Shown here piece by piece: positions 1 through 38,381 of a stretch of DNA of 38,381 nucleotides (the stretch's first letter is position 1; every line of letters starts with the position of its first letter). The stretch comes from a virus. Its lineage: Duplodnaviria; Caudoviricetes. The translations under genes were made by a program, and so were the position numbers. The notes beneath the pieces were generated by a model. That model made no database searches, was not told where the DNA came from, and saw only the letters and a list, made by a program, of their open reading frames with translations. Location: the IMG/VR virus record IMGVR_UViG_3300030330_003971, positions 1-38,381 of that record, one strand, 5' to 3'.

Positions 1-1
1 A

Positions 2-3000
2 GTCAAATTTGTCATTCAAAATATTCGCAATGCAGTTGGCAAACCTATGGGACAGTGGCGTAAGGCATTCATGAAAGCTGTTAAGGGCTTAAGCAAAGCA
101 GGGCTTCCAAGCGAAAAGGTCGAGAGCATTAAAGAATATCTACGCTCAATTTACACTAAGGCCTTTCACCAGTGGTTGAACCAATACTCGGAACTTGTCG
201 CATTCCTTAATGATGACGCTACCAACTATGAATTAATCAAAGATGAATACAGCATTCAGGACGCACAGAAATATGCTGAGAGATACCTTCGAGACAAAGA
301 AGATCCAGAGAATATTATGCACACGTTTGATGATGGATCTTATTGGTATAATTTGAATGTTTCGTCTTGTGACGTCGAGGCAAACCGCATGGGACACTGT
401 GGCTCTGACAGCCGTGGTGTGCTTGTGTCTCTCCGCAAGAAGCAAAGTAAGCGCCGTGAATCGTCATCTTATATTACAATGACTTATAGCGAATACGAGA
501 GCACTATTTACCAAATCAAGGGTCGTTCAAACGATGCACCGCCCGAAAACACTTGGGATCATATCGCATGGTTCATTAACAATTATAATGTCCAGAATGT
601 AGAAGAGACAGGCGAACATTCAGGTGATGTTGAAACAATCCAAGAAATGATTGAATACCTCGCCAGTCAAACCAACGCCAACTTCCACGGCTCTATTGAA
701 GATCGTATGGAGAAAGCTGAAGACTATTGTGCAAATGTTGAACAGCGTTATTCACAAAACCAAGACGAAATGGAATATGGGAGCATTAGTTACACTATTG
801 AAGAAATGGATGCACATGACATTTATTGCTATGCCAGCGCTACTTATGAATTTGATATCAATCTTGGTTGGACTGGTATTGAAGAAACTGAAAGCGGCTA
901 CGTAGCTGAAAATCCGCAAGACTTCGAAGAGATCCCAAGAACATGGGGCAATATGCGCGAATTTATTAACGAAATTGGTGTCGATGACATGATGTATGAG
1001 ATGCCTGGAGATGACGGCGACTATGATTATGAGTTAGTAATGCTCATCGGTGCGCAGCCTGCAAATGTGCCAGCTGGTTCAGAGAAACCCACCGCACATC
1101 TGAGAATAAGAATGTATACTAATGAAACTTTATCTGTTGATGAAGATGGCGATGTGCCAGAGTTTGATGACTTTGCTGATAACATGCTGGCATTTGAAGA
1201 AGATACTGCCCCCAATTATAAAGAACAAATCAGACAGAACCTTGCTGAAGGTGGCTACATGGCAAAGACTGCCTACGACCGCTCAAAAGAAGAGTTGATG
1301 AAGCTAACGAACCTTGACAAGTGGCACGTTAAACAACAGGGCAGCATGCTTGAGTTTGACTGGACCGCTGATGACGGTCAGCCGCTTCACACATACTCAG
1401 GTCAACCAGCACTTGATGATGTGAGAGCACAAATGTATGGAACAGGAACAGGCAATCGCATGGGCATCAACCCTGATGCTGTGATGAGAGAAATGTTTGG
1501 GTTTGGACAAAGATACAGCTTTGCCAACAAGCAAGGTATCAATGATCCCATCATCGCCAACGGATTTGCCCGCGAATTGTCAAGGGCTATCACAACACAA
1601 ATTAAATCTAGACGAGCAGCGCCAGGACAGCAAAGTTTTGATTTTGGAGATCAATACAAAGATATTGATCCAACTATGATCTTGGCAGACGATACAGACT
1701 TTGTTGTGTTCTCTGATATTAAGTATCATGGTGGGCCATTTAGTTCGCAATACAACACCAGAAGATATCCCAGCATGGGTATCAAGTGGTTGTATCGCAT
1801 GCGTATTAGCCCTGAATCTGAACCAGATGAAGCTGAAATTATCCAAGATATTGCTGCGTATTTGAACGAGCACGAAGAACTTGTAACTCAAACTGCCGAC
1901 AAAGTTATTGGCATATATGTTGATGGGCTGATGGAGAACATACAAAAGCGCAAAGACAAGGTGATGGACAACCAAGAAATTCAAAACCTAATTAATCGCG
2001 GCAAAGAGGTTTATGGTGGTGTACTGGACGCGGCCAGTTCTGAAGAGGGCGATTCGCCCCGAGGTAACTCAACTGCTGATTTAGCCAGAAGAATATATAC
2101 CATCTTACAATGGTTTGAGAGCAACTATTCTGACATGGGTGAAGCTGAAAGATATGTGATGGTCACCAAGTTTCTTATTCCGATAGCACAAAACAACTTC
2201 CGCTCTTACTCCGATATGGGCCAAATTGATAACAATACAGGTGCACCAGTTATGTTTGGTGAGTTGGCGGCAGCACAAAAAGAAATGATGGGTGGCCAGC
2301 CAGTCAATATGTCACAACGCGCACAAGAAAGTATGGAAGCACAAATTGATCGCATTGAAAAGTTATTGAGAGAACAAAAAGATGTTGTTGCTGAAGCAGA
2401 TGACAGTTATGATCTTCGCATCTACAACATTCAAATTGGCTGCACTGTTGATGCAGAAATTGGTGGTTCCGAGTCTGAAACACAAACAGAAATCCGCGGC
2501 GTTCCTGGTGTAACCACTGTTAGACCAGTGGCGGCAAGAAAAAGACAAGTAACCCCCACTGCTGAGTATGTTTTGTATGATATAAAGTTTGAGTTGCTGG
2601 GCGCAAAGTCACGTGTTGAATATCGCGACGAAGTATTGTTACCTGCAATAAGACAAATCCGCGGCCTCAAAATTCTCACTGTATCCTCTATGCACAGAAC
2701 AAATCGCAAAGGAACAATTCGAACTGTCCGCGAAAACAATTCCTTAGCAGAGTATGGTTTCGGGTCAGGTTATGGGTATTCAAACTTCGGCGGGGTAGCA
2801 GGCCAATTAGGTTCTCAAAGATATACGCAAGGTAGAGAAATGCCAACTCCCCGACCAATGATAAAACAATTAATAGATGATTGGGCTGATGGCGGCGTGA
2901 TGGGCTACGATGCGCCAACAAACACAAACGATATGAGGTATCACACCATGTTTCCTGTGGAAGAATTATTGCCATTTATAGGCGGTAAAGAATATCGCGG

Positions 3001-3190
3001 TGATATGAAAGACTTCGAAGGAAGATATCGCCAGTTTATTAGAAATGGAGCAACATCGCCTGTTTATCTAGCGATTGGAAAGGTAAATCGTACTGCAAAG
3101 ATAACAGGCGGAGAGGATTTAATATGGTTCGCTAAAAAGGCAGGACTTGAAGAATTGCCAGTTTTTATAAGTTATCAACGTCAAGTATAG
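2..3190 (+). CDS. Large multidomain protein, 5'-truncated; PcfJ-like segment, acidic central domain, degenerate ParB-like C-terminus
   Basis: Frame is open from base 2, so the true start is upstream of the window. EANRMGHCG..LVSLR..YITM..IYQIKGRSN..P resembles the PcfJ-like motif; C-terminal GGEDLIWFAKKAGLEELPV resembles the end of ParB/Srx N-domains. Confidence 0.6.
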   Translation, partial: VKFVIQNIRNAVGKPMGQWRKAFMKAVKGLSKAGLPSEKVESIKEYLRSIYTKAFHQWLNQYSELVAFLNDDATNYELIKDEYSIQDAQKYAERYLRDKEDPENIMHTFDDGSYWYNLNVSSCDVEANRMGHCGSDSRGVLVSLRKKQSKRRESSSYITMTYSEYESTIYQIKGRSNDAPPENTWDHIAWFINNYNVQNVEETGEHSGDVETIQEMIEYLASQTNANFHGSIEDRMEKAEDYCANVEQRYSQNQDEMEYGSISYTIEEMDAHDIYCYASATYEFDINLGWTGIEETESGYVAENPQDFEEIPRTWGNMREFINEIGVDDMMYEMPGDDGDYDYELVMLIGAQPANVPAGSEKPTAHLRIRMYTNETLSVDEDGDVPEFDDFADNMLAFEEDTAPNYKEQIRQNLAEGGYMAKTAYDRSKEELMKLTNLDKWHVKQQGSMLEFDWTADDGQPLHTYSGQPALDDVRAQMYGTGTGNRMGINPDAVMREMFGFGQRYSFANKQGINDPIIANGFARELSRAITTQIKSRRAAPGQQSFDFGDQYKDIDPTMILADDTDFVVFSDIKYHGGPFSSQYNTRRYPSMGIKWLYRMRISPESEPDEAEIIQDIAAYLNEHEELVTQTADKVIGIYVDGLMENIQKRKDKVMDNQEIQNLINRGKEVYGGVLDAASSEEGDSPRGNSTADLARRIYTILQWFESNYSDMGEAERYVMVTKFLIPIAQNNFRSYSDMGQIDNNTGAPVMFGELAAAQKEMMGGQPVNMSQRAQESMEAQIDRIEKLLREQKDVVAEADDSYDLRIYNIQIGCTVDAEIGGSESETQTEIRGVPGVTTVRPVAARKRQVTPTAEYVLYDIKFELLGAKSRVEYRDEVLLPAIRQIRGLKILTVSSMHRTNRKGTIRTVRENNSLAEYGFGSGYGYSNFGGVAGQLGSQRYTQGREMPTPRPMIKQLIDDWADGGVMGYDAPTNTNDMRYHTMFPVEELLPFIGGKEYRGDMKDFEGRYRQFIRNGATSPVYLAIGKVNRTAKITGGEDLIWFAKKAGLEELPVFISYQRQV

Positions 3191-3201
3191 TTGTTAGCAC
3201 A

Positions 3202-3207
3202 TAGTTA
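3202..3207 (+). promoter_or_regulatory. Putative late promoter motif TAGTTA
   Basis: TAGTTA-CAGT-ATG(3212), no SD; same geometry at 5439, 7224, 25089, 26583, 36064. Confidence 0.6.
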
Positions 3208-3211
3208 CAGT

Positions 3212-3964
3212 ATGGGCGTTAAGAATATATTTAAGTTTTTTGTTTTTCTATCGCTCGTATGCTTTACGATATTTTCATCTTATACCGATTCTACAAACAG
3301 GATAAACAATAAGCTAAAACAATCAAAAATAATAATTGCACCAGAACACAGAAATGTTACAGAAAAATCAATAAACAGTGCAGTCAGAGTAGTCTCTACT
3401 TTTGAAAACATCGCCAATGATGGTGTTACTTCAACATCATCAGGGACATATTTCGAATTTAAAAATAAACATTATGTTATTACCTCTGCTCACAGCTTGA
3501 TTGGAGAATGTTATACCACTATGATTATTGCGGGAGATTACGCATTTGAATGCCACGAATTTACAATTATGAATATACCAAAAGACATAGCAGTTATTCA
3601 AGTTGAAAGAATATTCAATAGAAAACCGATCAAAATAAATGATGTATTGTACTCCGACATTGATACTAAAGTTAATTCTGGGGTACATGAAAAGATCATT
3701 TACACAGGCTACCCACAGGCCATGGGCCCGTTCACATTTGATGGCAAAATTGTTAGCCACACAATAGAAAATGACACCTTTTTTATTAACTCATACGCAT
3801 GGTCCGGTTCATCTGGCTCTGGTATATTTAATTCAAAAGGTCACCTAATTGGTATTATTACCGCTGTTTCGGTGGCGGCTACCGAACATGGCATTGACGT
3901 GATGGAGGATCTAGTTATAGTTACGTCACTTACACAACAAGATTTTATAAGTGCTTTAAATTAG
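3212..3964 (+). CDS. Trypsin-like (S1) serine protease with N-terminal membrane anchor/signal
   Basis: TSAH, DIAV and GSSGSG catalytic-triad motifs; hydrophobic N-terminus. Confidence 0.85.
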   Translation: MGVKNIFKFFVFLSLVCFTIFSSYTDSTNRINNKLKQSKIIIAPEHRNVTEKSINSAVRVVSTFENIANDGVTSTSSGTYFEFKNKHYVITSAHSLIGECYTTMIIAGDYAFECHEFTIMNIPKDIAVIQVERIFNRKPIKINDVLYSDIDTKVNSGVHEKIIYTGYPQAMGPFTFDGKIVSHTIENDTFFINSYAWSGSSGSGIFNSKGHLIGIITAVSVAATEHGIDVMEDLVIVTSLTQQDFISALN

Positions 3965-3973
3965 GAGAATACA

Positions 3974-4216
3974 ATGTCAAAAAAGAAGCAATGCATAAAC
4001 TCACTGCTACAGAAACTTAGTGGGCTTGATCAAAAAATGTTTAACATGTCAGAGGCTCTTAAGAACATAAAGCAACTTGTTAATGAACAGTCTGAAGTTT
4101 TCGAGGATGAGGAAGAGTGTCCCGATGTAGTTGAGTCTGAAAAGGCACTTATCGAGGCAATTGAAAAACTATACGTTGAGGAACTTTTAACACGTGAACC
4201 TGAAGGCGATGCATAA
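3974..4216 (+). CDS. Hypothetical coiled-coil/acidic protein
   Basis: AGGAG SD, 80 aa ORF. Confidence 0.7.
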   Translation: MSKKKQCINSLLQKLSGLDQKMFNMSEALKNIKQLVNEQSEVFEDEEECPDVVESEKALIEAIEKLYVEELLTREPEGDA

Positions 4217-4554
4217 TGGGCGACATAAATCAAGAAAATACCGAGGTCAGCACGGACCTCGAAGATCTTAAGCCTAAAAAACCAAGCAACAGAGCCCCCC
4301 AAGGCATACGAACTTTTACGGTATGTCGCCAGCATGACGAAAGTGGTGTATCTGGCGAAGGTGTTGTTATAGAGGGTGCAACATTCGCCACTGGCCATAC
4401 GGTTATCCACTGGCTTACCCCCGCTCCACGTGGGTCAATTGCATTTTTTGATGCTTTTGATGATTTTTTAAAAATACACATCAAGCCCCATCCCACAAAT
4501 AAAACAATCCTTACGTTTGAAGATGGTGAACAAACTATTTATGACGGAGGATAA
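4216..4554 (+). CDS. Conserved phage hypothetical protein
   Basis: TAATG coupling; DESGVSGEGVVIEG..F..G motif familiar from phage hypotheticals. Confidence 0.7.
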   Translation: MGDINQENTEVSTDLEDLKPKKPSNRAPQGIRTFTVCRQHDESGVSGEGVVIEGATFATGHTVIHWLTPAPRGSIAFFDAFDDFLKIHIKPHPTNKTILTFEDGEQTIYDGG

Positions 4555-4557
4555 TTT

Positions 4558-5418
4558 ATGAGTTACAAATTTAGTACAGGTAGTATTCGCCGCGGCGATG
4601 TTTTTTATGAAGATGATCGCGAAGGCGAACCAACATACATTGATTTCGGACAAGATACCATAACACTTCGCCCAAGTGGATCGCAGATATTGCATGCAAC
4701 ATCGGCCTCAGTTGGTATTGGCACCACCTCACCTCACGATATTTTGACAATTAATGGAACGGAATCTTCATCAGACGAAACATTCATTCACTTTCAAGAA
4801 GATGGTTCAGATCGAGCAAAAGTGGGGATTAACACGTCAAACAATTTAGTTATCCATAACCAATTCAGCAATAAGCATATTGTGTTCAAAGTAAATGACG
4901 GCGATGGTGGAACATTAGAAGGCCTTCGAATTAGATCAAATAACAATGACAACAGAGGGGAGGTTGTTGTTAACGAGGGTTCCGAATCTCTTATAGATTT
5001 TCGCGTTGAAGGTATGACAGATCAGCACTTGATTTTTGCTGATGGCGGTAATGACAAAGTAGGTATCAGTACCGACACGCCCACCAGCGGTATGCACATT
5101 AGAACATCAGTTGCCACGTCTTTTCAGGTTAACAGCACAGACGTAACTTTAGACGACGAAGATTGTTTTGTGATCGCTGACGCTGCAAATGGTTCCATAA
5201 CGATTACTCTGCCATCACCTACGGGAATTGGTGGCAGATTTTATACAATAAAAAGAAAAGATACTTCTGGCAATAGTGTGACAATTACAACAGCGGCGGG
5301 TAAAACTTTTGATGGGAGTGGTTCGTCATTTACTTTGTCACCACTTTGCAGCATAACTTTACAATCTGACAATGCATCAAACTGGTGGAAAGTCGCTGAA
5401 TTTATTGACCCGCCGTGA
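4558..5418 (+). CDS. Tail-fibre-like / virion structural protein
   Basis: VGIGTTSP / VGINTS / VGISTDTP repeats and C-terminal DAANGSITITLPSP..FYTIKRKD module; TATTTA-N4-GGAGG upstream. Confidence 0.65.
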   Translation: MSYKFSTGSIRRGDVFYEDDREGEPTYIDFGQDTITLRPSGSQILHATSASVGIGTTSPHDILTINGTESSSDETFIHFQEDGSDRAKVGINTSNNLVIHNQFSNKHIVFKVNDGDGGTLEGLRIRSNNNDNRGEVVVNEGSESLIDFRVEGMTDQHLIFADGGNDKVGISTDTPTSGMHIRTSVATSFQVNSTDVTLDDEDCFVIADAANGSITITLPSPTGIGGRFYTIKRKDTSGNSVTITTAAGKTFDGSGSSFTLSPLCSITLQSDNASNWWKVAEFIDPP

Positions 5419-5438
5419 TGCTTCTTTGTCAATGGGAC

Positions 5439-5444
5439 TAATTA
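5439..5444 (+). promoter_or_regulatory. Putative late promoter motif TAATTA
   Basis: TAATTA-TAAC-ATG(5449). Confidence 0.6.
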
Positions 5445-5448
5445 TAAC

Positions 5449-6384
5449 ATGGACAAATGGTTTAGAATATTAAATGAAGCCCGCCGTGACCAACGGCATA
5501 GGCCCGAGCCAACGCCCTTTAAGAGCAAAGCGCAGAAGGCTTATAAAAAACAACGCCGCAAAAATGACATGTACTCCACAAAAGCAGGTCATAAAAACTT
5601 ATCTAGTGGTTCCCCTTTTGCTAATACCCCACAGCGCGCTGGAACGGACAGGCTACGCTTCGAAGAAGAAGTAGAGCCTGAATCATTTGAAAAACAACCT
5701 CACCTCAATGAGCGATTTTGGAAAGAGGACGGCGCAAAGTTGTGTCCAAAGGTGGCGCGCCGTTTAAGTAAGATAGTTGATGATTTTATGCAAGGGCTAG
5801 ATGTTGAAGCGCATGTTGAAGATATACGTTTTACTGGTTCGCTTGCTAACTACAACTGGTCAAAGTATTCTGATGTTGACCTTCACATCGTTGTAGACTT
5901 TGCAAAAATTGATGAGGATATAGAGCTAGTCAAATCATTTTTCGACAGCGCGCGCATGCGCTGGAACGATATACATGACATCAAAATCTATGGTTACGAA
6001 GTTGAGATATATGTTGAAAATGTTGGTGACATACACAAATCATCAGGTGTCTATTCTATCATGGATAATCAGTGGATTGCAGAGCCAGATCCCACAAGCG
6101 TTGATATTGATGTTGCTTTAGCCCGAAAGAAAAGCGATGATATTGAAACACAAGTTAATTTGATTAGCCATATAATTGATAAACAAAAATATGATTCGGC
6201 TTTACGCGCGATTGAAAGATTAAAAGAAAAGATAAGGCGCATGAGAAAAGCGGGTCTTGACAGCCCTAAACAAGAATTTTCACCCGAAAACATTGCATTT
6301 AAGATCCTTCGCAGAGAAGATGTGCTACAAAAGTTAAGTGATATGAAGTATGATGCATATGATAGAATGATGAGTATTAAATGA
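5449..6384 (+). CDS. Pol-beta superfamily nucleotidyltransferase
   Basis: FTGSLANYNWSKYSDVDLH (GS + DxD) and a downstream EVE strand; basic N-terminal extension. Confidence 0.85.
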   Translation: MDKWFRILNEARRDQRHRPEPTPFKSKAQKAYKKQRRKNDMYSTKAGHKNLSSGSPFANTPQRAGTDRLRFEEEVEPESFEKQPHLNERFWKEDGAKLCPKVARRLSKIVDDFMQGLDVEAHVEDIRFTGSLANYNWSKYSDVDLHIVVDFAKIDEDIELVKSFFDSARMRWNDIHDIKIYGYEVEIYVENVGDIHKSSGVYSIMDNQWIAEPDPTSVDIDVALARKKSDDIETQVNLISHIIDKQKYDSALRAIERLKEKIRRMRKAGLDSPKQEFSPENIAFKILRREDVLQKLSDMKYDAYDRMMSIK

Positions 6385-6620
6385 GATTTCAAGAAATAAA
6401 AAAAGAATCAAAAGTTTTTCCTGGCGAGTATTTACTACACTTACCGACTAATCAAATAGTTCTGGTGGGCGCATTCAACTTCGACGAAGATTTCATTAGA
6501 TGCCTTAACAACGGTAGACTAATGACTGATGCAGTTAAAAACTTCAAAAAGATACAAATGTCTCAAAAAGAATTAAATCAAAACAGAACGCGCTGCAAGG
6601 GCTGTGGTAGGACGCGGTAA
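6381..6620 (+). CDS. Hypothetical protein, C-terminal CxxC
   Basis: ATGA overlap; ends RCKGCGRTR. Confidence 0.7.
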   Translation: MRFQEIKKESKVFPGEYLLHLPTNQIVLVGAFNFDEDFIRCLNNGRLMTDAVKNFKKIQMSQKELNQNRTRCKGCGRTR

Positions 6621-6892
6621 TGAAAAAAGTTTTCTTCACTGTTGGACCTTTTGCTGAGATTGAAGAAAGAATTGACGATTTTGGTTCTAGTATGTACCTG
6701 CAAAAACTTTATAATGAAACCGTGCAAGAGTTAGTTGAGACTGAATTAGCATACGAAACAGCCAAAAATCACAATGATGCTGATGATATTATTAAAGGCC
6801 TAAGAAGTCAAATTAAATTTCTTGAGAATGTGGTCACTTTAGCCAACAATAATATGTCCAGCTTTATGTCAGATAAAATTTACTATGACTAA
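6620..6892 (+). CDS. Hypothetical protein
   Basis: TAATG coupling. Confidence 0.7.
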   Translation: MKKVFFTVGPFAEIEERIDDFGSSMYLQKLYNETVQELVETELAYETAKNHNDADDIIKGLRSQIKFLENVVTLANNNMSSFMSDKIYYD

Positions 6893-7148
6893 AATTTATA
6901 TTTATTGTTTGTTTGACAAATTTGATAATTTTCTTGGTGTTTATTCATCATTGAAAGCAATCCATCGCGATGCCATTAAAATATGTAATAAAGGCTCAAG
7001 TAACATTTATATGATACATGGTAAAACAACACAGCTAGCCGATTTAGTCACTTTGAGAAATAAGTTTAAGGGTGTTTGTGATGTTGAAATTAAGTATTTT
7101 TCAGATGCTCAACTTGTTAAAATTTTTAAGACAAAATTAAAGGAATAG
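6885..7148 (+). CDS. Hypothetical protein
   Basis: Overlap-coupled ORF. Confidence 0.65.
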   Translation: MTKIYIYCLFDKFDNFLGVYSSLKAIHRDAIKICNKGSSNIYMIHGKTTQLADLVTLRNKFKGVCDVEIKYFSDAQLVKIFKTKLKE

Positions 7149-7233
7149 TTTTGTATTTTATACAAAATTGTTGTTTTCTTTCTTTGCAAAAATGTGATAA
7201 TATAGTTTCAATGATGTCCATTGTATTTATTAT

Positions 7234-7491
7234 ATGGGCAACGATTTTTACAGAGGCGATTTAATAAGATGGGTGGTCGGTCATGATACATATGAAAGCG
7301 ATGGGGATACGCTTTATGGAACCGATCCGATATATAATCACGGGATTATTATGGAGGTTTCAGACGTGGACCCAGCCTGCATCATCGTTCACTCCCGCGA
7401 CGTACACATGGCACCAAGATTGGTTATCCTTAACGGAGAACTCGACGAAATTCACATCCTTAGCAGCGCGGAGCAAAAAAATGAGCAGTAG
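7234..7491 (+). CDS. KOW/SH3-like small protein
   Basis: FYRGDLIRW..GIIMEV; TATTTA-N4-ATG upstream. Confidence 0.65.
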   Translation: MGNDFYRGDLIRWVVGHDTYESDGDTLYGTDPIYNHGIIMEVSDVDPACIIVHSRDVHMAPRLVILNGELDEIHILSSAEQKNEQ

Positions 7492-7777
7492 ACACTTTAG
7501 TGGCGAGAAGTTAAACAAGAAAGAAACAATTAGGAAAGTTAGCCAATATGTTGTTGATATATTTGATGGACGTTTTTGTGTTAAGTTTGATAGTGATGAT
7601 GGTGGAACTGTTTTGAATGTTTACCTTGAGGTTGATGAACCTTCAAAGCCACTTACAGGCTTTCATCAGGACGCCTTTAAACATTCAAAATGGCATGGTT
7701 GGCGTTATGTTGTAACAAAAGTGCCTCTGGGATATGTTGATGCAATTCTAGAAGCTCCAGATCGCGACGACTACTGA
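7481..7777 (+). CDS. Hypothetical protein
   Basis: GGAG SD before ATG 7481; stop TGA lies inside the promoter box. Confidence 0.65.
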   Translation: MSSRHFSGEKLNKKETIRKVSQYVVDIFDGRFCVKFDSDDGGTVLNVYLEVDEPSKPLTGFHQDAFKHSKWHGWRYVVTKVPLGYVDAILEAPDRDDY

Positions 7778-7827
7778 CATTTCCTTGACAATTAATCGCT
7801 TGCACTTTGCTGTGAGTGTGCTATATT
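7774..7827 (+). promoter_or_regulatory. Early promoter module 1
   Basis: CTGACA 7774, TTGACA 7785, TTGCAC 7800, TGC-TATATT 7822 (16-bp spacer). Confidence 0.75.
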
Positions 7828-7846
7828 AGTAATCGTAGGAGAGAAT

Positions 7847-8221
7847 ATGGCTAAAGTTCAAGTTGGCGATCTTGTTTGTATGTATCGTCGTAAAAATAAA
7901 GGCATGGGTATTGTGCTGGAGTACGCAGAGGATTTGATAGAGAAATCTGAAGCTGGCATAACCTTTGAGCAGTTCATGAATGATCTCGCCGCACTTGGCG
8001 ACAAATATGATACACGCGCTGCATATCGCAGAAAACTCAAAGCGTATGCAAAGCATCCAGATATGATTACAACGTGTTTAATTTACAACGCAAGCTGGGC
8101 TAAGAAACCTAAGAAAGAGTTTGTTAGGGTTCGTTGGTTTGAGACACCATCTATGTACGAGGCTAGCCAAACAAAAGAAATAGAAGAATGGTGCCCGATT
8201 GATTGGTTAAAGGCCATTTGA
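7847..8221 (+). CDS. KOW/SH3-like protein with helical insertion
   Basis: VQVGDLV..GMGIVL..VRVRW..WLKAI. Confidence 0.75.
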   Translation: MAKVQVGDLVCMYRRKNKGMGIVLEYAEDLIEKSEAGITFEQFMNDLAALGDKYDTRAAYRRKLKAYAKHPDMITTCLIYNASWAKKPKKEFVRVRWFETPSMYEASQTKEIEEWCPIDWLKAI

Positions 8222-8271
8222 CATTTTAGGCACAACTAATACTTGACAACTATTAGTTACGGTGATATAAT
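8218..8271 (+). promoter_or_regulatory. Early promoter module 2; consensus sigma70 promoter for the tRNA region
   Basis: TTGACA 8243, 17 bp, TATAAT 8266 with TG extension; upstream TTGACA at 8218 and a degenerate second box. Confidence 0.85.
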
Positions 8272-8279
8272 AATATTAT

Positions 8280-8366
8280 GCTTGAGTGGTGGAATAGGTA
8301 GACACAAGAGACTTAAAATCTCTCGCTCAAATGAGCATGCGGGTTCGAGTCCCGCCTCAAGTACCA
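8280..8366 (+). tRNA. tRNA-Leu(UAA)
   Basis: GCTTGAG/CTCAAGT acceptor stem, AGAGA-CTTAAAA-TCTCT anticodon arm, long variable arm, GTTCGAG, encoded CCA. Confidence 0.95.
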
Positions 8367-8384
8367 TTTATTAAGGAGAGCAAA

Positions 8385-8567
8385 ATGAAATACATTATTA
8401 ACCTTTTAATGATTGCTGCGGCAAGTTGGTTTAGTTTTGACTGGGCGACTGACAATCCTCTCAAAGCTAAGTATGCTCGCAAACAAGCTGAAAAGACATT
8501 TGAACAGGTTTATCAAACCGTTTCAGAGCATGTTGAAAATATGCAAGGGGGCACGGGGCAACCATGA
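8385..8567 (+). CDS. Small protein with hydrophobic N-terminus
   Basis: AAGGAG SD; MKYIINLLMIAAASWF. Confidence 0.7.
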   Translation: MKYIINLLMIAAASWFSFDWATDNPLKAKYARKQAEKTFEQVYQTVSEHVENMQGGTGQP

Positions 8568-8776
8568 AACCAGGACAAGTTAAAATGTGGCTGGATCAAG
8601 GCCCAGCGGTTCTATTACAGCAGTGTGATGTTGAGGGTGAATCAATATCACTGAGCGAGGTAGATGATATTGTACCTACCATTGAAAAAGGCTGGGTTAT
8701 TCACTTGCTCATGACTGATGAAATGCTCACGGTGCATGAAGAAACATTACACAATGGATCAGAACATTATGCTTGA
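8564..8776 (+). CDS. Hypothetical small protein (possibly a divergent SH3-like member)
   Basis: ATGA overlap; MKPGQV..VHEETL. Confidence 0.65.
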   Translation: MKPGQVKMWLDQGPAVLLQQCDVEGESISLSEVDDIVPTIEKGWVIHLLMTDEMLTVHEETLHNGSEHYA

Positions 8777-8939
8777 TTACACAATTATGGAATATAATTT
8801 AGAAACTAGAAAATATATCGTCATTGGTATTGCCGAGGGTATTGATGGTAATGTTGCAAAACAAAATTACATTGACAAACACGGTTGGACACCGCGAGAA
8901 GGTATTATTTTGTTTGCGAAACCACCTCTTTGCAGATAA
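8769..8939 (+). CDS. Hypothetical small protein
   Basis: Overlap-coupled; ends just before tRNA-Lys. Confidence 0.6.
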   Translation: MLDYTIMEYNLETRKYIVIGIAEGIDGNVAKQNYIDKHGWTPREGIILFAKPPLCR

Positions 8940-8946
8940 ACTTTGT

Positions 8947-9022
8947 GGGTCACTAGCTCAGTTGGTAGAGCATCGGGCTTTTAACCCGCTGGTCGCAGGT
9001 TCGATTCCTGCGTGACCCACCA
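8947..9022 (+). tRNA. tRNA-Lys(UUU)
   Basis: GGGTCAC/GTGACCC stem, CTTTTAA loop, GTTCGAT, CCA. Confidence 0.95.
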
Positions 9023-9029
9023 CTTAAAT

Positions 9030-9106
9030 GGGCCTTTAGTTCAGTTGGTCAGAGCGTCCCGCTCATAACGGGGTTGTCGTCGGTTCGAGCCCGACAGGGC
9101 CCACCA
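9030..9106 (+). tRNA. tRNA with CAU anticodon, probably Ile2 (lysidine type)
   Basis: GGGCCTT/AGGGCCC stem, CTCATAA loop, CCA. Paired 1:72 and no GGG/CCC anticodon stem exclude the initiator; acceptor stem resembles bacterial Ile2. Confidence 0.85.
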
Positions 9107-9115
9107 TTTAATAAC

Positions 9116-9400
9116 ATGAAAAAAAATATAACATCTGACAAAGTTTGGCAAGCACAAACCCGCACGTTAAAAATGCTGGAGTCACAGCTTATTTCTTTAG
9201 AAAATGCCACAAAAGACTTGCAACGTAAAGTTAAAAATGATAAACTAGATACCTATTACAGCGAAAATTCAGACTGTGTTGCTTATGCTATTAAAGTTTG
9301 GAAGTCGTGCATGCGGCTTGCGGAACTTAAAAAATTACAGTGGGAACTTGAGGGTAGAAATACCTATGGTAAACTTATAGAAAAGGGAGAAGAAGAATGA
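9116..9400 (+). CDS. Hypothetical coiled-coil protein
   Basis: ATG follows the tRNA; helical heptads. Confidence 0.65.
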   Translation: MKKNITSDKVWQAQTRTLKMLESQLISLENATKDLQRKVKNDKLDTYYSENSDCVAYAIKVWKSCMRLAELKKLQWELEGRNTYGKLIEKGEEE

Positions 9401-9639
9401 CAAAAACTATTTTATTAACTTTCGTATTAACTGGTGTGGTTGATTCAACAGATGATTATTTTGCCACTGTTGAGATTAACTTAAATCCTCCTGTCGAGCA
9501 GCCGTCCATGGCTGTTGTACCTATTTCAGCGTTTCCATGCGAGGTTCAAGAGGGCACAAAATTTTATATTTTGAAGTTGACAGAAAATGAAATTCCTGCT
9601 ATTATTTGTGGAGAACATAAACCTTATGATGGAGATTAA
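9397..9639 (+). CDS. Hypothetical protein
   Basis: ATGA overlap, GGAG SD; GVVD..ATVE..P..FPCEVQEG. Confidence 0.7.
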   Translation: MTKTILLTFVLTGVVDSTDDYFATVEINLNPPVEQPSMAVVPISAFPCEVQEGTKFYILKLTENEIPAIICGEHKPYDGD

Positions 9640-9643
9640 AAGA

Positions 9644-9889
9644 ATGATTTACACAGCGATTTATCAAAATACGCAAGGAAAACTTTCATATTGGACCTTG
9701 GCTGGCTCGGCCTCACGCCATTCTGCATGGTTAAAAGCTGCCCGCGCCGGCGGTGCGCAGGACAAATGCTTGATTGCTTTAGTGCCAGGTGTTCATCCTG
9801 TTTATTTTTATTCAGATTTTGTTGAGGATTTTTCTGAATACAGCGCGCCTGATGATATTAAAAATCACGATCTTTATGAAATAAAATAA
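9644..9889 (+). CDS. Hypothetical protein
   Basis: GGAG SD; stop abuts tRNA-Arg. Confidence 0.65.
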   Translation: MIYTAIYQNTQGKLSYWTLAGSASRHSAWLKAARAGGAQDKCLIALVPGVHPVYFYSDFVEDFSEYSAPDDIKNHDLYEIK

Positions 9890-9965
9890 GCATCTGTAAC
9901 TCAGCGGATAGAGTATCGGCCTTCTAAGCCGAGAGTCGTAGGTTCGAATCCTACCAGATGTGCCA
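9890..9965 (+). tRNA. tRNA-Arg(UCU)
   Basis: GCATCTG/CAGATGT stem, TCGGC-CTTCTAA-GCCGA, GTTCGAA, CCA. Confidence 0.95.
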
Positions 9966-10037
9966 TACAGGAGACAGCTTACCCGAACATAAACCAGAGT
10001 CAATCGATCGGACGTTCACAAAATAACCCCAGCACAC

Positions 10038-10113
10038 GCGCCTATAGCTCAGGGGTTAGAGCGTTGTTCTTATAAAGCAAATGTCGCGGGTTCAAATCCC
10101 GCTAGGCGCACCA
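10038..10113 (+). tRNA. tRNA-Ile(UAU)
   Basis: GCGCCTA/TAGGCGC stem, TTGTT-CTTATAA-AGCAA, GTTCAAA, CCA. Confidence 0.9.
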
Positions 10114-10141
10114 TTTAACCACCCACACAGGAGCCAAATAT

Positions 10142-10348
10142 ATGGGATACCACGATCGCGATACCTTTGAAAGAAGGTGGAGCATGAAGTCAGAAAAACA
10201 AGAAAAAAGCGAGAACCCGCGCATGCAAATAATCTCGCCCCAAAAAAAGTTACACGATATTCAACAGATTATCAACAGCCTACCTAACAAACAAATGACA
10301 ATGTATGAATTGCAAGAAGCTATCCAAAGGATTTTAGACGGTGAGTAA
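10142..10348 (+). CDS. Hypothetical protein
   Basis: AGGAG SD. Confidence 0.65.
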   Translation: MGYHDRDTFERRWSMKSEKQEKSENPRMQIISPQKKLHDIQQIINSLPNKQMTMYELQEAIQRILDGE

Positions 10349-10658
10349 ATTTAGTGCAATATTGAATAAACAGGTCGTTTGTGCCGATGGTTTCAAGATG
10401 AGCGTGCAAGCCCACGATGGAGCATATTGTTCGCCACGTATTGACAATGCAGAAAGTTATAATGAAGTTGAAGTTGGTTTCCCGTCATCGGTAGAACCAC
10501 TTTTGATGGATTGGTGCGAGGATAAGGAAGATCCAACAGGCACGGTTTATGGGTACGTCCCTGCGCAAGTGGTGGTAAATGTCATCGCAAAGCACGGCGG
10601 CATGGTGGAGGGAGAGGTTCCAGCGGGGATGCCGAGTTTGAGAGTATCAAGTCGATAG
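10341..10658 (+). CDS. Conserved phage hypothetical protein
   Basis: CADGFKMSVQA..YCSPR..EVEVGFPS..TVYGYVP..KHGG pattern. Confidence 0.75.
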   Translation: MSKFSAILNKQVVCADGFKMSVQAHDGAYCSPRIDNAESYNEVEVGFPSSVEPLLMDWCEDKEDPTGTVYGYVPAQVVVNVIAKHGGMVEGEVPAGMPSLRVSSR

Positions 10659-10699
10659 CCCGATCCGCGATTTTTTCCTTCGCCCAAAATTTTCCTTTC

Positions 10700-10754
10700 T
10701 TGACAACCACATGACAAATACACACTTGACACGACGAGCACACTAAGGTATATT
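10700..10754 (+). promoter_or_regulatory. Early promoter module 3
   Basis: TTGACA 10700, ATGACA 10711, TTGACA 10726, 17 bp, TATATT 10749. Confidence 0.85.
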
Positions 10755-10760
10755 ATATAT

Positions 10761-11033
10761 ATGAAAATGACGATTGTAATAGATTCTGATGACATAAATG
10801 GTATTGAGGACGCTTATCGAATGGTAGGTATCATGTATACAAAATATGTCGGAACACGTGGATATGATAAGCGCTCATTCGGTAAGATTGAGTTTATCAA
10901 AATGCTGCGTAAGTTTGGAAATGAAGCACTATTAAGTTACAAGTCTGATGAAGATTTTGAACTTGAAAAGATTTCATCACTACGATTCACAAAAACATAT
11001 GCCGACAAGGTATGGAGAGACAAAAATGACTGA
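10761..11033 (+). CDS. Hypothetical protein (probably leaderless)
   Basis: ATG 7 nt after the -10 box, no SD. Confidence 0.7.
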   Translation: MKMTIVIDSDDINGIEDAYRMVGIMYTKYVGTRGYDKRSFGKIEFIKMLRKFGNEALLSYKSDEDFELEKISSLRFTKTYADKVWRDKND

Positions 11034-11334
11034 TAATGTTTTAACTACTGATAACTTAAATGTTGTGCGCGCGTGGGCAAACGGAAAAAATGCGCGTAAT
11101 CATAGAGAAACATTAACTACACGCAATGGCGAGTTGTTTTCATACGGCCTAAAGATTGGTGTACGCACACATTCTGGTATTTGCATTGTTGCAGACCATA
11201 CAGCGCCTTCAGGCTCTTATCATTCTGTCACAACTTCAAGTCATGTTAACCTTGCAAAAAGATTTGCAGATGAAATATTCCACCCGAAGGTTTCTGCATG
11301 TTCTCCACTATTTAAGGATGAGGTTCCATTTTAA
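11026..11334 (+). CDS. Hypothetical protein
   Basis: GGAG SD; LFSYG..YHSVTTSSHV. Confidence 0.7.
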   Translation: MTDNVLTTDNLNVVRAWANGKNARNHRETLTTRNGELFSYGLKIGVRTHSGICIVADHTAPSGSYHSVTTSSHVNLAKRFADEIFHPKVSACSPLFKDEVPF

Positions 11335-11663
11335 TGTCTGATGAGAATGACAATGTTGTTGATCTAAAGGCTTTTCGCGAGCAAAAACTTCGCGAAGAAG
11401 CTGAGAAAGAACGTCTTGAAAAAGAGCAACAAGATTATGATGACATTGAGCAAATGCGGATTGTGTTGGTCAAAATCATGGAAGCATTTGGCAAACCTGA
11501 GCAAACTGGTTCCCTTTTTTATGTTCCAATGACAGATGACGACTATTTTAATCATTACAAGTTTGATTCTGGCCATGATGATGATGGTGACTGGTATAGT
11601 TCATGGGAAGCTGAAGGTTTTGATGAGGACGATTATTTATATGGGCCAGAAGAAGATGAGTAA
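11334..11663 (+). CDS. Acidic hypothetical protein
   Basis: TAATG coupling; NVVDLKAFREQK N-terminus, D/E-rich tail. Confidence 0.75.
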   Translation: MSDENDNVVDLKAFREQKLREEAEKERLEKEQQDYDDIEQMRIVLVKIMEAFGKPEQTGSLFYVPMTDDDYFNHYKFDSGHDDDGDWYSSWEAEGFDEDDYLYGPEEDE

Positions 11664-11886
11664 AGTTTTCAAAGCTGGTGATTTTATTCGTGTCAATGAA
11701 ATGACCCACGAAGATTCGATCCCATCATCCAGATTGGGCCATATTCTCGAAGAATACAAAACTATTGTTCATTATACAGACAAGAAGCCACAGAACACAG
11801 GCATATGGAAAGTGTTCATGACCAATGGTCGTATTTTGCGTATTCATGAAATGTTTTTGGAGCATGTTGAAACAAATGAAAGTTAA
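11656..11886 (+). CDS. KOW/SH3-like small protein
   Basis: FKAGDFIRV..LGHIL..WKV..FLEHV. Confidence 0.7.
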   Translation: MSKVFKAGDFIRVNEMTHEDSIPSSRLGHILEEYKTIVHYTDKKPQNTGIWKVFMTNGRILRIHEMFLEHVETNES

Positions 11887-12046
11887 TGATATTGTAACTA
11901 AAGATCAAGTTATGAAAGTTAAAAATCCTACTGGCGTAATCGAGAAGATTACAAGCGACTATGTTGTCATTAAATGGGATGATATTCCCGGCCATTGGCA
12001 TTACACAAAAGAACAAGCTAAAACCATTGAGGTCATAAATGGATAA
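11876..12046 (+). CDS. KOW/SH3-like small protein
   Basis: MKVNDIV..TGVIE..VIKW..IEVING. Confidence 0.7.
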   Translation: MKVNDIVTKDQVMKVKNPTGVIEKITSDYVVIKWDDIPGHWHYTKEQAKTIEVING

Positions 12047-12218
12047 TGTAGAAGCTATTGATATTGCAGAAGGTTACCGCGATGCAAAAGATGAGGCAGA
12101 GTATATTGCTGCTTGGCAACAGCTTATTGATACTGGTTTAGCATGGAATCTTCAAGGTTGGTTTGGCCGCACTGCTAAGTATATGATTGAGCAAGGTTTC
12201 TGTCGTGAAAGTCGGTGA
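12039..12218 (+). CDS. Small hypothetical protein (59 aa, not in the ORF track)
   Basis: GAGG SD; AWQQLIDTGLAWNLQGWFGRTA. Confidence 0.7.
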   Translation: MDNVEAIDIAEGYRDAKDEAEYIAAWQQLIDTGLAWNLQGWFGRTAKYMIEQGFCRESR

Positions 12219-12396
12219 TTTGGTTGCATGGGAGCACGTGCCGCATGAGTTTGCCGAAATACAAACTGATTTTGGTATTATTATCAGCATGTCAAAAACA
12301 GGTCACAAAACAAAATCGGCACAAGTTAGATTTATGAACGGTGATATACACTGGTATGATACACAAAGGTTGGTACTAGTAAATGAAAGTCGGTGA
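12205..12396 (+). CDS. KOW/SH3-like small protein
   Basis: GTG-KVGDLVAW..GIII..LVNESR. Confidence 0.75.
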   Translation: MKVGDLVAWEHVPHEFAEIQTDFGIIISMSKTGHKTKSAQVRFMNGDIHWYDTQRLVLVNESR

Positions 12397-12586
12397 CTTG
12401 GTAAAAAATATTCCCGAACCTGAGCATGGTTTGGGTATTGTCTTGGAAACAGATGTTGAAACATGGGGTTTTCGTGGGGAGCCCATGGGCGTTCGTGTTG
12501 CATGGCCGCGACCCACATATATTTCTGACAAAGGTGGCTCAATTATGTATGCAGATGAAGTGGCGGTGATCAGTGAGAGTGGGTGA
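12383..12586 (+). CDS. KOW/SH3-like small protein
   Basis: MKVGDLV..GLGIVL..VRVAW..VISESG. Confidence 0.8.
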   Translation: MKVGDLVKNIPEPEHGLGIVLETDVETWGFRGEPMGVRVAWPRPTYISDKGGSIMYADEVAVISESG

Positions 12587-12794
12587 TCTGATTGCTTTCA
12601 AACCGAAATCTTTTGGGGATGATGATTGGTCAAACCCGTCTATTGTTTTGAGTGGGTTTGTTAACGATGATCGTGATTTCGGTGGTCATCGTGACATGAT
12701 ATGGATCGTTTGGTGTGATGGTGGTGAATACATGGTCAACGAAAGAAACGACGATATTATGTACTTGACATCTTCTTCACATTTAAAAGGTTGA
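12573..12794 (+). CDS. KOW/SH3-like small protein
   Basis: MRVGDLI..IVL..WIVW. Confidence 0.75.
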   Translation: MRVGDLIAFKPKSFGDDDWSNPSIVLSGFVNDDRDFGGHRDMIWIVWCDGGEYMVNERNDDIMYLTSSSHLKG

Positions 12795-12819
12795 CTGATG
12801 GTAAAAACTGCGATATATT
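12765..12819 (+). promoter_or_regulatory. Early promoter module 4
   Basis: TTGACA 12765, TTCACA 12776, TTGACT 12791, 17 bp, TATATT 12814. Confidence 0.85.
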
Positions 12820-12839
12820 ATCTATATAAGGAGAACAAA

Positions 12840-12941
12840 ATGTCAATCAAAACTGTCCGTAACCTCGCAATCGCCGCTGATGCTATCTGTTGGGGGGCGC
12901 TGGTTTTCTTTTCTGTTCATTTCTTTACTTGCGGAGTTTAA
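12840..12941 (+). CDS. Small hydrophobic peptide (33 aa)
   Basis: AAGGAG SD directly after the promoter; MSIKTVRNLAIAADAICWGALVFFSVHFFTCGV. Confidence 0.65.
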   Translation: MSIKTVRNLAIAADAICWGALVFFSVHFFTCGV

Positions 12942-12943
12942 TA

Positions 12944-13015
12944 ATGGGTGAGTTTGTAATGATGATCGCTCTCGGTTTTCTTATCGGAATGGTTGTAACA
13001 ATGGGGTGTATGTGA
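12944..13015 (+). CDS. Small hydrophobic peptide (23 aa)
   Basis: GGAG SD; MGEFVMMIALGFLIGMVVTMGCM. Confidence 0.5.
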   Translation: MGEFVMMIALGFLIGMVVTMGCM

Positions 13016-13326
13016 ATCCTATTAAAGTTTCTATGCCACCAGCACTTTTTACAAATGCTGATGGTATTCGCTATGCTATCGCTGGATCTGCTTGGGTTGA
13101 AGTCCCAACAGGTACAACTTTTGATGACCTACCCAAATATATGACCTACAAGCCGCGTGAAATCAAACCTGCGGCTGGAGAAAAAGTGTGGCATGTTGAG
13201 GGTAGTAAAGGAAATATGTATACAATCAAGCTGTCTGGTGGAGCATACTCTTGTTCCTGTCCTGGGTTTGGTTTTAGGCGCAAGTGTCGCCACATTACGG
13301 AGATTAAAGATGAAAAACAAAAATAG
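13006..13326 (+). CDS. SWIM zinc-finger protein
   Basis: VEGSKGNMY..YSCSCPGFGFRRKCRHI (CxC-xn-CxH). Confidence 0.8.
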   Translation: MYVNPIKVSMPPALFTNADGIRYAIAGSAWVEVPTGTTFDDLPKYMTYKPREIKPAAGEKVWHVEGSKGNMYTIKLSGGAYSCSCPGFGFRRKCRHITEIKDEKQK

Positions 13327-13435
13327 TTTTAAGGATGATATTGAGAGAGCAGAAAGAAACATTCTTATTTTTAGCTGGGTCGGTATCATCGCGTCTATTG
13401 GTGTGATAGTTAGCGGTATATGGTGCGTGCTATGA
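13310..13435 (+). CDS. Small membrane peptide
   Basis: GGAG SD; C-terminal TM ILIFSWVGIIASIGVIVSGIW. Confidence 0.55.
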   Translation: MKNKNSFKDDIERAERNILIFSWVGIIASIGVIVSGIWCVL

Positions 13436-13638
13436 GAGTTAACGACTTAGTATTATGGAATGGCCACCCTGTTCTTATCACAGAACTTTATGAAAGTAAA
13501 ATGTGGCGCACCAGCACGCAAGGCAGGGCGGTCAGCTTCAAAGATATTGATCCTGAGCCATTTGCCCGTATATTTTTCAAGGGCACGCTGCGCGGTGTAC
13601 CACTGATTGACTTGAAGCCGATTGATGAAACACGGTGA
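13432..13638 (+). CDS. KOW/SH3-like small protein
   Basis: MRVNDLV..LKPIDETR. Confidence 0.7.
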   Translation: MRVNDLVLWNGHPVLITELYESKMWRTSTQGRAVSFKDIDPEPFARIFFKGTLRGVPLIDLKPIDETR

Positions 13639-13828
13639 TCTTGTCCGTGCCTTTTATCGCGATGGCGGGTTTGGAAGCGTTAAGTGGGACGGCCCATTTC
13701 ACGGTTTTATTTGCATGACACCTGACGATAATGAAAATGGTGTATGGCAAATGTGGTGCATTGAGCGCAACGCTTATCATATCATAAGACCTTGGCACGA
13801 TAAAATAGAAGTTGTCAGCGAGGCTTGA
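13625..13828 (+). CDS. KOW/SH3-like small protein
   Basis: MKHGDLV..GFI..WQMW..IEVVSEA. Confidence 0.75.
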   Translation: MKHGDLVRAFYRDGGFGSVKWDGPFHGFICMTPDDNENGVWQMWCIERNAYHIIRPWHDKIEVVSEA

Positions 13829-13879
13829 CATTTCCTTGACAAACAAACCATTGACGGCACAACTCGATTATGCTATATT
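13825..13879 (+). promoter_or_regulatory. Early promoter module 5
   Basis: TTGACA 13825/13836, TTGACG 13851, 17 bp, TGC-TATATT 13874. Confidence 0.9.
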
Positions 13880-13901
13880 ATATAAGTAATCAGGGAGAGA
13901 T

Positions 13902-14099
13902 ATGCAAGTCGGTGATTTAGTAATGTATAGATATGACAGGGTTAAGCATATTGTTGTGGGTTCACCTGTGGGCATAGTCACGCACATCGATCCAGAAGAA
14001 ATCGGAGATCAAGAGGAAGTGTTGGTGTTATGGAACGATGATCAGGGGGTCATGAATCACTCAATAAAATATCTTGAGGTCATCAATGCAAGTCGGTGA
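13902..14099 (+). CDS. KOW/SH3-like small protein
   Basis: MQVGDLV..VGIV..VLVLW..YLEVINASR. Confidence 0.8.
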   Translation: MQVGDLVMYRYDRVKHIVVGSPVGIVTHIDPEEIGDQEEVLVLWNDDQGVMNHSIKYLEVINASR

Positions 14100-14250
14100 C
14101 TTAGTTAAATGTCTGACGGGAAGCTGTGGCACGGCCATCATTGTCGAGTTCCACAAAACATCTGGATTGTATTGGATCATGATGACCCACAACGGTCGCA
14201 TGCGTGCCTTTCAACCGCAATACTTGGAGTTGATCAGTGCAGGTAGGTGA
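14086..14250 (+). CDS. KOW/SH3-like small protein (54 aa, not in the ORF track)
   Basis: MQVGDLVKC..AIIV..YLELISAGR. Confidence 0.75.
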   Translation: MQVGDLVKCLTGSCGTAIIVEFHKTSGLYWIMMTHNGRMRAFQPQYLELISAGR

Positions 14251-14416
14251 TTTGGTAATAATGCCTGGGTCGATTGATCCAATCACGGGTATTGTTTTGA
14301 GAGTAAAATCAGACGGTTATCAACATCGTCTTAATCGTGTTGAAGTATATTGGATTGAGGATGGCGAAGCATCATGGGAACCTGTCAAGTGGTTAGAAGT
14401 TATTAGTTCTTCTTGA
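14237..14416 (+). CDS. KOW/SH3-like small protein (59 aa, not in the ORF track)
   Basis: GTG-QVGDLVI..GIVL..VEVYW..WLEVISSS. Confidence 0.75.
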   Translation: MQVGDLVIMPGSIDPITGIVLRVKSDGYQHRLNRVEVYWIEDGEASWEPVKWLEVISSS

Positions 14417-14467
14417 CATTTCCTTGACATTTGAAGTGTTGACTTTCATGCTCTCAGGTGTTATATT
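14413..14467 (+). promoter_or_regulatory. Early promoter module 6
   Basis: TTGACA 14413/14424, TTGACT 14439, 17 bp, TATATT 14462. Confidence 0.9.
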
Positions 14468-14488
14468 ATATACATGAAAGGGAGAGAT

Positions 14489-14665
14489 ATGCAAGTGCTT
14501 AAAGCTGGAACATTAGTAGGTTGGAGAGGTTCAGTCGGAATCATCCTTGGCAAAGTCGAGAAACGCGGCGCATGTCCAACGGACGTGTGGGTCAAATGGA
14601 CAGACGAAACAGAACTTAAATGGGAAAACTCGATGTTATTGGAGGTGCTTAGTGAAAGTCGGTGA
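14489..14665 (+). CDS. KOW/SH3-like small protein
   Basis: LKAGTLV..GIIL..VWVKW..LLEVLSESR. Confidence 0.75.
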   Translation: MQVLKAGTLVGWRGSVGIILGKVEKRGACPTDVWVKWTDETELKWENSMLLEVLSESR

Positions 14666-14828
14666 CATTGTAAAGCATAAATATGGAACGCTGATGGGCC
14701 ACGGCATTGTTCTTGTTGCTCGTCCAAACATCGGCGGTGTCCGTGCGCTGTGGACCGCGCATGGTCAATCAAAAGTACACGAACTATCGAGTAAGTATTT
14801 GGAGGTGGTGCATGCCGCAAGTAGGTGA
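14652..14828 (+). CDS. KOW/SH3-like small protein
   Basis: GTG-KVGDIV..GIVL..ALW..YLEVV. Confidence 0.75.
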   Translation: MKVGDIVKHKYGTLMGHGIVLVARPNIGGVRALWTAHGQSKVHELSSKYLEVVHAASR

Positions 14829-15024
14829 TATTGTTAAAGTTTTAGGGACTAACGAGAAGAAGATTATTGTTGGTTCTCGCACGGAGATTGTGCCGTTTAC
14901 TGGCGACTGGTCGAACACCGATGAGTTGCGAGCGCGGGTAACATACGAACTCGCAGGCAAACCTGATCGATGGTTTACAATCGGTGACATTGAGATTTTG
15001 TCAGCACGGAGGACGGTAAAGTGA
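14812..15024 (+). CDS. KOW/SH3-like small protein
   Basis: MPQVGDIVKV..IEILS. Confidence 0.7.
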   Translation: MPQVGDIVKVLGTNEKKIIVGSRTEIVPFTGDWSNTDELRARVTYELAGKPDRWFTIGDIEILSARRTVK

Positions 15025-15197
15025 AAGTTGGTGATGTTGTTAAGCATTTTCTTACTGAGCAGATCGGTGTTATACTTGAGGTGCGCGGTGATATTGGTGT
15101 CCATGTTCTGTGGACCACACAGGGTCTATCGCTTTTCGGGGCCGGTCACAAGGAATGGTGTTTCGAGAAAAATGTGGATCTCTTGACAACTGCTTGA
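15021..15197 (+). CDS. KOW/SH3-like small protein (58 aa, not in the ORF track)
   Basis: GGAGG SD; GTG-KVGDVVKH..GVIL..VHVLW. Confidence 0.75.
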   Translation: MKVGDVVKHFLTEQIGVILEVRGDIGVHVLWTTQGLSLFGAGHKEWCFEKNVDLLTTA

Positions 15198-15237
15198 CAA
15201 CTTTACTATTGATCATTACATCTAACCATGCTATATT
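15183..15237 (+). promoter_or_regulatory. Early promoter module 7
   Basis: TTGACA 15183/15194, TTGATC 15209, 17 bp, TATATT 15232. Confidence 0.9.
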
Positions 15238-15262
15238 ATATAGGTAATCAAGGAGGACCACA

Positions 15263-15613
15263 ATGGCCTATCTCAAGAAAGACGACTTAGTAATCATCCC
15301 AGCCGCATCGGGGGCCAACATTCAAGCCCGTGTTGTTGACATGCAGTTTCGGCGCTTCCGTCGCACATGGAAAGATAAGGCGACTGGCGAGAACAAAAGC
15401 CGCTGGAAGTCTGTACCATACGCTGTGTGTGAGTGCTTCCTGGGTGCCCCTATCGGCACGGAGTTTGTTATCCCTGGGTACAAGCTGAAGAACGAAACCA
15501 AGGACGGTGAGAAGCTGTTGGTGCTCCGCGATCAGTATGCTGCTGAGTTTGGTGGGCACTGGATTGAGAAGATGATTGAAGATTCACGCGCAAAGCGGGA
15601 GGCAGCACAATGA
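15263..15613 (+). CDS. Hypothetical protein, SH3-like N-terminus
   Basis: AGGAGG SD; LKKDDLVII. Confidence 0.75.
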   Translation: MAYLKKDDLVIIPAASGANIQARVVDMQFRRFRRTWKDKATGENKSRWKSVPYAVCECFLGAPIGTEFVIPGYKLKNETKDGEKLLVLRDQYAAEFGGHWIEKMIEDSRAKREAAQ

Positions 15614-15948
15614 AAGTTTGGGTGATGCAAGGTATTCACGAAGGCGATTTGTTTTCATCGGTTCACCTGACCGAAAAGGGTGCAGCACTGGCGGCTATTA
15701 CTGACGTGCTGGATTTTCTTGGTGTTGATGATGAGGAAACAGCGTTGAATGTTGTGGGCAACTTGTCAAACTATGGTCTTACAGAGAAAGATGTTGAACA
15801 AACAGGAGCATTTGAGTGGAACCACGACAAGCTGAAAGAAATGACCCGAAGTGAGTTGTGGAGCGTTTTTAGTGCATGGGCTGAACTCACATGGAGCAAC
15901 GACTATGGCTATCAGGTTGATGTAATGGTCAGGGAGATCGCAGCATAA
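15610..15948 (+). CDS. Hypothetical protein
   Basis: ATGA overlap, GGAGG SD. Confidence 0.75.
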   Translation: MKVWVMQGIHEGDLFSSVHLTEKGAALAAITDVLDFLGVDDEETALNVVGNLSNYGLTEKDVEQTGAFEWNHDKLKEMTRSELWSVFSAWAELTWSNDYGYQVDVMVREIAA

Positions 15949-16124
15949 TGCAACTTAAACCTGGACTATTGGTAGAAAGAACTTACGGCGAAGGGCGTCG
16001 GCCTGTCGGCATTATTATCGCGAGAGGTGGTAACGCTCGACTTGGCGAATGGTGGATCGTCGAGTGGGCTGGTAGCAGCAAGCGCGAGATCATGAGTTAT
16101 AGATACCTCAAACCAGTCACTTGA
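15948..16124 (+). CDS. KOW/SH3-like small protein (58 aa, not in the ORF track)
   Basis: MQLKPGLLV..VGIII..WIVEW..YLKPVT. Confidence 0.7.
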   Translation: MQLKPGLLVERTYGEGRRPVGIIIARGGNARLGEWWIVEWAGSSKREIMSYRYLKPVT

Positions 16125-16175
16125 CATTTCCTTGACAAACTATCCCTTGACTAACCCCTCCCACGATGCTATATT
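16121..16175 (+). promoter_or_regulatory. Early promoter module 8
   Basis: TTGACA 16121/16132, TTGACT 16147, 17 bp, TATATT 16170. Confidence 0.9.
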
Positions 16176-16197
16176 ATATACATAAGGAGAAAGAACC

Positions 16198-16383
16198 ATG
16201 CACACACTTCAGCTTATCAACAACTTTCCAACGCTTACACCGATGGAAGAAAACCAAACAAACCTTGAGACTACGATCACAATGATGATGATTATTGGTC
16301 AACTTTCTCAAGAGCCAGTCGATCAGGTTCGCGATACTCTCATCATCGCGGCTGCGGCCATGCACAACCCTGCGGAGGCATAA
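16198..16383 (+). CDS. Hypothetical small protein
   Basis: AAGGAG SD. Confidence 0.7.
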   Translation: MHTLQLINNFPTLTPMEENQTNLETTITMMMIIGQLSQEPVDQVRDTLIIAAAAMHNPAEA

Positions 16384-16385
16384 TC

Positions 16386-16760
16386 ATGGGTTATCGTTCT
16401 GAAGTTATTTTAGCTATTGGCCCTGAAGTCATGCCACAGTTTATGGTCACGATGGCGAAGTGTCCCGAGGCTCGTAAGATGTGCTGGTCTGATCATACCG
16501 AAATGATCAAAGACTATGATGGCATCAAAGGCGCGTTCTTGTTTCGATGGGATCATATCAAGTGGTATGATAGCTATGAGGAAATCCAAGCTATCGCTGA
16601 GTTTTTAGACTGGTGCGAGAGCGAAAGGTTTGAGCATGAAGGCAAAGAAGTTGATGCATGTGACTTTTATCGGTTCGTTCGCATCGGTGAAGAAACCGAT
16701 GACAACGAGGTTCAAGGGTGGGGTTTTGATATTCATATTGAGAGGACCGCAACCTATTGA
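16386..16760 (+). CDS. Conserved phage hypothetical protein
   Basis: MGYRSEV..IKWY..YRFVRIGEETDD pattern. Confidence 0.8.
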   Translation: MGYRSEVILAIGPEVMPQFMVTMAKCPEARKMCWSDHTEMIKDYDGIKGAFLFRWDHIKWYDSYEEIQAIAEFLDWCESERFEHEGKEVDACDFYRFVRIGEETDDNEVQGWGFDIHIERTATY

Positions 16761-16767
16761 TTTTACT

Positions 16768-16916
16768 AGAGAATGTCAAGTCGGCTATCTAACTATACAG
16801 GATAACGGGTTCAATGTCACCAATGAACCCATACCCTTCGGGGAGTTGAAAGGTGGCTGGCGAGTGAAAGACGCGGTGAGAACAGCGTTTCAAGTATAGC
16901 GGGCTTGACATTCTCT
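16768..16916 (+). ncRNA. Candidate structured RNA enclosed by inverted repeats
   Basis: 13-bp perfect IR (16768-80 / 16904-16), extendable to 21 bp; internal hairpins, one with a UUCG loop. Confidence 0.5.
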
Positions 16917-16959
16917 TTACATTTTAACCATTGACAACGGCTTAGTTATGGGCTATATT
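16905..16959 (+). promoter_or_regulatory. Early promoter module 9
   Basis: TTGACA 16905, TTTACA 16916, TTGACA 16931, 17 bp, TATATT 16954. Confidence 0.9.
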
Positions 16960-16982
16960 ATATACATAACACGGAGAGTTAT

Positions 16983-17357
16983 ATGAACGACGAAGTATTG
17001 ACCATCAGACTGACTGAGGCCGAGATCAACATGATCATGGATGCTTTGCATATCGTTGCGCAGACTGGTGGTGACACACGCGGCCACGATATTGCTGAGT
17101 TGCGGGATCTTGAACATGATTTAATGGAGCAGGTTGCACGTCATGATGATCCTGATTGGACTATCGACACCGAGCCTACCGAGATCGCGGAAGGCACCGC
17201 ATTTACTGTAACAGAGGATGATTTTATTGATCACGGCATCCGAGCACGGGAAATGGCAAAAAACCAGAAAGCAACAAGCCGCGCGGCAGAGCGACGTGAG
17301 GAACTACTTGCACGCGGAACGGCATCCCCCGTATTCAATGACCCGATTGACTGGTAG
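16983..17357 (+). CDS. Acidic hypothetical protein
   Basis: GGAG SD. Confidence 0.75.
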   Translation: MNDEVLTIRLTEAEINMIMDALHIVAQTGGDTRGHDIAELRDLEHDLMEQVARHDDPDWTIDTEPTEIAEGTAFTVTEDDFIDHGIRAREMAKNQKATSRAAERREELLARGTASPVFNDPIDW

Positions 17358-17363
17358 GTAAAC

Positions 17364-17714
17364 ATGAGAGAATGTATACACTGTCAATATCCGTTTGATC
17401 CAAACTCGTTTGCAAAAAAGCAAGCTGGTGGCAAGATCAATGAGTGCGCCGATTGCGTTGAAGAACTTGGAACCGAAACCGCAGTTAAGTATTTGGGGCT
17501 GCAAGCTGGCGATGGTAAAGCAGCCGGTATCTCAATCGTTGCGTTTGAATCTAACGAAGATCGAACCGAATACTCGAAGGCTTGGAAGGCTGTGACTGGC
17601 TTTCACAAAGGCAAGTCCTGTCATTTGTCAGGTTCAAACACAACTATCGGCAACCGTCCCATGCGGCATGTGGCCTACAATGCAGGCAACTCAAATCACA
17701 AAGGTAAGGCTTGA
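17364..17714 (+). CDS. CxxC..CxxC zinc-ribbon protein
   Basis: CIHC..CADC. Confidence 0.75.
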   Translation: MRECIHCQYPFDPNSFAKKQAGGKINECADCVEELGTETAVKYLGLQAGDGKAAGISIVAFESNEDRTEYSKAWKAVTGFHKGKSCHLSGSNTTIGNRPMRHVAYNAGNSNHKGKA

Positions 17715-17765
17715 CATTTCCCTGACATTTGAAGCATTGACTTCCACACTCGCGGGTGTTATATT
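17711..17765 (+). promoter_or_regulatory. Early promoter module 10
   Basis: TTGACA 17711, CTGACA 17722, TTGACT 17737, 17 bp, TATATT 17760. Confidence 0.9.
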
Positions 17766-17786
17766 ATATATATGGAAGGGAGAGAT

Positions 17787-17969
17787 ATGTTAGAAGTTGG
17801 AAACATTGTAAAAAGCAAATATATCATGGAAGGCCATCGCGCTCGCATTGGTCTTGTGATGAAAGTGCTACGCGACGGCTCTGAGATTGCACAAGTATAT
17901 TGGCCACACAATAGAACATTCGGCTTTGTCAAGTGCAAAGATATGGAGGTTGTAAGTGAAGGTGGGTGA
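17787..17969 (+). CDS. KOW/SH3-like small protein
   Basis: MLEVGNIV..IGLV..QVYW..MEVVSEGG. Confidence 0.75.
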   Translation: MLEVGNIVKSKYIMEGHRARIGLVMKVLRDGSEIAQVYWPHNRTFGFVKCKDMEVVSEGG

Positions 17970-18138
17970 TCTGGTAAGGGTGGAAACAAAGCATGCTGGC
18001 GGCAAGGTTGGCGTAGTTGTCAAGCCGTGGGGTCAGCACCTTGGCAATAATGCATGGGTCGTTGCACTGCGCGATCACACATGCGCTCGAACAATCGCGT
18101 CCGAATGTGATATGGAGGTAATCAATGAAAGTCGGTGA
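17956..18138 (+). CDS. KOW/SH3-like small protein
   Basis: MKVGDLVRV..VGVVV..MEVINESR. Confidence 0.8.
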   Translation: MKVGDLVRVETKHAGGKVGVVVKPWGQHLGNNAWVVALRDHTCARTIASECDMEVINESR

Positions 18139-18304
18139 TTTAGTGAAAGGTGTACCAGCCGCATCGCCTGAGTACAGAGATTGCATCGGTATCGTTGTTG
18201 GATTATCCGACAGCCGAGGGAGAATAATAGTTAAATGGAACGATATGCAAAGGCCGTACCCCGAGCCTCGTCATTACTTAGAGGTGATCAATGAAAGTCG
18301 GTGA
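18125..18304 (+). CDS. KOW/SH3-like small protein (59 aa, not in the ORF track)
   Basis: MKVGDLVKG..IGIVV..IVKW..YLEVINESR. Confidence 0.8.
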   Translation: MKVGDLVKGVPAASPEYRDCIGIVVGLSDSRGRIIVKWNDMQRPYPEPRHYLEVINESR

Positions 18305-18497
18305 TCTGGTGACATATTACTTTCAACTTCCACGATGGCGTAAAGGTCTATCTGTCCACGTCGGCCTGATTGTCGAGACTGGTAAATATACTGGCAACCG
18401 CGATGTTAAAGTTTTGTGGAATGATAAAACAGAACCAGAAACCGAAGGCAGTCAGCACCTTGCGCTCGTTGATAACATTTGCTTGACATCTTCTTGA
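18291..18497 (+). CDS. KOW/SH3-like small protein
   Basis: MKVGDLVT..VGLIV..VKVLW. Confidence 0.8.
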   Translation: MKVGDLVTYYFQLPRWRKGLSVHVGLIVETGKYTGNRDVKVLWNDKTEPETEGSQHLALVDNICLTSS

Positions 18498-18537
18498 CAA
18501 AGATCCCCTTGCGAACCCCTCTCACCTATGCTATATT
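18483..18537 (+). promoter_or_regulatory. Early promoter module 11
   Basis: TTGACA 18483/18494, TTGCGA 18509, 17 bp, TATATT 18532. Confidence 0.9.
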
Positions 18538-18561
18538 ATAAGAGTAATAAGGAGAAAATAC

Positions 18562-19440
18562 ATGTCATACAATGGAACCGTCCGATGCGGGTACTGCTAC
18601 CAAACTGGTCACAACTCACGCACTTGCCCAGTCAAGAATCAGCGCCTTCGTAAGCGTTATCTGGCTGCTAAAGAAAACCTTGCACTGTGCGAAGCTAACG
18701 GCGATGACAATGGTGCTGCTGGTTATCGTACACAGATGGAATCTTACGCACGCCAATATACCAAGCGCACGCGCTGTAACCCTGACACGGGTGCGTCCAT
18801 TGTCTTGACAAAAGAACAGAAGGCAGAGGCAAAAGCCAAGCGCATGAAAACTATTACATGTTCATACTGTAATGAATACGGCCACACTCGTCGGACGTGT
18901 TCTATCCTCAAAGAAGATCGGCGGGTGTTTATCAAGGCCGCTCAGATGGTCAGGGCTCAACGCCTTGAGGAAATGCGTAATGTGGGTGCTGGCATCGGTT
19001 CTATGGTTATTATGACGCGCTATGGATACTGGGGCGAGAACCAATCATGGGGAGCACGCGAGCGCCCTATGATGCTAACCAGCTTCAACTGGCAAGTGGT
19101 CGCACCTAACCATCGAAACGGCGATTCCGTGTATAGCTTTCAAGACGCAGCTACGTTGAACGAAGGCCCTCACCCACGCGATCACTACGCGGTGACGACT
19201 GAATGCACACAAAGCGTCAACGGTATGGTACACAAAGGCGAAATCACCCTCGCAGGCAAGATCGAACCTCCCGCTGGATGGCTTGAAGCTGACGATCTAA
19301 ACTTCAATCAATACTATCCATCAGGCAAAGCCCGCGAATGGGATTTTCGCGATGCCGAAAATGTTACAAAGTTCAATCAAGAATCAAGCTATTACGGTAC
19401 AAACCATTTCATTGAAGCCCGAAGAAGTTTGGACCTTTGA
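18562..19440 (+). CDS. Protein with two CCHC zinc knuckles
   Basis: CGYCYQTGHNSRTC and CSYCNEYGHTRRTC (CX2CX4HX4C). Confidence 0.85.
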   Translation: MSYNGTVRCGYCYQTGHNSRTCPVKNQRLRKRYLAAKENLALCEANGDDNGAAGYRTQMESYARQYTKRTRCNPDTGASIVLTKEQKAEAKAKRMKTITCSYCNEYGHTRRTCSILKEDRRVFIKAAQMVRAQRLEEMRNVGAGIGSMVIMTRYGYWGENQSWGARERPMMLTSFNWQVVAPNHRNGDSVYSFQDAATLNEGPHPRDHYAVTTECTQSVNGMVHKGEITLAGKIEPPAGWLEADDLNFNQYYPSGKAREWDFRDAENVTKFNQESSYYGTNHFIEARRSLDL

Positions 19441-19491
19441 CATTTCCCTGACAGGATCGCCCTTGCAATCTCTGTCATCCCATGGTATATT
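19437..19491 (+). promoter_or_regulatory. Early promoter module 12
   Basis: TTGACA 19437, CTGACA 19448, TTGCAA 19463, 17 bp, TATATT 19486. Confidence 0.9.
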
Positions 19492-19516
19492 ATATAAGTA
19501 ATCAGGAGAGCACTAC

Positions 19517-19999
19517 ATGAAAGTTCGCAACGCAATCAAGAAAGTCAAATCACACTTCAAGAAACAAGGCATTGACATTGAGGTCACAAACATTAGGGGC
19601 CGGTGGTCATTCCAACATGACGGCTACGTTGGTTCGTTCTTGGCTAATGGTGTACTTGACGATGATCCCAATGTGCTCGATGCCGAGGCGTGCAACTTCC
19701 ATGTTCGCGGTGTCAACGATCACACTGATCTTCATACCGATTACTTTGCAGGCTCGTTCCGTGACAACATTACACAGGTCTGCGAAAGCCTGTTGCCATC
19801 GCCACCTAAATATCCTGTTGGCTCACTGGTGCGAGGTAAGCAGAACAAACGTGCGACCCGTCAGGGCTATGCTGGCCGCGTCGGTCTTGTGATGGAAGCC
19901 AACGCTGGTGACTATGCTCGCATTGCTTGGACTGGCGAGACTCAACCACGTTGGGGCTGGCCGACCTATCCGACCCGCGACCTTGAGCCAGCGACTTGA
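19517..19999 (+). CDS. Two-domain protein with C-terminal KOW/SH3-like domain
   Basis: PKYPVGSLVRG..VGLVM..ARIAW..DLEPA. Confidence 0.75.
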   Translation: MKVRNAIKKVKSHFKKQGIDIEVTNIRGRWSFQHDGYVGSFLANGVLDDDPNVLDAEACNFHVRGVNDHTDLHTDYFAGSFRDNITQVCESLLPSPPKYPVGSLVRGKQNKRATRQGYAGRVGLVMEANAGDYARIAWTGETQPRWGWPTYPTRDLEPAT

Positions 20000-20062
20000 C
20001 AAATCCCTTGACATTCTCTTGACAATAAAAACCTTGACCTTTACGCTCTATGATGCTATATT
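19996..20062 (+). promoter_or_regulatory. Early promoter module 13 (three upstream boxes)
   Basis: TTGACA 19996/20008/20019, TTGACC 20034, 17 bp, TATATT 20057. Confidence 0.9.
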
Positions 20063-20112
20063 TATAGAGTAAGGAAAACAAATCATCAACCTCTCTCACG
20101 GAGAAACACATC

Positions 20113-21195
20113 ATGGCTATCGACTTCGCAACATTCACAACCGTCGCCCCTCACATCCTCGACAACAAGCTGCCCGTGCTTCTGCGCGGTCGTCACGGTG
20201 TCGGTAAATCTGAGGTGGTCTATCAGATCGCCGCTGCCCGTGACCTTCCAGTGGTCGAGCGTCGTGCCAGCCAGATGACCGAAGGTGATCTTCTCGGTCT
20301 GCCTGACACGGCAGACACCGAGATCAATGGCCGCAAGGCTACCACGTGGAACGCCCCTGACTGGCTTGTGACCGCGTGTGAGCAACCTGTGATGCTGTTC
20401 CTCGATGAAGTGGACCGTGCGACTGTGGAAGTCCGTCAGGGCCTTTTCGAGTTGACCGATAGCCGCAAGCTGAACGGCTGGCGCTTGCATGCTGACACCC
20501 TGATCGTTGCCGCTGTCAACGGTGGCGAGCACGGTGCTCAATACCAAGTTGGCGAAATGGACCCTGCTGAGTTGGACCGTTGGACCGTGTTCGATGTGGA
20601 GCCTTCCGATGAGGATTGGTTGAAGTGGGCAACCGACCGCACCGATGGTATTCTGTGGGATTTCATCAACCAGAACCGCATGCACCTTGAGCATCGTGGT
20701 GACTTCGAGCCTAACAAGGTTTACCCGTCACGCCGTAGCTGGAAGCGGTTCAACGATACCGCAGTTTCCACTGGTGTTTTCGGTGAGGAAGGCGACCGTG
20801 ACCTTCTGTTCAACCTCGCGACTGCGTTCGTCGGGTTCGAGGCCGCCGTTGCTCTCCGTGACTTCGTTGAAAAGTACGAGTGGCAAGTGACGATCGCTGA
20901 CATTCTTGACAATGGCGAGATCGACAAGACCGCTCAGTGGGGCATCAATGACCACGCTGCTATGATTGAGAAGTTCGAGGCATCTGACGTGTTCTCTGAG
21001 ACTCTGACCGAGACGCAGGTGACTAACCTCGCCAACTACTTCGTAACCCTGCCTTCCGAGGTAGCCATGAAGCTGTGGACCGTTCTCGGTGACACCGACA
21101 ACATTGACAATGTTGTGGCACTCCACAAGGCCGAGGCGTCCGATGGTCGCCGTGTCTCTGACCACCTTGTTGAGATCCTTGGCGGTAACTCTTGA
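20113..21195 (+). CDS. MoxR-like AAA+ ATPase
   Basis: Walker A GRHGVGKS, Walker B LFLDE, sensor-1 AAVN, DPAELDRW, PSRRSW. Confidence 0.9.
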   Translation: MAIDFATFTTVAPHILDNKLPVLLRGRHGVGKSEVVYQIAAARDLPVVERRASQMTEGDLLGLPDTADTEINGRKATTWNAPDWLVTACEQPVMLFLDEVDRATVEVRQGLFELTDSRKLNGWRLHADTLIVAAVNGGEHGAQYQVGEMDPAELDRWTVFDVEPSDEDWLKWATDRTDGILWDFINQNRMHLEHRGDFEPNKVYPSRRSWKRFNDTAVSTGVFGEEGDRDLLFNLATAFVGFEAAVALRDFVEKYEWQVTIADILDNGEIDKTAQWGINDHAAMIEKFEASDVFSETLTETQVTNLANYFVTLPSEVAMKLWTVLGDTDNIDNVVALHKAEASDGRRVSDHLVEILGGNS

Positions 21196-21395
21196 AATAC
21201 AAGGTAGGCGACCTATTAATCAGGGAGTACGATAAGTGCCCCTGTGTGGTCGTTGAGGTGGCCGAGAGCACCAAAAAGGAGTGGGGAACCCTTGATGCCA
21301 ACAGACGCCAGTACAGGCTATTTGATGGCCATTCTGCTGCACAGTGGTATGCCGACACGGTTCTCCATGCTGCCTTTCGTGTTCCCATTCCTTGA
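21192..21395 (+). CDS. KOW/SH3-like small protein
   Basis: MKYKVGDLLI..VVVEV. Confidence 0.7.
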   Translation: MKYKVGDLLIREYDKCPCVVVEVAESTKKEWGTLDANRRQYRLFDGHSAAQWYADTVLHAAFRVPIP

Positions 21396-21446
21396 CATTC
21401 TCTTGACATTTGAACCCTTGCTTTTTCCCTCATCCCGTGCTATATT
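21392..21446 (+). promoter_or_regulatory. Early promoter module 14
   Basis: TTGACA 21392/21403, TTGCTT 21418, 17 bp, TATATT 21441. Confidence 0.9.
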
Positions 21447-21469
21447 ATATATATAGAAAGGAGAGTTAC

Positions 21470-22723
21470 ATGTCCGACGATACCAAACCAGCCCCGTTCA
21501 ATCTCAACATGCACACCGCTCGCTTGCTCATGCGCGAGCCGTTCTTTGCCGCTCTGTCTCGTCGCATTGACAAGACAGCGAGCACCGCAGTTCCGACCGC
21601 TGGCGTCCGTGTCAACCCTGACACCGCTCAGTTTGAGCTGCTTTACAACCCTGAGTTCATGGGTGCCCTCAAGCCTGAGCACCAGCTTGGTGTTCTCATG
21701 CACGAGTTCTATCACATTATCTTCGAGCATGTGACTGGCCGCAAGCCTGCCGATGGTCTCAAGCGTATCGACAACATTGCGATGGACCTCGCTATCAACG
21801 GCCTGCCCGAGATGGCTGGCAAGCTGCCGTGTGAAGCCGATCCTGGCCCTATCATGGCCGATGGCACTGGTATGAAAGGCGTGTTTCCCGGCGAAGGCCC
21901 GTTTGCTCACTTGCCTGCTAACAAGACCTATGAATGGTATCTTGAAGCACTCAAGGATATGGCCGAGAACCAAGAAAGCAGCGGCGACGGCCAAGGTGAG
22001 CCAGGTCAAGGCGATGGCGATCCCTTCGGTGGCATGGATTCACTTGACAGTCACGATCAGTTCGGTGATGGCGATAGCACCACTCAAGAGATTGCTAAAG
22101 AGCGATTGAAGGAAGCTGTAAAGCAAGCTGCCGAGGAAGCTGAGAAGGCGCGTAACTGGGGCTCTGTTTCGTCTGGTATGCGTCAAGATATTATGGACCG
22201 CGTTGCAACTAAGGTTGACTGGCGCAAGGTGCTCCGTTACTTTGTCAAGACTTCACAACGCGCTGACAAGCGTTCAACCCCTCGACGCCTGAACAAGCGG
22301 TTCCCAAAGATCCACCCTGGCAAGCGCGTTCGCCGTCAAGCCAAGATCGCTATCTCCATCGACCAGTCTGGATCGGTTGATGATGGTATGCTTGCCGCGT
22401 TCTTCTCCGAGTTGAACAAGCTGGCCGAGATTGCTGAGTTCACGGTGATCCCGTTTGATACCGAGGTGGCCGAGGACAAAGTATATACTTGGAAGAAAGG
22501 CCAAACCAAGAAAACCGAGCGCGTGTTGACTGGCGGTACATGCTTCAACGCTCCTACCAAGTTCGTCAACGATGGCGGCTTTGATGGTCACATCGTCTTG
22601 ACTGACTTGTGCGCTCCGAAGCCTATCGCGAGCAAGTGTCAACGTATGTGGATGACCACTAAGCAATACGCTGCTCGCCCCTACTTCCAAACCAATGAAC
22701 GTGTTATCGCAATCGACTGCTAA
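21470..22723 (+). CDS. HExxH metallopeptidase-vWA protein (DUF2201-like), MoxR partner
   Basis: HEFYH, NIAMDLAIN, acidic Gly linker, MIDAS DQSGS, GGT, LTD; AAGGAG SD before ATG 21470. Confidence 0.9.
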   Translation: MSDDTKPAPFNLNMHTARLLMREPFFAALSRRIDKTASTAVPTAGVRVNPDTAQFELLYNPEFMGALKPEHQLGVLMHEFYHIIFEHVTGRKPADGLKRIDNIAMDLAINGLPEMAGKLPCEADPGPIMADGTGMKGVFPGEGPFAHLPANKTYEWYLEALKDMAENQESSGDGQGEPGQGDGDPFGGMDSLDSHDQFGDGDSTTQEIAKERLKEAVKQAAEEAEKARNWGSVSSGMRQDIMDRVATKVDWRKVLRYFVKTSQRADKRSTPRRLNKRFPKIHPGKRVRRQAKIAISIDQSGSVDDGMLAAFFSELNKLAEIAEFTVIPFDTEVAEDKVYTWKKGQTKKTERVLTGGTCFNAPTKFVNDGGFDGHIVLTDLCAPKPIASKCQRMWMTTKQYAARPYFQTNERVIAIDC

Positions 22724-22735
22724 GGAGCCGAGATC

Positions 22736-23038
22736 ATGAAGTATTATATCAGTAAAACAGATGTGGAGATTAACGAGGCTGGAAGGCTCTCAGGCAGCGA
22801 GCGCGTGTTGACTAAGCCTGACACCCTGAGAGCGACCAAGGAGAGCTTCAGACGCCTTACAGCCATCGGCATTGATAACCTGCACATCTGTAAGCACCCT
22901 GCTAACTCAAGAAGGTGGGGCAAGCTGCAACGAGCCCAGAACAAACTGCGTAAAACCCGCAAAATGACCCTTGCTGACGTTGCTAAAGACCTTGCGGAGT
23001 TGGATGCGGAGAGCAAAGAGAAAGAAAGCAACTCTTAA
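22736..23038 (+). CDS. Basic hypothetical protein
   Basis: AAGGAG SD. Confidence 0.75.
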   Translation: MKYYISKTDVEINEAGRLSGSERVLTKPDTLRATKESFRRLTAIGIDNLHICKHPANSRRWGKLQRAQNKLRKTRKMTLADVAKDLAELDAESKEKESNS

Positions 23039-23089
23039 CATTCCCTTGACAACTTAATCATTGACCTTTTCACTCCCCTATGCTATATT
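23035..23089 (+). promoter_or_regulatory. Early promoter module 15
   Basis: TTAACA 23035, TTGACA 23046, TTGACC 23061, 17 bp, TATATT 23084. Confidence 0.9.
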
Positions 23090-23118
23090 TATAGAGTAAT
23101 CAGCAAGGAGTATTGCAC

Positions 23119-23952
23119 ATGGCTCGACCGCGCCCAACCTATCGCACCCGCCTTGAAGTTCTGATCAACAATCCCGCTATTTCAGCGCGTGATAAGGATT
23201 TTGCTCAGTCCCTTCTTTCATACTATGAGCGCAAAGGTCGTTTGTCTGCCGGTCGCGTCAAGTGGGTCGCTACTCTGGAGGATCGCTATTCCCCTGAGAA
23301 GCTGTTAGCTGCTACCAAGAAACACAAGACGTTCCTTATGCGCTTGGATGCCCTTAGCATGCGTTGTGAGCCTTCAAGCTGGGCCGCTGGCTATGTTGAG
23401 AGCCTGACCAGTCAAGTCAAGGGTGATCGCCGTCTGTCAGAGCGCCAGCTTCAGATTCTACGCAAGATTGAAGCAGAACATGATGATGCTGCACTGGCCG
23501 AGCGTCAAAAGTGGATTGAGAGTTATACAAATAATCCTGATCTCCGCGCTGATGCTATCGTGGTTGCAAACTATTATATGAGCACGGGTTACTTCAAGGA
23601 TACAGCCCGTGAGATTATTGGTAACGATACTTTTATTCCAACTTATTCACAATACAATAAGATGGTTAAAAACAAGTATGCACAAAAGGTGCTCGCTTCA
23701 CACCACGCGCCTGCTAAATACGAAGCTGGACAGTTGGTAACATTCCGTGCCAACGCTCCAACTAACTCGCGCTATCTCGATGGCGGCATCCTCAAGCGTA
23801 ACGTGACAATGATGGTTATCGAAGCTGATGCTGCGCCTATCACGTCTGCCGCTCGCGGTGCTAAGGTTTACAAGCTGCTGCCCGTTGGCAAGGCATCCAC
23901 GCTTGAAGTTGAGGAACGCTATATTATGAAGGCCCGCCCTAAGAAGAAATAG
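23119..23952 (+). CDS. Protein with two helical repeats and a C-terminal KOW/SH3-like domain
   Basis: FAQSL..RLSAGR / YVESL..RLSERQ repeats; AKYEAGQLVTF..VEERYI. Confidence 0.8.
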   Translation: MARPRPTYRTRLEVLINNPAISARDKDFAQSLLSYYERKGRLSAGRVKWVATLEDRYSPEKLLAATKKHKTFLMRLDALSMRCEPSSWAAGYVESLTSQVKGDRRLSERQLQILRKIEAEHDDAALAERQKWIESYTNNPDLRADAIVVANYYMSTGYFKDTAREIIGNDTFIPTYSQYNKMVKNKYAQKVLASHHAPAKYEAGQLVTFRANAPTNSRYLDGGILKRNVTMMVIEADAAPITSAARGAKVYKLLPVGKASTLEVEERYIMKARPKKK

Positions 23953-23981
23953 GGTCGAGACTACAACAAAAGAATATACTT

Positions 23982-24065
23982 ATGCAAATGTTTATTATTG
24001 GTTTCTTATCTGGTACAACCGTATCAGTTATTATTTTAGATTATCTTATTCGTAATAGGAGATAA
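23982..24065 (+). CDS. Small hydrophobic peptide (27 aa)
   Basis: MQMFIIGFLSGTTVSVIILDYLIRNRR. Confidence 0.4.
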   Translation: MQMFIIGFLSGTTVSVIILDYLIRNRR

Positions 24066-24068
24066 AGC

Positions 24069-24188
24069 ATGTCAAAGCTGTATAATGACTTCAAGCAATA
24101 TCAGTTTTCTTCGTGGGAACGTATTATTATAAAGTTTGAACTTATTACCTTTCCTATCGTGTGTATTATAGAAGTGTATTACTGTTAG
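24069..24188 (+). CDS. Small peptide (39 aa)
   Basis: AGGAG SD; hydrophobic C-terminus. Confidence 0.45.
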   Translation: MSKLYNDFKQYQFSSWERIIIKFELITFPIVCIIEVYYC

Positions 24189-24190
24189 AG

Positions 24191-24240
24191 TTGTGCATTG
24201 TTGTGGTGCAAAGTGGATTATAGTGGAGTATGGTGGTGGA
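24191..24240. repeat. Five 10-bp-phased GTG(G) units
   Basis: GTG at 24193, 24203, 24213, 24223, 24233. Confidence 0.6.
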
Positions 24241-24358
24241 TGATGAGTTAGTATTTGTATGATTAACTGTTTATGTGTTTATAAATGTGATGGAATGCGG
24301 TGGTATTTATCTTGAGACTTTATACCTATACACTCTGTCACTGTCAAGCACATATTTA

Positions 24359-24418
24359 TTGACATTCTTTTGACATTTCGTTTTATTGCTTGACACATGC
24401 GACATAATGTGTTAGAAT
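24359..24418 (+). promoter_or_regulatory. Variant promoter module
   Basis: TTGACA 24359/24370, TTGACA 24390, 17 bp, TAGAAT 24413, then GGAGG-ATG. Confidence 0.65.
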
Positions 24419-24653
24419 AATGGAGGTACAATGTACACTTTCAAAGACAAAGTAATCGACGCTGTGACTGGCGCTGCGCTGTTCGGTGGATTCTTGTGGC
24501 TGTATGCCGTCGCATCACGCGCAGACCTGGCGATTGTCGGCTTTTAACGCCGCATATGCTGTCGCATATTGTCGCATTGTCGCGAGAATACATAAATAAA
24601 AAGGCTAACAATATCAACAACTTAGTTAGTGTTTGCCTTAATGGGAGAGGATT

Positions 24654-24845
24654 ATGCGACAAAGACTGACGCGCTTGAAACGTTTAATGCGCGATAAATG
24701 TCCGAGAACATATAAAATAATACATAAAACAAATGAAATGATAGGTTGGACGCCTATTATTCTGATGGTATATGTTCAGGTGTTAGGGTTAAGCTATGCG
24801 TACTATAAGAGTGAGTGCAAGCGTAGTGATAGTATTGACAGGTAA
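24654..24845 (+). CDS. Small membrane protein
   Basis: GAGG SD; one TM segment. Confidence 0.5.
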   Translation: MRQRLTRLKRLMRDKCPRTYKIIHKTNEMIGWTPIILMVYVQVLGLSYAYYKSECKRSDSIDR

Positions 24846-24998
24846 TTGACAAGCGTATTTGACATTTATTTGACAATTACTTATATGACATGCTTTTGAC
24901 ACTTGCTGATAATGCGCTTTCAAACTTTGTTTTGACGTGGGGGTACCCCCCTCCCCCCTACCCGAATATATGTCTCCATACTTGACATATCCCTGACA
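24835..24998. repeat. Cluster of promoter-less TGACA-N6-TGACA pairs around a palindrome
   Basis: Pairs at 24835/24846, 24859/24870, 24885/24896, 24982/24993; GGGGGTACCCCC at 24939-24950. Confidence 0.8.
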
Positions 24999-25098
24999 TG
25001 GCGGTCAGACCTGTTTTCGATACCGCTGAAATTTTTTGAGATATTCGGTTTTGAAAAAATCCCCCAAAATATTTTTGAGATTAAGACATAGTTATTAA

Positions 25099-25371
25099 GT
25101 GGGCAAGATTCATAGAAGATCATTTGTTATAGGCGATTTAGTAACTATAGCGCCAGACTTTCGCAATTCAGTGTTGGACTTTGATTTCGAAAAGTACATA
25201 GGCATTGTTATGAATACACCAGAAGAGAATGAGTATGTTGTGTATTGGACCAACTCACCAGTTAACAACTATTACAAGGGAATGTGGTGTGGCGATCACT
25301 TGGTAAAAGTTGAAGATTATGATTTAGAGAAAGAAAAGATCGGATCGCGCTTGCATATGATAGAGATATGA
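25099..25371 (+). CDS. KOW/SH3-like small protein
   Basis: FVIGDLV..IGIV..YVVYW..HLVKV; TAGTTA-N4-GTG. Confidence 0.75.
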   Translation: MGKIHRRSFVIGDLVTIAPDFRNSVLDFDFEKYIGIVMNTPEENEYVVYWTNSPVNNYYKGMWCGDHLVKVEDYDLEKEKIGSRLHMIEI

Positions 25372-25586
25372 GTTATAATAGTCAAGTAGACGAATTTGTA
25401 AAGGGCGATTTGGTTTACTTTACAGGCTACCAAGTTGATAATCCACCGCTAGCGCATAAAATAGGCATTGTAATGAAAGCAGGCATGGGGGCCGCGCCTC
25501 ACACAATGTATGAGGTTATGTGGTTGCATACAGGTAATATTATTACAGTAGCAGGAAAACATCTTACTTTAGCATATACGAGATAA
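25368..25586 (+). CDS. KOW/SH3-like small protein
   Basis: FVKGDLV..IGIV..YEVMW..HL. Confidence 0.75.
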   Translation: MSYNSQVDEFVKGDLVYFTGYQVDNPPLAHKIGIVMKAGMGAAPHTMYEVMWLHTGNIITVAGKHLTLAYTR

Positions 25587-25602
25587 CGAACTATTTATGA
25601 AT

Positions 25603-25872
25603 ATGGAAATCACAAAAGCAAGGCTTGTACAGCTTATTAATGAAGAACTAACACGCGCCGATAAGTCGGAGATTAAAAAAATGATCGACGACGCGATTGA
25701 GAAGGGCGTTAAGCGTGATCTTAAAAAACACTTGGAAGACGAGCTAGTAAGAACGCTTAAATCCAAAGACGTAAAGGCAGACATAGGCGAAATTGCCAAA
25801 AAGGTAATTAAAAAGCTTTATAAGGACCTTTCATTCCACCACCCATATATTATTGATCGTATTAAGATATAA
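25603..25872 (+). CDS. Helical protein with an 'ITKARLVQLINEEL' leader
   Basis: TATTTA-N5-ATG; leader type shared with 29439 and 33040. Confidence 0.75.
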   Translation: MEITKARLVQLINEELTRADKSEIKKMIDDAIEKGVKRDLKKHLEDELVRTLKSKDVKADIGEIAKKVIKKLYKDLSFHHPYIIDRIKI

Positions 25873-26057
25873 TGTACGTACGTAAAGATAAAGCTAGCAT
25901 TGGCGATTGGATTAAAGACGAATTTCGCAACGACCGTTCCCTGGGCATTGTGCTTTCTACAGATGATGAGACTGGCATGATGCTTGTGCGCTACCCAAAA
26001 ATCGCCAAAGACGTTTGGGTAGTGCGCGAAAATCGGGGCCATTATATTGTTATATAA
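25872..26057 (+). CDS. KOW/SH3-like small protein
   Basis: IGDWI..LGIVL. Confidence 0.7.
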   Translation: MYVRKDKASIGDWIKDEFRNDRSLGIVLSTDDETGMMLVRYPKIAKDVWVVRENRGHYIVI

Positions 26058-26088
26058 CTATTTAAAACGTTTTAAAGGACTTTGTTTT

Positions 26089-26313
26089 ATGTATTACTGT
26101 ACGCCGGCAATTTTTTTAATTGGAATTGCGCTTTCATCATGCTCCCATGGCATCGCTAAAGAACCTGACGACAGCTATTTATTCGAGATTGAGGAATGCC
26201 CAAGCCCGATCTGCACTAAGTTGCAAAACTTACAGCATCACACATATAAACCTGTACATAAGCAGCCATATAATTCATTACAAATTTTTGAAGACTGTGT
26301 TATTGCACTTTAG
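26089..26313 (+). CDS. Possible small lipoprotein
   Basis: AAGGA SD; hydrophobic stretch then LSSC. Confidence 0.45.
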   Translation: MYYCTPAIFLIGIALSSCSHGIAKEPDDSYLFEIEECPSPICTKLQNLQHHTYKPVHKQPYNSLQIFEDCVIAL

Positions 26314-26328
26314 GGCCCTAAGTACTAT

Positions 26329-26589
26329 GTGGGCGATTATGACGACAAAGATTTAATTATCTTTGGGGTTGGCGACTTTGTTGTCGATACTCAATTTAAT
26401 GACATTGGGCTGCTGCTTATGCGTTTTAACTTAGTCGACGACTCATACCCGCCAATATATGCATGGGACATAATCTGGTCTGGCTGTCGTACTGCCATGA
26501 AAGGTCAACCAAGGCGGGCACCTTACACTGAAGAAAGCTTAAAAAACATGGTTATCGAAGGTGTATTAACTTTACATAAAAATAATTAA
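26329..26589 (+). CDS. KOW/SH3-like small protein
   Basis: GVGDFVVD..DIGLL..WDIIW..EESLK. Confidence 0.75.
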   Translation: MGDYDDKDLIIFGVGDFVVDTQFNDIGLLLMRFNLVDDSYPPIYAWDIIWSGCRTAMKGQPRRAPYTEESLKNMVIEGVLTLHKNN

Positions 26590-26592
26590 TAT

Positions 26593-26871
26593 ATGATAGA
26601 AAACTTGCAATCTCGCCTAAAATCTGTTATATTATCAATAGGTGATATTGTTGTTGATTGTGTTAATAATGATATTGGCATTTTAGTTCGTCGCGTACGT
26701 CAATTTGATGTAATGTTAGATGAGCTTTATATTTGGGAAGTGCGTTGGATTAATAAGGCCAAGGAAGACCTACCCATGTCTGGTGCAATAGAGGAAGAAT
26801 CCCTTAAACTATCAATCGCTGTTGGTACATACGAATGGCATTCAATAAACGGAGAGAGCATTGAGTTATAA
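26593..26871 (+). CDS. KOW/SH3-like small protein (tandem paralog of 26329)
   Basis: SIGDIVVD..DIGIL..WEVRW..EESLK. Confidence 0.75.
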   Translation: MIENLQSRLKSVILSIGDIVVDCVNNDIGILVRRVRQFDVMLDELYIWEVRWINKAKEDLPMSGAIEEESLKLSIAVGTYEWHSINGESIEL

Positions 26872-27307
26872 TTGGAACGTATACAAAGTATTTAAGAATG
26901 GAAATAGGGCAAAAGCCCCAATGGCTACATTCGAATGTGATGAAGTCACAATGGAAGAGCATTTTAATAATGTAATAAAGAAAAATTTTAGTGGAAAATT
27001 TGCTGACGCAAATTATCATATTATTCGCTCGGATCTGCCCCAAGAAGAAAATCTCGCGTCTGAAGAAGAAAAAATTTCTAAAGAAAAAAATCGCGTTTTG
27101 GGGCGCATCGCTGCACAACAACAAATCAATTACAAATACGGTGTCGGGACGTCCCTGGTATATTGTGCCGAATCTAACTGGCGTTGGCAATGGGCCGCGG
27201 TAGGTGCAGCAACAAGTAAATACCTTGCTGGGCTCTCTCCTAAATTTGACACGTATACGGAGGCCCAAGTTTGGATTCAAGAACTTATGGATATGAAGAG
27301 CGCTTAG
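26861..27307 (+). CDS. Hypothetical protein
   Basis: GGAG SD, TTG start. Confidence 0.7.
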   Translation: MSYNWNVYKVFKNGNRAKAPMATFECDEVTMEEHFNNVIKKNFSGKFADANYHIIRSDLPQEENLASEEEKISKEKNRVLGRIAAQQQINYKYGVGTSLVYCAESNWRWQWAAVGAATSKYLAGLSPKFDTYTEAQVWIQELMDMKSA

Positions 27308-27510
27308 ATAACGTTACTAAGGGCAGCTTAGTAAAAATTTGTGTCACAAACTGGGGGGCGCCTCCAACTTATTGTATGGGTGTAGTGATTGACACCGTCA
27401 ATAAAAATAATGAAACACTATTTCCTTCGGTGGTGGTATATAATTTAGAGACCAAGAAAACAACACGTGAATTTCTTGGCGGACTTAGGATTATATCAAA
27501 AGTTGATTGA
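27271..27510 (+). CDS. KOW/SH3-like small protein
   Basis: KGSLVKI..MGVVI..LRIISK; start uncertain. Confidence 0.6.
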   Translation: MDSRTYGYEERLDNVTKGSLVKICVTNWGAPPTYCMGVVIDTVNKNNETLFPSVVVYNLETKKTTREFLGGLRIISKVD

Positions 27511-27676
27511 CGAAAAAAAAATTAAAGCTTTTTACAAGGGCCTGTGTAACGCGGCGTTAGGCGTAAACATTGCACTGATAATATTTGCTTTAATAACTGA
27601 GTACTACGTTATGATCCCCTTAGCAGTAATAAATTCTTTGCTTCTTTCAGTGGCTTATGTTATAGAGGACAATTAG
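27467..27676 (+). CDS. Small two-TM membrane protein
   Basis: Two hydrophobic segments; start uncertain. Confidence 0.55.
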   Translation: MNFLADLGLYQKLIDEKKIKAFYKGLCNAALGVNIALIIFALITEYYVMIPLAVINSLLLSVAYVIEDN

Positions 27677-27705
27677 TCACTACTTATTTTGGAGGGAGCT
27701 TAATA

Positions 27706-28434
27706 ATGAAACATTTATTATTGTCAGCGCTGCTGTTTATTTTACCAGCAAATGCACAAGACAAAACAAATCAAAGTAGCACTACAAATAATAGTGCGAC
27801 AACCACACAAATACATTCATCTTATTCGCACGTGGAAAAGGCTGTTAGGAATGCAGCTGTTAAAGTTAATACACGTGATGGCCATGGAAGTGGAGGCCTG
27901 ATAAAATACAAGGATATGCTTTTAGTACTAACTGCACAACATGTTGCAGATGGTCGTCTAGGTGAAGCTTATTTGGTCGCAACGGAATCAGAAGAACGTT
28001 TAGCGCTTTTAGTTTATAGTGATCCTTTAAATGATATCGCTGTTCTTTATGTAGGGCAAGAATTTAGGTACGCCAAACCTATGCGCTGGAAAACAAAAAG
28101 TATACTTACGCCAGTAACTACAGCTATCACATACTCAGGATACCCCTCTTGGCATAGTTTATTAAGTTTTAGAGGTTCGGTAGCTGGTTATGAGTTAATA
28201 CCACACAGGGGCCAACAAATTATTTTGCAAACATATGGATATTTTGGTAGCAGCGGTTCAGTAATTTATGACTCTGATTATAATATAGTTGGTATATTAT
28301 GGGGAGTTGATGTGCAAAGAGATGGGGTTCATGAAAACATTGTTTGGGTTTCACCTATTCAAAAATTAAATTTAGATTTGGCTCTTAAGCCGCTTTGTAC
28401 AGGTCTTGGTAATAAACCAAGAGCATGTAAATGA
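27706..28434 (+). CDS. Secreted trypsin-like (S1) serine protease
   Basis: Signal peptide ending ANA; TAQH, DIAV, GSSGS. Confidence 0.85.
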   Translation: MKHLLLSALLFILPANAQDKTNQSSTTNNSATTTQIHSSYSHVEKAVRNAAVKVNTRDGHGSGGLIKYKDMLLVLTAQHVADGRLGEAYLVATESEERLALLVYSDPLNDIAVLYVGQEFRYAKPMRWKTKSILTPVTTAITYSGYPSWHSLLSFRGSVAGYELIPHRGQQIILQTYGYFGSSGSVIYDSDYNIVGILWGVDVQRDGVHENIVWVSPIQKLNLDLALKPLCTGLGNKPRACK

Positions 28435-28856
28435 TAGAAAAAGAAGCTGGGATCGTTGTTTGTTTAGATCGCAAACAACGATTTTTAATTATTAGACGAT
28501 CAGATATGGATAATAGAATGGGACAATGGACAATTCCAGGTGGTCATATCGATAAGGAAGACCGTTCAATTGAGGCTGGTTCCGTAAGAGAACTTGATGA
28601 AGAGACAAATTTATTATGTAATACTGAAGACTTAATATATCTTGGTGAAGCTAAGCCGAAAAAGTATTATTTCTTGACTCAAAAGTGGACCGGCAACGTT
28701 AGTGTTAGCAAACCAAATCCAAAAACTGGGATTATTGAACATGATGACTGGAGATGGGCTACCATTGATGATATAAAAGACATTGCCAATACTGAAATTC
28801 CGATCTATTTATTGGAGAAAGCTCTAAAAATAGCAGGATTTGATAGCAATGAATGA
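28431..28856 (+). CDS. Nudix hydrolase
   Basis: PGGHIDKEDRSIEAGSVRELDEETN Nudix box. Confidence 0.9.
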   Translation: MIEKEAGIVVCLDRKQRFLIIRRSDMDNRMGQWTIPGGHIDKEDRSIEAGSVRELDEETNLLCNTEDLIYLGEAKPKKYYFLTQKWTGNVSVSKPNPKTGIIEHDDWRWATIDDIKDIANTEIPIYLLEKALKIAGFDSNE

Positions 28857-29442
28857 TTTATATGGCGAAATCGATGAAATAGTTCAAGAAGAACTTGAAT
28901 CTGTGCTCGATGAAAAACGTAAAAAGAAAAAAAAGAAGAAAAAGAAGAAAGCTAAGAGAGATGCTTGCTATCATAAGGTAAAAGCACGTTATGATGTATG
29001 GCCTTCTGCATATGCTTCTGGTGCTCTTGTAAAATGCCGAAAAGTTGGTGCTGCAAACTGGGGCAATTCTAAAAAAGAACATCTTCGAACAATGGTTGAG
29101 AACGAATTAACAAAAGTTTTGCAAGAAAGACAAGCAGAGCCCATTAACTCTATTGATGATCTTGTGTATTATACTCTTTTCGAAGTTTTAAACGAAAAAA
29201 AAAACTTAGATGAAGATTTGCGCAAGTGGTTTGGCCGAAAAGGTGCTCCTGGCAAGAAAAAAGGTTGGGTAGACTGTAATACTTGCCGTAAAGATAAGAA
29301 AACAGGTCGTAAAAAGTGTTCTGCTTGCGGAAGGTCAAGCGGAGAAAAGCGCTCAAAGTATCCATCGTGTCGTCCAACCCCTTCGGCATGCGGCAAAAGA
29401 GGCAAATGGGGTAAAAAATCTAAAAAAGGAAAGAAAGGATGA
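28849..29442 (+). CDS. Lys/Cys-rich modular protein
   Basis: DACYHKVK..WPSAYASGALVKCR and LRKWF..GWVDC..KYPSCRP modules separated by EEL/LDE linkers. Confidence 0.8.
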   Translation: MNDLYGEIDEIVQEELESVLDEKRKKKKKKKKKKAKRDACYHKVKARYDVWPSAYASGALVKCRKVGAANWGNSKKEHLRTMVENELTKVLQERQAEPINSIDDLVYYTLFEVLNEKKNLDEDLRKWFGRKGAPGKKKGWVDCNTCRKDKKTGRKKCSACGRSSGEKRSKYPSCRPTPSACGKRGKWGKKSKKGKKG

Positions 29443-30077
29443 GCATTAAACTTACTAGAAAACAACTAAAACAAATAATTTTAGAGGAATTAGAAGAAAT
29501 TAGAACAGATGGTCGTGGATTTGGACCTGCACAGGTGGCTACCGCCAGAGCATTATCAGCAAAAGGTGTAGCTAAAAGGCCAGAAAGTGTTAGAACTCGT
29601 TTAATGCAATTAGTTGCCGACTTAGATTTGCAAAACCCTACTCAAGAAGAAATTAGACAGTTGGCTGATATGGTCACCAGTCTTATGGACGCTGCTCAAG
29701 ATGCAGATGAAGTTGGTTTAGAGGAAGATATTATAGCCATAATTGATGAAGAGATGGAAAATTACCTTGAAGAATCGTTGTTTTACGGCCTTATTGATGA
29801 AAACAATGAAATAAATGAAAAAAAGAAGAAAAAAGGCTGTAAACCATCAAAAGGCAAGAAATATGCACGTAGAGTTAAGGGAAAATGTGTTTCTTACGGC
29901 GCAAAAGGCTATAAAATTGCTCCTGGAACCTCAAAAGGTAACTCATATTGTGCAAGATCGTATGGAGATATGAAATCTCACGGTAAAGACTGTTCCGGCA
30001 AGGATAGAAGCACACCTTTATGTCTTTCTCGCAAGAAATGGAAGTGTTCAGGTAAATATTCTCGTAAAGGTAAGTGA
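29439..30077 (+). CDS. Leader-bearing protein with a Lys/Cys-rich C-terminal module
   Basis: LTRKQLKQIILEELEE; SYGAKG..SYCARS..RKKWKC. Confidence 0.8.
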   Translation: MSIKLTRKQLKQIILEELEEIRTDGRGFGPAQVATARALSAKGVAKRPESVRTRLMQLVADLDLQNPTQEEIRQLADMVTSLMDAAQDADEVGLEEDIIAIIDEEMENYLEESLFYGLIDENNEINEKKKKKGCKPSKGKKYARRVKGKCVSYGAKGYKIAPGTSKGNSYCARSYGDMKSHGKDCSGKDRSTPLCLSRKKWKCSGKYSRKGK

Positions 30078-30078
30078 T

Positions 30079-32532
30079 ATGCTGACTGATGAGCAAATTT
30101 TAGTAAAAACGTCGGCAATTTTAAAAAATTTAGACTTAAAGTGGTCAAAAAACGAAGAAATTAACGAAAAAGTGCTTCGTGAAGTCACAGAAGACGAAAT
30201 GAGAGTGCTCGAAGACGTTTTAGACGACTTAGACCCGAATAATTTGCCTTTAAACAGTCTTTTTAGCGATAAAATGCGGATTATTATACCTTTTCCGACA
30301 ATGGACAACCAGTCGGAACTTGGACAGTTTGTAGAAGAGTTACAAAACAATTTAGAGCTTAATGTAGACTGGAATACAGGTATGGTGTCTGCAGAACGTC
30401 AGTGGACCATAAATTCTGTTGAAAATTCTGAGAATTTTGCTGCTTCTTTGCTTGATCATGGCCCAGAACAAAAAGTAGCAAACAAAAAAATTCAAATGAA
30501 GCTTGGAAAGTACTTTGTAAAACTTGATAAGGCAATAAAAGACTATCATGAGATGCGAACAATGATTGTCAAAAAAATTCACGGTCATAAAGAGCACGGA
30601 AACATGTATAATGCAATGACACGCCTTACAGTTGGTGAAATTCAAGATACATTGGGTGAAGATATTAAACATTGGCATCGAATTTTAAATACGCTTGAGT
30701 TGTTGATGGGAACTTCAAACATGGGAAGAGTATCTAAATATTTTCCCTCTTATAAAGAACAAACAGAAAAAAACATGGGCAGCAGAATTCCAATCTTGGC
30801 CAAATACTGGCAAGAAAATGCTGGATACATCAAACAAAACATTGATGACCTTACAAATGACAAATACTCTATCATTATTACGCGTCATCCAGTCGATGTT
30901 CTTAGAATGAGTGACTTTGATAAAATTACATCGTGTCATTCTCCATCAAGTCGCACAAATGCTTATCAATCTTATTACAAATGTGCTGTAGCTGAAGCTC
31001 AAGGTCATGGAGCAGTAGCATACGTGGTGGAAACAGAAGATATTGTCAAATGGAGTGGACGTAGTGACATGTCCATGGAAGAAATAGAAGAAGAAATGCA
31101 AGATGGTGAAATATTTTATGATGATAAGCGCCAATATGCAGGAAGTATAGAACCTATTTCTCGTTCGCGCATTAGACATATGCGTTATTATGATACAGAT
31201 TCTCCAGCGCGTTATGATGACGGTATAGATATAGGCGTGCCAGAAAACCGTATTTATGGTGCTAGTATTCCTGGATTTAAAGACACAATTGTTGATTGGT
31301 CAAGACAAAGTCAAGAAGAAGTAATAGAAAACATACCAAAAGAAGATGGCAAAATTAACTTAAATAGATTTATGATTTTTGGTGGTTCTTATGAGGATAC
31401 GGCTGGCACTAAAGGTCGACAAGAACTTATATTACAATTAGTTGGTCCAAATCAAGACAGTGTGGGTTCTGTAAAACAGAACACAGACACCGAAGATACT
31501 TTAGACGCTGATTTAATTGGTGACATTGTTCAGCAATACGAAAATTATTGCAGCGGAAGAACAGATTATTGGAACAACCATATGGCAGCATGCGAGGTTG
31601 AGTATGATGTAGAAGACGACGGTGATGGTGGTGTTTATATCGCCGTAGGAGCAAAAATTCAAATTGAATGGGACGCAAGTGATTGGAATAGTTTACCAAA
31701 TGCTGTTAATCGTGCCGTAATGTATTCTGCAGATGTAATTAACGATATATATGGTGACTTGTTAAAGTCTGACGGTGCTTTTTTACAAAGAAAACGGAAT
31801 CGTCGAGGCGAAGATTTAATTGTATGGCATTGTGATATAGAACCAGAACATCCAGAGTTAGGAGGCCGTTTTCTTGCGTTAGACGAAGAATATGAAGAGT
31901 TTTGTGCAGCAGTCGATCTTATTATAGACGAAAAACGTGATGCCTTCAAAGAAATACTTACAAATTATTTTGCACGCGAAGGATTTATGCAAGGTGGCGA
32001 GTACATAAACTTTGCTGTAGATGTCGAAAACGGTGAAATTTCTTCGTATGAATGGGACGTAGAAACTGACGGAGATTATGAAGACAGTTATGAGACATAC
32101 GCGTCATATTCATTCGACTATAATGTCGAAGAAGTTAAGATGAGTGAAGATGTTTTAAAGCAGATTTTAAATTCTCGCGATTATAAAATTCAGTTACGTC
32201 GCAATTTGTTACAAGAACCGCAACAAGTCGTGGACACAGATTACTTTTTATCAATGAAAGCTTTTGCAAATAAATATGTTGAAGGAGAACTCAGAGTTAC
32301 CGTCACCTTCTCAGTAAACCGTGATGAACCCGATGAGATGGTTGCTCTTTTTAAGGAGCTTGTAGAGGGTGATATGGACGATGAAGATAACCTTACTGTG
32401 GTATTCAACAAAACTTTTGCCCAAATAGCTAGCACAATCAACTCAGGTCAATTTCCAGAACAAGAAAGCCCAGCCACCGCGGGACTAAACGAAATGTTAG
32501 TTAAAACATGGAAGGACTATATAAGGGTATGA
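30079..32532 (+). CDS. Large acidic hypothetical protein (817 aa)
   Basis: Long ORF; TRHPVDVLRMSD..TSCH motif; C-terminal half resembles the first ORF. Confidence 0.85.
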   Translation: MLTDEQILVKTSAILKNLDLKWSKNEEINEKVLREVTEDEMRVLEDVLDDLDPNNLPLNSLFSDKMRIIIPFPTMDNQSELGQFVEELQNNLELNVDWNTGMVSAERQWTINSVENSENFAASLLDHGPEQKVANKKIQMKLGKYFVKLDKAIKDYHEMRTMIVKKIHGHKEHGNMYNAMTRLTVGEIQDTLGEDIKHWHRILNTLELLMGTSNMGRVSKYFPSYKEQTEKNMGSRIPILAKYWQENAGYIKQNIDDLTNDKYSIIITRHPVDVLRMSDFDKITSCHSPSSRTNAYQSYYKCAVAEAQGHGAVAYVVETEDIVKWSGRSDMSMEEIEEEMQDGEIFYDDKRQYAGSIEPISRSRIRHMRYYDTDSPARYDDGIDIGVPENRIYGASIPGFKDTIVDWSRQSQEEVIENIPKEDGKINLNRFMIFGGSYEDTAGTKGRQELILQLVGPNQDSVGSVKQNTDTEDTLDADLIGDIVQQYENYCSGRTDYWNNHMAACEVEYDVEDDGDGGVYIAVGAKIQIEWDASDWNSLPNAVNRAVMYSADVINDIYGDLLKSDGAFLQRKRNRRGEDLIVWHCDIEPEHPELGGRFLALDEEYEEFCAAVDLIIDEKRDAFKEILTNYFAREGFMQGGEYINFAVDVENGEISSYEWDVETDGDYEDSYETYASYSFDYNVEEVKMSEDVLKQILNSRDYKIQLRRNLLQEPQQVVDTDYFLSMKAFANKYVEGELRVTVTFSVNRDEPDEMVALFKELVEGDMDDEDNLTVVFNKTFAQIASTINSGQFPEQESPATAGLNEMLVKTWKDYIRV

Positions 32533-33047
32533 AGCTTTTAATTGAAAATTGGCGTAGCTATATATCTGAAGATGAAGCGGTAAAGTGTCCGCCTCCAACT
32601 CAAGATTTAGATTTAAATACAAAAAACAGAGATCGATGCAGAAAAGAAGCCGATTACGGGCCCATGAATCCTCTCAAGCCAAGTTTAAAATACTGGCAAC
32701 TCGCTGCGGGTAAATGGGCCGGCGCAACACCTCAAGAAGCCATGGGACAACGATGTGGTAATTGTGTCGCGTTTGATGTGTCACCAAGAATGTTAGAGTG
32801 TTTACCTATTTCAACCGACCAAGTTGATCCAATGTCCATGGTTGATGAGCAATTGAAAGATAAAATGATAAATGATTTTCCTGGATTTCCAAAAGAAGGC
32901 GCCGCGCTTGGTTTTGGATACTGTCATATGTGGAAGTTTAAATGTCATAGTGCTAGAGCATGTAACACTTGGGCAGGCGGTGGGCCCGTTAAAACTGATG
33001 AACAATCAATCGAAACACAAACTGGTAAAAAAGAAAAAGATGACTAA
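32529..33047 (+). CDS. Cys-rich protein with a HiPIP-like pattern and MKLLIENWR leader
   Basis: ATGA overlap; QRCGNCVAF..GYC..CNTW. Confidence 0.75.
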   Translation: MKLLIENWRSYISEDEAVKCPPPTQDLDLNTKNRDRCRKEADYGPMNPLKPSLKYWQLAAGKWAGATPQEAMGQRCGNCVAFDVSPRMLECLPISTDQVDPMSMVDEQLKDKMINDFPGFPKEGAALGFGYCHMWKFKCHSARACNTWAGGGPVKTDEQSIETQTGKKEKDD

Positions 33048-33225
33048 TATTACTGAAGAACAATTAAGAGAAATTATTGCCGAAGAATTAAGAAGCGTGC
33101 TTCTTGAAAAATGTTGGCCTGGATATGAAAAAAAGGGCATGAAAACTATGTTTGGAAAACGATATCCAAATTGTGTTAAAAAAACAAAATCTAAAAAGAA
33201 AAAACGTAAAAGCAAAAAGAAATAA
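33040..33225 (+). CDS. Small leader + CWxGY..PNCV basic peptide
   Basis: ITEEQLREIIAEEL..LLE then KCWPGYEKKGMKTMFGKRYPNCVKK. Confidence 0.75.
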   Translation: MTNITEEQLREIIAEELRSVLLEKCWPGYEKKGMKTMFGKRYPNCVKKTKSKKKKRKSKKK

Positions 33226-33272
33226 ACTTGTAGTCCGACTTGCTGACTAACTACTTTAGGAGGCAAGTTAAA

Positions 33273-33860
33273 ATGTTAAAGTATATAATGTTTTTTGGAT
33301 TAGTAGGTTGTGGAGCCGCTGAACTTAAAACTAACGGATTGGACACCGCACAAGCGGTGGTTGAAGAAGAAATACCTGAACAGTTTGGTATTATTAACAC
33401 TGATGAGTGTGATCAAAAACATATTGGCTCAAGTGTTTGTAACATGGTGTTTTATGATCAAAATATGGACGTATGGCAGTTATACAAGCACGAAGGTAAA
33501 GTTATTGTTCTTGATTTCTCCACTGTTTGGTGCGGCCCATGCCAGCATGCTGGCCAATATACACAAGGTATTCAAAGCGATTATGGTGATAAATTACAAT
33601 TTGTAACTGTTTTGGTTGATGGTGCCACAGGAGAACCGCCAACAGAAGAAGAAATCAATGAATGGGTGTCTTCTCACGGCATTACAACAGCGCCAGTATT
33701 GTATGCTGATAGAAGTGTTATGGATCAAACAGGAGAAACTGGCTATCTTGTTGGAGGATTTCCAACATATGTGTTTATTAATAAAGAATTAAAAATACAC
33801 AGTGGTGCTGTAGGTTTTAACGAAGTGTATGTCAGATCTATTATTGACGAACTGTTATAA
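33273..33860 (+). CDS. TlpA/ResA-like thioredoxin-fold lipoprotein
   Basis: AGGAGG SD; lipobox LVGC; GKVIVLDFSTVWCGPC; GFPT. Confidence 0.85.
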   Translation: MLKYIMFFGLVGCGAAELKTNGLDTAQAVVEEEIPEQFGIINTDECDQKHIGSSVCNMVFYDQNMDVWQLYKHEGKVIVLDFSTVWCGPCQHAGQYTQGIQSDYGDKLQFVTVLVDGATGEPPTEEEINEWVSSHGITTAPVLYADRSVMDQTGETGYLVGGFPTYVFINKELKIHSGAVGFNEVYVRSIIDELL

Positions 33861-33888
33861 GTGTGTTATAATAAAACTGGACTATTTA
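33844..33888 (+). promoter_or_regulatory. sigma70-like promoter followed by the late motif
   Basis: TTGACG 33844, 17 bp, TGT-TATAAT 33867; TATTTA 33883. Confidence 0.55.
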
Positions 33889-33895
33889 ATGTAGT

Positions 33896-35011
33896 ATGAA
33901 ACTTTTAATGGAAAACTGGCGTTCCTATCTTGAGGAATTAACAGAAGAAGATATATCTAAAATACAAAATAATATTTTTATTTTTGAAAACAATAAACCA
34001 CAAGAGTATAATTTTGATATTCTTATAGAAAGATATGATCAAAAAGAAATTACGGTTGAACAGGTTTATCAAATATGGGAAAAATCTATTGTATATGAAA
34101 TGCAACAACTTACTATTTTGGAAGAAGGGGTATTAGATTGGACTAAACAAAAACTTGCCGCGGCCTCAGATAATGTAAAAAAACAATGGGCTGCTAGCTT
34201 AAAAGCATTAGTGAGAAAAGCGGCCAATTTTATTATTAAAATTTTAAAACAGGCCATGGCATTTGCTGCTAAATTTTTCAACAAATTAAAAGGCTCCTAT
34301 GATGAAATAGGTCGAGGTGGATATTTAGCAGCTATGAACTTAGCAAGAAAACTTATAAGAGGTGGACTTAAGGTGGCAAAAGTTTTAGGTCCTTTTGTAG
34401 TTGTTGTTGGTTGTGTTATGGTTGTTTCTATTGCGTTTGGAGGAACTGCACATGCAGCAGCTAGCGGTATGCCGCCAGACCCTGAGTTAACACAGGTAGC
34501 CTCAGAAATATTATTTGAATCATTTCAAGCTTTAGGTGGTATTGAAGCGTTAGAAGCAGACACAATTGAATCTTATAGCAACATTGTTACTCTTGATGGT
34601 GAAGTTGTGAGAACTGCTAGTGAGATTTCCGCGGACATGGGAATGAACGAAGCAAATAGACAAATTGACGCACTAAAAACTATCACTGATGCTCTCCATC
34701 AAAAAGTAAGAGTTGACGGAAAACAGCTTAATTTGCAAGAAATTATGGAATATTATAACAATGCCGATGTAAATGAGAGAATTGAATTAGCATTAGAAGC
34801 CTCACGTGATTTAAAGATTTTAGATCCAGAGGCATACCAAGAACTTTTACAAACTTCACAAAATAATCCACTAGATATCGAATGGTATGGGAAAGTTCAA
34901 GCTGATCTTTCATCTACACAGTCTGTGAGTAGTGTTGACGGAAATATTAGTGGTGCTGCAACATATACCAACAAGCTAAAATCAACTGGTATTGATGTTC
35001 CAACCAGGTAA
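33896..35011 (+). CDS. Protein with MKLLMENWR leader and an internal amphipathic/TM segment
   Basis: Leader; ILEEG site; VLGPFVVVVGCVMVVSIAFGGTAHA. Confidence 0.8.
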   Translation: MKLLMENWRSYLEELTEEDISKIQNNIFIFENNKPQEYNFDILIERYDQKEITVEQVYQIWEKSIVYEMQQLTILEEGVLDWTKQKLAAASDNVKKQWAASLKALVRKAANFIIKILKQAMAFAAKFFNKLKGSYDEIGRGGYLAAMNLARKLIRGGLKVAKVLGPFVVVVGCVMVVSIAFGGTAHAAASGMPPDPELTQVASEILFESFQALGGIEALEADTIESYSNIVTLDGEVVRTASEISADMGMNEANRQIDALKTITDALHQKVRVDGKQLNLQEIMEYYNNADVNERIELALEASRDLKILDPEAYQELLQTSQNNPLDIEWYGKVQADLSSTQSVSSVDGNISGAATYTNKLKSTGIDVPTR

Positions 35012-35017
35012 AACAAC

Positions 35018-35626
35018 ATGAAGCACTTACTTGAAAATTGGCGCAATTATGTTATACTTGAGAACATTGAAACGGCAACTCGTTTGTCAGTTTTTGATTT
35101 TGATGAAACAATAGCTTTTTCTGAAGGTCATATTAATGCCATTGACAAACGAACTGGTCAAGAGTTCAAAATTCGTACACAAAAAAAGTATGACCAATTA
35201 AAAGCCGATGGTAATTATGAATTTGATTTCTCGCCACTCGACCAAGTACACAATGCAGTTGAAAACCCCAATGTTACATCAATCTTAAGAGATCGATTAG
35301 CAGACCCTAATACACAAGTAATGGTTTTAACTGCTAGGGCTCCTATTTCAATTGATGATATTCACAGAGTTCTGCAAACATTTGATAACCCTATCGAGAC
35401 CAAAGATATTATTATGATTGGAAACGAGGGTGGTAATAAAGGTGAATACATTAGAGATGTTATCCTTTCAAAGTATGATAACATTAAAGAAATAGAGTTT
35501 TATGATGATTCTGAAAATAATATTGTTGACATGAAAGCAGTAAAAAACGAAACATCTGAAACAGGTCGCATAGAAAACTTTGACATTTATAAAGTGGTCG
35601 AAGGAATTCCTGAGAAAGTACCTTGA
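35018..35626 (+). CDS. HAD-superfamily phosphatase with MKHLLENWR leader
   Basis: FDFDET, LTAR, K, FYDDS motifs I-IV. Confidence 0.85.
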   Translation: MKHLLENWRNYVILENIETATRLSVFDFDETIAFSEGHINAIDKRTGQEFKIRTQKKYDQLKADGNYEFDFSPLDQVHNAVENPNVTSILRDRLADPNTQVMVLTARAPISIDDIHRVLQTFDNPIETKDIIMIGNEGGNKGEYIRDVILSKYDNIKEIEFYDDSENNIVDMKAVKNETSETGRIENFDIYKVVEGIPEKVP

Positions 35627-35656
35627 AACAACTAATTATATCGTGGAGGCTCTACG

Positions 35657-35980
35657 ATGTCTAACAATAACGGTTGGGAAACTTATTCTAAATTAGTTCT
35701 ACAGCAGCTTGAAACCATGTCAAATGGAATTGAGGCTTTGCGCACTGAGCTTCAAGATATGAAGAGTCAGTTAACTGAGCTAAAAGCCCGTGAAGATAGA
35801 GTTCAAGATATCAAGATCTGGAAAGAAAAAATGGATGATGTTGCATCACCACCACAACTCAAAACAGCAATGGAAGATATTGAACAACTTAAAGAATTTA
35901 AAACAAAAGCTGTAACCATGTTCATGGTTGTGCAATCAATTATGGGCATTGCCATGGCATGGGCGCTGGATATTTTTTAA
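35657..35980 (+). CDS. Coiled-coil protein with C-terminal TM helix
   Basis: TAATTA + GGAGG upstream; heptads; hydrophobic tail. Confidence 0.75.
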   Translation: MSNNNGWETYSKLVLQQLETMSNGIEALRTELQDMKSQLTELKAREDRVQDIKIWKEKMDDVASPPQLKTAMEDIEQLKEFKTKAVTMFMVVQSIMGIAMAWALDIF

Positions 35981-36073
35981 TAAATAAATAAAAGTTATTT
36001 ATTATACCAAAGCTAAAACGTACCATATTTGTCTCGGGGATATTTTTTAGGTTAACTCACATGTAGTTACTGT

Positions 36074-36364
36074 ATGGCTACTAAAAAACAATTAACTGAA
36101 AAGATTAAATTAATCACCAAACAAATCTCTGGTCAAGCTGACGAAGATGATGATGAAATAGTTGCGTATTATCATATTAAGGGCAGTGGTTACGGGTTTT
36201 TTCTTAGCTACATTGATAGAACATTCGTTAAAGTGGCGCGGCAAAGTGAAGTCTATATTGTCTCAGAAAATTTTGATATCCCTGGTCGTCACTTAGTTTA
36301 CACATATTCGCATGAATTAATTATAATTGACGAAGAAGAGTTAGAATATATTGGCTATAATTAA
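36074..36364 (+). CDS. Hypothetical protein
   Basis: TAGTTA-N4-ATG. Confidence 0.75.
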   Translation: MATKKQLTEKIKLITKQISGQADEDDDEIVAYYHIKGSGYGFFLSYIDRTFVKVARQSEVYIVSENFDIPGRHLVYTYSHELIIIDEEELEYIGYN

Positions 36365-36495
36365 TGTTATTTTCTTTTAATCCTTTCTGGAAATCACTCT
36401 TGATATTATTGTTTTCATGGCTAATATATGCTATATGGGGTTATGAATTTGCAATTATTACATTATTAGCTTTAATTTTAGCTAAAAACACCTAA
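36364..36495 (+). CDS. Small two-TM peptide (43 aa, not in the ORF track)
   Basis: TAATG coupling; MLFSFNPFWKSLLILLFSWLIYAIWGYEFAIITLLALILAKNT. Confidence 0.65.
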   Translation: MLFSFNPFWKSLLILLFSWLIYAIWGYEFAIITLLALILAKNT

Positions 36496-36516
36496 TATTA
36501 CCCTATTTATGTCAAG

Positions 36517-36729
36517 ATGGGCAAAAATAAAAGGAAATATTATGTTTCTGAACACGGAAGTGTGCGCAAACTAAACCAAAAAGCATTTCTTGTATATTGG
36601 AATGACAGCAGCAAACGAAAGCATTCAACTTCTTCTGGGCCGTATTCAGACTTTAAGGAAGCAGAAAAAATTATGATTAGTCACCTAATTAATGGAGTTT
36701 GTTCATGGATAGTATCTTACAATGGATGA
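36517..36729 (+). CDS. Hypothetical protein
   Basis: TATTTA-N7-ATG. Confidence 0.65.
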   Translation: MGKNKRKYYVSEHGSVRKLNQKAFLVYWNDSSKRKHSTSSGPYSDFKEAEKIMISHLINGVCSWIVSYNG

Positions 36730-36985
36730 AAAAAGCGCTTTTGGTGAACTACATTCTAAAAATTTTACTGTTGGTGATATAGTAGAATGGTCTTCTTGGG
36801 ATACATTTAAGGAAGCTTGGGTGCAAAATTACGGTGTAATTACAGAAATCAAAAATGAAATGAGACACAATAGATTAGTATGTATCTCTAAAGTGCTGCC
36901 GGTAAATTCAAATACAGAAATGGAACATTTCACAATGAGTTTAAGATTAGTATCTAAATCAAAGGACATTGAGGGTGATAGTTGA
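36722..36985 (+). CDS. KOW/SH3-like small protein
   Basis: FTVGDIVEW..YGVI..LRLVSK. Confidence 0.75.
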   Translation: MDEKSAFGELHSKNFTVGDIVEWSSWDTFKEAWVQNYGVITEIKNEMRHNRLVCISKVLPVNSNTEMEHFTMSLRLVSKSKDIEGDS

Positions 36986-37310
36986 CCATATTGCCATTAA
37001 AGTATCGAATTTAAAGACAGCTGAAAAATGGTACTTAAATAATTTAAATGCAAAAGTAACTTTTAGAGATGAAAAATACATTAGACTAAAAGTTAACAAT
37101 ACCAATATTGCGTTGATAGATGAGGCACACTATCCTTATGCGCACACGGGTTTTTTAGTTGAGTCATATAATGATTTACCGTTTGATAAAGGTGAAGTTG
37201 TAAAACATCGTGATGGAACTGTGGGAGTTTATGTAAAAGACCCATTTGGCAACTATTTAGAGTATATCTGGTATTCTCCCGAAGCTCGCAAGGTTTTTTT
37301 AAATGATTGA
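36969..37310 (+). CDS. VOC/glyoxalase-family protein
   Basis: DHIAIKV..AEKWY..HTGF..YVKDPFGNYLE. Confidence 0.85.
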   Translation: MRVIVDHIAIKVSNLKTAEKWYLNNLNAKVTFRDEKYIRLKVNNTNIALIDEAHYPYAHTGFLVESYNDLPFDKGEVVKHRDGTVGVYVKDPFGNYLEYIWYSPEARKVFLND

Positions 37311-38298
37311 AATAATTTCACCAATGATAAAACAATTTTTACCATTTGCACAAAAACGAATGGGATTTTCTCAACCGCCTAAATTATTTTTACGCGGAGA
37401 TGATAAAAATGCTCAAAATCCATTGGGTAAGACTGCCTACTATGATCCAGGACAAAAAAGTATTACTGTATACGTTACTGGTAGACACCCGAAAGATGTG
37501 ATGCGTTCTATTTCGCATGAATTAGTACACCATGCACAAAATTGTCGTGGAGAATTTGATAAACCACACCAAATGGGTGATGGTTACGCTCAAAATGATA
37601 AGCATATGCGTGAAATGGAACGTCAAGCTTATGAAATTGGAAATATGTGCTTCCGAGATTGGGAGGACGGACTAAAAAACACTATTTATTTAGAACATCT
37701 ACAAAAAGGAGATAAAAAGATGTCAACAAAAGATTGGAAAAACAAAGAAATAGGCCAGCTTCTTTCAGAAGCATGGGGCTTTAAATTTAATTCATTAGAA
37801 GAGTTTAATGAGTTTAACGGTGAAGGTGAACTTCAAGCAGAAGCTGAAGAAGAAATTGATGAAGGCCGCGGCAAGAAAAAGAAAATGGAAGAGGGTGACG
37901 AAGAACTCGAAGAAGGTTCCATGACACCACACAAAGCTAATGCCAGAAGGACACCTCGGGGTGTAGGTTCTGCAGATGCAAGACGCAGCGGCAGCGCAGA
38001 CAAGGATGACGATGAACCTAAAGAAATGAAAGAAGAAGAAGAACTTGAAGAAGGCGGCGCAGCACAACGTAAAGGCGATCCCAGAGTTCGACGTCAAGAT
38101 GCTGACAGACTTCGCGAAGAAGAAGAAATCGATGAAGCAAAGAAAGGCAAGTATGATGATGGTGACGGCAAAGATGAAAAGTGTGATCACGTTCCTTGTG
38201 AAGATCAAGACAAAAAAGGTAAAAAGCCAACCAAGGAACAAATTGAAGCACTCGTAAAGAAAGCTTTACAAGAGGCACTGCAAAAACGCAAAGGATAA
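37303..38298 (+). CDS. HExxH metallopeptidase-like domain fused to an acidic low-complexity tail
   Basis: RSISHELVHHAQ..EMERQAYE; repeated LEE/IDE segments; internal SD+ATG at 37720. Confidence 0.8.
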   Translation: MIEIISPMIKQFLPFAQKRMGFSQPPKLFLRGDDKNAQNPLGKTAYYDPGQKSITVYVTGRHPKDVMRSISHELVHHAQNCRGEFDKPHQMGDGYAQNDKHMREMERQAYEIGNMCFRDWEDGLKNTIYLEHLQKGDKKMSTKDWKNKEIGQLLSEAWGFKFNSLEEFNEFNGEGELQAEAEEEIDEGRGKKKKMEEGDEELEEGSMTPHKANARRTPRGVGSADARRSGSADKDDDEPKEMKEEEELEEGGAAQRKGDPRVRRQDADRLREEEEIDEAKKGKYDDGDGKDEKCDHVPCEDQDKKGKKPTKEQIEALVKKALQEALQKRKG

Positions 38299-38381
38299 TG
38301 GTAATATGACAGGGGAATATAAAAGTTGAGCTTAAAAAGCTTAGGAACAGATTTATAAAGAGCCTGTTATTAACGACAATA

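What the first reader, a model, noticed from the sequence alone, without database searches (positions are those of the whole stretch)
7234..36985. About 30 paralogous 'MKVGDLV' KOW/SH3-like mini-proteins: a diversified scaffold library
Seen: roughly 20 free 54-125-aa genes in 7234-21395, 7 more at 25099-27510 and 36722, and C-terminal fusions (19517, 23119) share [KQ]VGD[LI]V-x(n)-G[IL][VI][LV]-x(n)-VxW-x(n)-LE[VL][IV], with freely varying loops. Several are under 60 aa and missed by the ORF track. Established: KOW/SH3/Tudor barrels bind RNA, ribosome or RNAP (NusG-CTD, L24) and peptides. Inference: a constant beta-barrel with hypervariable loops, expressed early from strong promoters, could be a repertoire of binders against host or defence proteins.
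Basis: partly seen in the sequence, partly recalled or inferred. Interest (0 to 1): 0.85.

Follow-up and report, generated by a model that had tools for sequence, protein, structure and literature searches.

The report
Self-chaining mini-barrel gene library, marine phage
An uncultured marine phage carries about 31 very different genes for one tiny protein predicted to fold as a KOW/SH3-type barrel; many are linked by a shared overlap that ends one gene and starts the next, relatives differ by whole genes exactly at that overlap, and the proteins likely act as a swappable set of binders for host proteins, which is untested.

Summary
In detail: 31 of 33 candidate genes match one family (24 control genes do not), and two models fold as KOW/SH3-type barrels. 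No Pfam or PHROG family fits. The family is expanded across a clade of T4-like 190-290 kb phages (at least 28-38 copies per genome).
Nine gene pairs overlap by exactly 14 nt: the codons for 'LEVINESR*' carry the Shine-Dalgarno, start and 'MKVGD' of the next gene, making a ~33-nt repeat. A relative and metagenome contigs show whole genes gained, lost or moved at this repeat or at a repeated promoter element. No integrase or reverse transcriptase was found; RecA/UvsX is present.
The loops are not freely varying: within orthologue groups they are under purifying selection like the core (dN/dS about 0.13-0.34). This is a shuffled library of fixed specificities. One divergent barrel (21192) never moves from between a MoxR ATPase and a peptidase-vWA gene.
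Binding targets, expression and host are untested. The scan reported the same cassette reading on other DNA (e1-6089429); I found no paper describing it.

The parts
7234..7491 (+). barrel gene, divergent
   Evidence: hhalign 96%
7847..8221 (+). barrel gene with long insertion, behind a promoter element at about 7775
   Evidence: 96%
11656..12046 (+). two barrel genes (11656-11886, 11876-12046), 11-nt overlap
12205..12794 (+). chain of three barrel genes (12205, 12383, 12573) joined by 14-nt overlaps; the unrelated gene 12039-12218 is joined to 12205 by the same overlap
13432..13828 (+). two barrel genes (13432, 13625), 14-nt overlap; a contig has 439 other letters at this junction
   Evidence: (X12 record 1)
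13825..13901 (+). example of the ~77-nt promoter element: two tandem TTGACA, then TTGAC-17-TATATT and a Shine-Dalgarno; supplies the stop of the upstream gene. 12 copies between 12765 and 23035 (12765, 13825, 14413, 15183, 16121, 16905, 17711, 18483, 19437, 20008, 21392, 23035)
13902..14416 (+). chain of three barrel genes (13902, 14086, 14237), 14-nt overlaps
14489..15197 (+). chain of four barrel genes (14489, 14652, 14812, 15021); overlaps 14, 17 and 4 nt; 14812 lies elsewhere in relative L076, where 15021 follows 14652 directly
15948..16124 (+). barrel gene
   Evidence: 99%
17787..18497 (+). chain of four barrel genes (17787, 17956, 18125, 18291), 14-nt overlaps; 18125 is cleanly absent, junction to junction, in one metagenome contig
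   Evidence: (X13 record 14)
18109..18144 (+). example of the coding junction: GGAGGT in the LEV codons, start codon, MKVGD codons whose GGTGA is the upstream stop
   Evidence: (family D4, 8 copies)
19517..19999 (+). 160-aa protein with C-terminal barrel
   Evidence: 98%
20113..21195 (+). MoxR-type AAA+ ATPase embedded in the array region
   Evidence: AAA_5 E 3.9e-10; within 10 kb in 29 of 40 junction-selected loci
21192..21395 (+). divergent barrel of a subfamily found only just downstream of the MoxR gene; 4-nt overlap with it
21470..22723 (+). HExxH metallopeptidase-vWA protein
   Evidence: DUF2201_N E 5e-22, DUF2201 E 6e-10
23119..23952 (+). 277-aa protein with a probable C-terminal barrel (weak)
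   Evidence: hhalign 56%
25099..27510 (+). six divergent barrel genes (25099, 25368, 25872, 26329, 26593, 27271) without the 14-nt junction
   Evidence: hhalign 75-98%
36722..36985 (+). isolated barrel gene
   Evidence: 97%

Best explanation
These are about 31 paralogous genes for a predicted KOW/SH3-type five-strand barrel in a T4-like marine phage; many are chained by a shared coding junction at which relatives differ by whole genes, likely through homologous recombination, and each barrel likely binds its own host protein early in infection. Shown: the junction (consensus about 33 nt) holds the last strand of one gene, the ribosome-binding site, start and first strand of the next, and the upstream stop, so a swapped gene lands in frame with its own start and stop. 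A second repeat, a 77-nt promoter element, ends and begins each short run. Orthologues keep their loops under purifying selection and occur about once per genome, in changing order. Inferred: exchange between co-infecting relatives by the phage RecA/UvsX or by micro-homology annealing; translational coupling along each chain; early transcription; distinct host targets (defence proteins, transcription or other machines). Confidence is about 0.85 for the cassette architecture and 0.55 for the whole statement.
For: Fold: AF2 pLDDT 89, five strands; best match Spt5 KOW Z 9.8, rmsd 1.4 over 56; family profile matches NusG E 0.0015 and HERC2 E 0.002. Junction: of 976 directly starting genes, 844 use GGT at Gly4 (86%) against 1232 of 3997 (31%) elsewhere; 502 of the 812 with GGTGA have a family gene ending there. 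Breakpoints: window vs L076 homology starts at TGGAGGT and ends after GTGA..T for genes 17956, 18291, 14812/15021; X13 record 14 aligns 17776-18114 then 18281-18560, missing exactly the 166-nt unit; X12 record 1 has 439 other letters at 13614/13625; X13 record 9 matches 14653-14845 with 1 difference but has 266 other letters before it. In 258 of 381 orthologous pairs ungapped homology stops within 20 nt upstream of the motif, 73 run on 100 nt or more. Selection. One copy per genome: 18 of 545 genes have a 50% paralogue in their own array; window rows need 21 label changes for 21 rows on a quick tree. RecA family in 3 of 3 complete genomes. Net charge median 0, 5th-95th percentile -7 to +5, fitting varied partners. 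Precedent: phage Nip, with two predicted SH3-like domains, inhibits a defence NADase (PMC11984713, passages read).
Against: No binding, expression or host evidence at all. The fold is shared by RNA-, DNA- and protein-binding domains and even an enzyme (one search lists PsaE, Tudor, PWWP, R67 DHFR within about 2-3 Z units). No sign of diversifying selection, which an arms race at the loops might be expected to leave (pooled counts cannot see single sites). No PADLOC similarity of note (1 of 147, E 0.007). The junction's exact matches are short (median longest run 11 nt, mean identity 69% over 39 nt), short for RecA. Non-family neighbours also change place, so the region is plastic in general. 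About half of the window's 31 members lack the 14-nt junction. The 381 pairs are not independent and ungapped extension stops early at indels. Metagenome contigs can be mis-joined at repeats.
Confidence: 0.55

Rival explanations
1. The barrels are substrate adaptors for the neighbouring phage MoxR AAA+ ATPase and metallopeptidase-vWA protein: one fixed barrel (21192) plus a swappable library that brings host proteins to be remodelled or cut.
For: The 21192 subfamily lies between the two genes in 65 of 74 loci, and all 75 hits of its HMM lie just downstream of the ATPase. The ATPase is within 10 kb in 29 of 40 loci chosen by the junction alone. The Lon specificity factor 5ycq has the same fold class (Z 5.5; a generic score). 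Earlier scan notes e1-5644990 and e1-3754306 report barrels beside such pairs in other phages (unchecked).
Against: 9 of 74 loci lack the fixed barrel while keeping the pair, and several of them keep arrays. In G001 the ATPase is only 36% identical and lies just beyond the array. The library barrels share no obvious surface motif beyond framework and junction. Iyer et al. propose virion assembly for this pair (PMC7824862, passage read). Gene neighbourhood alone is weak evidence.
Confidence: 0.17
2. The barrels are decoys of NusG/Spt5 KOW, CarD or UvrD-type domains, or ribosomal KOW proteins, and all act on the host transcription-translation machinery or on RNA.
For: Best structural and profile matches are NusG/Spt5 KOW domains; the 21192 model's top rows are CarD Z 7.6 and PcrA/UvrD C-terminal domains Z 6.8-7.0.
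Against: The NusG-type FG[RK] loop occurs in 18 of 1326 genes and a KOW-type G[KP][FDY]xG loop in 2. Charges are not basic. Hundreds of separately conserved loop sets (850 clusters at 55%) fit one target poorly. Z scores under 8 may mean only a common fold.
Confidence: 0.13
3. The cassettes spread because the junction inserts them easily and in frame; the proteins are tolerated passengers kept folded only to avoid harm.
For: Very fast turnover: phages with 80-90% identical ATPases share 6% of their barrels (107 pairs); 663 of 850 clusters are singletons. In the closest pairs (21 pairs, pS under 0.1) dN/dS is 0.14-1.14 on few changes.
Against: Surface loops are as constrained as core strands in the other 309 pairs, which folding alone would not require. 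Distinct loop sequences persist across divergent phages. Phages keep at least 28-38 copies behind strong promoter elements.
Confidence: 0.1
4. Translationally coupled barrels assemble with each other into mixed oligomers, in the manner of Sm/Lsm rings.
For: Fixed overlaps suggest stoichiometric synthesis; edge strands are exposed in this fold (general knowledge).
Against: Neighbours change freely between strains, so partners are not fixed. The model has no N-terminal Sm helix.
Confidence: 0.05

Closest known systems
PeSL mobile regulatory cassettes of T4-type phages (Arbiol 2010, PMC2839356, abstract and outline seen; Comeau 2014, PMC4122927, passages read)
   Same: Hyperplastic region of a T4-like phage, small non-essential genes, repeated strong sigma-70 promoters, gene gain, loss and displacement at the repeats.
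   Different: PeSLs are intergenic promoter plus stem-loop elements flanking unrelated ORFans. Here the main repeat is inside the coding sequence, is made by the conserved ends of one protein family, and couples the genes; the promoter element has tandem TTGACA copies and no regular upstream stem-loop.
NusG/Spt5 KOW domain; CPH, Tudor, PsaE and YorP small barrels
   Same: Five-strand barrel with the VGDxV start and G-x-V second strand.
   Different: Free-standing 54-90 aa proteins in about 30 copies; no NusG loop motifs; no Pfam match at a curated cut-off.
SH3/Tudor-like clusters of phage proteomes (Viral AlphaFold Database, PMC12487901, one passage read)
   Same: Small barrels are the largest bacterial-virus-only structural clusters, about 1.3% of proteins in bacterial clusters.
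   Different: The passage gives no per-genome expansion, cassette junction or function. Its dataset S1 was not examined and could hold members of this family.
Phage Phi3T Nip counter-defence protein (PMC11984713, passages read)
   Same: Phage protein with predicted SH3-like domains that binds and blocks a defence enzyme.
   Different: 279 aa, single copy, extra HU-like domain; the role of its SH3-like parts was not shown in the passages read; no sequence comparison was made here.
Integron cassette arrays and diversity-generating retroelements (recalled; PMC9892861 seen as a search listing only)
   Same: Swappable single-gene units, or a constant scaffold with variable binding surfaces.
   Different: No tyrosine or serine recombinase and no reverse transcriptase found in 3 complete relatives; diversity is kept as stable lineages.
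Bacillus phage G zinc-ribbon expansion, about 35 copies, and the MoxR / peptidase-vWA pair of group 2.2 jumbo phages (Iyer 2021, PMC7824862, passages read)
   Same: A small-domain family of similar copy number in a jumbo phage; the same ATPase-vWA gene pair.
   Different: Different fold; no cassette junction and no barrel between the pair is mentioned in the passages read.

Membership tests
KOW/SH3-type small beta-barrel (fold) | five-strand barrel with short helical turn before strand 5 | tested here: met
   two models, pLDDT 89 and 86; Z 9.8 to Spt5 KOW, rmsd 1.4 over 56. Only 2 of 31 members were modelled.
Pfam KOW / NusG C-terminal domain | match to the curated family | tested here: not met
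   no match at a curated cut-off for 33 window proteins; no KOW family among 147 members at E 0.01; profile-level likeness only
Pfam KOW / NusG C-terminal domain | FG[RK] loop used for S10 and Rho binding (motif recalled; visible in the alignment) | tested here: not met
   18 of 1326 genes
Tudor methyl-reader | aromatic cage of 3-4 residues | tested here: inconclusive
   3 or more aromatics at four positions in 6 of 1326; one position is 71% aromatic. The cage positions were chosen from recall, not by superposition.
PeSL cassette | repeated strong sigma-70 promoter | tested here: met
   12 elements in 12765-23035
PeSL cassette | stem-loop terminator just upstream of the promoter | tested here: not met
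   no terminator-like site at the elements; upstream 57-nt folds of -3.5 to -16.9 against background -10.1 +/- 4.3. One element (16905) does close a larger structure.
PeSL cassette | rearrangements map to the repeat | tested here: met
PeSL cassette | excised mini-circles | not testable with these tools
   only assembled contigs were available
Integron | IntI tyrosine recombinase | tested here: not met
   PF00589 in 0 of 3 complete relatives, controls 14 of 14; the window's own record is a 38-kb fragment
Integron | attC sites between cassettes | tested here: not met
   genes overlap with no spacer; no Rfam match but tRNAs; no dedicated attC model was run
Diversity-generating retroelement | reverse transcriptase | tested here: not met
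   PF00078 in 0 of 3 complete relatives; control rings in 3 of 14
Far-T4 phages | gp23 falls in the Far-T4 clade | tested here: inconclusive
   capsid protein of relative G004 is 34-45% identical to RM378, Mel-JY01 and immuto phages; no tree was built
Anti-defence protein | blocks a defence system | not testable with these tools
   needs a bench assay

The most novel reading that the evidence does not exclude
A recombinase-free, self-encoded cassette system: the conserved ends of one protein fold double as ribosome-binding site, start, stop and recombination site, so a clade of marine jumbo phages shares an open pool of more than a thousand single-domain binders, and these serve as interchangeable adaptors that aim a phage MoxR ATPase / peptidase-vWA machine at host and defence proteins.
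Probability: 0.17. Interest if true: 0.92.

Novelty: new variant of a known kind. Interest (0 to 1): 0.72.

Why it matters
It shows a way for a phage to keep and reshuffle a large protein repertoire with no dedicated recombinase: the protein's own framework codons are the cassette ends. The family is uncatalogued, with 1222 clusters at 50% identity from a 17-sequence profile, and takes at least 28-38 genes per genome in a widespread uncultured phage group. Because each orthologue group keeps its loops, the library can be synthesised and screened directly for anti-defence activity or host targets, which could also point to the unknown host. It is also a natural set of 55-70 aa binding scaffolds.

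Tried and rejected
Pfam and PHROGs on 33 candidates: only 2 and 4 weak rows at E 0.025-0.079. ESM Atlas: hypothetical viral clusters, with weak leads DsrB and SH3-C_UBE2O. tblastn of two members against 50,697 GenBank phages: no match. Hypervariable loops: rejected (the identity bands bias dN/dS down, so, binned by synonymous distance, is used). Combinatorial loop swapping: many discordant pairs, but only 3 of 683 genes pass a strict three-way test (593 of 1326 rows were dropped for a broken framework or short loops), so it is minor. Recent in-genome duplication: rejected (the tree is a quick one on 64 columns, 14 of 118 branches strongly supported). Host: the junction occurs in 8 assembled-genome contigs of mixed taxa; three of five such genomes also hold the phage capsid gene, and in the WOR-3 record the arrays lie among N-joined pieces with phage genes. 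I read these as mis-binned phage DNA, so no host is assigned. Expression: no RNA holder listed. L038/L039 have a length like the window's record but are only 69% alike over short pieces, so they were kept as relatives. P0011 is a repeat-protein false positive among the 150 listed hits. Literature searches that found no description of this family or junction: (open-access library only; no supplements read).
Full report
Setting. The window is a 38,381-base virus record found in marine DNA metagenomes of several studies. Its close relatives are 187-196 kb records; a more distant one is 293 kb. The capsid protein of relative G004 is T4-like, 34-45% identical to those of RM378, Mel-JY01 and the immuto phages. 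No cultured phage matches the two barrels tested. The host is unknown.

The observation. The strict motif occurs 11 times against 0.02 expected. An iterated profile finds 21 window genes with no decoy hits. Profile-profile comparison accepts 31 of 33 candidates, 28 of them at 88% or more, and none of 24 control genes. The paralogues are distant from each other (median 23%) and match no Pfam or PHROG family at a meaningful score.

Fold. AlphaFold2 on a 147-row alignment gives a five-strand barrel, pLDDT 89. The best match is the Spt5 KOW domain (Z 9.8, rmsd 1.4 over 56 residues), followed by other KOW, PsaE, NdhS, PWWP, Tudor and YorP barrels. Foldseek gives the same neighbours with no E-value under 0.001. 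The family profile matches NusG (E 0.0015) and HERC2 (E 0.002). The divergent member 21192 folds the same way (pLDDT 86). The fold does not name a function. The NusG loop motif is nearly absent (18 of 1326) and net charge is centred on zero.

Spread. An exact junction pattern fetched 40 loci from 36 viral contigs, some of them copies of one virus; each holds 5-37 members. These loci were chosen by the junction, so I also took loci by the neighbouring ATPase: 36 with 9 kb or more upstream hold 2-30 barrels, median 14.5. Three whole genomes hold 35, 28 and 38 members, nearly all in one 30-40 kb stretch on one strand. These are lower bounds, since that profile misses 10 of the window's 31. A 17-sequence profile finds 1222 clusters at 50% identity (at least one listed hit is false). 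1326 genes from the fetched loci fall into 850 clusters at 55%, 663 of them singletons.

The junction. In the window nine barrel-to-barrel pairs, and one unrelated gene to barrel, overlap by exactly 14 nt. The upstream gene ends LEVINESR-stop. The same DNA holds GGAGGT in the LEV codons, the next start codon, and the MKVGD codons, whose GGTGA is the upstream stop. Across loci 844 of 976 directly starting genes use GGT at that glycine, against 31% elsewhere, and 502 of 812 have a family gene ending there. Copies in one genome are 69% identical with a median exact run of 11 nt. A second repeat of about 77 nt, with tandem TTGACA copies before a near-consensus sigma-70 promoter, occurs 12 times between 12765 and 23035; in 9 of the 12 it holds the stop codon of the upstream gene. 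About half of the 31 members, including all those beyond 25 kb, lack the 14-nt junction.

Whole genes move at the repeats. Relative L076 has a 99% identical ATPase but only 67-89% DNA identity over the pieces of the region. It shares 82% of the barrels. There, 17956 follows 14237, 14812 sits in another chain, 15021 follows 14652 directly, 12205 and 12383 are swapped, 17787 and 18125 are absent, and four other barrels are present. Base-level comparison puts the ends of homology in the junction. In metagenome contigs one 1099-nt record aligns to 17776-18114 and then 18281-18560, lacking exactly the 166-nt unit of gene 18125. Another has 439 other letters at the 13432/13625 junction. A third matches gene 14652 with one difference in 193 nt but has a different sequence before its start codon. 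21 of the 24 loose ends shown lie at a junction, start or promoter element (counted by hand; 103 more were not shown, and contigs that share only the repeat would give the same picture). In 258 of 381 orthologous pairs homology ends within 20 nt of the motif (pairs not independent). Turnover is fast: 6% of barrels shared at 80-90% ATPase identity. Three complete relatives have a RecA-family gene and no tyrosine recombinase, resolvase or reverse transcriptase. The enzymology is inferred.

Loops are fixed per lineage. For 330 reciprocal-best pairs binned by synonymous distance, dN/dS in the three upper bins is 0.21-0.26, 0.22-0.34 and 0.13-0.27 for the three loops and 0.17-0.29 for the two core strands; 0 of 97 mid-distance pairs exceed 1. 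The top bin is near saturation. The closest 21 pairs give 0.14-1.14 on 51 changes, too few to read. Loop lengths run from 4 to 20 residues between paralogues. Only 18 of 545 genes have a 50% paralogue in their own array, and genomes do not cluster on the tree. Strict loop chimeras are 3 of 683. The genes are therefore very likely translated and useful, and the repertoire changes by exchanging whole genes, not by mutating loops.

One barrel does not move. The 21192 subfamily lies between the MoxR ATPase and the peptidase-vWA gene in 65 of 74 loci, and all 75 hits lie in that slot. The ATPase is within 10 kb in 29 of 40 junction-selected loci. This is the lead for the adaptor rival. Against it, 9 loci have the pair without that barrel. 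A complex prediction could not be run.

How it most likely works. Inferred: host polymerase transcribes the short chains at once after entry, ribosomes re-initiate at each overlap, and about 30 small barrels appear together, each binding a different host protein. During co-infection, recombination at the junction or promoter repeats swaps genes from a clade-wide pool, and any swap is in frame and expressed. I give 0.85 to the architecture and 0.55 to the whole account. Rivals: adaptors for the MoxR/peptidase machine 0.17, transcription-factor decoys 0.13, passengers 0.10, mixed oligomers 0.05.

Comparison with print. It works like PeSL shuffling in T4-type hyperplastic regions (PMC2839356 abstract and outline; PMC4122927 passages) but fails the stem-loop test and uses a coding repeat. 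SH3/Tudor-like barrels are known to be common in phage proteomes (PMC12487901, one passage; its supplement was not examined and may list members). Nip is a precedent for an SH3-like anti-defence protein (PMC11984713, passages). Iyer et al. describe the MoxR/peptidase-vWA pair and a 35-copy zinc-ribbon expansion (PMC7824862, passages). Far-T4 papers give no settled host (PMC4360716, PMC13037479, passages). Nine searches found no description of this family or junction. I had reached the cassette reading (notes) before seeing that the scan reported it on other DNA (e1-6089429); that note is not independent evidence.

Verdict. Real, uncatalogued and structurally unusual, with function untested: a new variant of repeat-mediated cassette shuffling. 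Interest 0.72.

Noticed in passing
window 16768-16916: A 150-nt non-coding stretch closed by 21-nt inverted arms folds at z = -5.5 (0 of 200 shuffles as good), has no Rfam match and is well conserved in L076 (about 7000-7150); its 3' arm overlaps the promoter element at 16905. Candidate structured RNA or regulatory element.
   Followed up: partly
window 8280-10113: Five tRNA genes (Leu-TAA, Lys-TTT, Met-CAT, Arg-TCT, Ile-TAT) at the start of the array region.
   Followed up: no
window 32508, 33896, 35018: Otherwise unrelated proteins share an N-terminal MK(L/H)L(L/M/I)ENWRxY motif, also seen in G004 proteins; possibly a head-packaging or targeting signal.
   Followed up: no
window 3191-3964 and 27706-28434: Two trypsin-like serine proteases with predicted hydrophobic N-termini.
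   Followed up: no
window 5449-6384: Pol-beta-type nucleotidyltransferase; all Pfam scores are below cut-off.
   Followed up: no
window 28840-30077 and 32508-33225: Several Lys- and Cys-rich basic proteins with no Pfam match.
   Followed up: no
window 24359-25000: A cluster of further tandem TTGACA repeats with degenerate promoter spacing (24359, 24835, 24859, 24982), at the end of the higher-GC region.
   Followed up: no
L162, L165-L169 (G010) and L156-L161: Several public metagenome-assembled genomes of unrelated taxa contain fragments of this phage group; in the WOR-3 record the arrays lie among N-joined pieces.
   Followed up: partly
L076:3155-3327 and L155:7538-7706: Two clear chimeric barrels whose first loop comes from one subfamily and second loop from another, crossing in the conserved second strand.
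   Followed up: partly
window 18562-19440 and 13006-13326: A two-zinc-knuckle protein and a SWIM zinc-finger protein sit among the barrels and recur in relatives in changing positions.
   Followed up: no

Follow-up and report, generated by a model that had tools for sequence, protein, structure and literature searches.

Dual-frame coding junctions as probable exchange sites between small predicted beta-barrel genes in a marine phage clade

Described systems of gene exchange and gene overlap

How a phage gains or swaps tiny accessory genes without breaking their neighbours is a long-standing question. In integrons, small promoterless genes stand in arrays of variable content and order, with an integrase, IntI, and attC and attI sites. 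Among T-even phages there is the internal-protein (IP) locus, reportedly treated by Repoila in 1994. This locus is described as a variable palette of small proteins with a conserved N-terminal sequence, for which shuffling has been hypothesised (accessible parts of PMC4122927 and PMC3012670). T4-type phages also exchange small ORFans without an integrase in hyperplastic regions, at short conserved boundary elements, PeSLs, that include the stop, the SD and the start, and PeSL mini-circles have been demonstrated (PMC2839356, PMC4122927, accessible parts). The available sections of PMC3029335 describe an exchange of genes 67-68 in Island3 and Brujita at similar C-termini of ~50 bp, and state that most phage mosaic boundaries lack shared sequences. 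For overlapping stops and starts, the available text of PMC10666635 treats termination-reinitiation as predicted at overlaps of -8 to +10; in H. volcanii overlaps of -4 and -1 are the norm, -8 is seen less often and anything longer is rare. The literature searched, which held few subscription papers, gives no account of a dual-frame coding junction array of the gene family analysed here.

Anatomy of the junction and its genes

The window, the whole 38,381-nt stretch of viral DNA that was analysed, contains 17 matches to RTG-N6-GGTGA where 2.02 ± 1.55 are expected (100 shuffles, largest 6). All ten 14-nt sites listed in a sequence-only reading of this DNA are present, as is its 17-nt variant at 14812, and at each listed site the upstream ORF ends at the TGA while an ORF beginning (M/V)(K/Q/R)(V/H)GD starts from the RTG, as that reading had claimed. 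The upstream tails it named also recur, NESR at 12396, 18138 and 18304, SESR at 14665, SESG at 12586 and NASR at 14099, alongside RESR, DETR, SAGR, SEGG and AASR. The junction had been put at ~25 nt; the common block measures ~32 nt (-12 to +20), neither 14 nor 25.

All features given here lie on the plus strand. The block joins C to D at 12193-12224 (overlap 12205-12218, with a weak SD), D to E at 12371-12402 (overlap 12383-12396), E to F at 12561-12592 (overlap 12573-12586), G to H at 13613-13644 (overlap 13625-13638), I to J at 14074-14105 (overlap 14086-14099), J to K at 14225-14256 (overlap 14237-14250), L to M at 14640-14671 (overlap 14652-14665), Q to R at 17944-17975 (overlap 17956-17969), R to S at 18113-18144 (overlap 18125-18138) and S to T at 18279-18310 (overlap 18291-18304). 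The 17-nt variant joins M to N at 14800-14834 (overlap 14812-14828). Two head-only copies of the motif were overlooked earlier, and the TGA of each stops no gene: one at 13902-13921 opens the first gene after a promoter, and the other, at 15021-15040, has a 4-nt GTGA overlap with gene N.

The family genes are A (11656-11886) and B (11876-12046), which together span 11656-12046 and overlap by 11 nt; D, E and F (12205-12794; 63, 67 and 73 aa); G and H (13432-13828); the operon of I, J and K (13902-14416); the operon of L, M, N and O (14489-15197); P (15948-16124); and the operon of Q, R, S and T (17787-18497). Gene C (12039-12218, phrog_3908) is non-family, as noted earlier, yet its end is the motif; unrelated genes at junctions contribute the upstream tail only. 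Repeated cassettes with a sigma70-type promoter, an SD and a start, which run from the upstream stop, as the one at 13824-13901 does, lie at 12764-12840, 13824-13901, 14412-14488, 15182-15262, 16120-16197, 16904-16982, 17710-17786 and 18482-18561. Promoter-like sites occur only in these separate cassettes and at none of the junctions.

Upstream stop, SD and downstream start are united in one conserved element at the junctions. The overlap is fixed at 14 nt because the first in-phase stop is the TGA within the G-D codons, and the GAG used in coding the last strand, L-E-V-I, places an SD motif 5 nt ahead of the start that follows. An SD 4-mer is found at -13 to -5 in 455 of 526 junctions. GAGGT, earlier thought often to serve as the SD, does stand upstream in 6 of the 11 window junctions, the rest having GGAG, GGTGA or no clear SD. 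The internal SD suggests that each family gene can also initiate by itself. The preserved translational coupling supposed in the sequence-only reading is not supported, the -14 overlap being outside the -8 to +10 range of PMC10666635.

The junction-linked genes are paralogues of 55-75 aa. Gene S, the only one modelled (pLDDT 89.7), is predicted to form a five-strand SH3-like barrel whose best structure matches are PWWP, Tudor and KOW domains (Z 8.5, with rmsd 1.7 over 53 residues, then 8.3 and 8.0); by this model, the family genes are predicted to encode Tudor/KOW-like small beta-barrels. PHROG and Pfam scans gave no hit for any of the 19 family proteins and BFVD no match at E ≤ 0.001, and the Atlas matches are unnamed viral clusters plus one cluster with SH3-C_UBE2O in 52% of its members. 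Among ORFs downstream of junctions, 738/783 score as the barrel family with the head removed (shuffled, 50/783). The array lies in a variable, promoter-rich region within a clade of ~190-kb marine phages whose major capsid protein is of the Gp23 type, as in the T4-like phage supergroup (PF07068 in 5/5 complete relatives); the structural region is absent from the window itself. A blastn search of annotated phage genomes with the MoxR gene gave no match. Matches in a genome index are fragments inside MAG bins only.

Gene exchange among relatives

All relatives are metagenomic contigs. Overlap and codon frequencies were taken from anchor-selected loci only, motif-selected loci being left out; the latter are included in the clustering and gene-order, linkage, rearrangement-end, clean-indel and neighbour-retention analyses. 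In the MoxR-anchored loci, 298/368 family-to-family joins overlap by exactly 14 nt, against 3/58 of the overlaps between non-family genes. The neighbours change around this register: retention per orthogroup is 0.18 at junctions (CI 0.08-0.29) and 0.25 at promoters, against 0.73 (0.58-0.87) at ordinary tight joins. Across the relatives, at least 11 different genes stand upstream of K, and the 17-nt head of junction M-N is fused to the body of gene O in L146/L239. The idea that this variant tracks the upstream gene was rejected; in most cases it goes with gene N, though exceptions occur in both directions. The distinct proteins, about 1100, form 724 clusters, and relatives carry their genes in scrambled order.

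Rearrangements map to the block. Rearrangement ends fall inside junctions in 32/88 cases, though junctions are 4.8% of the sequence; any gene loss necessarily ends near a gene boundary, here a junction, a point against exchange as the explanation. This count replaced a looser tally of HSP ends because of noise from diverged pairs (46/180 in junctions, 87/180 inside genes, many reflecting divergence and not rearrangement, and 53/180 set aside). Contig joints, mostly with sides <36 nt and unknown inserts, were not taken as recombinants. Among 17 clean indels, the ten with at least 11 nt of homology are all at junctions (7, with 14-26-nt direct repeats of the block at both ends) or promoter cassettes (3, with 11-78 nt of homology); a single heavily rearranged pair, L017/L044, accounts for two of the seven at junctions. 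What separates L163 from L197 is one 176-nt gene with a perfect 20-nt repeat. Over -12 to +20, the sequence becomes progressively less linked to the gene upstream and more linked to the one downstream (576 junctions; 110 and 116 informative pairs). Stretches of high identity begin near -12 or 0 and finish near +14 to +25, and therefore the homology overlaps on both sides. Gain, loss and reordering of genes bounded by the junction, proposed from the window's letters, are thus mapped there in relatives, with short direct repeats.

That these rearrangements are assembly errors at a short repeat is highly improbable, even with metagenomic contigs throughout and repeats of 14-26 nt. Over 11500-13837, 14443-15261 and 16909-18316, contigs assembled from independent runs agree with the window at every position (0 differences), and the window gene order there is therefore not a misassembly. 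Different, unrelated-looking genes lie between junctions in relatives, and identical rearranged joins recur in separate contigs, such as L230/L234/L240 and L260/L262/L263.

We read the junction as the joined tail and head of predicted-barrel genes, a ~32-nt block at which relatives probably gain, lose and reorder whole genes, likely by general homologous recombination. New joins keep the reading frames and, it is likely, a working ribosome-binding site. The shuffling enzyme is likely a RecA/UvsX-like phage protein: a RecA-family gene is present in 5/5 complete relatives, while integrase, resolvase and Rad52 were found in 0/5. Several observations sit less well with this reading. For a RecA-type enzyme there is little homology in the block (mean identity between pairs 76%, median perfect run 9 nt, at least 14 nt in 16%), 7/17 clean indels have ≤1 nt of homology, and neighbouring genes are near-duplicates in only 3 pairs, whereas frequent unequal crossing-over might leave more; the reading also rests on comparison of contigs whose pairs are phylogenetically non-independent. 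The overlap geometry may first have been a by-product of conserved protein ends and tandem duplication. The genes would be shuffled by excised circles or when co-infecting genomes undergo unequal crossing-over, and repeated exchange would homogenise the head DNA. The promoter cassettes, which also stand at indel ends, probably form a second, operon-level class of exchange site.

A phage or host site-specific recombinase, integron- or Xer-like, that recognises the junction would account for the near-invariant core at +10 to +20 and for block ends clustering at +17 to +20. We consider it quite unlikely. Tyrosine and serine recombinases (PF00589, PF00239) were detected in 0/5 complete relatives, a count covering phage genomes only, with 14/14 controls for PF00589. 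The 11 junctions share no dyad (longest self-complementary word 3-8 nt) and hold one lone attC-type core 7-mer with no inverse core; moreover, crossovers are not confined to one point, and it is the codons that force the invariant bases. The sequence-only reading spoke of an integron-like array with no integrase or attC; neither was found, but "integron-like" overstates the case, as almost every cargo gene comes from a single paralogue family and crossovers are not fixed at one base.

Codon constraint on the junction

Much of the block's conservation follows from its coding and translational roles. The tail Glu is GAG in 356/368 inner genes but in 8/34 terminal genes, so that GAG goes with the need for an SD. 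At codon 3, GTT would give the upstream protein a C-terminal Trp and is rarer in inner genes (2/423, against 8/43 heads), which fits the C-terminal bias against hydrophobic residues described in the available part of PMC7246954. These two observations, and the few bases shared by some non-family joins at junctions in front of gene T, favour a reading in which protein, SD and stop constraint explains all conservation, recombination is illegitimate and selection keeps the joins at gene ends. This is unlikely, as the exact 14-nt register survives neighbour change, linkage switches gradually, a 17-nt head occurs joined to the body of a different gene, and the 14-26-nt repeats at both indel ends contradict it, if they hold in raw reads.

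First-in-operon genes, which have no upstream frame, retain the head word (GTC 29/43, GGT 45/56, GAT 49/56); the corresponding shares for codons 2-8 across 800 non-family genes are 26%, 35% and 37% (p 2e-7 for GTC, 2e-9 for GGT). A 5'-end A/T codon bias as its source was rejected on the codons of non-family genes. Four-fold sites read in a single frame are nearly free, with pair identity 0.31 at -5 and 0.30 at +21 against ~0.26 outside. SD and dual-frame constraint account for much of the conservation, not all; the counter-case recognised at the outset, full explanation by dual-frame constraint with no rearrangement at junctions, is disfavoured on both counts. Second-order selection for evolvability, keeping the block beyond protein, SD and stop needs, is a tentative and rather doubtful further step: the head codons and the scrambled gene orders of so many clusters point towards it, the nearly free four-fold sites point away, and homogenisation by exchange, or recent inner-to-head moves, predicts the same head excess.

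Comparison with known systems

The junction boundary is visible, countable and written in coding sequence, so that homology length, crossover spread and shuffle rate become measurable in natural populations and the junction can be rebuilt on plasmids. Junction shuffling would allow early-infection genes to be swapped without breaking them, the barrel proteins being putative early host-interaction factors. The locus exposes a very large unannotated small beta-barrel family behind strong promoter-like sites, a screenable candidate host-interaction library, and the junction is a natural design for scar-less operon assembly. In a wider picture that we regard as possible though improbable, a widespread giant marine phage clade runs an integrase-free, self-compatible cassette library of hundreds of small-barrel effectors whose coding ends serve as a universal plug and socket, at once SD, start, stop and crossover site, with selection keeping the joint recombinogenic; if so, repertoires for host takeover and anti-defence would be re-dealt between co-infecting phages.

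Like integrons, the locus has small promoterless genes in arrays of changing content and order; unlike them, it has no integrase or attC/attI, its crossovers are spread and its cargo is nearly a single family, and for lack of attC and on account of that cargo the array is not an integron. Overlapping stop/start coupling as described shares the co-directed overlap with the SD inside the upstream gene, whereas -14 dominates here, outside the -8 to +10 range. The T-even IPs are described as capsid-targeted and diverse in fold, whereas in this array the common head corresponds to the first strand of a single predicted fold and the tail takes part too. The boundary sequences of PMC3029335 are alike in that one gene is gained or lost through general recombination at coding ends with short similarity; there a single event is described, and here one dual-frame joint is common to hundreds of interchangeable genes. 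Like PeSLs as described, the junction is a stop/SD/start element for integrase-free exchange of small genes in phages with a Gp23-type capsid. It differs in coding in two frames over ~32 nt, in lacking a promoter and, in the 4 of 11 junctions folded, a stem-loop (z -1.15, 1.27, -0.64, 1.92), and in acting on single genes inside operons at the ends of one paralogue family. The promoter cassette of the window, whose folding in four copies is no better than shuffles (z -0.04, -0.39, -0.51, 0.28), closely parallels the PeSL as described. The junction is, as such, a coding-sequence variant of PeSL and boundary-sequence shuffling.

The junction in its phage setting

The window, a 38-kb virus record, holds 17 copies of the 14-nt pattern RTG-N6-GGTGA against an expectation of 2.02; at junctions its TGA stops the upstream gene and its RTG starts the downstream one. 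All ten 14-nt sites and the 17-nt variant picked out by the sequence-only reading were found, linking co-directed ORFs as it had claimed, and at two further copies (13902 and 15021) the TGA ends no gene. Most of the region is matched letter for letter by independent runs; the runs with this DNA are labelled marine metagenome, except one with a coded organism label.

The relatives form a large clade of 185–200-kb phages. All five complete relatives carry genes for a Gp23-type capsid protein and a RecA-family protein, and tyrosine integrase, resolvase and Rad52 matches occur in 0/5. The motif is limited to a stretch of ~7–16 kb in four of these five and is more dispersed in the fifth. Short operons in the motif region are delimited by a repeated promoter cassette of ~80 nt, with 12 copies in window 12764–24999 (for example at 13824, 14412, 16120, 16904, 17710, 18482, 19436 and 20007). 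Two additional TTGACA-like hexamers lie upstream of its true −35; the first often provides the upstream gene's stop, and the tandem pair is a possible operator. Five tRNA genes (Leu-TAA, Lys-TTT, Met-CAT, Arg-TCT and Ile-TAT; 8280–10113) lie immediately upstream of the arrays, and a MoxR-type AAA ATPase gene with the 437-aa gene after it (phrog_1297, phrog_1314; 20113–22723) is a conserved anchor adjoining the variable region in most relatives. A nucleotidyltransferase-like protein is encoded at 5449–6384, its Polbeta, NTP_transf_2 and SidM_N matches being weak and below cut-off.

Predicted barrel genes and the length of the overlap

The array genes include one divergent family of 19 alignable ORFs (54–76 aa, mean column identity 22%), none of which has a Pfam or PHROG name. 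The predicted model of one member, gene S, has five strands (pLDDT 89.7) and aligns with PWWP, Tudor and KOW domains (Z 8.5, 8.3 and 8.0), with the first strand encoded by the gene's head and the last by its L-E-V-I tail. Because these genes sit behind strong promoter-like sites, the barrel proteins may act in early host interaction, a shared fold being no proof of function. Weak barrel-profile matches also occur outside the arrays in longer or isolated ORFs (7847–8221, 19517–19999, 25099–25371, 25322–25586 and 36712–36985), and a 138-aa ORF at 6522 of related locus L152 spans two barrel units in a single frame.

In related loci retrieved via the MoxR gene rather than the motif, 298/368 family-to-family joins overlap by 14 nt, compared with 3/58 overlaps between non-family genes. 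Before a junction, 356 of 368 genes encode the tail Glu as GAG; before a promoter, 8 of 34 do, which argues that Glu is needed by the protein and GAG by the SD. The SD places the start 5 nt downstream, thereby fixing the phase, and the G-D codons hold the first stop available in that phase. Gene C, a non-family gene (phrog_3908, 12039–12218 in the window), is extended by eight codons in L260 and L262, which encode this Gly as GGG. The 14-nt overlap, for which the sequence-only reading proposed preserved translational coupling, lies outside the −8 to +10 range from which PMC10666635 predicts reinitiation; longer overlaps are rare in that study. A SWIM zinc-finger gene at 13006–13326 shares a 17-nt overlap with a non-family gene; its homologues in many relatives carry an ESR tail and a 14-nt join to barrel genes.

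Shuffling and the conservation of the junction

Comparison of arrays among relatives reveals scrambled gene orders, and rearrangement ends and repeat-bounded indels map to junctions, in keeping with the cassette exchange first proposed. Locus L146 is 89% identical to the window in its conserved part; there, genes D and E have changed places, C is missing at this position, R follows K, and O has the 17-nt head of N. Gene K follows at least 11 different upstream clusters, all in 14-nt register (27 distinct copies). Among 44 structural differences, deduplicated and taken between blocks at least 94% identical, 32/88 rearrangement ends fall in junctions, which make up 4.8% of the sequence. Seven of 17 clean indels carry 14–26-nt junction repeats, three carry 11–78 nt of promoter cassette (two of them auto-labelled "other" and assigned from the printed sequence), and seven have at most 1 nt of homology. 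A single 176-nt gene distinguishes L163 from L197, with a perfect 20-nt repeat at its bounds; as this gene is joined by 14 nt at its start and by 4 nt at its end, the head half alone suffices.

In a set of 576 junctions, positions up to −13 are linked almost fully to the upstream gene; this linkage fades by +18, and linkage to the gene downstream increases across the same span; therefore, crossovers are dispersed in a block of ~32 nt. The block is imperfect and short, with 76% identity and a median perfect run of 9 nt. At junctions, per-orthogroup retention of the next gene is 0.18 (45 groups, 97 pairs), as against 0.25 for promoters (21 groups, 72 pairs) and 0.73 for ordinary tight joins (28 groups, 104 pairs); it is less extreme when pooled (24/304, 71/415 and 145/650), the pairs being non-independent and the non-family gene calls rough. 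Homology-directed shuffling at the junction is probable; that the junction is a selected shuffling device, which is compatible with such shuffling, seems doubtful. Exchange has two tiers, operons at promoter cassettes and single genes at coding junctions. Outside the barrel arrays, a second repeated N-terminus, of MKIT..QL type, likewise lies at rearrangement ends (L161/L162, near 7039 and 8963 of L161).

Dual-frame protein constraint, which the sequence-only reading had named as the competing account of junction conservation, is real and leaves part of that conservation over. GTT, which would give the upstream protein a C-terminal Trp, occurs in 2/423 junctions versus 8/43 head genes (the first genes of operons), a sequence pattern indicating that the upstream frame too is under constraint and agreeing with the C-terminal bias reported in PMC7246954. 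Four-fold sites in one frame only, at −5 and +21, are nearly unconstrained. Dual-frame constraint is nevertheless insufficient, because head genes, with no upstream frame, retain GTC (29/43), GGT (45/56) and GAT (49/56) far above the 26%, 35% and 37% in the 5′-terminal codons of 800 non-family genes. Homogenisation by exchange would be the simplest cause of the remainder.

Comparison with known shuffling systems

Without the head, 738/783 ORFs downstream of junctions score as barrel family, against 50/783 shuffled. Unrelated upstream genes, SWIM-finger genes and gene C among them, often carry the ESR tail (87/783 upstream ORFs flagged, some spurious) but do not have a junction at both ends. 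The "integron-like" label of the sequence-only reading goes too far: there is neither an integrase (0/5 complete relatives) nor an attC site (11 junctions), and the cargo is overwhelmingly one family. The junction operates like PeSL shuffling (PMC2839356, PMC4122927) and resembles recombination at conserved boundary sequences (PMC3029335). It differs from PeSL in having no promoter and no stem-loop (four of 11 junctions folded), the promoter cassette being the closer analogue. The literature searched, of incomplete coverage, holds no description of this junction. The junction is real, and amounts to a form of these known shuffling modes written into coding sequence.
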